From positions 1 to 64,000 of IMG/VR virus record IMGVR_UViG_3300021400_000949: a DNA stretch of 64,000 bases; one strand, 5' to 3'. Below, one piece after another: positions 1 through 64,000 of this stretch. Position 1 is the first letter of the stretch; each line of letters opens with the position of its first letter. Source of the stretch: a virus (lineage: Duplodnaviria; Caudoviricetes). Below the pieces are notes generated by a model, which saw only the letters and a program-made list of their open reading frames with translations, made no database searches and was not told the origin of the DNA. A program made the translations under genes and the position numbers.

Positions 1-90
1 TTCGTTAAGTATTGCTTGAACCTGTTGGTCTGATGTATCATAAAATTTTTCAATATAATCTATAAGAGAATCTTTATCTATTAATCTCAT
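1..90 (-). CDS. Partial small phage protein (runs off window start)
   Basis: ATG at 90 gives MRLIDKDSLIDYIEKFYD..., the MRLIDAD-type N-terminus also seen in neighbour 382-666. Confidence 0.55.
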   Translation of the reverse strand, partial: MRLIDKDSLIDYIEKFYDTSDQQVQAILNE

Positions 91-91
91 T

Positions 92-385
92 TCACCACTC
101 CATTCTTGCGCCACATGATGGACAATATTTTGTCAACACTCCTACACCATCCTGTCTATAAAGATTTTGCTGATGGCACACATCACATTCTGCAACTCCT
201 GTTCCTTTTTCTATCCAATGCCCTATTTTTATTGACTCTGCTCCAATATGTTCAAACCATTGTTCCATGCGAAATATTGGAACCAATTCTGTACCATTTG
301 TATACACATGCTCAGTATCTACGACTTTGTACTCCTCCATAAATTCCTCTACGGTTTTTGGGAATTGCATCACTTCTCCGCTCAT
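92..385 (-). CDS. Small Zn-ribbon phage protein
   Basis: ORF track 92..415; likely start MSGEVMQF at 385; C-terminal GHWI...CDVC...YCPSCGARME. Confidence 0.7.
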   Translation of the reverse strand: MSGEVMQFPKTVEEFMEEYKVVDTEHVYTNGTELVPIFRMEQWFEHIGAESIKIGHWIEKGTGVAECDVCHQQNLYRQDGVGVLTKYCPSCGARMEW

Positions 386-666
386 TCGTCTACTCCTTCC
401 ATTCTCGCCCCACAATCTGTGCAGAAATTACCATTGCAACAACTTACTTCGTTACATCGTGAGCATCTATATGTATTATCACCAACTTTTATCCATTTTC
501 CGTGTCTTGTTGGCTCGGCATCTATGGTCGGTGCTTCATCTATTGCTTTTTCTATTCCTCCAGTCCAAAACATTCCGTAGTCTTGGCTATTGAAAGTGTC
601 TGTTATCGGATAGACATTGTTACATATCTGTTCTTTCAAAGCATCTGCATCAATCAGTTTCATCAT
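382..666 (-). CDS. Small Zn-ribbon phage protein
   Basis: MKLIDADAL... N-terminus; GKWI...CSRC...FCTDCGARME C-terminus; TGA stop. Confidence 0.75.
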   Translation of the reverse strand: MMKLIDADALKEQICNNVYPITDTFNSQDYGMFWTGGIEKAIDEAPTIDAEPTRHGKWIKVGDNTYRCSRCNEVSCCNGNFCTDCGARMEGVDE

Positions 667-681
667 TCACCTCATCTATCG

Positions 682-885
682 TCAGTAGTTACAACCTTTC
701 CTTTCTGCATCCGAACAAAATCCATTTTTTGGCATTCCTACACCTAAATTTTCACAACAATGCCATCCATTTTCGTCAATCTCACCGCAAAAATTACAAT
801 CTTTACACCTTACTATTTCTGCATCCCTTTTTCTATATCCATCATCAAATGCATCTTGTAAAGCTTGGCCTATATCAAACATCAT
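682..885 (-). CDS. Small Cys-rich phage protein
   Basis: 3' part of track ORF 682..1008: MMFDIGQ...IVRCKDCNFC...GFCSDAERK. Confidence 0.65.
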   Translation of the reverse strand: MMFDIGQALQDAFDDGYRKRDAEIVRCKDCNFCGEIDENGWHCCENLGVGMPKNGFCSDAERKGCNY

Positions 886-1108
886 TCTCCATCCTCGCAC
901 CACAGTTAGGACAATACTTATACGGCGCGTTCTGGTCCTTCCAAACTTCTTTTCCACGCAGTTCAATTCTATAAATCGGGCCCTTCTTCCCGCAATTTGA
1001 ACATACATTATCTAGCCATTTAGCATATTTAGGAAGTTCCATTTCTATCTTTGGACTTCTTTTTACTGCTTCTAAAAAAGAATCTATATCAATCCACTTC
1101 ATAATCAA
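875..1108 (-). CDS. Small Zn-ribbon phage protein
   Basis: AKW..CSNCG...YCPNCGARME motif. Confidence 0.7.
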   Translation of the reverse strand: MIMKWIDIDSFLEAVKRSPKIEMELPKYAKWLDNVCSNCGKKGPIYRIELRGKEVWKDQNAPYKYCPNCGARMENDV

Positions 1109-1466
1109 ACTCCTTTCTTACTTCATCACCATCAACTACAAATTCATAAGGATGCTCATGTCTATATACTATATATTCGGCGCGTTTATTAAGCCATTTT
1201 GTAATGGCATAAAGTCCTTCAGTAAATTTAAAGTGCGGTACTACATATTTATTACCCTTACCTATCAAGGTCGCACCGCCCATATCTCTACACATCCTTA
1301 AAAAGTTAGGATAGGATAAACCAGCAAGTCGCGCCAAAAAGACATCGTAGCTCCCTTTTGTGCCAGTTGGAAAAGGAAACTTTTCATGATTTATTGTAAT
1401 TATATAATCATTATTTGGAGATTCTTCCCAATAAACATATTTATTTACACTAATATCTCTGTCCAT
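1089..1466 (-). CDS. Hypothetical protein
   Basis: 125-aa ORF packed between co-oriented neighbours. Confidence 0.7.
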   Translation of the reverse strand: MDRDISVNKYVYWEESPNNDYIITINHEKFPFPTGTKGSYDVFLARLAGLSYPNFLRMCRDMGGATLIGKGNKYVVPHFKFTEGLYAITKWLNKRAEYIVYRHEHPYEFVVDGDEVRKEFDYEVD

Positions 1467-1744
1467 AACTCTTTAATCCCTTCTTCTTCTTCTTTGGTTA
1501 ACTCACATAGTTCTCCCCAATCATCCTTCCCTTTAAAGAATGAAAAGTCAATTGTTTCAGGTATCATATCCGCGGTAAATTCTTTTTTCTCGATTTTTTC
1601 TTGCGGCACATATCCTGGAATTATGTATTTTTTAACTGTACTTGGCGCGAACCCCGTTTCACGAGCGACCGCCGCATAAGTTTTATGTATTATATAAAGT
1701 TCATTAAAACGAATTATATCTTCTTGTGTAACTTTATTTGCCAT
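1445..1744 (-). CDS. HTH-containing protein
   Basis: TYAAVARETGFAPSTVKKY resembles a helix-turn-helix. Confidence 0.65.
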   Translation of the reverse strand: MANKVTQEDIIRFNELYIIHKTYAAVARETGFAPSTVKKYIIPGYVPQEKIEKKEFTADMIPETIDFSFFKGKDDWGELCELTKEEEEGIKELWTEILV

Positions 1745-2000
1745 TTTTCTTCATCCTTTCTTCATATACGGCGCAACCAGTACAATCAACTAATTTACAA
1801 TTCTTACAAGGTGTACCACTTGGGTCAACACCCTTATCATCCCATACATAGTGAACGCCGCCGAGTGGATCGGTTACTGTAATATGGAAAGATTGACGCT
1901 GATTATAAGTAAGACGCGGTAAAATTGAGTCAAAAATTGCCTGCTGGTCTGTTAATGTTAATCCTTCTATCGAGAAATCTACCTTAAATAAACTTTTCAT
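1734..2000 (-). CDS. Hypothetical protein with C-terminal Cys cluster
   Basis: 88 aa; GGAG RBS upstream; CKNCKLVDCTGC. Confidence 0.7.
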   Translation of the reverse strand: MKSLFKVDFSIEGLTLTDQQAIFDSILPRLTYNQRQSFHITVTDPLGGVHYVWDDKGVDPSGTPCKNCKLVDCTGCAVYEERMKKNGK

Positions 2001-2029
2001 ATATTCCTCTCCTTTTACTTTCTATAATT

Positions 2030-2058
2030 ATTATATCAAAATTTAGAAAATTTTTCAA
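2030..2058 (-). promoter_or_regulatory. sigmaA-type promoter
   Basis: TTGAAA-17 bp-TATAAT on the minus strand, upstream of the RBS of 1734..2000. Confidence 0.7.
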
Positions 2059-2062
2059 ATTT

Positions 2063-2115
2063 AAAAAAGCCTATGTAGTAGTAATCGCAAAATTCGTAAC
2101 CACCACTACATAGAC
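2063..2115 (-). terminator. Long hairpin intrinsic terminator
   Basis: ~20-bp imperfect stem (GTCTATGTAGTGGT...ACTACTACATAGGC) followed by a U-run, downstream of the glycosyltransferase. Confidence 0.65.
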
Positions 2116-2142
2116 CAATATATATTTAAACTGTCTCAAATT

Positions 2143-3132
2143 TTATGATAATTCTTCCATTGATTCTATATGTTTCAACCAATCATCTATTGTTATTGTC
2201 TCCATACCCATTCCCTCAGCAACAGACCTTGAACGCACTCCGTTTGAAATCTGCATCTTTTCTTGAGTTGACACATTTTCCCACATTGCCTTTTGCTTTT
2301 TAAAGTATTCAGAAAAACGCTTTTCTGTTTTATCACGGTATTCCTGATTTTCCTGATTAATCCACTCTGGTTTATTCATCGTGTAGTATGCATCAAACAC
2401 CATAAAGCAAGTGTAGAATTTTGCCTTATCGTGCATACCACGTCTTATAAATTCATTGACCAAAGCTTCATTGCTATCAAGCATATTGCTATATGTCTTT
2501 AAAATATATTTAGGGTCATGTCTACAAACTGAATCGTCACGCCACTTCCAAAGGTAGAAAGGGGTCTGACAATACTTGACATTGGCTGAAAGATTTTGAC
2601 AGAGAATATTGAAATAACTATCCTCATGTATTGTTAAAGATTCATTCCATCTAATCTTTTTATTGATTAGATATTTTCTTCTATGTACTTTACCGTGAAC
2701 AAATGTAGAATCCATTTGACGGTTAATGTACGTTACTTCTCCAGTGTTTGGTATTCTTGTTTCTTCTACAAAAATCGACACAAGACTGTCAAAGACTCCT
2801 ATATCCATTTCTCTAAAAAGAATCCATAAACCACACGCACTAAAGAACATATCATCTGCATCACAAAACATAACATATTCCGCAGACGAATGGTCGAGAC
2901 ACGCATTGCGAGTACCCGATACGCCACGATGTGGCTCTTTGTAGTATTTTATCTCGTAAGGATACGAGTTTAAAAAATCTTCTGTAAGAAAAACATCTGA
3001 ACCATCATTACAAATAATAACACCGATGTCATCAAAGTCTACGTTCTGTTGAATAGCTATGCTATCAAGTAAAGGTTTAACGACATCATCGGTTTCTTTG
3101 TACTGAGGTACTAGTATTTCTAAAGTTTTCAT
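2143..3132 (-). CDS. Glycosyltransferase family 2 (GT-A fold)
   Basis: LEILVPQY, ICNDGS, GVSGTRN, DADD motif, HEDSYFN; start MKTLE at 3132 after an RBS; no in-frame TAG. Confidence 0.9.
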   Translation of the reverse strand: MKTLEILVPQYKETDDVVKPLLDSIAIQQNVDFDDIGVIICNDGSDVFLTEDFLNSYPYEIKYYKEPHRGVSGTRNACLDHSSAEYVMFCDADDMFFSACGLWILFREMDIGVFDSLVSIFVEETRIPNTGEVTYINRQMDSTFVHGKVHRRKYLINKKIRWNESLTIHEDSYFNILCQNLSANVKYCQTPFYLWKWRDDSVCRHDPKYILKTYSNMLDSNEALVNEFIRRGMHDKAKFYTCFMVFDAYYTMNKPEWINQENQEYRDKTEKRFSEYFKKQKAMWENVSTQEKMQISNGVRSRSVAEGMGMETITIDDWLKHIESMEELS

Positions 3133-3154
3133 AAAAATTTTTTCTCCTTTATCT

Positions 3155-3180
3155 AATAAAAGGTGGGCAAAAAGCCCACC
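3155..3180 (-). terminator. Intrinsic terminator
   Basis: GGTGGGC-TTTTT-GCCCACC stem-loop plus U-run after the LRR gene. Confidence 0.65.
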
Positions 3181-3236
3181 CCAAGACATCTATAGATTGT
3201 CTCGGTATACAAAAACCATAAATAGGTTATGCCAAA

Positions 3237-5243
3237 TTAAAATCCCAACGCTTCTATCTCGGCGTCTGTTAAAGACACAAAACGAGAAGAGTAGTAAGAC
3301 CAGTTAGTAGATGTTTTATAAGAATTATATAGGCTTGCTCTCACAAATATCGAACCGTAAACTCCTCCAGTAGAAGTTGTATAAGTGCTAATTGGAGTTG
3401 AGTTAAATGCATAGTAATTAGCTAATGTGATAATCGAAGAGCCTAACAAATATAAGGATAGCAAATTATAACATGATGCAAAGGCATATGTTGCAATGCT
3501 TGTACATGATTGTAATATTATAGTTGATAAATTGCTACAATTTGAAAAAGTGCCCTGATTTATTTGACTACACAATGGTAGATTTATACTTACTAATTGT
3601 TCACATTTCATAAAAGCTGATGCTCCTATATAAGTACACAATGGCAAATATGCCATACTTAAACTATGACAATATTGAAATGCATTTGATGAAATTGATG
3701 TACATAATGGTAGATTTATACTTGTTAATACTGAACATCCTACAAATGCATTAGACCCAATCGTTTGACATACGGGCAAGAATATTGTACTTAATGAAGT
3801 ACAATAATTAAAAGCATAATTTCCCAATGTTTGACACAATGGCAGATTTATACTTGCTAATTTTGAACATCCGTCAAATACAGAATTACCAATGGAAACA
3901 CAAGATTCTACATTAATATATGTTAAACTACTACAATTTGCAAATGTTTCACGCTCAATTATAGATACCATAGGTAAATATATGCTAGTTACATTCCTTT
4001 GATATGTAAATGCTCCAGCACCAACACTTGTACATATGGGGAAATTAAGAGTATAATAACCCCCACCCCCATAAAAAACACCACCATATGCAGAACCGAA
4101 AGCAATGTAATTAATTTTGCTTACATTTTCAAAATTAAAGTCTCCAGAAAGTTGTTGATTAGTAAATTGACCAGACACTATACTCGTCAAACTATTGCAC
4201 CAATCGGTTACATCTGATGCAGTATAACTACCATAAGAAGCACGACTACTACCACTTGCATATAACATACTTCTATAAGCTAAAGTCTTATAAATCGGAG
4301 CGAATCTCTCACCCTCTGAAATATTCGTACTAACACTCGCATATTCCGTAACATCATATGTTCCGTTTGAAGTAATTGATAATGTACCTGACACTAACTC
4401 TGAAGCAGATACGGTAACCGGAGATCCGGTGATCGTGCCTCCATAGATATATCCATATGGATTCGTGACTGATGGTGTTATTAAAACTGAATGGTTAGAT
4501 ACACTGCCCTTTGTTGCTGTAGGAGTTCCTGCTGTAACGAGATCAGATGATGGGCAATTCCATGTGATCGTTCCATCTGAGTTTACAAGCAGATCATAAT
4601 TAGCTTGACCAAATATGTATTTGATATATCGAGTTCGATATGTATCATTATTGCCTCCGGTGTAAAATCCGTATGTTTGAGACTGATCATGTTCATATGC
4701 GATAGCTCTGTGATCATCTTCTCCAGGATTATTTACCAATGCAGCGCATTCAGCATATGTCATGTTACATGTAACAGCTACTATGTCCGTCCAATCATCA
4801 TCCCATGTCACATCAAAGGCAGGGATTGGTATTGCCCCAACGTACACACTGCCCGTAGTAAACCTTCCACTAGCAACTGCTAACTGCGAAGCTGTGGTTG
4901 GCGTAATTGTTTGAGCTGCTACAGTGCTTAACTAATATGTTGACGTACCTGATGTTCTAACAATCCCTGCAGTACCCGCGCTGACATATCCAGGAGTAAC
5001 TGTAGGAGTAATATTACTTGCCCCAGAATAAAAAGCTGTAATAGTTCCTGTAGTAGCTGATAGTGTTATAGAAGGATTCGTTGTAATTGTTGTTGCAGGA
5101 GTAAAGACTTCTCCCTGTGTTTTATTAAAAGTAACTGTTATATTATCTTCACAAAAAGTTCCTATAGTGTTTAAAGTAGTAACTCCACCACTATTTATAG
5201 AAGTAATAGTAGAACCTTTATATCCAATTTCTATATCTGCCAT
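3237..5243 (-). CDS. BspA-type leucine-rich-repeat fibre/adhesin (668 aa, TAG read as Gln)
   Basis: Track ORFs 4932..5243 and 3237..4847 join in frame across TAG 4932 (GTSTYQLSTVAAQTITPTT); about 8-9 repeats of AFxxCxxLxxIxLPxCxxI. Confidence 0.85.
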
Positions 5244-5245
5244 TT

Positions 5246-6028
5246 TTAACTAACACCTCCATTATAAAGTGGTAACTATAAAGTAAATAATGAAGATCCT
5301 CCACTATTTTTATAAGTTATAAGTCCTGTACTATTAATGCTTGCCTACGCTGGTGTATTAGAAGTTAAGGCTACAGTTCCTGTCGCCGCAGGAAGAGTAA
5401 CGGTATTATCAACAAGTCCTGATGAACTCCTTATCCCGATAAGCGCTACTCCACCTAACATTATGGTACCTGATTGGGATACAGTACCTACTTGTATATT
5501 GTTAACGTTTAATCTATTAGAAGATACGTTGTAAGATAAAAGTTGTGCTTTATTAACAGAAGTTGTAGTTGTACCAGAGCTAAATGAGGCACCTAATAAT
5601 ATAGAATAAGTGCCTGAAGTTACATTTTCTTGTTTAACTTTTTCATCTGTATCACTTTTTGCATTCCAATTACTAATATCCGTAGCCGTAATTCCTGCGG
5701 CCGCGCTCGCGCGGAATACCGGATCAGTCTCTGTATAAGATGTAATATAACCAACATCATTAGTAAAAGCAGAAAGCGTTGTTGGTACACTAATTGCGGC
5801 GACCCCATCTGTAACTGTTACAGTTGTTCCATTAACCGTAATTCCTGTAATTGCATCACTACTACCTGATTCAATAGTAACGGTACTTGTACTACCATCA
5901 GAACCAGTTAGTGTAAGTAAACCTGTAAGAGCGGAGTAAGATAAAGTATAGGTAACACTATCACTACTAGTACCTATCTTCATCCAAGCTCCATTTTTAT
6001 AAATATATTGATTATATAAAGTAGCCAT
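5246..6028 (-). CDS. Thr/Ser-rich fibre-like virion protein (260 aa, 2 TAG)
   Basis: Reads through TAG 5345 and 5276 to ...LQLPLYNGGVS-TAA; contains an ETDPVF motif. Confidence 0.8.
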
Positions 6029-6036
6029 TTACTCCA

Positions 6037-7437
6037 TTACTCCTTTAAAATATTATTTCCATTTAAATATGTATATAAAGATGAAAAATCGGATTGTTCA
6101 ACCCAACTTCCATTAATTTTTCTATAAATCTTTGAATACTCGACCCATACTCCATTAACCTTTACATAAATCTTTTTGGTAGACCCACCACCAATTATAA
6201 CGGCAATAATCATGTCACCGCTAATTGTTGTTTCATAAGTATAATATACCCCTGAAACTTCATATTCAAGATAAACAGTAGCACCATTAATGGCGCCGCC
6301 ATAATATCCTAATCGGCATTGAACCTGTAAATTTTCAAGTTGCGCGACTGTTGGTGTAACATTAGCTGTGACTGTCTAAGTTGAGTTTGAGGTACCAATC
6401 GATTTAAAATTTAACTCATCTGATAAATTTGTACTTCCACTTATTAGCCGCGCGCACATATATTCTGACGAGTTAGAAGTTGACTCTGCATGACCATTAA
6501 CTAACATATATAAGCTAGTTATAGTAGCATTATCTGGAATTCCGACAAAAGGCACATCATATGTAAATACCGCAATAGTACCACTTCCACCAGAATAATA
6601 GTTTGATGTAGTTTGTGTGTTATTATGACCTTTTCCAACTAGTCCTTGAAAATATGTTGCTCCACTACCATTAAAGCTACCACTAACTAATGTATACTCA
6701 CCTAATACATTGGTTTCTTCTGATGCACCACCACTATGTTTAGTAAGGGTTATAGCCGTACCATTTTTAGTAGCAGTAACCTCATCAGATGTATTGGCTG
6801 GTTCTATAACCAGATTGTACTCATCCCCATCATACATTATCTGTGTACCTGATGGGTCAATAGTTCCACTACCAGTTAAAGTAGTAGTAACCGTACGTGG
6901 GTTTGGAATTGTATAAGTAACTTCAATTTCAACACCAGCAACATAAACGTATGGATAGTTGCTTGAAGAAGTAGAGCTGTTTCTTAAAGGTATATCAATT
7001 GAAAAATTAGAGCCATACCCTTTAAGAGTGTCCCATGTCAATGATCCTGTTGGAATTTCATAAACAGTTCCATTATTAGTCGAAGACGTAGTAATATCTT
7101 GAGATAATGTGGTATTACCTATTTTATATGAGTTTGAAGCCTAACTTGCAAGACAAATACGATAGTTGGTGTTACCTGATGCTTGATAAGAACCTCTATA
7201 AGCTCTTATTTTAATTTTAAAATCAGTAACAGTTGCATTACTAGGAACATCACCAAAATTAAATCCCCTAATAAAAGCGTAGTATGTACTATTACTACTT
7301 CTACCAGCTCGTCCTCTAAGAGTACAAGTATTTGCTGTGTGGTCTGTATTATTATACATATTACTAGGGTTTGTAACTGTTACATAGTTTGTATTACTTC
7401 TAGCATAGTTGCTGGGAACTAATCTAATTGTTGCCAT
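6037..7437 (-). CDS. Beta-rich virion/adhesin protein with an internally duplicated domain (466 aa)
   Basis: Track ORFs 7141..7437 and 6376..7041 are in one frame, separated only by TAG; the repeated IPxNATIT-like domain occurs more than once; ends TAA 6037. Confidence 0.8.
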
Positions 7438-7449
7438 TTATCTACCTCC

Positions 7450-8832
7450 TTATGCCTGAAGATAAATATCTCCATTACTTCCCGTAGAAGAAGAAGGTGC
7501 TGAACTACCGGAATAACAAGTAATAAAATCAACAGTACCACTAACACCAAATATTGAAACGTTGCTAAGTATATTAGAACCAACAAGATTTGCATCACCT
7601 GAAATAGTTTGCGCGCCAGTTAGATAGGTTCCTGCGGCGATTGTTTGATTTGATGTACCAGGTGTTATTGTTGCAGCCGCCTTAGTTGTAACTGAAGTAG
7701 TAAGAGAAACTGATGAGTTTGTTGCAGTTCCGCTTGAAACATATCCTGCACTTACAACAGGAGTAACGCTAACTGTTTTGGTTAATGTTAAAGTGTTGGT
7801 ACCCGTTGAAACTGTCGCAGAAGTTCCAGAAATTGTTGAGGGCGCGCTCGCTGAACCGTTTGCAACGGCACTAATTACGTAATACCCACCCGCACTATTA
7901 TAACCAGGTGGTATATTGATGTATTGCGCTGATGTTGATCTACCAATTGTGGCTTTTGAAGTGTAGCCAGATGTAGCGCTGCTGGCGGCGGCCGTTGGTA
8001 ACGTCATAGTTGCAACAGACTTTGATGCTGCTGCCGCATAATACCCTGCTGGCGCCGTAATTGTTGCGCCGGATGCAGATAAATCATCAGAGTCGCGCTG
8101 AGTAATTCCAGACCCAATATAAGTACTTGAAATCGCGCTAACTGTTACTGGGAGATATCCATCAACTGCAATTTCGTAGATTTTAACGTTATATCTATCC
8201 AGCATGGATAACCCGTACATAGAAGTATTATTAATAACTATGTAATAACAAATAGTTTCAGCCGTTGTAGAACATACAAAATCAGCGTTATAGCTATAAC
8301 TTTTTTGTCTATCATCATCATATGCAATACATTCCATATGATATGTTGCTCCAACAGTTAATGGCGTTGGGAAGGTATAACTGTTACCAGACCCCGCCCT
8401 CATTGTCTGATTTACTATTTGGTCTTCCGAAGCACTACCATCAAAAACTTGCTCGGTTTCACTTGGAGTAACAATTAATGAGGAAACATTAAAATTTTCT
8501 ATCGGCACATTAACATTAATACTTGCATAATTAGTGACATCCTTTATACCATTAGTCGTAACCTGTAAAGTTCCTTCTGGCACTATATACTAACTAGGAA
8601 TAGGATAAACAGTAACTGTTCCCAACCCCGTATATCCTGAATCATAACTTACTAACTGCTGAGAGCTTGTTGGAGTTACTGTTTTATCCTAATTATTAAT
8701 CGTAGAGCCGCCAGTTGGTATAGCTAAAATCGCATTAGCCATCTGATTAGGATAATATGTATTACTACTTCCATTTTTGGTTCTAATGGCGGCGGCTATA
8801 TTAGAAAATAAAGTATTTAAAGCATTACTCAT
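7450..8832 (-). CDS. Tail/whisker fibre-like protein (460 aa, 2 TAG)
   Basis: MSNALNTLFSNIAAAIR...INN(Q)DKTVTP...PIPS(Q)YIVP; GDANLVGSNILSNVSIFGVSG and C-terminal APSSSTGSNGDIYLQ fibre motifs. Confidence 0.85.
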
Positions 8833-8833
8833 C

Positions 8834-9223
8834 TCAATAAGCCACCCCCAATACGTCATTTATTACATCATCAATAATTGACTTAACATCAACTGAACTA
8901 GTTGAACCATCAGAACCATATAATACAATATTATCATTACTGTCTGTGCTTAAAGTATAAGTAACTCCTGTTGTCGGAGTGTCACCGCCGCCATCATATT
9001 CCTATGAAATTAAATAAACAGCATTTTGGTCTATATTAGTTGTGGGTAACGATTGAACAACCGTATACCCATCAACTAACTTTCTTGTTGTTACACTACC
9101 CGCAGCATTTGTTATAACTGTTTTATTAGCTTCAGTAGAACCCATGGCTACAGGTACTTTTGATGTATCTTTTAGATTATAACTTGTACCATCGGGCAAT
9201 TGTATTTGTTTAATATCTGCCAT
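8834..9223 (-). CDS. Small virion-associated protein (129 aa, 1 TAG)
   Basis: MADIKQIQLPDGTSYNLKD...; reads through TAG 9002 to TGA 8834. Confidence 0.75.
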
Positions 9224-9244
9224 AGGTTACCTCCCTTTTAAAAA

Positions 9245-10351
9245 TTAAGAATTTGTTCCAACAGTAACTGTTGTAGCATTTGTAAGAACTGTAGAATCTG
9301 TCTTAGTAACTGTTACACCATTAGATGTAAGTGCGGCACTTGATACTCCTGTCATAACAGAAACAGCGTCAAAATCTGTACTATCTGCTTCAAGAGTAGC
9401 TGTGTAGCTTGGTACATCAGTAACAAAGCTTGAAGAGGTAGGTGAAGCATAACCTGTAACTGCATTTCCAGTTGAAGCAGTTCCAAGACCGGTCATAACA
9501 GAGCCACCAGTACCTGAAGCATTTAATGCGCCAGTAGCTACTGTTGTTGCAGTACCAACCTTTGCAGCGGTCAGTGCCGTACCAAGTGTTGTATTTGAAG
9601 CTGTTACATCCACACCAGTTGGCGCCGTACTATTAGCACCAGAAATAATCAAAACTTCATCAGTAACTGTATAATCCCAAGTTGAAGCAGTACCGTAGCT
9701 ATTAATCTTTGTGGCAGTAACAGATGTATTTCCCGTAACATTAGGAATTGAAATTGTTCCATTTGTAGGTGTAATACTTGTTGTTACGAGCTTTGAGGTA
9801 GCTCCTGGGTAACTTTTTACAAAAGATTCTGTTGAAGGATTTCCAAGACCAGTAATTGCATTAGCTGTTGTCTTAGAACCTGTAGTTTCAAGTACTACAT
9901 CAAGATTTGTTGTTGTAGGTGTAACGTTAACAGCAGTATTTGTTACTGTTGCGCCAGTTACGTTACTTGCTGTGGCTGTTTGCTTATTAAGGGTTACTGT
10001 ATCTTTATAAGCGAGTTCGCCTAAATCACTAAGATCAATATCTGTGCTTCCTAAACGCTCCCAAGAATAGTTACCACCATCTTCAACAGTAACATATTCA
10101 TCATAAACATCTTTTTGTGATGTTGTGCTAGCTGGTACTAAATAAATTGAACCCATTGTTGTTGTTGAAGCAACAAGTGTACCTGTTATTTCAATACTAC
10201 TAGCATTAATCCACTTTACGCCCTGTGGTGTAGATGCGGCGTCCTTAGATACGATAAAGGCAACACCCGCAGAAATAGCCTGTCTCGCAACCGCGTCTTT
10301 TATATCATACGTAGTACCACTAGGTAATGTAATTCTACTAATATCTGGCAT
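9245..10351 (-). CDS. Thr-rich fibre-like protein
   Basis: 368-aa ORF; MPDISRITLPSGTTYDIKD; YDEYVTV...WERLGST; no TAG. Confidence 0.8.
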   Translation of the reverse strand: MPDISRITLPSGTTYDIKDAVARQAISAGVAFIVSKDAASTPQGVKWINASSIEITGTLVASTTTMGSIYLVPASTTSQKDVYDEYVTVEDGGNYSWERLGSTDIDLSDLGELAYKDTVTLNKQTATASNVTGATVTNTAVNVTPTTTNLDVVLETTGSKTTANAITGLGNPSTESFVKSYPGATSKLVTTSITPTNGTISIPNVTGNTSVTATKINSYGTASTWDYTVTDEVLIISGANSTAPTGVDVTASNTTLGTALTAAKVGTATTVATGALNASGTGGSVMTGLGTASTGNAVTGYASPTSSSFVTDVPSYTATLEADSTDFDAVSVMTGVSSAALTSNGVTVTKTDSTVLTNATTVTVGTNS

Positions 10352-10369
10352 TTTTCATTTTCTCCTTTT

Positions 10370-10921
10370 TTATTCTGTGGTTAATACGAGGGTTTCCTCG
10401 TCTGTTAAAGAATAATAAGCACTTACCTTATTATTCCAAAAAGCTCTTTCGGCATTTGTTATATGAATAGCAGAATTGTTTATATGCTCTTCAAACAAAT
10501 TGTTCGCAAATGGTAAATCAATTAAATATGCTTTTCCATCACCAATTTTATAATCAGGCACTGGTTGTCCCTAAGAGTTTGTTGAATGGTTAGTATATAT
10601 GTACACCGCATTTTTTTCAGAAACAACTTCAACCTAACTATCAAAACTTTCCTAAGTACCAATATAAATAGCACTTACGTTTATGTTTAGGGCGGCGATC
10701 GCATCAACTAATTCAGTCTTAGAAGCAATATTTAATGCGTCTAATGACATATCACCAATTAACTCAATACCCTCAATAGAAGGCTTGTTAATTAATTTAT
10801 TATAATCATTAATACCCACAACGGTTGGTGTATTTAATACACCATTTAATCCCGCAACTGGTGAAATATTACCACTGATTTTTAATACCCCCGATAACTT
10901 CCCAGTAATCTTATCGGCCAT
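10370..10921 (-). CDS. Phage fibre-associated protein (183 aa, TAG-containing)
   Basis: Joins 10652..10921 and 10370..10561 in frame; YNKLINKPSIEG and KIGDGKAYLIDLPF motifs. Confidence 0.8.
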
Positions 10922-11274
10922 TAATGAATCTCTCTAGTCAGTACAAATTTAGCGTCAGCAATAAATGTATCAACTACACCTGTACTAAAAGTAATTTCTA
11001 TATCATAGGCATAAGTTCCAAAACTCAAATCTTTTGTATCCTCGGGGTCAAGCTACAATAATAAAGTATCATTTGGAATTACTTTTAATATAAGCGGTTG
11101 TCTGTCCGCAAATTCATTTTTTGCCTAATTCATAACATTTCTTTTAAGGGCGAAACGAATTACATCACCCTCGACAGGAGTATAAATTTCATCATTTTTA
11201 AATATTTCAACATTGGTAAAAAAACTATCCCCTCTGGTTAAGGAAATAGTGGTTCCCTCAATCTTAGATGCCAT
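10921..11274 (-). CDS. BppU-N-like beta-sandwich protein (117 aa, 2 TAG; absent from ORF track)
   Basis: MASKIEGTTISLTRGDS...LDPEDTKDLSFGTYAYDIEIT...DTFI. Confidence 0.75.
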
Positions 11275-11355
11275 TCTAATTTATCCCTCCTAAAATTATT
11301 CTAAAATAAAGTGAATAGTTGTTTTTGTAAATTCGTTCTTTTCATACCTAATAAT

Positions 11356-11384
11356 ATTATAACAAAAAACTCCTCAAAACGCAA
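11356..11384 (-). promoter_or_regulatory. sigmaA-type promoter overlapping the holin terminator
   Basis: TTGCGT-17 bp-TATAAT; the -35 lies within the hairpin at 11370-11395. Confidence 0.55.
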
Positions 11385-11395
11385 GTTTTGAGGAG
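11364..11395 (-). terminator. Intrinsic terminator after the holin
   Basis: Perfect 11-bp stem CTCCTCAAAAC/GTTTTGAGGAG plus U-run. Confidence 0.75.
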
Positions 11396-11406
11396 CTAAG
11401 GGGATT

Positions 11407-11688
11407 TTATTCACTAAGAGAAATTTTCTCAATTATCTCACTTATGCAACTTGATCCACCCATAAGAGCAAGGCCGCCGCATATATAACCGCCGATAGAT
11501 GTATAATCTACCATGCCAAGTTCATGCAACAGGTCAAGTTTATAGCAGAAAGCTAATGTCATTCCTACTACTAAAGCTACTAAGCTCGTGATAAGAGACT
11601 TCTTATCAGAACCATCCCAGAGGAATTTTATTCTATCAATAAAAATCCACATTACTATTGAAAAAGCTATTATTGTTTGCATTTTCAT
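11407..11688 (-). CDS. Putative holin
   Basis: 93 aa with about 3 hydrophobic segments, ends GGSSCISEIIEKI, lies downstream of the endolysin; no TAG. Confidence 0.65.
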   Translation of the reverse strand: MKMQTIIAFSIVMWIFIDRIKFLWDGSDKKSLITSLVALVVGMTLAFCYKLDLLHELGMVDYTSIGGYICGGLALMGGSSCISEIIEKISLSE

Positions 11689-11737
11689 TCCTCCTTTTAC
11701 TCGATTATTAGTATTTTTAAAGTTATTAATTTATCGA

Positions 11738-12178
11738 TTATTCAGCATTTCCAGGGTCATCAGAACTACTAATACTGCCTGGAATATACATATATGTTGG
11801 TGATAAGTGTACTGAAATAAAGCCACTTGAAGATATATCAAAAAATTCAATTATTATACCATTTGGATTGTCCTAGTCAGAGAAAGCGGTGCAACTTCTT
11901 ACTGTATGTGACTGTGTTCCGTCAGATAGCTCTGCTATCCAAACATTTTCTGACGTCACTACACTATAGATTTCATCAAATGTCTTATCACTTTGTATAT
12001 TAGTTCTACTTTCTTCCGAATCATACTCCCCCAATTCAAAGTGTATAAAGGTAACTGAATTATCGCTGTCACCAGACTCTGAACTTTCCACAATTGCCTC
12101 TATCATTCCCTTTAAAACAGCCGGATTGGTATTATTCGGCGTCTCATTTACATAATTTATAACATCCTAAATATTCAT
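11738..12178 (-). CDS. Hypothetical protein (146 aa, 2 TAG)
   Basis: MNI(Q)DVINYVNETPNNTNPAVLKGM...; reads through TAG 11873 to TAA 11738. Confidence 0.7.
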
Positions 12179-12186
12179 AATTCACC

Positions 12187-13341
12187 TCAATAATAAATCG
12201 GTTTTCTAAACCTGGTCCACTAAGTTCCTGTAACAACCATATCTCTAACAAAGTCATAAACTTTTCTATCGTCTACTTTTGTCAGCTAACATCCATAGGC
12301 GCCACCTGCAAATTCAACGACCCAGCCGCCACCAACATAAGTTCCAATATGGCCATTATATCCAACCCAATCACCAGGTATTAAATTAGTCATTGTTGTA
12401 GCTGTTGAATGTTTAGAATTTGTGCATAAATTATTTGCTGTCGCATCAAAAGTATTAGAAACCTTTTTATGCTTTCTAAGGTACCCTACTTCCATACCTG
12501 AACAATCAGAAGCTGGTAAATTAGGATTCTTTTTTATCTATTCAAGCATCCATTCTTTTCTTCCGCCATTAAAGTAACCAGGATGTTTCTTTGCTGCGGC
12601 TTCCACTTCTTTAGCATCAGCAATATTTAATTTAAGGTCAGTACCATATAAATTAGATCCAAATATGTATAGGGCGCGAGTTAACCCCTTAACATCTTTA
12701 TCATAAGCGTATCTAAGAATTTCCAGCACAACTTCTTTTCTAAAATCACTAACCTTTAGCAAGTCAGCTTCAATTGATTTTCTCTTATCTTCGGCAATAT
12801 GTGTATAACTATCTAATATGCTTTTCTTTTCTGGCTTTTTCTATCCTTTAATAAAGTCATCTTCAATAGCTGTCCAAGTAATCCTTCCAATAACCCCATC
12901 AACAGTTAGCCCATTTAATTCCTAATAAAGTTTAACAGCCTTTACTGTGTCCGCGCCGAAAGTATCACTGTCAATCTTTTTAATTGACTTATCATAGTAT
13001 TCTAAAGCAAAAAGCGCATCCTTCATATATCTAACATCTTTACCACTCATGCCTTGCTTTAAAAGTCTTGTATATGTAATCTTCTAGGAAGCGTTATAAT
13101 CACGTTCTATTGCGGTCCAGGTTTTCTTTCCAACAATACCATCAACAGTTAACTTCGCGCCGGATGTATCTTTATGTGTAGATTGATAAGATTTAACTGC
13201 TTTAGTTGTATCTGAACCAAAAATACTAGAGCTAATCTTTTTTACTGAATTTGGGTAGTATTTTAATTCAAAAAGCATATCTTTAATATAACGAACATCT
13301 TTTCCAGACATTCCCTATTTAAGTGTTCTAGTAAAATCCAT
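12187..13341 (-). CDS. Endolysin: two PG-binding domains plus NlpC/P60-like peptidase (384 aa, 7 TAG)
   Basis: Two RxLKQGMSGKDVRY...FGxDTxKAVKxYQ...VDGIVGxxTW repeats; catalytic DCSG and GHIG; TAG at 13315, 13084, 12922, 12841, 12538, 12286, 12220, all in frame. Confidence 0.9.
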
Positions 13342-13416
13342 TTTCACTCCTCCTTCTAAAATTTTCTCATAAATAAGTCGACAAAAAGCCCCTTCACTCT
13401 ATTAACTTAACAAAGT

Positions 13417-13445
13417 TTGACTTTTAATAAAAATTCTGATATAAT
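13417..13445 (+). promoter_or_regulatory. sigmaA-type promoter starting the replication block
   Basis: TTGACT-17 bp-TATAAT, divergent from the endolysin. Confidence 0.8.
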
Positions 13446-13474
13446 TTAAAAAAAGAATAAGGGGAATAATAAAT

Positions 13475-13846
13475 ATGGATAATAAAGAAAAAGATAAATT
13501 ATATAGTGATTTAAGTAATGTATGTATTCAAAATCTTTATACCGTATCTAAAAAAACAGAATTAATAACCTTTAAAAATTTTGATACAAAAAATAAAAAT
13601 CACTTATTTTTATTTGAAATGGCAAAAATAGTCAATAATTTATTTGGATATAAAATTCAACTTCAGTGTGGATTTTTTAAATTTTTATGTTTAAAGAATA
13701 AAAGCGAAGGTATCCAACGCATTTCACCTAAAAAAATAACCATTAATGGAATTAAATGTGAAGATTTCTTAGAATATATAACAAAAGCCTGGAAAGTTGA
13801 TGAAAATATTTGGTCAGAAATTTATAAGGATTGGTATGAAAAATGA
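13475..13846 (+). CDS. Hypothetical protein
   Basis: 123-aa ORF with RBS; overlaps the next gene (ATGA). Confidence 0.7.
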   Translation: MDNKEKDKLYSDLSNVCIQNLYTVSKKTELITFKNFDTKNKNHLFLFEMAKIVNNLFGYKIQLQCGFFKFLCLKNKSEGIQRISPKKITINGIKCEDFLEYITKAWKVDENIWSEIYKDWYEK

Positions 13847-14295
13847 TTTATGGTTACTCAGACGGCGCGACTTCGAATAATGAAAAGGGAAAAGGTATTG
13901 GTGGGATAGGCTGGCTTATATTAGATGAGAAAGAAAATATTGTAAGCTACGGCGCTGACCATATATCAAATACCACAAATAACGAATGCGAGCTGCTTGC
14001 TTTAATAACTTTATGCCACGAAATAGTTAGAGAATTGGATCCAGTAGATGCTGCTCTTATCTATTCTGATTCAGCTTATTGTATAAATTGCTATGAGCAA
14101 AAATGGTGGTCTAAATGGGAGAATAATGGATGGATTAATTCTAAAAAAGAACCTGTTAAAAATAGAGAATTATGGGAGCAATTATTACCATTCTTTAAGG
14201 ACTCGCGCCTTACCTTTAGAAAGACTAAGGGGCATAGTGACGATAAATGGAATAATATGGTTGATAGATTGGCTGTTGAAGCTAAAGGAGTATAA
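13843..14295 (+). CDS. rnhA: Ribonuclease HI
   Basis: YSDGA, TNNECEL, IYSDS, KGHS, NNMVDRLA catalytic motifs. Confidence 0.92.
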   Translation: MIYGYSDGATSNNEKGKGIGGIGWLILDEKENIVSYGADHISNTTNNECELLALITLCHEIVRELDPVDAALIYSDSAYCINCYEQKWWSKWENNGWINSKKEPVKNRELWEQLLPFFKDSRLTFRKTKGHSDDKWNNMVDRLAVEAKGV

Positions 14296-14298
14296 GAT

Positions 14299-15285
14299 AT
14301 GCTAAATGTAATAGTACCTATGTATAAGGCGCGAGACACATTACCAGACCTTTTAGATTCTTTTGTTACACAAACAAAGAAAAGATTTTTTATTACTTTA
14401 GTTAATGACGCTGATGGAGAAGATTATTCTGATATTATAGAAAAGTATTCAAATAGAGGATTACATATTAATTACCTTATAAATCCAAAAAATGGAGGGC
14501 CGGGTGCGGCGCGCCAATATGGATTAGACCATAATAAAATGTGCGATTATGTAGCATTTTGCGATGCGGATGATATGGTAACACCACAATATGTAGAGTT
14601 GCTTTATGACCACGCAAAAGCAGTTGGCGCCGATGTTGTAGTATCCCCTATTTATGTTGAAAAGAAACATGGTATATCTAGCATGATTACAATAGATAGA
14701 GGCGTGACTTGGCTTCATGGTAAGGCTTATAGATATGACTATTTAAAAAATAATGACATAAGATTCTATGAAGGAATTCGTTGTAATGAAGATGGCGGAT
14801 TTAATAATCTTGCTTTAAATATGACAAGCAAACTTTTAAAGCTTGAATTTCCCTTATATTTATGGCGAGATTATAAAGGTTCTCTTACGCGCGTTGATAG
14901 ATTAGATTTTGCGAAAGTGGGAAGTTGGCAACATATCTATTGTTGTTTAAATAGTTGTATGCGTCTTATAGAACAAAAATATGTAAAAGATGATAAACTT
15001 ATTGACTTTGTACAATCTTATATTAGTTTAGCATATAATTTTTATCAAATAATTTTAGCTGTAAACGGTGATCATGGAAATACAGAAGAATTAATAAAAG
15101 AATTTTTACATAAAGATTATGTTCAACAAATTTTAAAAAGTAAAAATTCAATAAGGAAAATATTAAAAAAGATTAAAATTTCTGAAATTATAGATAAAAA
15201 ACTTTACATATTTAAAGATAACTTTTTTGATTGGATTAAAGAATTTGGTGATGTAGATTTAATTCAAAATTATAATTTTTCTTAA
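14299..15285 (+). CDS. Glycosyltransferase family 2
   Basis: VIVPMY, VNDAD, GPGAARQYG, DADD, NEDGGFN. Confidence 0.9.
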   Translation: MLNVIVPMYKARDTLPDLLDSFVTQTKKRFFITLVNDADGEDYSDIIEKYSNRGLHINYLINPKNGGPGAARQYGLDHNKMCDYVAFCDADDMVTPQYVELLYDHAKAVGADVVVSPIYVEKKHGISSMITIDRGVTWLHGKAYRYDYLKNNDIRFYEGIRCNEDGGFNNLALNMTSKLLKLEFPLYLWRDYKGSLTRVDRLDFAKVGSWQHIYCCLNSCMRLIEQKYVKDDKLIDFVQSYISLAYNFYQIILAVNGDHGNTEELIKEFLHKDYVQQILKSKNSIRKILKKIKISEIIDKKLYIFKDNFFDWIKEFGDVDLIQNYNFS

Positions 15286-15324
15286 ATTTTTGATATAATA
15301 TATATATAAAGAAAGGAGAAAAAG

Positions 15325-16428
15325 ATGATAGATAATATTGATTTTCATAATATTGAGCCTATGCGATATTGGGCGCCGCCTGCTTCATGGAGTGAAGAAA
15401 AGAAAAAAGAAACAACACAGCTTCGTATATTTAGTGGTGATTGGCTAGGTGCGCGCAAGATGGACGGAGCCTTTTATAAGTTCATTAAAAACGATGACGG
15501 TTCAATGGAGCTTTTAGGGCGTTCAAAGAGTGTAAAGGGTGATTACTTAAATAAAATCGAATGGGTACCACAGCTTAATGAATTTTTTGAAGCAATTCCA
15601 GAAGGAACTTGTCTATTAGGTGAGCTTTATTTTCCAGATAATGAAGGTAGCTCTAACGTAACAACAATAATGGGATGTTTGTTAGATAAGGCGCTTGCTC
15701 GTCAGGAAAAGAATGAAAAGCTTCATTATTATATATTTGATATTCTTGCATATAATGGGCACTCAATGCTGGAAAAGACCGCAAGAGTAAGATTTGAATT
15801 TCTTGATGCTTTAAGCGAGAAAATAAAATCACCTTTTATTGAGTATGCAAAGTATTATGACGGCGCGGACTTGTGGAATCATCTCCAAGATATTTTGGCA
15901 AATGGCGGTGAAGGTATGGTTATAACAAGAAAGGAATCTTTATATCAGCCGGGTAAACGCCCATCAAAGGATTGCCAAAAGGTTAAAAAGGAACTCCAGG
16001 AAACAATTGATTGCTTCTTCACTGGCAAATTTATGGCGCCGAGCCGTATTTATACAGGAAAAGAATTGGAAAAATGGACATATTGGTGTGACGATGTAAC
16101 CGATGAACGCAAACTTGGTGAACATTATAAAGAATATGCAGAGGGCGCGCCTATAGTCCCTGTAACTAAGCCTTATTTCTATAATTGGGCGGGAAGCCTT
16201 GAAATTGGTGTATTAAAGGACGGAGAAGTTTACCCTATTGGATATTTAAGTGGTTTAACTGAAGAAATAAAGGCTAATCCAAAAGCATATGCAGGGAAAG
16301 CTATTGAAGTAACTGCAATGGAAATAATGAATACAGAAAACAAGGGTTTAAGGCATGCAAAAATGTTAAACTTTAGACCTGACCTTACATATAAGGATTG
16401 CACTTGGGAGAAGTTAGGAATTGAATAA
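15325..16428 (+). CDS. ATP-dependent DNA ligase
   Basis: KMDG adenylation motif, LLGEL, IFDIL, GEGMVI, KVK. Confidence 0.88.
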   Translation: MIDNIDFHNIEPMRYWAPPASWSEEKKKETTQLRIFSGDWLGARKMDGAFYKFIKNDDGSMELLGRSKSVKGDYLNKIEWVPQLNEFFEAIPEGTCLLGELYFPDNEGSSNVTTIMGCLLDKALARQEKNEKLHYYIFDILAYNGHSMLEKTARVRFEFLDALSEKIKSPFIEYAKYYDGADLWNHLQDILANGGEGMVITRKESLYQPGKRPSKDCQKVKKELQETIDCFFTGKFMAPSRIYTGKELEKWTYWCDDVTDERKLGEHYKEYAEGAPIVPVTKPYFYNWAGSLEIGVLKDGEVYPIGYLSGLTEEIKANPKAYAGKAIEVTAMEIMNTENKGLRHAKMLNFRPDLTYKDCTWEKLGIE

Positions 16429-16816
16429 TACATCTATTGGTGAAGGTCACATCATAGAAATATTACAAAAAGAAAAAATCAAATTTGAACGAGAAAAAAC
16501 CTATAAAGACTTACAACATGGTCTTTATAGGTATGATTTTTTTATCCCAGATTTAAATATTCTAATTGAATATGATGGAGAGCAACACTTTAAATTTGTA
16601 AAAAAGTTTTATAAAAAGCGTTCTGAATTTTTAAAGGCACAAGAACATGATAGACGAAAAAATTCTTACGCCCTCGCGCATAAGATAAATCTTTATCGAA
16701 TTCCTTATTGGGAATTAGAAAATATAAAAACCTTTCAAGATTTAATACAAAAACGTTTTTTAGTAAATACAAAATGGTGGAATGATAATCTAAAAAATAA
16801 AGCGAACTTTAGATAA
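16421..16816 (+). CDS. PD-(D/E)xK / DUF559-like endonuclease
   Basis: RYDFFI...LIEYDGEQHF...HDRRKN..A....INLYRIPY. Confidence 0.75.
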   Translation: MNNTSIGEGHIIEILQKEKIKFEREKTYKDLQHGLYRYDFFIPDLNILIEYDGEQHFKFVKKFYKKRSEFLKAQEHDRRKNSYALAHKINLYRIPYWELENIKTFQDLIQKRFLVNTKWWNDNLKNKANFR

Positions 16817-16856
16817 CCTCACTTTTATTCGTAAGATAGAAAGGAGGTAAGTACCG

Positions 16857-17315
16857 ATGAACCTAATAAGAGATATAGCTGCTATAATTGGTTGTATTTC
16901 TGCTTTCTTGGCACTGGTAGCTACTTTTTCTGAAAAGGGACAGGTCGCCATTAGAAAGATTTTTACAAAGCACACCTAGCAGATTATAGATACGGACAAT
17001 AAGCAAAACGAAGAAATTAAAGAAATTAAGGATTTGTTAGTTAATTTTATTAATACTACAAAAGAATAGAATGATAAAATTGACGCAAAGCTTGAATCAA
17101 TAAGCGAAGGCTCTAAGGACATGCTTAGACAAAGAATTATGAGTTATTATTATAAAGGAAAACAATATCGCGAACTTTCAATTTATCAAAAAGAAGCGGT
17201 AGATGAACTTTATAAAGACTATAAAAAGTTAGGTGGAAATAATTATATTGATAAATACTACGCGCGAATGAGTGAATGGAATGTTCACTATGCGGAAGAA
17301 TTAATGGATGATTAA
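16857..17315 (+). CDS. Membrane-anchored coiled-coil protein, holin/lysis-associated-like (152 aa, 2 TAG)
   Basis: AGGAGG RBS; N-terminal TM helix (IAAIIGCISAFLALV); TAG 16977 and 17067; C-terminal LYKDYKKLGGNNYID. Confidence 0.7.
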
Positions 17316-17324
17316 AATTTTTAT

Positions 17325-17358
17325 GAGAGAAGTCAGAATTTGATTTCTCTCTTTTTTT
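17325..17358 (+). terminator. Intrinsic terminator overlapping the next promoter
   Basis: GAGAGAAGTCA/TGATTTCTCTC stem plus T7. Confidence 0.7.
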
Positions 17359-17368
17359 ATGGTATAAT
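17340..17368 (+). promoter_or_regulatory. sigmaA-type promoter
   Basis: TTGATT-17 bp-TATAAT. Confidence 0.65.
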
Positions 17369-17400
17369 TAAAAAAAAGAAAATGGAGAATTATAAATATT

Positions 17401-18408
17401 ATGATTTATATAATATGTATATTATCTATTATATTAATATTTTTATTAATATAGAATAAAGTATAGAGAAATAATTTAAATAAATAGAATTAGCTAATAG
17501 AAAATGAATATAAAAAGTTAAAACAAGAAAAAAAAGATTAGTTAACTAGCGAATTAAATGATTTAATTACTAAAAATAAAGAGCTACTAAATAAAGTTAA
17601 TGAATTAGAATATTCTTGTAATTTAATTTAGCGAGATATAGATTAGAAAAAAGAATTTAATAATTCACTTTTAAAGATAAGGGAAGATGAGCTTAATACT
17701 TTAATGAAAGCTAAAGAAAATACGGCGCGTCTTCATGTTAAAGAGAATGTTGAAAAATATTATCAGCAACAAAAAGAAAAGATAAATAAAGCTATAACCG
17801 AAGCCGAAGAAGATTATTAGCTTAAAAAATAGGAATTGGAACAATAGCTTGGAGATTTACTTGTTTAGGTTTACAACTTTAAGGCGCAACGTGATAGTAT
17901 AAATGAAGAATTAATGCGCCAACGTCAAATAGAGGAAGATAAGGCCTTTTATAAAATGAATATTAGTGATTTAGATAAAAAGGATATAGAAATACTTAAA
18001 AATGCAAGTTTACATTTATCTAAGCCTGATGCTGTTAATAAGATAATTTGGACTGGTTATTATCAAAAACCTCTTGCTGATTTAAGAAAAAGATTACTCC
18101 CAAAAGGAGATATTAGCGGTGTATATAAGATAACTAGGTTAAAAACGGGAGAAATTTATATAGGACAAACCGTATCAATAGATAAAAGATGGCAAGATCA
18201 TGTAAAATCTGCTATTGGGGTAGGTACATTAGCATCAAGTCAACTGCATAGAGTAATGGCAGAAGATGGTCCTGAAAATTTTACTTTTGAAATATTAGAA
18301 GAAACACCAAAAGAAAAGCTAAGAGAAAGAGAATCGTTTTATATAGATTTTTATGATAGTAAAAATTATGGGTTAAATAGTGTTAGAGGGGATAGAAATG
18401 ACGATTAA
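17401..18408 (+). CDS. TM helix, coiled coil and GIY-YIG nuclease (335 aa, 11 TAG)
   Basis: ATG 17401 is in frame with track ORF 17914; MIYIICILSIILIFLLI TM; SGVYKITRLKTGEIYIGQT...RWQDH...RERE GIY-YIG motifs. Confidence 0.8.
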
Positions 18409-19462
18409 TGATATATAGAGACAAATAATTACTACTGCCGCGCCCCATGTTTTGGTACCAAGTGCTGCCGCATCTGGAAAAAGCGAGACATTAGTAAATA
18501 GAATTAAATATTTATTAAGTTAGGGAATTGACCCATATAAAATAGTGGCTATTACTTTTACCAATAACGCTGCTTCGGTAATGTATGAAAGAATAGGGCG
18601 GCCGGATGGTCTGTTTATTGGAACAGTTCATTCTTATTGTAATTATCTTTTACGTAGTGGATCAATTGATACATCAAAAATTTTAGATAACGAACAATTT
18701 GACGATTTGTTTCCTTTAATATAGGAAAACCCACAATGTATTAAAGAGGTTGATTATTTATTAGTAGATGAAGCACAGGACTCAACAAAAGAATAGTTTG
18801 AATTCTTTGAATTAATAAAGCCAAAGAATTACATGTATTTTTATGATTTGCGGCAAAGCATTTATGGATTTGCAGGGGCTTATCCAGAGTATTTATTAAA
18901 AAAAGAAGAAGAATTAAATGTTACTGTTTATGAAATGAATCGAAATTATCGTAACTTTCCAACTATTTTAAAATTTGCAAAAAAGTTTTTGTGGCGGCTT
19001 GGGTATAAGTATGAAGATAATTCAATACCTATGCGGCAACCCGATTTTACCTCTCCTGTAATATAGATAGAAGTATTACCTTCATAGTTGGTAGACTTAA
19101 TAAAACGTTATGAACCTAATCAACAATGGAAAGATTGGTTTATTTTATGCCGTACAAATGCAGATGTAACAATTTTTCAGACTATATTAAACAAGGTTGA
19201 AATACCAAATGATACCTTTAAACAGGCTGATTTAACAAATTCTCAAATTTAGGGAAAGTTGAAAGAGAATACTATTAAAGTGTTGACAGTTCATTCAAGT
19301 AAGGGGTTAGAAAATAAAAAAGTTGCGGTCTATAATTTACTTGCATATAATGATGAAGAGGCGCGCTTATGCTACGTTGCGGCAACTAGAGCGATGGATT
19401 AGTTAATCTGGGCAAAAACTCCTTCAAAAAAACGCAAGAAAAAAGTAGAAAACTGGGAATAA
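18398..19462 (+). CDS. Compact UvrD/Rep (SF1A) helicase (354 aa, 8 TAG)
   Basis: INDI(Q), [25 protein letters not shown](Q), [39 protein letters not shown]. Confidence 0.9.
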
Positions 19463-19484
19463 GAAGGGTAAAACCTTCTTTTTT
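19461..19484 (+). terminator. Intrinsic terminator
   Basis: AAGAAGG/CCTTCTT stem plus T-run. Confidence 0.55.
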
Positions 19485-19504
19485 CATTTTAGAGAATTTT
19501 AAAT

Positions 19505-19533
19505 TTGCAATTTTTATAAATTTTTAGTATAAT
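19505..19533 (+). promoter_or_regulatory. sigmaA-type promoter
   Basis: TTGCAA-17 bp-TATAAT. Confidence 0.7.
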
Positions 19534-19564
19534 ATAATTAAGAATGGAAGAAAGGTGAAAAATA

Positions 19565-20086
19565 ATGAGTAATGAATATAAAGATTGGGAAAATGACTTA
19601 AAGAACGCACAAGAGGGTACCCCGGATTATAATAGATGGCTTTGTATAGAATATCCTTTTCTTATACCTAGAAATCGTTTTACAGATAAAGAGATAGAAA
19701 ATTATGACTATACTTGGACCGAATTAGATGCTATGCCTAGTGGTTGGAAAAAAACTTTTGGCATACAAATGTGTGAAGAGATAGCTAAAGTATTGAAAAA
19801 AGCTGATTATCTTTATGATTATAGAATAACTCAGATAAAAGAAAAATGGGGAGAGCTTTGTTGGTATGATAAAGGTGCTCCTAAAATAATCTATGATGAG
19901 CTTTGCAATATTATAGAGAAATATCAAGATTTATCACGAACAATTTGTTGTGTATGTGGCGCGCCCGCGGAATATGTTACAATGAACTGGATCGGGTATT
20001 ATTGCGATGAACATTCTAAAAACAATAGAAGCCGTGTGACTATAAAAAGATATGAGGAGATGTTAAATGAATTATACTATAGATGA
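19565..20086 (+). CDS. Hypothetical phage protein with C-terminal Cys motif
   Basis: 173 aa; QIKEKWGELCWY; CCVCG...YCDEH. Confidence 0.75.
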   Translation: MSNEYKDWENDLKNAQEGTPDYNRWLCIEYPFLIPRNRFTDKEIENYDYTWTELDAMPSGWKKTFGIQMCEEIAKVLKKADYLYDYRITQIKEKWGELCWYDKGAPKIIYDELCNIIEKYQDLSRTICCVCGAPAEYVTMNWIGYYCDEHSKNNRSRVTIKRYEEMLNELYYR

Positions 20087-20150
20087 TATACTGGTCTAAA
20101 AATATGTATTATCCATTTAGTCCGGTTACTTATTAATAGAGGTGATAAAA

Positions 20151-20894
20151 ATGGGATTAAAAAATGAATTAGGAAATACATATGGATATTTAACAGTAAT
20201 CGCTAGAGCAGAAAATACAAAAGAAGGTCGTGCTCAATGGTTATGTAAATGTAAATGTGGAAATGAAGTAGTAGTTTTAGGCAAGCATTTACGTTCTGGT
20301 AATACTAAATCTTGTGGGTGCTATTAGAAAGAACGAGCTATAGAATCAAATTTACAACGTGGCGGTAATTTAATTGGAAAAAGATTTGGTAGATTAGTTG
20401 TTTTATACGAAAATGGTTTTATAAATAAATCAGATGGAAGACGCGCAAGATTATGGCATTGTAAATGTGATTGTGGAAATGAGTGTGATGTTTAGCACCA
20501 ATATTTACAATGTGGTGATACTAACTCTTGTGGATGTATTAATTCAATAGGAAATATGACGATAAATCGTTTATTAAACAAAGCGGGGATTAAGTATGAA
20601 AGTGAATATAGTTTTAAAGATTTTATCTGTATAACTTATCCATACTAGTTTGATTTTGCTTTATTTGATAAAGAAGATAACTTATTAGGATTAATTGAAT
20701 ATCAAGGAGATATACATTTTACCTATAAAGAATATGGTTGGAACACAAAAGATAAATTTGAAGAACGAGTAAGAAGAGATAAGGAAAAATTTGATTTTTG
20801 TTAGAAAAATAATATAAAATTATATTATATTACTTATAAAGATGATATTGAAGAAAAAATAAAGGAGATATTAAATGAATTATACGGCAAATGA
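20151..20894 (+). CDS. Free-standing homing-endonuclease-like protein (247 aa, 4 TAG)
   Basis: Two WxCKCxCG...G.T.SCGC modules, then FDFAL...LIEYQGDIHF...RDKEK; overlaps the gyrB start. Confidence 0.75.
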
Positions 20895-22728
20895 TATAAT
20901 TAGTTTAAGTGCAGGCCGCGCTTTTAGAGAAAAAATAGGTATGTATCTTTCTGCCGATAAACAAGAGGCAATTAACTTAGGTTTAAGAGAATTAATTGTA
21001 AATGTACAAGATGAATATGAAGTTTATAAGCCAGCCAATCCATTTTTAAAAATAACTCTTTCGACAAAGACAAGAGAAATTATAGTTAGCGATAATATGA
21101 GGGGTATACCAGTAGGAATAAGAGATGATGGACAAAATTCTTTGACTGCCGCCTTCTTAATACCACACTCTGGAGGAAAACATACGGAGGGGGTATATTC
21201 TAGCGCTGTTGGTATTAATGGAGAAGGAAATAAAATTGTTTGTCACACTGCAGAGTTTTTAATTGTATCTGTTAAACGTGATGGTAAAATTTATACTCAA
21301 CGTTTTGAATCTAACGAAGAGGGAGCAACTCCAACGACAGAAGTTATGGAGGTTCCTTATGATGGTAAAGATACCGGTACTACAATTGTTTATAAACCAG
21401 ATCCTCGTGTTTATGGAGATATTTTTATTGATATTGAAAGTTTAAGGTCAATGTTAAAAGAAATGTCAATGTTTTCTACTGGGTTACATATTTATTTATA
21501 TATAGATGGGGAAAAAGAAGAATTTTTTTCAAAGAGTGGACTAATTGATGGTCTTTTAAAGGAAAATCGTCTTTCAAAGCCATTTTCTTATAGTTATGAA
21601 ACAAATGATTGTAAAGTTGAATTGGCTCTCCAATGGGTAAGTAAAAAAGGACAAATTCGTGGTTATGCAAATAATTTATATATGCCAGATGGAGGAGCCT
21701 TTATTAGTGGTTTCAAATCTTCATTAACAAGAACCTTTAATTCTCTTGCTAAAACAAAATATGATGGAGATACAATTCGAGATGTGCTTGATGGATTCGT
21801 AAGCGTTAAAGTTAAAATGGGGCAATTTACAAATCAGCAGAAAACAGCTTTAGCAAACCCCGAAGCACGAACTGCAACTTCTACTGCGATAAGTGATTGT
21901 TTAAAAGAATTTGCTTTAAAAAGAAAAGATGATTTTAATCAAGTAGTTGAATTACTTAACAAAGTGGCTCGCGCCGAAGCTGCGGCAGAAAAAGCACGTC
22001 AGCAAGTAATGAGCGCCACAAAAGAAGTTGAGAAAAATCAAAAGAAAAAAGTTTTTGCATCTGATAAACTTAAGGATGCAGAATTTCTTGGACAAAATTC
22101 AACCTTACTTTTAGTTGAGGGTAATAGTGCGGCTTCATCAATAGCAATGGCAAGAGATGAGAAGAGTTATGGAATTTTAGCACTTAGAGGAAAAATGATT
22201 AATACCTTTTCTAATGATGATGAAAAGATTTATCAAAATGAAGAAATTAAATTATTCCTCAGTGCTATGAATATAATACCGGGCAAATATAATGCTTCAA
22301 AATTGCGTTATGGAAAGATAGGTATATGTACCGATGCTGACGCAGATGGATATGCAATTGGTCTTTTGATAATGTGTGCTGTATATAAGTTTGCTCCCGA
22401 ATTTATTGAAGAAGGTCGTCTTTATTGGTTAAGGTCTCCACTTTATATTGTTAAGAATAAAAAAGAAGAATCTTATTACTTTACAGATGAAGAATTTGAA
22501 AAAGTTAGAAAAAATATAAAGGGAGAAGTTGAACGTGCAAAAGGACTCGGCGCGCTCTCGGCAGAACAAGCGCACAGGTCAATGTTTATGCCTGAATTCC
22601 AGCGTATGGACCAACTTTTGCCGGATAAAGACACAATTGATTTACTTTGGGACTTGATGGGTAAAGATAGTGAACCAAAACGTGACTTTATATTTAAACA
22701 CGTCGATTTCTCGGAGATAAGAGAATAA
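20875..22728 (+). CDS. gyrB: Type IIA topoisomerase (gyrase) subunit B
   Basis: GHKL ATPase (ELIVN..DE, DNMRGIP, HSGGK), FTNQQK, TOPRIM EGNSA/ALRGK/TDADADG, KGLG. Confidence 0.92.
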   Translation: MNYTANDIISLSAGRAFREKIGMYLSADKQEAINLGLRELIVNVQDEYEVYKPANPFLKITLSTKTREIIVSDNMRGIPVGIRDDGQNSLTAAFLIPHSGGKHTEGVYSSAVGINGEGNKIVCHTAEFLIVSVKRDGKIYTQRFESNEEGATPTTEVMEVPYDGKDTGTTIVYKPDPRVYGDIFIDIESLRSMLKEMSMFSTGLHIYLYIDGEKEEFFSKSGLIDGLLKENRLSKPFSYSYETNDCKVELALQWVSKKGQIRGYANNLYMPDGGAFISGFKSSLTRTFNSLAKTKYDGDTIRDVLDGFVSVKVKMGQFTNQQKTALANPEARTATSTAISDCLKEFALKRKDDFNQVVELLNKVARAEAAAEKARQQVMSATKEVEKNQKKKVFASDKLKDAEFLGQNSTLLLVEGNSAASSIAMARDEKSYGILALRGKMINTFSNDDEKIYQNEEIKLFLSAMNIIPGKYNASKLRYGKIGICTDADADGYAIGLLIMCAVYKFAPEFIEEGRLYWLRSPLYIVKNKKEESYYFTDEEFEKVRKNIKGEVERAKGLGALSAEQAHRSMFMPEFQRMDQLLPDKDTIDLLWDLMGKDSEPKRDFIFKHVDFSEIRE

Positions 22729-22732
22729 AAAG

Positions 22733-22761
22733 TTGAACTTATTATAAAATTCTGATATAAT
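22733..22761 (+). promoter_or_regulatory. sigmaA-type promoter
   Basis: TTGAAC-17 bp-TATAAT upstream of gyrA. Confidence 0.6.
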
Positions 22762-22800
22762 TATAATATAAAGATAGAAAGGAGAAAATAAAGGCAATAA

Positions 22801-25143
22801 ATGAGTAACTTAACACAAGTAATAAATGATAGCTTTATCCAATTTAGTGGTGCGGTTCTACAGAGCCGCGCCCTAGTCGATGTGCGTGATTGTATTAAGC
22901 CTTCTGCTCGTCAAATTTTTTACTGTATGTATACAGATAAATTTGTCCATTCTAAGCCTTTTCAAAAGACATTAAAAGCTATTGGTTCAGCTTTTCGTCT
23001 TTACATTCATGGAGATTCATCTGCTGAAGGAGTAATTATGAGGTCTGCGCAACCATTTGCAATGCGTTATCCACTTGTGGAAGTTGAAGGTTCCTATGGA
23101 ACTCTTTTGGCTTCTGGAAGTTGGGCGGCACCTCGTTATACAAGTTCAAGATTATCTCCTTTGGCTGAATATTTATTTGCAGATTTAAAAAAGGATACAA
23201 TTAGTGAGTGGCGTGATAACTATGATAATACTGAACAGTACCCCGCCGTATTACCATCAAAGGGTTTTTATAACCTGGTAAATGGAACCTATGGAATAGG
23301 TGTTGGCGCGAGCTCTTCAATTCCGCAGTACAACTTAAAAGAGTTAAATAAAGCATTAGAAGTTTTATTGTTAAATCCTGATGCTGAATTTGATGATATT
23401 TATGTAGCTCCTGATTTTGCGACCGGCGCAACCATTATAAATGGTGAGCAAGTTAAAGAGTCACATAAAAATGGTACGGGTTTTGCTTGTAAGATTAGAT
23501 CCTCTGTTGAGTGGGATGCAAAGGATAGATGCTTTATCGTAACTGAAATCCCCTATATGCTTTATACAGAAACTATTTGTAGAGAGCTTGAAGAGATAAT
23601 TAATAGTGAAAATAATTTTGGAATTGATAGATTTAATGATTTAACTGGTAAAACACCGTTAATTAAAATCTATCTACAGAAAAACGCTAATCCAGATAAA
23701 GTACTTAAGCAGTTATTTAGTAAAACTTCTCTTGAATCTTATTATGGAATTAACTTCACAATGTTGGACAATGGGCGCTTTCCAAGAGTGTTTACATGGA
23801 AAGAAATGCTACAAGCACACATTGACCATGAAAAGATCGTATATAGACGTGGATTTGAATATGACCTTAAAAAGATAGAGGATAGGCTGCACATTATAGA
23901 AGGTCTGCTAAAGGCTTATGATGTAATTGATGAAGTTGTTCAGACAATAAAACGCGCGGCTTCATCTGTTGAAGCAAATAAGGCATTAAGAGAGCTTTTA
24001 AGTATTGATGATGTACAGGCAAAAGCCATTCTTGCTTTAAAGTTATCTAGTCTTAGTAAAATAGATATAAATAAATTAGTAAATGAGCAGAATGAACTTA
24101 TAGGGCGCGCTTCGGAAATTCATAAGATTTTAGAAGATAAGGATTTGTTTAATGAACAGATAATACGTGGATGGCGCGAAGTTGCAGAAAAATTTGGTGA
24201 CGAACGCCGCACAAAAATTTTAAATCTTGGTGGTGAAGAAGAAGAGCCAACAGAGATAAAAAAACTTCAAATATCTTTAACAAATCTAGGAAATCTTTAT
24301 GCGGTTGAATCTTCAACTCTTTATACACAAAAGAGAGGTGGAGTTGGTACAAAGGCTAAGCTCGCGCAGAATGAGTATGTCGTAAATAGTATTAGTGTTA
24401 ATTCAAATGACAAGATCTTATTCTTTATGACAACCGGTAATTATTACCATTGTAAAGCATCTGATATAACACTTGAGACAAAAACTCCGGTCTGTACTTT
24501 AATAGGATTAAAAGACTGGGAAGCAACGCGCGCAATAATAGGATTAAATAAAGAAAATACTAAGGAATATGTTATCTTTATAACACGAAAAGGAATTATC
24601 AAAAAATCTCTTCTTTCAGAATATAACACAAATCGTGCAATCGGAATGCGAGCTTTAGCACTTGATGATGGTGATGAATTAGTTGATGTGTTATTTGCTA
24701 ATGAAGAAAAAATAGGTATAATGACCGAAGATGGTAACTTCTTAATAACAGAAACAAAAGATATTCGTCCAATAGGACGTGTTGCACGTGGAATAAAAGT
24801 AATAAAACTTAACGAAGGAGACGTTGTAGCGGCTGCGCGCCTTATATATCCGAATGCAAAAGAAATTATTTCTGTAAGTGGAAATGGATATATAAAATCA
24901 ACTGATATAAAAGAATTTTCAATACAAGGTAAAAATACAAAAGGAAGTCGCATTCAAAAACTTTATGATAGTGATTGGATGTCAGATTTCTTACCGGTAG
25001 ATGACTTAAAAGAAATACTGGTAAGCGCCACTAAATCTTGTATAAAATTCAAAAAGGATGAAATACCTATTGTGTCAAAAGGCGCATACGGTACACGCTC
25101 TATAAAAATTTCAGAAAAAGATAATATAATTGCTTTAAATTAA
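22801..25143 (+). CDS. gyrA: Type IIA topoisomerase (gyrase) subunit A
   Basis: DCIKPSARQ, HGDSS, AAPRYT (catalytic Tyr), GIGVG..SSIP, C-terminal pinwheel repeats with the GyrA-box-like QKRGGVG. Confidence 0.93.
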   Translation: MSNLTQVINDSFIQFSGAVLQSRALVDVRDCIKPSARQIFYCMYTDKFVHSKPFQKTLKAIGSAFRLYIHGDSSAEGVIMRSAQPFAMRYPLVEVEGSYGTLLASGSWAAPRYTSSRLSPLAEYLFADLKKDTISEWRDNYDNTEQYPAVLPSKGFYNLVNGTYGIGVGASSSIPQYNLKELNKALEVLLLNPDAEFDDIYVAPDFATGATIINGEQVKESHKNGTGFACKIRSSVEWDAKDRCFIVTEIPYMLYTETICRELEEIINSENNFGIDRFNDLTGKTPLIKIYLQKNANPDKVLKQLFSKTSLESYYGINFTMLDNGRFPRVFTWKEMLQAHIDHEKIVYRRGFEYDLKKIEDRLHIIEGLLKAYDVIDEVVQTIKRAASSVEANKALRELLSIDDVQAKAILALKLSSLSKIDINKLVNEQNELIGRASEIHKILEDKDLFNEQIIRGWREVAEKFGDERRTKILNLGGEEEEPTEIKKLQISLTNLGNLYAVESSTLYTQKRGGVGTKAKLAQNEYVVNSISVNSNDKILFFMTTGNYYHCKASDITLETKTPVCTLIGLKDWEATRAIIGLNKENTKEYVIFITRKGIIKKSLLSEYNTNRAIGMRALALDDGDELVDVLFANEEKIGIMTEDGNFLITETKDIRPIGRVARGIKVIKLNEGDVVAAARLIYPNAKEIISVSGNGYIKSTDIKEFSIQGKNTKGSRIQKLYDSDWMSDFLPVDDLKEILVSATKSCIKFKKDEIPIVSKGAYGTRSIKISEKDNIIALN

Positions 25144-25163
25144 AATTTTTAAGAAGTTAAATT

Positions 25164-25192
25164 TTGACTTTTACTTAAAAATTTTATATAAT
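25164..25192 (+). promoter_or_regulatory. sigmaA-type promoter
   Basis: TTGACT-17 bp-TATAAT. Confidence 0.8.
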
Positions 25193-25289
25193 ATATATAG
25201 AAGTTAAGGGAAAACACCTTAAAGTGCCATTAACCGAAAAAATAAGATAATGGCAAGAAAAAAAATTAAATTTATAGGAGAACAAAATT

Positions 25290-25538
25290 ATGAAGCTGAC
25301 AGAAAAGTCAAATGAAGTATTCGAGTATGTAAAGGGTAATGGCGGACACGTAAGTGTTGAAGAGATTTGCGCAGCAACAGGTAGAGCTGCTAGGTCAATA
25401 AGCGCAAACATCAATGACCTCGTTAAGAAGGGCCTTGCTGAAAGAGAGAAGATAGAGGTTGAGGGAGAAGAGAAGCCTATTACTTATGTTAATCTGACAG
25501 AAGAGGGAAAGACTTTTGTTCCTTCTGATGAGGACTAA
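25290..25538 (+). CDS. Small winged-helix DNA-binding protein
   Basis: 82 aa; VEEICAATGRAARSISANINDLVKKGL...YVNLTEEGK MarR-like wHTH pattern. Confidence 0.75.
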   Translation: MKLTEKSNEVFEYVKGNGGHVSVEEICAATGRAARSISANINDLVKKGLAEREKIEVEGEEKPITYVNLTEEGKTFVPSDED

Positions 25539-25619
25539 TTTTAAGTTTAACGAACTTAGTACGATAAGTACTAAGTTCGAATTTTAAAAGAACCAAGATA
25601 TAGAAAGAGAGGTATTTAA

Positions 25620-26543
25620 ATGAGACAGGCAGAAAATAGAGTTAGGATCGAAGGAATTTTATCAGAAACAGATATTAATTATGGTTCTTTTCAGAGAAAT
25701 GGACAGACTATTGAGTGTATAAGAGGTACAATTAAAGTCCTCGTAACACAGACAATAAATGGAGTTGTTATTGAGAACGAGATACCAGTTCATCTTTTTG
25801 CAAATAAGTTTACAAATCAGGGTAAACCAAACCCAGCTTATGATTCTATCGAAAAGATAAAGAATGATTTCGTTTCAATCGCCGCAGCAGGTGGAGAAAC
25901 TGGAGCAGACAGAGTAAGAATTACTTCTGGAAGAATTCAGATGAACGAATATTATAATGCAGATAAGAAGCTCGTATCTTTCCCAAGAATTTCAACTTCT
26001 TTTGTTACAAAGATAAGAAAAGATGAGTGTAAGCCAGAAGCTACTTTTTCAGTAGAAATGGTTATTGCAAATCAGGGATATGAGCTTGATGCTGATGGTG
26101 TAATAAAAGAACCTAAGAGATACCATATAAAGGGAATTATACCTGGATATGGTGATAGAGTTGATGTAGTTGACTTTGTATGTTCAAATGAAAATGTTGT
26201 AAATGCAGTTTCAAGTTATTGGAACGATAATGATACTGTTAAGGCTAATGGTAGACTTAACTTTAGTTCAACAACAGAAGTAGTTAAGGAAGAGGTTGAC
26301 TTTGGTGAGCCAATAGAAAGACAGCGTACAATTTCTGTAAGTGATCTTGTTATAACAGGTGGTTCACAGATGCCGCTCGAAGGAGAATTTGCATATAATC
26401 TGTCTGAAATTCAGTCAGCTCTTTCTGAAAGAAAGGCAAGACTTGAAGCACAGAAAGATAGTGATATTGCTAAGGCTAGACAGAGAATGGCACCGGCTCC
26501 AGCAAACGAAAGCTCAAAAGGTATGTTGGACCTCGGATTCTAA
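25620..26543 (+). CDS. Putative single-stranded DNA-binding protein (tandem OB-like folds)
   Basis: Beta-rich 307 aa, acidic/aromatic tail DLGF, next to a Sak4-like ATPase. Confidence 0.6.
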   Translation: MRQAENRVRIEGILSETDINYGSFQRNGQTIECIRGTIKVLVTQTINGVVIENEIPVHLFANKFTNQGKPNPAYDSIEKIKNDFVSIAAAGGETGADRVRITSGRIQMNEYYNADKKLVSFPRISTSFVTKIRKDECKPEATFSVEMVIANQGYELDADGVIKEPKRYHIKGIIPGYGDRVDVVDFVCSNENVVNAVSSYWNDNDTVKANGRLNFSSTTEVVKEEVDFGEPIERQRTISVSDLVITGGSQMPLEGEFAYNLSEIQSALSERKARLEAQKDSDIAKARQRMAPAPANESSKGMLDLGF

Positions 26544-26555
26544 GGAGGTTAACAT

Positions 26556-27518
26556 ATGCCTATAGATATCTTAAGTATTAAACCTAGTGTTATTTCTAGA
26601 GACTTAAGAGGCAAATATGTTCTTTTATATGGTAAAGCTAAAAGTGGAAAGACAACAGCAGCTTGTTCTTTCCCAAAAGCTTTACTGTGTGCATTTGAAC
26701 GTGGTTATAATGCAATAGGCGGTGTAATGGCGCAGGACATAGTTCGTTGGTCGGACTTTAAATTAGTTCTTCGCCAATTAGAAAAGCCAGAAGCACGTGA
26801 GATGTTCGAAACAATAATAATAGACACTGTCTCTATTGCATGGGACCTTTGCGAGCAGTTTATCTGCGCGCAGAATGGTGTTCAAAAAATTGCTGATATT
26901 CCTTGGGGACAAGGATATAGTGCTTGCAAAAAAGAATTTGAATCAAGTCTTAGAAAAATAACCCAGTTGGGATATGGTGTAGTATTAATTTGCCATAATG
27001 CTACTCGTATTGAGAAGACTGCAGATGGTAGTGAGTTAGAGGTTATTTCTCCAGAATTACCAAAGCGCGCCGCAGAAATCTGTAATGGAATTGTTGATAT
27101 TATCGGCTATATTGGAAACGAATATAAGGATGGCGAAAATATGCGCTATCTTTATACGAGAGAAACACCTACATTATTTGCGGGTTCTCGTTTTAAATAT
27201 TTGGCCCCAAAGATTCCTTTTGGATATAATGAACTTGTTCAGGCTATATCAGAAGCTATTGATAAAGCTGAGAAAATGGACGGCGTAAAAGTGGTTGACC
27301 ATATGAGTGAAAAGGTCGAGGAAAAGAGGTCTTTTGAATCAGTTCAGGCTGAAGCAAAAGCTTTATGGGAAGAATTAGTTAAAAAAGACCCCGAAAATGC
27401 TAAAAAGATTATGAAAAAAGTCGAAATGGTATTTGGTAGACCTATTAAACTTTCAGAGATTATGGAAGACCAGCAGGATTTATTTGAATTAGTAGTTGCT
27501 GACATGAAGACTCTTTAA
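26556..27518 (+). CDS. AAA_24 / Sak4-like recombination ATPase
   Basis: LYGKAKSGKTT Walker A, IIIDTVS Walker B, LICH, VDIIGY. Confidence 0.8.
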   Translation: MPIDILSIKPSVISRDLRGKYVLLYGKAKSGKTTAACSFPKALLCAFERGYNAIGGVMAQDIVRWSDFKLVLRQLEKPEAREMFETIIIDTVSIAWDLCEQFICAQNGVQKIADIPWGQGYSACKKEFESSLRKITQLGYGVVLICHNATRIEKTADGSELEVISPELPKRAAEICNGIVDIIGYIGNEYKDGENMRYLYTRETPTLFAGSRFKYLAPKIPFGYNELVQAISEAIDKAEKMDGVKVVDHMSEKVEEKRSFESVQAEAKALWEELVKKDPENAKKIMKKVEMVFGRPIKLSEIMEDQQDLFELVVADMKTL

Positions 27519-27533
27519 TTAATAATAAACTAT

Positions 27534-27563
27534 GAGCAGATATTGTATATATCTGCTCTTTTT
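27534..27563 (+). terminator. Intrinsic terminator
   Basis: GAGCAGATAT/ATATCTGCTC stem plus T5. Confidence 0.75.
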
Positions 27564-27567
27564 AAAT

Positions 27568-27596
27568 TTGCAAATTTTAAGAAATTGTGATATAAT
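27568..27596 (+). promoter_or_regulatory. sigmaA-type promoter
   Basis: TTGCAA-17 bp-TATAAT. Confidence 0.7.
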
Positions 27597-27627
27597 ATTC
27601 TTAGAAGAAAGAAAGAGAGGTAAAATT

Positions 27628-28215
27628 ATGAAGTGTCCTTATTGTGGCCTTGAAATACAAAAAACAGAAAAAAATGTTATTAAAAATGAAATTCAGGGTT
27701 TGGGTACTCGTAGTTATTATCATATTAAATGTCATGAATTGGCAAAAACTACACCTAAAAATGAATGGCCAGAGAAGAAAAAACAAGCAAAAGATAAAGC
27801 TGGAGAAATACAATTATGGGCAGAAATTATATATGATTATCTTTTAAGGTATCAAAGGATTTCTCCCGATTTTATGTTAATAAAAAGACAGCTAGATAGT
27901 TTTGTTAATGGGAAATATGGTTATAAATATAAAGGGGTTTATCTTTCTGTTAAGTATTTTTATGAGATAAGAAATAAATCTAATAATGAAGATAAATCAA
28001 ATGGCGGCATTGGTATTGTTCCTTATGTTTATGAAGAAGCTAAATATTATTGGGAAGATAAAGCAAGAAAAGATGATAAATTAGTTAATGATATAGAAAA
28101 ACAAATTAATGAGTTAAGAAATAAAGAAATTAAAAGAGTTCCTTATGCTCAAAAGAAAAAGGAAACAAAAAAGAATTTATCATTATCAGATGTTTTAGGA
28201 ATGGGGGATGAGTGA
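27628..28215 (+). CDS. Zn-finger protein upstream of the helicase (possible loader/initiator)
   Basis: MKCPYCG...YYHIKC; start after an RBS at 27628; translationally coupled to DnaB. Confidence 0.65.
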   Translation: MKCPYCGLEIQKTEKNVIKNEIQGLGTRSYYHIKCHELAKTTPKNEWPEKKKQAKDKAGEIQLWAEIIYDYLLRYQRISPDFMLIKRQLDSFVNGKYGYKYKGVYLSVKYFYEIRNKSNNEDKSNGGIGIVPYVYEEAKYYWEDKARKDDKLVNDIEKQINELRNKEIKRVPYAQKKKETKKNLSLSDVLGMGDE

Positions 28216-29771
28216 TGTTATCAGATAAAAGTACAATACGTCAAATATTGGGCGGCCTTATGAAGCATCCTCAGTATTTAGACCAATCAGATAAGTATAA
28301 TATAAGTGTTTCTGACTTTTCTAATAGATTTGAAAAGATTATATTTACAGCTATATATAATTTAAATAAAAATGGCTTAAAAAATATTCAGATTATTGAT
28401 ATTGAAAATTTTTTGGAAAGTGATAATTTAGCAAAAGATATTTTTGAGAAAAATAACGGAATTGAATTTTTACAAGATCTTGAAGATTTTGTTGAAGAAA
28501 GTAATTTTGATTATTATTATAATAAATTAAAGAAAATAAACTTATTGCGCGATTATCAAAAAATGGGGATTAATATAGATGAATTCTATTGTGAAGACCT
28601 AACCGCGCCAAAAGCATTTGAAATTAATCAAGAGTTTGAAATATTAAGTGTCTCTGATATAACAGATAGAATTAAAAAGAAATTTTTATTAATTGAAAAT
28701 AAATATTTAAAAAATGATGTAACTGAAGTAGAGAGCGCCGCCGAAGGATTGGATGAGTTAATACAAAGTTTTTATGAACGAAGTGATGTAGGTTTACCGA
28801 TCCAAGGTATTTATACAAACGAAATATTAAATGGCGCAAGAAAAGGTACTTTATGTATTAGGTCCGCGGGAAGTGGTACAGGAAAAACAAGGCAAGCTGT
28901 AGGTGATGCATGTTATTTAGCTTTTCCTTTAAGGTATAATAGTAAAACTGAATCTTGGGAAAAGATTGGAAATAGTGAGAAGGTTTTATTTATCGCAACA
29001 GAGCAAGATTTTAATGAAATTAGAAAAATGATATTAGCATATTTAACTGATATAAATGAAAGTAGATTTAGATATGGTGATTTTTCTAAAAGAGAAGAAA
29101 AAATTATTAATCAAGCTATTCAAGTAATGAGAGAATATGAAGATAATTTTTTTATTGTGAGAATGCCGAACCCGACAATAGATTTAGTTAAAAATATTAT
29201 ACGAGAGAATTGTCTAACAAAAAATATAAGTTATGTATTTTATGACTATATATTTATAGGGCCATCATTGTTAAATGAGTTTAAAGGTTTTAATTTAAGA
29301 AACGATGAAGTTTTATTGATGTTTGCGACAGCTTTAAAGGATTTAAGTGTTGAGTTAAATATATTTATAATGACTTCAACTCAGGTCAATGCAAATGCAG
29401 ATGATAATAGAAATATAAGAAATGAAGCGAGTCTTGCAGGAGGGCGCGCGACCATAAATAAAGCTGATTATGGTTTAATAATGGCAAGACCAACAAAAGA
29501 AGAATTAGAAGCGATTGAAAAATTGTGTGAAAAATACGGCGCGCCGAATATTGTAACAGATGTATTTAAAGTAAGAAGTGGACAATGGACACAAGTAAGA
29601 ATTTGGTCTATTGTAGATTTAGGAACTTTAAAGAAAAAGGATATATTTATAACAAATTCTAGATTAGAAGCATTAGATGACTTTACAGCTGATTTTAATT
29701 ATATAATTCAAGATTTGTTACCGGAAGAAGAAGATAGAGTTAATAATATTATAGAAAGGATAACAAAATGA
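28212..29771 (+). CDS. dnaB: DnaB-like replicative helicase
   Basis: AGSGTGKT, FIATEQ, VFYDYI, LKDLSVELN...TSTQVN, KADYG. Confidence 0.88.
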   Translation: MMLSDKSTIRQILGGLMKHPQYLDQSDKYNISVSDFSNRFEKIIFTAIYNLNKNGLKNIQIIDIENFLESDNLAKDIFEKNNGIEFLQDLEDFVEESNFDYYYNKLKKINLLRDYQKMGINIDEFYCEDLTAPKAFEINQEFEILSVSDITDRIKKKFLLIENKYLKNDVTEVESAAEGLDELIQSFYERSDVGLPIQGIYTNEILNGARKGTLCIRSAGSGTGKTRQAVGDACYLAFPLRYNSKTESWEKIGNSEKVLFIATEQDFNEIRKMILAYLTDINESRFRYGDFSKREEKIINQAIQVMREYEDNFFIVRMPNPTIDLVKNIIRENCLTKNISYVFYDYIFIGPSLLNEFKGFNLRNDEVLLMFATALKDLSVELNIFIMTSTQVNANADDNRNIRNEASLAGGRATINKADYGLIMARPTKEELEAIEKLCEKYGAPNIVTDVFKVRSGQWTQVRIWSIVDLGTLKKKDIFITNSRLEALDDFTADFNYIIQDLLPEEEDRVNNIIERITK

Positions 29772-29980
29772 CAAGAGAAGAAATTTTAGGAATTAAAGAA
29801 GTATTTAAAGAAGGAATGGGAGTTTATCTTTATGAGATGCAAGGTGAGCCAAATATGTTTGACTTAAAAGGTGAAGTTTTATATGTTGATGATATAGGAC
29901 AAGTTCATGTTAGATGGGAAAATGGTAGTAGCCTCGCGTTAAATGTAAATTGTGATAGTTATAAATTACTAGAAAGGTAA
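29768..29980 (+). CDS. DUF4314-like protein
   Basis: GEVLYVDDIGQVHVRWENGSSLAL pattern. Confidence 0.7.
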   Translation: MTREEILGIKEVFKEGMGVYLYEMQGEPNMFDLKGEVLYVDDIGQVHVRWENGSSLALNVNCDSYKLLER

Positions 29981-29983
29981 TCC

Positions 29984-31036
29984 ATGGATTATAAAGAGAT
30001 TATTGATAATTTAAAAATTGAATCGGTAATCGAATTAATGAAAAAACTCGGCGCGGATCGATATATAGAAAAAGAAACTCATATAATTTTTCCAACAATT
30101 TGTCATAATACTGATGCGGCAACTGCATCAATGAAACTTTATTTTTATAAAGATACAAAGATGTTTGTTTGTTATACAGAAGATAGTAATATGTCTATAT
30201 TTAAATTTTTAAAGACTTATTATGAAACAAGACAAATTGAGTACGACTGGTTTGAAGATATATATAATGTTGTGTTAGATTGCGCAAATTTAACAAAAAC
30301 AGAAGGCTTTGAACCTGCGCGATATGATTCTTTAAAAGAAAGGTATAAAAAGAAAAGACAAACTCCTGGTCTTCCAAACTATCCAAAGAATATTTTAGAT
30401 ATATTTACCAAGTATTATCCTGTTGAATGGTTAAATGATGGTATATCTAAAAAAGCTATGGATAAATATAATATTCGTTTTTCTATAAGTCAAAATAAAA
30501 TCATAATTCCGCATTATGATGTTGAAAATAATTTAGTAGGAATTCGAGGCCGCGCCCTTAATCAATGGGAAGTTGAAAATGTCGGTAAATATATGCCGGT
30601 TCAAGTAGAAGGTAAATGGTATAAGCATCCATTAAGTTTAAATCTTTTTGGATTAAATCAAAATAAAGAAAATATTAAAAAATATGGAGTTTGCTACGTT
30701 GGAGAGGCAGAAAAGTTTTGTCTACAATGTGAAAGCTTTAATATGGCTAATGTTTCTGTTGGGGTATGCGGCAGCCAGTTTAATAAATACCAATTAAATC
30801 TATTATTAAAATATTGTAACCCAAGAGAAATAATTATATGTTTTGATAAAGAAGAAAAAGAAGGAGAACACAAATATTTCGATAAATTATATGGTATTTG
30901 TGAAAAGTATAAAAATTACTGCAACTTTTCTTTTATCTATGATACAAAAAATTTATTAAGGTTAAAAGATTCACCTACCGATAGAGGTGAAGAAATCTTT
31001 AAAGAATTGTTAAGAGAGAGAGTAATAGTTAGATGA
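29984..31036 (+). CDS. dnaG: DNA primase (DnaG-like, TOPRIM)
   Basis: IIIPH...GIRGR, LFGL, VGEAEK, ICFDKE; lies between DnaB and RecJ. Confidence 0.8.
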   Translation: MDYKEIIDNLKIESVIELMKKLGADRYIEKETHIIFPTICHNTDAATASMKLYFYKDTKMFVCYTEDSNMSIFKFLKTYYETRQIEYDWFEDIYNVVLDCANLTKTEGFEPARYDSLKERYKKKRQTPGLPNYPKNILDIFTKYYPVEWLNDGISKKAMDKYNIRFSISQNKIIIPHYDVENNLVGIRGRALNQWEVENVGKYMPVQVEGKWYKHPLSLNLFGLNQNKENIKKYGVCYVGEAEKFCLQCESFNMANVSVGVCGSQFNKYQLNLLLKYCNPREIIICFDKEEKEGEHKYFDKLYGICEKYKNYCNFSFIYDTKNLLRLKDSPTDRGEEIFKELLRERVIVR

Positions 31037-32745
31037 AGGTTAGATTAGTAAATGAAAATATAACAAAAAACTATGCTGAGGAACTTTTAAAGGCGCGCGG
31101 CATAACAGATCCAGGAAAGTTTGTATATCCAACTCCTGATTGTCTTGAGACTTGGAAGAATTTAGATAATGTTACTCAGGGGGTTGAACTTATATTAAAC
31201 ACTTTAGATAGTTCCTTACCATATGCTTTAGTAGTTGACTGTGACGTAGATGGTTTTACTTCTTCAGCTATTTTATATCAGTACATTAAAAAATTAAATC
31301 CTAATAAGCAAATAGATTATTATATTCATACCGGAAAGCAGCATGGTCTTGAGGATAAATGGGAAGAAATCGCTCAACATGTATATGCCGCCGTATTAAT
31401 CCCAGACGCAGGAAGCAACGATAAGCAATATATAGAAAAATTATCTTGCCCCGTTTTAGTGTTAGACCATCATATTGTTGAAAGTGATGATTTCGCGCCA
31501 AATATGATTTTAATTAATAATCAAAGTTCTGCTCATTATCTTAATAAGGACATGTCTGGTGCGGGAGTAGTATGGCAATTCTGTCGAGCTATTGATAATA
31601 AGTTGGGTTATAATTGTGCAGATGAATTTATTGATTTGGCAGCGCTCGGTATAGATGCAGATATGATGAGTATGTTGAATTATGAAAATCAATATATAAT
31701 TCAAAAAGGATTTAATAATATAAATAATTTTTTCTTTAAAATATTATTAGAAAAACAATCCTACTCAATGGGAAATCAAGTTAGCCCTATTTCTGTAGCT
31801 TTTTATATAGTACCAATGATTAATGCTATGATTCGAGTAGGGTCTGAAGAAGAAAAAAATAGATTATTTCTTGCTTTTATTGACGGCCAACGACTCGTTC
31901 CTAGTCATAAACGCGGCGCCAAAGGAGAAATGGAACGCGTTGCGATTGAATCGGCGCGCGAATGTACAAATGCAAAATCGAGGCAAGATAAAACAAAAGA
32001 AAGAATTGTCGATAGTTTAGAACAAAAGATATTTAAACACGACTTACTTGAAAATCGTATTTTGTTTGTAAGACTAGACGATGATGATGACTTCCCGGCT
32101 GAATTAAATGGTTTAGTTGCAATGCAACTTAGTGCTAAATATAGTAAACCTACAATAGTCGCGCGACTCAACCCCGAAGGATATATACGAGGAAGCGCGC
32201 GAGGTGTAAATAAGAGTGAATTAGACTCTTTTAAGAACTATTTAAATCATACTGGTTTATTCGAATATACAGTTGGGCATGACAATGCTTTTGGTATTTC
32301 TATTTTAAATAAAAACCTTGATAATCTTCATAAAATCGCAAATGAAGAATTAAAAGATGTTGATTTTGGCGAAAGTGCTTATGATGTAAATTTTGTTCGT
32401 TCAGCTAAAGATGCAGACATTGAGAAGATAATTTATTCGCTCGACGAAATTAAGCATACTTGGGGACAAGGAAACGAAGAACCATTATTGTACATTGAGA
32501 ATATCTTTATTACAAAAGACGATATTCAGGTAATTGGGAAGAATAAAGATACCTTAAAGTTTGAGAAAAACGGAGTTACTTATATAAAATTTCGCGCAAA
32601 AAATGAAATTGAGAGCTTAAATGAGTTTAATGATATAAAAATAAATTTAGTTGGAAAAGGAAATGTTAATGAATGGATGGGGCAATATAAGCCTCAAATA
32701 ATTATTGAAGACATGGAGATAATGGATAGTACACTTGAATTTTAA
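31033..32745 (+). CDS. recJ: RecJ-like ssDNA exonuclease (DHH)
   Basis: VDCDVDG, PDAG, LDHH, SGAGVVW, GSARG, GHDNAFG. Confidence 0.9.
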   Translation: MKVRLVNENITKNYAEELLKARGITDPGKFVYPTPDCLETWKNLDNVTQGVELILNTLDSSLPYALVVDCDVDGFTSSAILYQYIKKLNPNKQIDYYIHTGKQHGLEDKWEEIAQHVYAAVLIPDAGSNDKQYIEKLSCPVLVLDHHIVESDDFAPNMILINNQSSAHYLNKDMSGAGVVWQFCRAIDNKLGYNCADEFIDLAALGIDADMMSMLNYENQYIIQKGFNNINNFFFKILLEKQSYSMGNQVSPISVAFYIVPMINAMIRVGSEEEKNRLFLAFIDGQRLVPSHKRGAKGEMERVAIESARECTNAKSRQDKTKERIVDSLEQKIFKHDLLENRILFVRLDDDDDFPAELNGLVAMQLSAKYSKPTIVARLNPEGYIRGSARGVNKSELDSFKNYLNHTGLFEYTVGHDNAFGISILNKNLDNLHKIANEELKDVDFGESAYDVNFVRSAKDADIEKIIYSLDEIKHTWGQGNEEPLLYIENIFITKDDIQVIGKNKDTLKFEKNGVTYIKFRAKNEIESLNEFNDIKINLVGKGNVNEWMGQYKPQIIIEDMEIMDSTLEF

Positions 32746-32746
32746 T

Positions 32747-32775
32747 TTGATTTTTTATTAAAATTTTGGTATACT
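32747..32775 (+). promoter_or_regulatory. sigmaA-type promoter
   Basis: TTGATT-17 bp-TATACT. Confidence 0.65.
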
Positions 32776-32805
32776 ATATATAGAAAGTAAGAAAGAGGTG
32801 AAGGA

Positions 32806-35800
32806 ATGGAGAAGTTAAGATATAGCGGAAGTTTACATAATCACACGATGTTCTCAAACCTTCGTCTACGTGATTGCATTATCAAAGAAGATGAATTAAT
32901 AAATTATGCAATAGAATTAGGACACAAAGTAGTGGCAATAACTGACCATGAAAGTGTTTCTAATTCTATTAAAGTACAAAAGATTTATAAAAAAATTAAG
33001 GAAAAGAACCCAGATTTTAAGATTATATTAGGAAATGAGATTTATCTCTGTAGAAATGGTTTAAATGCAGACAATTATAATAGTGAAACAGATAGATATT
33101 ATCATTTTATACTTTTAGCGAAGGATGAAATTGGACACAAGCAGATAAGAGAAATCTCAACAAGGGCATGGCGTCGTAGTTATATGGCGCGCGGTATGCG
33201 TAGAGTTCCAACTTATTATCAAGATTTATTTGAAGTAATTGGCGCGAACCCAGGTCATGTAATTGGATCAACGGCATGTTTAGGAGGTGCATTACCAACT
33301 CAGATTTTACGTGGAACATCAGAAGATAAGCTGGAAATATGGATTAAACAATTAAATAAGTTGTTTGGTCAAGGAAATTTTTATCTTGAGATGCAGCCAT
33401 CAAATAATAAAGACCAGATAACTGTAAATAAAAAGTTGTTAGAGTTTAGTAAGAAGTTTAATGTGCCTTATATTATAACAACAGATAGCCATTATTTAAA
33501 AAAAGAAGATAGAGCAATTCATAAAGCATATTTAAATGCGCAGAATGGTGATAGAGAGGTTGATGAATTTTATGCAACAACGTATATGATGTCAACCGAA
33601 GAATTAGAAAGTTATTTTAAGTATTTTGATGATGAAGTTTTACAGAAGGCTTATCAAAATATTTTAGATATTGCAAATAAATGTGAAGATTATGATTTGA
33701 TGAAACCTTTAAGAATTCCGGATTTGGTATGGAATACACCAAAGCATCAGGTCGCGCCGAGTAAATATTATGATAAGATTCCATATCTTAAAACCTTTAT
33801 GGAATCAGATTATATAGGTGACCATAAATTATGTAATGCAATTATTGAAGGAATTGAAACGCATCCCGATCTTCAGAATGATAGAGCTTATAATGAGATA
33901 AATTCAAATCTTGAAATGACTTGGATAAGTTCAAAAGTAAATAATGCACATTGGTCAGCATATTATTTAAATCTTCAAAAGATAATTGATTTATGCTGGG
34001 AAGCGGGATCAATAGTAGGGCCAGGAAGAGGCTCAGGTGTTGGCTTTATATTGTTATATGTTTTAGGTATAACACAGATAAATCCATTAAGAGAGACAAC
34101 TCGTTGTTTTTCTTGGAGATTTTTAAATCCAGAACGTGTTAGTGTATTGGATGTTGACTTTGATATTGAAGGAAACCGCAGAAATGATGTTTTAAATAAA
34201 TTTAGAGAGTTTTATGGTGATGATAGAGTTGCGAACGTTGCAACTTTTAGAACAGAAAAGTCAAAAAGTGCAATTCTTACGGCGGCACGTGGTTTAGGAA
34301 TTGATGTTGACATCGCGCAGTATATTGCAAGTTTGATTCCAGCAGATAGGGGTCAATTAAGAAGTCTTGACCAGTGTATGTATGGCGATAAAGAAAATGG
34401 TTATAATCCGATTAAACAATTCGTATTTGAAATGACGGAAAATTATCCGGAATTATGGAATGTAGCTCATAGAATTGAAGGATTGGTTTGTGGATATGGA
34501 ATGCATGCCGGCGGTGTAATTTTCGTTGATGAACCTTTTACAGAATCAACTGCATTAATGCGTGCGCCAGATGGTACGATTTGTACACAATTTGACTTGC
34601 ATGACTGTGAAGATGTTTCATTAATTAAGTATGATGCGTTATCGGTTGAAGCGATGGATAAAATTCATAATTGCATTGATTTGATATGTGATTATGGATA
34701 TGCAAAACGTGAAGCAACTTTAAAAGAAACTTATGAAAAACTGGTTGGAATTTATAGACTCGAAAGAGATAATAAAGAAATGTGGAAAAAAGTTTGGAAT
34801 CATGAGATACAAAGTTTGTTTCAAATGGAAAAACAATCAGGTATTCAGGGAATAGCAACTTTAAAGCCAACTTCAGTTGATGATTTGGCAATCTTAAACT
34901 CAACTATTCGATTAATGGCGCAAGAAAAAGGCGGAGAAATGCCAACCGAAAAATTGGCACGATTTAAATCGAATCCGAAGGAATGGGATAGAGAGTTAGA
35001 GAGATATGGTTTAGGTCAAAAAGAAAAAGATATATTAAGTCCAGTTTTGGGAATGTCATATGGATTATGTATTGCGCAAGAGCAATTTATGGAGTTAGTT
35101 CAATTACCAGAACTTGGCGGTTTTTCATTGAGCTGGGCAGATAAACTTCGTAAATCAATAGCAAAGAAAAATCCAAAGGAATATGACTCGTTAACAAAAG
35201 AATTTTATGAAGTAACAAAAGAAAAAGGAATTAATCAACGGTTCGCGCATTATGTGTGGGATGTGTTGATAGCAATGAGTAAGGGTTATGGATTTAACCA
35301 GTCTCATACGTTAGCTTATTCATTAATTGCATTACAAGAAATGAATTTAGCATTTAAATATCCGATAATCTTTTGGAATTGTGCGTGTTTGATAAATGAT
35401 AGCGGCGGGATCACGAGTCTTGAGGAAGAAGAGGAAGAAGAATTAGAAAAAGAAGAAATAATATATGATAATACTTTAGATTTTTCTTCAGAAGATGAGG
35501 ATTCTGACGATGAAGATGAAGTAATAGAGAAAAAAGTTGATAAAAAGAAAAAATCAAAAGCAGTAAACTATGGAAAGATAGCGAGTGCGATTGGTAAAAT
35601 GAAATCAGAAGGTATTGAGGTAGCGCCGCCGAATATTAATACTTCAACTTTAACTTTTTCTCCAGATGTAGAACATAATGTAATTCGTTATGGGCTAAGT
35701 GGAATAACAAAAATTGGTGAAGATTTAATTCAATCTATTATGAAAAATAGACCATATAATTCATTAGATGATTTTATCTCAAAAAATAAAGTGTCAAAAC

Positions 35801-36762
35801 CGCAAGTTATTAATTTAATAAAATGTGGTGCATTTGATGAATTTGGTGATAGAATGGAAATAATGGAAGATTATGTTGAATCAATTAGTGATAAGAAGAA
35901 AGAATTAAATCTTAGAAATGTGAAAATGTTAATTGATTTTGGTCTGTTACCAGAAGAGTTAGATTTTCAAAAAAGAGTGTTTAATTTTGATAAGTATTTA
36001 AAGAAATTTAAATATGATAAGTATTATGAATTAAATGAACAAACATTACCATTTTATGAAAACAATTTTGATATGGATTTGTTGGAAGGAGATGGCGCGC
36101 GACTTAGTATAAAACAAACTGAATGGAAAAAGATTTATGATAAGCAAATGGATGTTATTAGGAAGTATATAAAAGCTAATCATAATGAATTATTAAAAAA
36201 GGTTAATAATAAATTATATAGTGATATTTGGGATAAGTATTGTTTAGGTAATTTAAGTAAGTGGGAAATGGATTCAGTTTCATATTATTCTCATGAACAT
36301 GAATTAGCGCATGTTAATATGAAATATTATGGGTTTTCTGATTTTAAAGAAATGGATGAAACACCGGATATTGAAAGAGTTATTACAATAAAAGGTAAAG
36401 AAATTCCGATTTTTAAGATTAAAAGAATTATAGGAACTGTTTTAGATAGGGATAAATTAAAGAAAACCGTAACTTTATTAACAACAAGTGGCGTGGTGAC
36501 TGTTAAAATTTATGGTGATGTATTCACTCATTATGATAAGCAGTTAAGTGAAAAAGGTGCAGATGGGAAAAAACATGTAATTGAAAAATCTTGGTTAAGT
36601 AGAGGAAATAAAATTATAGTGTGTGGAATTAGGAGCGAAGATGGTTTTTTAGCAAAGAAATATTCAAGAACTCCGTGGCATTTAGTTGAATTAATAACGC
36701 AGATTAATGAAGATGGAACAATTCAAATTCGTAGTGGAAGAATGGATGAGGTAGAGGAATGA
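32806..36762 (+). CDS. dnaE: DNA polymerase III alpha subunit (DnaE type)
   Basis: PHP domain (HNHT, ITDH, TTDSHY), GPGRGSG, DVDFD, HAGGV, KYD, GYGFNQSH; 1318 aa with no TAG. Confidence 0.95.
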   Translation: MEKLRYSGSLHNHTMFSNLRLRDCIIKEDELINYAIELGHKVVAITDHESVSNSIKVQKIYKKIKEKNPDFKIILGNEIYLCRNGLNADNYNSETDRYYHFILLAKDEIGHKQIREISTRAWRRSYMARGMRRVPTYYQDLFEVIGANPGHVIGSTACLGGALPTQILRGTSEDKLEIWIKQLNKLFGQGNFYLEMQPSNNKDQITVNKKLLEFSKKFNVPYIITTDSHYLKKEDRAIHKAYLNAQNGDREVDEFYATTYMMSTEELESYFKYFDDEVLQKAYQNILDIANKCEDYDLMKPLRIPDLVWNTPKHQVAPSKYYDKIPYLKTFMESDYIGDHKLCNAIIEGIETHPDLQNDRAYNEINSNLEMTWISSKVNNAHWSAYYLNLQKIIDLCWEAGSIVGPGRGSGVGFILLYVLGITQINPLRETTRCFSWRFLNPERVSVLDVDFDIEGNRRNDVLNKFREFYGDDRVANVATFRTEKSKSAILTAARGLGIDVDIAQYIASLIPADRGQLRSLDQCMYGDKENGYNPIKQFVFEMTENYPELWNVAHRIEGLVCGYGMHAGGVIFVDEPFTESTALMRAPDGTICTQFDLHDCEDVSLIKYDALSVEAMDKIHNCIDLICDYGYAKREATLKETYEKLVGIYRLERDNKEMWKKVWNHEIQSLFQMEKQSGIQGIATLKPTSVDDLAILNSTIRLMAQEKGGEMPTEKLARFKSNPKEWDRELERYGLGQKEKDILSPVLGMSYGLCIAQEQFMELVQLPELGGFSLSWADKLRKSIAKKNPKEYDSLTKEFYEVTKEKGINQRFAHYVWDVLIAMSKGYGFNQSHTLAYSLIALQEMNLAFKYPIIFWNCACLINDSGGITSLEEEEEEELEKEEIIYDNTLDFSSEDEDSDDEDEVIEKKVDKKKKSKAVNYGKIASAIGKMKSEGIEVAPPNINTSTLTFSPDVEHNVIRYGLSGITKIGEDLIQSIMKNRPYNSLDDFISKNKVSKPQVINLIKCGAFDEFGDRMEIMEDYVESISDKKKELNLRNVKMLIDFGLLPEELDFQKRVFNFDKYLKKFKYDKYYELNEQTLPFYENNFDMDLLEGDGARLSIKQTEWKKIYDKQMDVIRKYIKANHNELLKKVNNKLYSDIWDKYCLGNLSKWEMDSVSYYSHEHELAHVNMKYYGFSDFKEMDETPDIERVITIKGKEIPIFKIKRIIGTVLDRDKLKKTVTLLTTSGVVTVKIYGDVFTHYDKQLSEKGADGKKHVIEKSWLSRGNKIIVCGIRSEDGFLAKKYSRTPWHLVELITQINEDGTIQIRSGRMDEVEE

Positions 36763-37874
36763 GTATTGGCTTATTTGATATGGACTTCGCTACCTACATG
36801 CCTCTCATGTTTAATCTTGAAATAATGAAACTTTCTACTTATTTTAAAAGACAAAGAGAAGTGGTTTTGTTAATGCCAGAGTTGGATACGGACCGCTTCT
36901 CCAAGGTCTTTATTAGGAAGGATTATGATGATGGAAACTTTGATAATAGGTTTTTTCTTCCACACGTAACATACGGCGGCCGCGCCTTTAATAAACTAAA
37001 ATATATACCATTGCCACAAGAACAAGAGGTATGCCGCCCCGATGAGAGTATATATAGTAGATTTGCTACTAAATATAGTTATCAATAGAATAATGACATT
37101 CTATTTAAAATGATGAGTCGCGCCGAACACGTGCGACTTACACAAGACGGCATAAATATATGGGAACCGGGTTTTAAATACTTTGGATATAATACTGGAA
37201 AAGTACTAATAGTGCATGATTATGATTTAGGCTCTGTTAAAGATGGTGATTTGGTTGTAAAGGATTTAATGGCGGTTTTACGAAAACGCAATCCGATAAT
37301 GACAGATTCTTATCTAGGATTAAAATTTCCAATTAATGTTTATAATGATAAGGATTTTAAAAAATGGGAAGAAATAAAGGGCGCTCGTAGTTTTTATACA
37401 ATTTAGTATAATGGAGATTTTAATACAGACCAAATACTTGAATATGCTTACGGCGTGGCTCGGCAAAATATCAGTTATAATCTAAACTATAACGTAACCT
37501 ATGGATCATCCGATGAGAATGATTTTATAGAAAACCATCTATTAAAAATTTTTAGGCAAGTTTTATTTTTATAGAGCATACATCAAAAAATTACACTTAT
37601 ATATGATGATGATTTTTTCATAGATAAGCGATGGGAAGAAATTATAAAGTTATTTAATCTTTATCTTAACTTTTCTAGCAACACAAAAAATAAATCTTTA
37701 TGTACTTTATTTAGTTATTTAACTTTTCCTTTTTGGCAGAAGTTATATGACTATGATGTGGAAAGAATTAAAGAATTATTTTAGTTAGTTAGAGTAAAAA
37801 ATTATGAAACCTTTAAGTTATTTTATAAGTTCCCTAATGATTTTATATAGGAGATGAAATTAGATGACAGGTAA
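36759..37874 (+). CDS. Protein resembling the N-terminus of phage radical-SAM proteins, lacking CxxxCxxC (371 aa, 5 TAG)
   Basis: IGLFDMD...NLEIMKLSTYFK...YGG; TAG 37086, 37404, 37572, 37782, 37848; ends TAA 37874. Confidence 0.65.
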
Positions 37875-38058
37875 TGAAATAAAAGAAAAAATTGAAACAA
37901 ATAATAAAATAATAGAGGGACTTCTATCTCCAAACCAGTTTACATTGAATAACACAATAAGAGAACTTTTAGAAGAAAATAAAAAGCTTCAGGATCAATG
38001 CAAACACGTATTTGAAGGTGGATATTGTATCTATTGTTATAAAGGAGAAGAAAAGTAA
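37864..38058 (+). CDS. Small Cys/His-containing protein
   Basis: QCKHVFEGGYCIYC. Confidence 0.7.
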   Translation: MTGNEIKEKIETNNKIIEGLLSPNQFTLNNTIRELLEENKKLQDQCKHVFEGGYCIYCYKGEEK

Positions 38059-38271
38059 ATGGAAGTAGTATTATATTCAACACATTGCCCAAAATGTGCG
38101 GTTCTCGAACAAAAACTTGATGCAAAAAAAGTTGATTATGAATTAATAACAGATGTAGCTACAATGCTTTCTTTAGGATTCCGCCAGGCTCCAATTTTAA
38201 AGGTAGACCATAAATATATGAATTTTATTGAAGCTAATCAATGGATTAATAATTTGGAGGTAGAAAAATGA
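38059..38271 (+). CDS. Glutaredoxin/NrdH-like redoxin
   Basis: LYSTHCPKC, QAPIL; precedes nrdD. Confidence 0.85.
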   Translation: MEVVLYSTHCPKCAVLEQKLDAKKVDYELITDVATMLSLGFRQAPILKVDHKYMNFIEANQWINNLEVEK

Positions 38272-40187
38272 ATATTAATGTTAAGTTAAATAAGAATTTT
38301 ACTACCCAATTTAATAAAATGCTTGAGACCTACGGAGAAGAGTTCGCGCGCCTTAACGGTTTTGCAGATGAGCAATTAAGTTATACGGATTTTATCCAAA
38401 ACTTTATTGATAGTGAAACAGTGGCCGATGTTTCTGTAGATGGTAACGCAAATGTTGGAAGTAAGGACATGCGTACTCTCATGAACGAAATGCCGAAGTC
38501 ACATAGAAAGCTTTTAGCATATAATAAGATTTATTATGAGTTAAATAAGAAATATGGCTTTAAAACGGCTAATGATTGGCTTAATAAGGAATGGAACAAA
38601 GCGCTTTATCTACATGATGCAGATACTTCAACATTTGTTCATTATTGCTTTGCTTATGATTTAAAAGATTTAGCTGAAAAAGGGTTATTCTTTTTAAACA
38701 ATTTTAACGCAGAGCCGCCAAAGCATTTAAGCACTTTTGTTGATTTTGTTAAAGAATTTATTAGTTTTACATCTAATAGGTCATCCGGTGCGGTGGGACT
38801 TCCAAATATAATACCTTATATGTATTATTTCTGGAAGAAAGATTGCAAAGATGGTTATGCAACAAAATCACCTGAATATTATGCTAAACAGCAAATTCAG
38901 CGCTTTGTATATGCTATAAACCAGCCATATGTGCGCGATGGTATGCAAAGTGCCTTTACAAACGTATCTGTATTTGATCATCCATACCTTGAAGCATTGT
39001 TTGGTGGAGCTACCTTCCCAGATGGCTCTTTCATGATTGACTCTCTTGATGAAATTTGCGAATTTCAAAAGATGTTTATGGAAGAAGTGGCAGAAATACG
39101 TAGTCATAATATGATGACTTTCCCAGTATTAACAATTTCCCTTCTTCGCGAAAATGGAAAATTTACTGATGAAGAATTTGCCCGTTGGGGAATCGCGCAT
39201 AATATGAAGTGGAATGATTCCAACCTCTTTATTGATGATTCAGTTACAAGTCTTTCTAACTGCTGCCGCCTTAAGAGTAATATTGAAGATTTAGGCTACT
39301 TTAATTCAATTGGTGGAACCGCCCTCAAAGTAGGTTCTGTAAAAGTTTCAACGGTTAACCTGGCGCGGCTCGCTCTTGAACATCCAAACAATGAAAAAGA
39401 TTATCTCGTAGCTCTTAGAGATTTGGTCGAGCTTGATTGTAAAGTATTAGATGCGGTTAGACATATAATTCAGAGAAACGTAGAAAAAGGATTACTTCCT
39501 AATTTCTCAAAAGGATTAGTTGACTTTGAACATCTTTATAATACAGTTGGTATAATTGGTATTTATGAAACGATGAAAACTTTTGGATATACAAAAGAAG
39601 ATGAATTTGGAAATGTATTTTATACAGAAGAAGCTGATAAATTTGGTAAAAAAATCTTTGAAGTAATTCATCGTACAAAAGACCAGTTCGCGCTTGATAA
39701 GGACTATAAAATAAATCTTGAGCAAATCCCAGGAGAGACTTGCGCGGACAAATTCCAAAGAGCGGACGAACTTTTATATCCAGAAACTGTTGTAAAAGAC
39801 CTTCCACTTTATGGTAATCAATTTATACCACTTGGAATTAAAACAACTATTCAAGAAAGGGTAAGAATAGCAAGCCTTTTTGATAGTTATTGTAATGGTG
39901 GTTCGATCGCGCACATCAACATAGAAGCACCATTTGACTCATTTGAAAAAGCTTGGGAAATGACTAATTATATTGCAGATCAAGGTCTTACTTATTTTGC
40001 TTTTAATGTTAAAATTCAAGCTTGTAAACATAATCATGCTTTCTTTGGAAAGGTTTGTCCAATTTGTGGCGAACCAGTAGCTACTGAATATACAAGAATT
40101 GTAGGTTTTTATACTCCAATTAAAACTTGGTCAAGCGCACGAAAAGCAGAATATAAAATGAGAGAATGGGAGAGAATAAATGGCTGA
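38268..40187 (+). CDS. nrdD: Anaerobic (class III) ribonucleotide reductase
   Basis: YLHD, SNCCRL, EQIPGE, GGSIAHI, C-terminal Zn ribbon and glycyl-radical motif TRIVGFY. Confidence 0.93.
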   Translation: MNINVKLNKNFTTQFNKMLETYGEEFARLNGFADEQLSYTDFIQNFIDSETVADVSVDGNANVGSKDMRTLMNEMPKSHRKLLAYNKIYYELNKKYGFKTANDWLNKEWNKALYLHDADTSTFVHYCFAYDLKDLAEKGLFFLNNFNAEPPKHLSTFVDFVKEFISFTSNRSSGAVGLPNIIPYMYYFWKKDCKDGYATKSPEYYAKQQIQRFVYAINQPYVRDGMQSAFTNVSVFDHPYLEALFGGATFPDGSFMIDSLDEICEFQKMFMEEVAEIRSHNMMTFPVLTISLLRENGKFTDEEFARWGIAHNMKWNDSNLFIDDSVTSLSNCCRLKSNIEDLGYFNSIGGTALKVGSVKVSTVNLARLALEHPNNEKDYLVALRDLVELDCKVLDAVRHIIQRNVEKGLLPNFSKGLVDFEHLYNTVGIIGIYETMKTFGYTKEDEFGNVFYTEEADKFGKKIFEVIHRTKDQFALDKDYKINLEQIPGETCADKFQRADELLYPETVVKDLPLYGNQFIPLGIKTTIQERVRIASLFDSYCNGGSIAHINIEAPFDSFEKAWEMTNYIADQGLTYFAFNVKIQACKHNHAFFGKVCPICGEPVATEYTRIVGFYTPIKTWSSARKAEYKMREWERING

Positions 40188-40389
40188 AAAACCGATAGAA
40201 ACAGTAAAAGTTCCTAGAAAACAAATAACAAAATTAGCAAAATCAGTAGAACGTTATGAAGCTAATATGCCAATATCTTTGGAATATGTTTTAACTTTTT
40301 TATTCCCTTCTGTTTGGAATAATATGCAACGTTCATTACAAGATCAATATACAAAGGGATATTTAGATGGAAAAAACGATAGAGATTAA
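40180..40389 (+). CDS. Hypothetical protein
   Basis: 69 aa coupled between nrdD and nrdG. Confidence 0.6.
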   Translation: MAEKPIETVKVPRKQITKLAKSVERYEANMPISLEYVLTFLFPSVWNNMQRSLQDQYTKGYLDGKNDRD

Positions 40390-40852
40390 AGGTGTAATAT
40401 TTGAAGATTTTGTAAATTACAAAAAAACTTCTATGTATATTGCTTTTCCTAAATGTGATTTTAAATGTGATAGAGAGTATGGCTGTTCTATTTGCCAGAA
40501 CAGCTCTCTCGCTCATTATCCAGCGCAAACCGTTAGCATTGATAGACTACTTGAAAATTATAAGTTTAATCCAATTACTCACGCTTTTGTGCTAGCGGGA
40601 CTTGAACCATTTGACACATTTGACAAATTATTAGAATTCGTTGATGCGGCGCGCCGTATAACGGAAGACGATATTGTAATTTACACAGGTTTTAACAAAG
40701 AAGAGATTTTAGATAAAATAAAAAAATTAGCAAAATATCCAAATATTATAATAAAGTTTGGACGCTTTATTCCTAATCAAGAGCCACATTATGACGAAGT
40801 GCTAGGAGTAAAATTAGCTAGTGATAATCAATATGCAGAGAAAATCTCTTAA
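40367..40852 (+). CDS. nrdG: NrdD activating enzyme (radical SAM)
   Basis: CDFKC...CSICQN, LAGLEPF, IYTG, IIKFGRF, LASDNQ. Confidence 0.85.
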   Translation: MEKTIEIKGVIFEDFVNYKKTSMYIAFPKCDFKCDREYGCSICQNSSLAHYPAQTVSIDRLLENYKFNPITHAFVLAGLEPFDTFDKLLEFVDAARRITEDDIVIYTGFNKEEILDKIKKLAKYPNIIIKFGRFIPNQEPHYDEVLGVKLASDNQYAEKIS

Positions 40853-40855
40853 AAT

Positions 40856-40884
40856 TTGTTTTTTAAAAAGATTTTTGTTATAAT
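40856..40884 (+). promoter_or_regulatory. sigmaA-type promoter for the thyX-like/tRNA/dut transcript
   Basis: TTGTTT-17 bp-TGTTATAAT (extended -10). Confidence 0.65.
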
Positions 40885-40907
40885 AAATATAGAAAAAAGG
40901 GTGGAAT

Positions 40908-41558
40908 ATGATAGATATAAGTAATGTTAAGGTATACAACCTTGAAGGAGCTTTTAGGGGATTAAGAAACCCCTTAAATAGTTGGGATAAGTCTGATAGT
41001 TATTATGATGAATACCATATTTATCAGTTAGGGGAAAAAGATATGGACCTCGCACAGAGAATGATAAGTGGAGGCGCTGACGAATCAAAATTTATGAGAC
41101 AAATTATGGTGTGCTTTGATATAGAAGCCCCGCTTTATTGGTGGAAGGAATTTGATACTTATAAAGTCGGTACCGTAGCTAACTCATGTAGTACAATGCA
41201 CAAACTTGCTAGTGTTCCAATAACAGAAAAAAGTTTTTCTACAAATGATATTGACCTAAACCTCCCAATTATTGATGACGATGCAACTGATATAGGTTGG
41301 CTTTGGAAAGATATAGTGTTCTATTGTGAACAGTTAAGAAAAAAATATCTTGAAACAAAGAATAAAGATTATTGGCGCGCACTTGTGCAGATTCTACCAA
41401 ATGGATGGATGCAGAAACGCACTATCACACTTAATTATCAGGTATTACGCGCACAATACTTCGCGCGCCGTAATCATAAATTAACCGAATGGCATGAGTA
41501 TTGTCATTTTATTGAAGGTCTACCTTATGCTAAAGAATTAATTTGTTATAAAAAATAA
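40908..41558 (+). CDS. ThyX/Thy1-like flavin-dependent thymidylate synthase family protein
   Basis: KFMRQI...APLYWWKEFDTY...NSCSTMH...LPNGW.QKR..TLNY..L....R..H.L.EW; sits among nucleotide-metabolism genes. Confidence 0.7.
   Translation: MIDISNVKVYNLEGAFRGLRNPLNSWDKSDSYYDEYHIYQLGEKDMDLAQRMISGGADESKFMRQIMVCFDIEAPLYWWKEFDTYKVGTVANSCSTMHKLASVPITEKSFSTNDIDLNLPIIDDDATDIGWLWKDIVFYCEQLRKKYLETKNKDYWRALVQILPNGWMQKRTITLNYQVLRAQYFARRNHKLTEWHEYCHFIEGLPYAKELICYKK

Positions 41559-64000: not shown

Follow-up and report, generated by a model that had tools for sequence, protein, structure and literature searches.

Genetic code 15, in which TAG is read as glutamine, has been described in several clades of gut phages, namely crAss-like, Garnet, Amethyst, Topaz, and Agate phages (10.1101/2021.08.26.457843; PMC7886860; 10.1101/2022.06.29.495998). 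As in these phages, the genome analyzed here carries in-frame TAG in structural, lysis, and some DNA-processing genes, whereas replication genes conform to the standard code; it encodes a putative suppressor tRNA of its own, and the same gating of late translation can be proposed. Close relatives with the standard code likewise have a low GC content and few TAG stops, and changes of the code separate phages that are phylogenetically close. Unlike the described code 15 clades, however, the phage belongs to a siphovirus-like lineage of about 115 kb with a replisome of DnaE, gyrase, and RecJ that is nearest to SPbeta-like phages (37% identity). Its host is probably a member of Bacillota and not of Bacteroidota, as suggested by similarities to SPbeta-like, Enterococcus, and Clostridioides phages. 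Further differences are a non-canonical candidate suppressor tRNA inserted into an operon of nucleotide metabolism, with no release factor found, and the lack of TAG in abundant virion proteins, a feature that we did not find stated in the accounts of code 15 gut phages that were consulted.

Similarities exist also to the Phassvirus group (phAss-1, BK046881, and BK025033; Babkin et al. 2023, PMC10607447), large gut siphophages in which recoded and standard-code members are mixed. Shared features are tRNA arrays that include a tRNA-Sup(CTA) without a dedicated aminoacyl-tRNA synthetase, the location of TAG chiefly in virion genes and a few DNA-processing genes, and a set of recoded genes that varies among close relatives (PMC10607447). 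By contrast, the MCP-like protein is merely 37% identical to that of Phass-1 (OQ749652), and the nearest complete relatives are IMG/VR genomes. Membership in the genus Phassvirus was rejected; this identity is the sole link, and a blastn search among phage records, which covered positions 41560-41760, gave no match. A more distant parallel is phage T4, whose tRNA genes fit the codon usage of its late genes, an analogy drawn by Borges et al. (10.1101/2021.08.26.457843). In both cases, phage tRNAs would tilt the decoding capacity toward late genes, but T4 supplements sense codons and makes translation slower or faster, whereas the reassignment of a stop codon decides between a truncated and a full-length product. 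The fit to the published model of gut-phage recoding, which a previous reading of the DNA sequence alone (hereafter the sequence-only reading) had recognized, is borne out; pattern and timer model alike have been published (Borges et al.; Yutin et al., PMC7886860). The phage represents a new example of this pattern, not a new principle, and adds a well-documented case in a lineage that is neither crAss-like nor associated with Bacteroidota.

The window (64,000 nucleotides of a 79.9-kb contig) contains, at positions 20875-36762, a block of 11 consecutive open reading frames on the plus strand (617, 780, 82, 307, 320, 227, 519, 70, 350, 570, and 1318 aa). If only TAA and TGA are taken as stops, the block comprises 5,160 codons and no in-frame TAG, in agreement with the 11 genes and about 5,128 codons of the sequence-only reading. 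Annotation with Pfam and PHROGs identified GyrB, GyrA, an AAA_24 ATPase, DnaB, primase, RecJ, and DnaE. Glutamine-type codons in the block are 101 CAA, 59 CAG, and 0 TAG (n = 160). In the entire contig, TAG accounts for 260 of 907 such codons (29%); at this rate, the binomial probability of encountering none among 160 is about 3e-24, and an equally long TAG-free run appeared in 0 of 20,000 permutations of the gene order. The trinucleotide as such is not depleted in the block, where it occurs 240 times off-frame. TAG terminates none of the block genes either; the stop codon of dnaE is TGA, whereas the ortholog in a standard-code sister phage (G006) ends in TAG. Among 12 annotated genes of replication and nucleotide metabolism, 0 of 177 glutamine-type codons are TAG, and these genes are readable under the standard code. 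The codon split in this phage is real and strongly non-random. Strand bias was ruled out as an explanation, since genes with and without TAG are interspersed on one and the same strand.

Table. Location and TAG content of features in the window.
Feature	Position	Strand	Remarks
368-aa gene	9245-10351	-	TAG-free amid TAG-carrying minus-strand genes; raised codon-adaptation index (0.56)
Endolysin	12187-13347	-	TAG in 7/9 Gln codons
RNase H, glycosyltransferase, ATP-dependent ligase, HNH nuclease	13475-16816	+	TAG-free
GIY-YIG nuclease, DNA helicase	17401-19462	+	11 and 8 TAG; promoter-like and terminator-like sites on the flanks
HNH endonuclease	20142-20894	+	4 TAG; 3' end overlaps gyrB start; left boundary of the block
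gyrB	20875-22728	+	No in-frame TAG; gyrB/gyrA pair with Pfam DNA_gyraseB, Toprim, DNA_topoisoIV
gyrA	22801-25143	+	No in-frame TAG; see gyrB
82-aa wHTH-like ORF, 307-aa protein, AAA_24 ATPase, 227-aa protein	25290-28215	+	All TAG-free
DnaB helicase, 70-aa ORF, primase, RecJ, DnaE polymerase	28212-36762	+	All TAG-free
371-aa gene	36759-37874	+	5 TAG; ATG overlaps dnaE stop (ATGA)
NrdD, 69-aa ORF, NrdG, 216-aa protein, small ORF, dUTPase	38268-42900	+	Second TAG-free block
tRNA candidate, CUA anticodon	41637-41707	+	ARAGORN -ps90; local Rfam tRNA model, 30.4 bits (gathering threshold 29)
RuvC-like resolvase	43476-44210	+	TAG in 7/9 Gln codons; final gene of the plus-strand unit
Tail module: RIFT-related-domain tail protein, 2216-aa protein, tape measure	44693-64000	-	TAG in 42-60% of Gln codons

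The contrast between amber-free replication genes and amber-rich virion and lysis genes drawn in the sequence-only reading holds for the gyrB-dnaE block and for the tail and endolysin genes, but there are exceptions on both sides. The tape measure gene, which extends to position 65352 of the contig, contains 62 TAG codons (48 within the window), the gene of the 2216-aa tail protein 45, and that of a 1086-aa protein 18; the TAG fraction of glutamine codons is about 50% in tail genes and 78% each in the endolysin and RuvC genes. On the replication side, TAG is present in the genes of the helicase (8), the GIY-YIG nuclease (11), the HNH endonuclease (4), the 371-aa protein (5), and RuvC (7), which is followed by a terminator-like hairpin and whose orthologs in recoded relatives carry 4 and 10 TAG codons. 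The chief exception within the replication module is the GIY-YIG nuclease/helicase pair. Because the orthologs of the helicase in two complete recoded relatives (G001 and G002) are free of TAG, the partition is not strictly bound to function. On the virion side, the probable major capsid, scaffold, and major tail proteins contain no TAG, encode glutamine by CAG only, and have the highest codon-adaptation index; they are TAG-free also in every recoded relative, which means that late genes are not uniformly amber-rich. The boundary of the block, which had been considered unusually sharp, is no sharper than those in published maps. NrdD, NrdG, dUTPase, ligase, and RNase H are indeed TAG-free, but the designation of the 216-aa protein (positions 40908-41558) as ThyX-like had to be abandoned; it has no Pfam or PDB sequence match, and its sole match is phrog_6721, a family without assigned function. 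TAG codons are evenly distributed along the genes, without a 5' bias, and stand in an ordinary +4 context, so they bear no mark of an optimized or regulatory lock. Promoter-like sites are no more common than in shuffled sequence, and transcription units are therefore only suggested.

Sequence comparison supports the decoding of TAG as glutamine. Standard-code relatives have glutamine opposite 264 of the 548 TAG positions in the window (48%; CAA, 62%; CAG, 72%), glutamine is enriched 4.4-fold at TAG columns, and CAA or CAG is found opposite 50 of 138 TAG positions in G006. Long and tightly packed reading frames emerge only when TAG is read through, which in recoded relatives raises the coding density from 0.4-0.8 to about 0.9. 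Together, the TAG-interrupted genes, the glutamine assignment, a CUA tRNA, replication genes that lack TAG (with the above exceptions) beside structural and lysis genes that carry it, and relatives with low GC content and few TAG stops constitute the hallmarks of code 15.

The only candidate for a tRNA with a CUA anticodon in the contig is weak, because its Rfam score is barely above the threshold and its T-loop is odd and non-canonical; it has a GC content of 63%, an unpaired 1:72 position, G73, and an encoded CCA end. Neither ARAGORN at default settings nor an Rfam scan of the whole window at gathering thresholds reported any tRNA; the candidate required lowered or local thresholds. Default tRNA finders miss the candidate suppressor of this phage, and gene callers set to code 11 fragment its late genes. 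The candidate is not located within the gyrB-dnaE block, as had been claimed, but 4.9 kb beyond it, in the TAG-free plus-strand operon of nucleotide metabolism. No copy was detected in GenBank phages (blastn, region 41560-41760) or in 80 related loci, the orthologous site of relatives lacks it, and an exact 21-mer search of IMG/VR revealed no further copy. Another low-threshold match, a tRNA-Val(aac) at positions 25518-25594, was dismissed; its cloverleaf is poor and it overlaps the end of the 82-aa reading frame. The tRNA arrays of the recoded relatives G001, G002, and G004 include canonical tRNA(CUA) genes, but the standard-code G006 has none, and the array of the complete recoded relatives maps just past the left end of the contig. 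Since the contig covers only about 67% of the genome (79.9 kb of roughly 115 kb), its tRNA(CUA) is probably not the sole suppressor, and another is probably encoded in the unassembled array. A search for a release factor elsewhere in the genome found no gene with an RF-1 domain, nor is there one in four relatives, and suppression would therefore have to compete with the RF1 of the host.

The partition is maintained among recoded relatives, where the TAG fraction is 0.001 in DnaE and 0 in DnaB, primase, and gyrase but 0.46 in the 371-aa gene, 0.42 in RuvC, and 0.2-0.44 in accessory head and tail genes; in the complete genomes G001 and G002, it can be followed through the individual genes. Rare TAG codons in AAA_24, RecJ, and NrdD of these relatives indicate that the exclusion is leaky.

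The most probable explanation, to which we assign a probability of roughly 0.7, is that selection keeps TAG out of the genes for the replisome, gyrase, and nucleotide metabolism, whereas TAG-bearing proteins are gated by the competition between tRNA(CUA) and host RF1. Judging from their functions, translation of the former would have to take place at a stage when TAG still acts as a stop in the cell; purifying selection would purge TAG from these early genes, where it would be lost also as a stop. Most virion, lysis, and DNA-cutting genes would tolerate TAG as an ordinary glutamine codon, and their full-length products would not appear until tRNA(CUA) has reached a level at which it prevails over RF1. 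The suppressors would be the tRNA(CUA) in the TAG-free plus-strand operon and probably another in the unassembled array. The lack of TAG in the most abundant virion proteins presumably reflects incomplete suppression. A delay arising in this way may be an adaptation or a by-product. In a stricter version, possible but doubtful, the postponement of lysis and late functions is what maintains recoding, and selection tunes the TAG density of genes that would do harm if expressed early (endolysin, RuvC, and homing nucleases). Such tuning would agree with the top TAG fractions of endolysin and RuvC, with a bias toward lysis genes in two other lineages (Borges et al., 10.1101/2021.08.26.457843), and with the TAG-bearing genes inside early operons, such as the 371-aa and HNH genes that overlap the dnaE stop and the gyrB start, which only translation could separate from their neighbors. 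However, the counts per gene are small (7/9), the uniform distribution and ordinary context of TAG show no sign of tuning, and the fraction of 0.4-0.6 in tail genes would be close to the expectation for drift among CAA, CAG, and TAG in a genome with 33% GC. Moreover, the presence of TAG in a given gene shifts between relatives, as in the helicase (8 vs 0) and the glycosyltransferase (0 here vs 7 in a relative). A clean test between an adaptive timer and a tolerated by-product would be possible with the complete relatives of either code, whose proteins are 65-85% identical, presumably co-transcribed pairs that differ solely in TAG content (e.g., dnaE and the 371-aa gene), and the TAG-free virion proteins.

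It is very unlikely that TAG is simply a poor codon shunned by highly expressed genes, irrespective of timing. The probable capsid, scaffold, and major tail genes behave in this manner, and so does the gene of the 307-aa block protein (phrog_2367), with 12 of 12 glutamine codons CAG and the top codon-adaptation index of the block. However, eight of the nine block genes of at least 120 aa have indices of about 0.45-0.50, which is the level of tail genes, and most of them favor CAA, yet none contains TAG; the block (0.49) is not separated from tail (0.46) and head genes. There is no reason to expect that DnaE, RecJ, and gyrase exceed portal or tail proteins in abundance. The split is explained neither by glutamine content, which is about 3% in TAG-free and TAG-bearing genes alike if TAG is counted as glutamine, nor by the codon-adaptation index as a proxy (Spearman -0.18, p = 0.18). 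The least probable reading invokes history, i.e., a replication module acquired so recently from a standard-code relative that TAG had no time to accumulate. The clade is mosaic and mostly standard-code: on the MCP tree, head modules with recoding occupy scattered positions, strongly supported branches force at least four changes, and an AU test rejects a single recoded clade (p = 0.0046). The best relative also differs gene by gene (gyrB is 78% identical to G002 and 48% to G006). Yet the replication genes (48-84% identity) are no closer to G006 than the head genes (63-85%), and G006 (30% GC; 113 TAA, 18 TGA, and 12 TAG stops) terminates dnaE and ligase in TAG, a stop used by no block gene, which argues against a recent import. 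Diverged recoded relatives (55-70% identity) are TAG-free in replication as well, so that repeated recent imports would be needed.

An extension of the favored gating by tRNA(CUA) and RF1 combines several propositions and is, taken jointly, rather unlikely. The avoidance of amber codons may be due to two distinct factors, timing in the replisome and dosage in capsid and tail tube, and the non-canonical tRNA(CUA) may serve as a "starter" through which the gate is opened ahead of the expression of the tRNA array. The clade, whose members are siphophages of about 110-125 kb that probably infect Bacillota and mostly use the standard code, may represent a natural series in which recoding was repeatedly and recently gained or lost.

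A consideration against the gate is that the late genes lie on the other strand, where transcription probably regulates them already; for those genes, a gate at translation would be superfluous. The 371-aa gene downstream of dnaE was considered as a sliding clamp, which would have added a core replisome gene to those with amber codons, but the protein has no sequence match in Pfam, PHROGs, or PDB. A Foldseek search with its AlphaFold model (pLDDT 86) gave no match. Although the protein has no conserved cysteines, the predicted fold resembles that of RimO/MiaB-type radical-SAM enzymes (VIA-align, Z about 10).

Comparison with standard-code orthologs indicates that TAG is read as glutamine in this phage. 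In 385 pairwise alignments with close orthologs, Q lies opposite 48% of the TAGs in the window, as compared with 62% of the CAA and 72% of the CAG codons, and in multiple alignments it is the top enriched residue at TAG columns (4.4-fold). At the codon level, CAA/CAG account for 50/138 of the positions opposite TAG in the standard-code sister genome (G006), where every other codon occurs at most 10 times. When TAA and TGA are taken as the sole stops and TAG is read through, the window resolves into long, tightly packed ORFs.

The contig is a single linear record of 79,879 bp with 33% GC and an estimated completeness of 67% (CheckV), and its genes fall into three units (see table). Pfam and PHROGs identify GyrB, GyrA, an AAA_24 ATPase, DnaB, primase, RecJ, DnaE, NrdD, NrdG, dUTPase, RuvC, RNase H, ligase, HNH and GIY-YIG nucleases, a helicase, an endolysin, a tape measure, tail proteins, a portal, and a large terminase. 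The closest DnaE homologs (37% identity) belong to SPbeta-like Bacillus phages, and the closest relatives of the protein in capsid position are found among uncultured gut phages, Phass-1 (37%), Enterococcus phages of ~140 kb, and Clostridioides phages of ~132 kb, which points to a likely host among the Bacillota.

Features of the contig (positions 1–64,000 are those of the window; L081 is the part of the contig to the right of it)
Feature	Contig position	L081 position	Strand	Observation
Tail-fibre-like and lysis unit	1089–13347		−	ORFs with TAA/TGA stops
Replication and nucleotide-metabolism unit	13475–44210		+	ORFs with TAA/TGA stops
Two-gene cassette: GIY-YIG nuclease and short helicase	17325–19480			11 and 8 TAG
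Block, gyrB to dnaE	20875–36762		+	11 consecutive ORFs, 5,160 codons; CAA 101, CAG 59, TAG 0
Gene for 371-aa protein	36759–37874		+	5 TAG
Second TAG-free block, NrdD to dUTPase	38268–42900
Candidate tRNA(CUA)	41636–41710			ARAGORN, lowered threshold
Tail, head, and packaging unit	44245–79048		−	ORFs with TAA/TGA stops
Tail module	44693–65352			TAG in 141/282 Gln-type codons
Virion protein in major-tail position, 249 aa	66246–66995	2246–2995		TAG 0, CAA 0, CAG only
Capsid-position protein, 349 aa	70230–71279	6230–7279		TAG 0, CAA 0, CAG only
Scaffold-position protein, 181 aa	71305–71850	7305–7850		TAG 0, CAA 0, CAG only
Portal	73229–74716	9229–10716		final sense codon TAG, then TAA stop
441-aa protein	77723–79048	13723–15048		9 TAG; first gene of the late unit

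The split between an amber-free replication core and amber-rich virion genes, which had been proposed in a sequence-only reading, is real, but there are clear exceptions in both directions. The uninterrupted TAG-free run from gyrB to dnaE is borne out, with the earlier counts correct to within about 1%. TAG makes up 260 of the 907 Gln-type codons of the entire contig; the chance of finding 0/160 in the block is ~3e-24, and a TAG-free run of this length did not occur in any of 20,000 shuffles of the gene order. The block contains 240 off-frame TAGs, so the purge is limited to the reading frame. When the 12 annotated genes of replication and nucleotide metabolism are pooled, TAG is absent from all 177 Gln codons. 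The tail and endolysin genes carry TAG as claimed: it provides half of the Gln-type codons of the tail module and 7/9 of those in the endolysin, the same share as in RuvC. Where TAG is present, its placement along the genes is uniform (KS p = 0.37), and the +4 base is the same as after CAA and CAG (chi-square p = 0.20); these TAGs act like any other Gln codon rather than like tuned locks.

The same partition is present among the relatives, which comprise 195 IMG/VR loci, the majority with a standard code and 35 clearly recoded. Expressed as a fraction of Gln codons, TAG in the recoded loci stands at 0 in gyrB, gyrA, DnaB, and primase, 0.001 in DnaE, 0.009 in dUTPase, and 0.02 in NrdD and NrdG, with leaky exclusion in RecJ (0.05) and AAA_24 (0.14). 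It reaches 0.2–0.44 in terminase, portal, and head/tail accessory genes, 0.31 in the GIY-YIG nuclease, 0.42 in RuvC, and 0.46 in the 371-aa gene. The TAG maps of two complete recoded genomes (G001 and G002) agree with that of the contig phage gene by gene; lineage-specific differences concern the helicase (8 TAGs in the contig phage vs 0 in both genomes) and a glycosyltransferase (0 vs 7 in G001). In G001, homing-endonuclease ORFs interrupt gyrB and dnaE (25497–28432 and 39655–44517), one in each gene. In a quick, single-gene MCP tree, where recombination is possible, recoded head modules are scattered (six changes by parsimony, at least four of them forced by strongly supported branches), the contig phage is sister to two standard-code phages (SH-aLRT 98), and a single recoded clade is rejected (AU test p = 0.0046).

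Exceptions among the virion genes are the families in capsid, scaffold, and major-tail position, which are TAG-free (fraction 0) in every recoded relative examined, which suggests that suppression is not efficient enough for the proteins made in the greatest amounts. A limited search of the recoded-phage literature found no statement that abundant virion proteins avoid TAG.

Expression level, one of two trivial causes considered in the sequence-only reading, explains the split only in part. The three late virion-position genes, which lack TAG and use only CAG for Gln, have the strongest codon bias, and one gene of the block (25620–26543) behaves like them; the remaining block genes, however, have the same adaptation index as tail genes (means of 0.49 for the block and 0.46 for tails; Mann–Whitney p = 0.29), and most of them prefer CAA. 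The correlation of the index with TAG fraction is −0.18 (p = 0.18). The other cause, Gln content, is rejected, because it is ~3% in TAG-free and TAG-rich genes alike when TAG is counted as Gln. Strand is likewise rejected, because the + strand carries TAG-bearing genes interspersed with TAG-free ones. A recent import of the replication module is unlikely: identity to G006, the nearest standard-code genome, is 48–84% for block genes and 63–85% for head genes, and the stops of dnaE and ligase, both TAG in G006, are TGA and TAA, respectively, in the contig phage.

Besides the cassette and the 371-aa gene, the TAG-bearing genes on the "early" strand are those of the HNH nuclease (4) and RuvC (7), which ends the + strand unit. 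The cassette is preceded by a terminator-like hairpin and a promoter-like site and followed by another terminator-like hairpin; all 11 TAGs of the nuclease lie within codons 1–156. The 3′ end of the HNH nuclease gene overlaps the start of gyrB, and the ATG of the 371-aa gene overlaps the stop of dnaE, a junction at which the contrast is kept in G001 and G002 (0 vs 7–10 TAG). The strongest case for a translational effect comes from co-transcribed pairs that differ in TAG content, since transcription has no way to treat their members differently. The 371-aa protein is conserved, and its AlphaFold model is confident (pLDDT 86) and is similar (Z ~10) to radical-SAM enzymes of the RimO/MiaB/MgmA type, with an N-terminal Rossmann-like domain. 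The family alignment contains no conserved cysteines; invariant residues include D7, D9, H124, R126, H153, and D154.

Neither ARAGORN at default settings nor a whole-window Rfam scan detected a tRNA. The candidate tRNA(CUA) had been placed inside the gyrB–dnaE block, but it is located in the second TAG-free block, between the gene of a 216-aa protein and dUTPase. It has 63% GC in a genome of 33% GC and scores 30.4 bits in a local search with the Rfam tRNA model, just above the gathering score of 29; its T-loop is GGCGGCA (usual form, TTCRANY). The anticodon loop is CU-CUA-AA, and CCA is encoded; 1:72 is unpaired, followed by G2-C71 and G3-C70, with G73, features that are identity elements of E. 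coli tRNA-Gln. The canonical tRNA(CUA) of G001 also has a U1·U72 mismatch, G73, and the identical anticodon loop. The candidate was not found at the orthologous site in relatives or elsewhere as an exact 21-mer. In three recoded relatives with complete or near-complete genomes, G001 (124 kb), G002 (120 kb), and G004 (121 kb), a canonical tRNA(CUA) is part of an array of 15–29 tRNAs immediately downstream of the orthologs of genes 1089–1744. The contig ends ~1 kb past these genes at its left, which would put the array just outside; it probably belongs to the third of the genome that was not assembled, and a further suppressor is likely there. G001 also encodes an ochre-type tRNA, with the anticodon UUA (12177–12251). 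The tRNA(CUA) of G002 (88 nt; 119240–119327) has the class II shape, with a long variable arm, and so may have another amino-acid identity than the Gln-type suppressors of the contig phage and G001.

An RF-1 domain gene is absent from the contig and from four relatives, so suppression must compete with host RF1. The translational timer proposed earlier is partly supported: a translational gate follows from the anatomy, but an adaptive timing function of this gate is unproven. Reassignment mostly limited to late genes and code switches at short phylogenetic distances (Yutin et al. 2021, PMC7886860), genomes split into blocks with different codes (Mgcod preprint), and a group of gut siphophages, distantly related to the contig phage, in which some members are recoded and others use the standard code (Babkin et al. 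2023, PMC10607447) have all been described; the contig phage is therefore a further case of an already published pattern. Its boundary, described as unusually sharp, is so solely in falling at gene junctions, as in the maps of Borges et al.

The C-terminal part of the 441-aa protein matches a PHROG annotated as sigma factor (E = 2e-15); a match to endonuclease VII is weak. If this protein were a late transcription factor, its own synthesis would depend on suppression. In the portal gene, the TAG that precedes the TAA may be a relic stop with a TAA backup.
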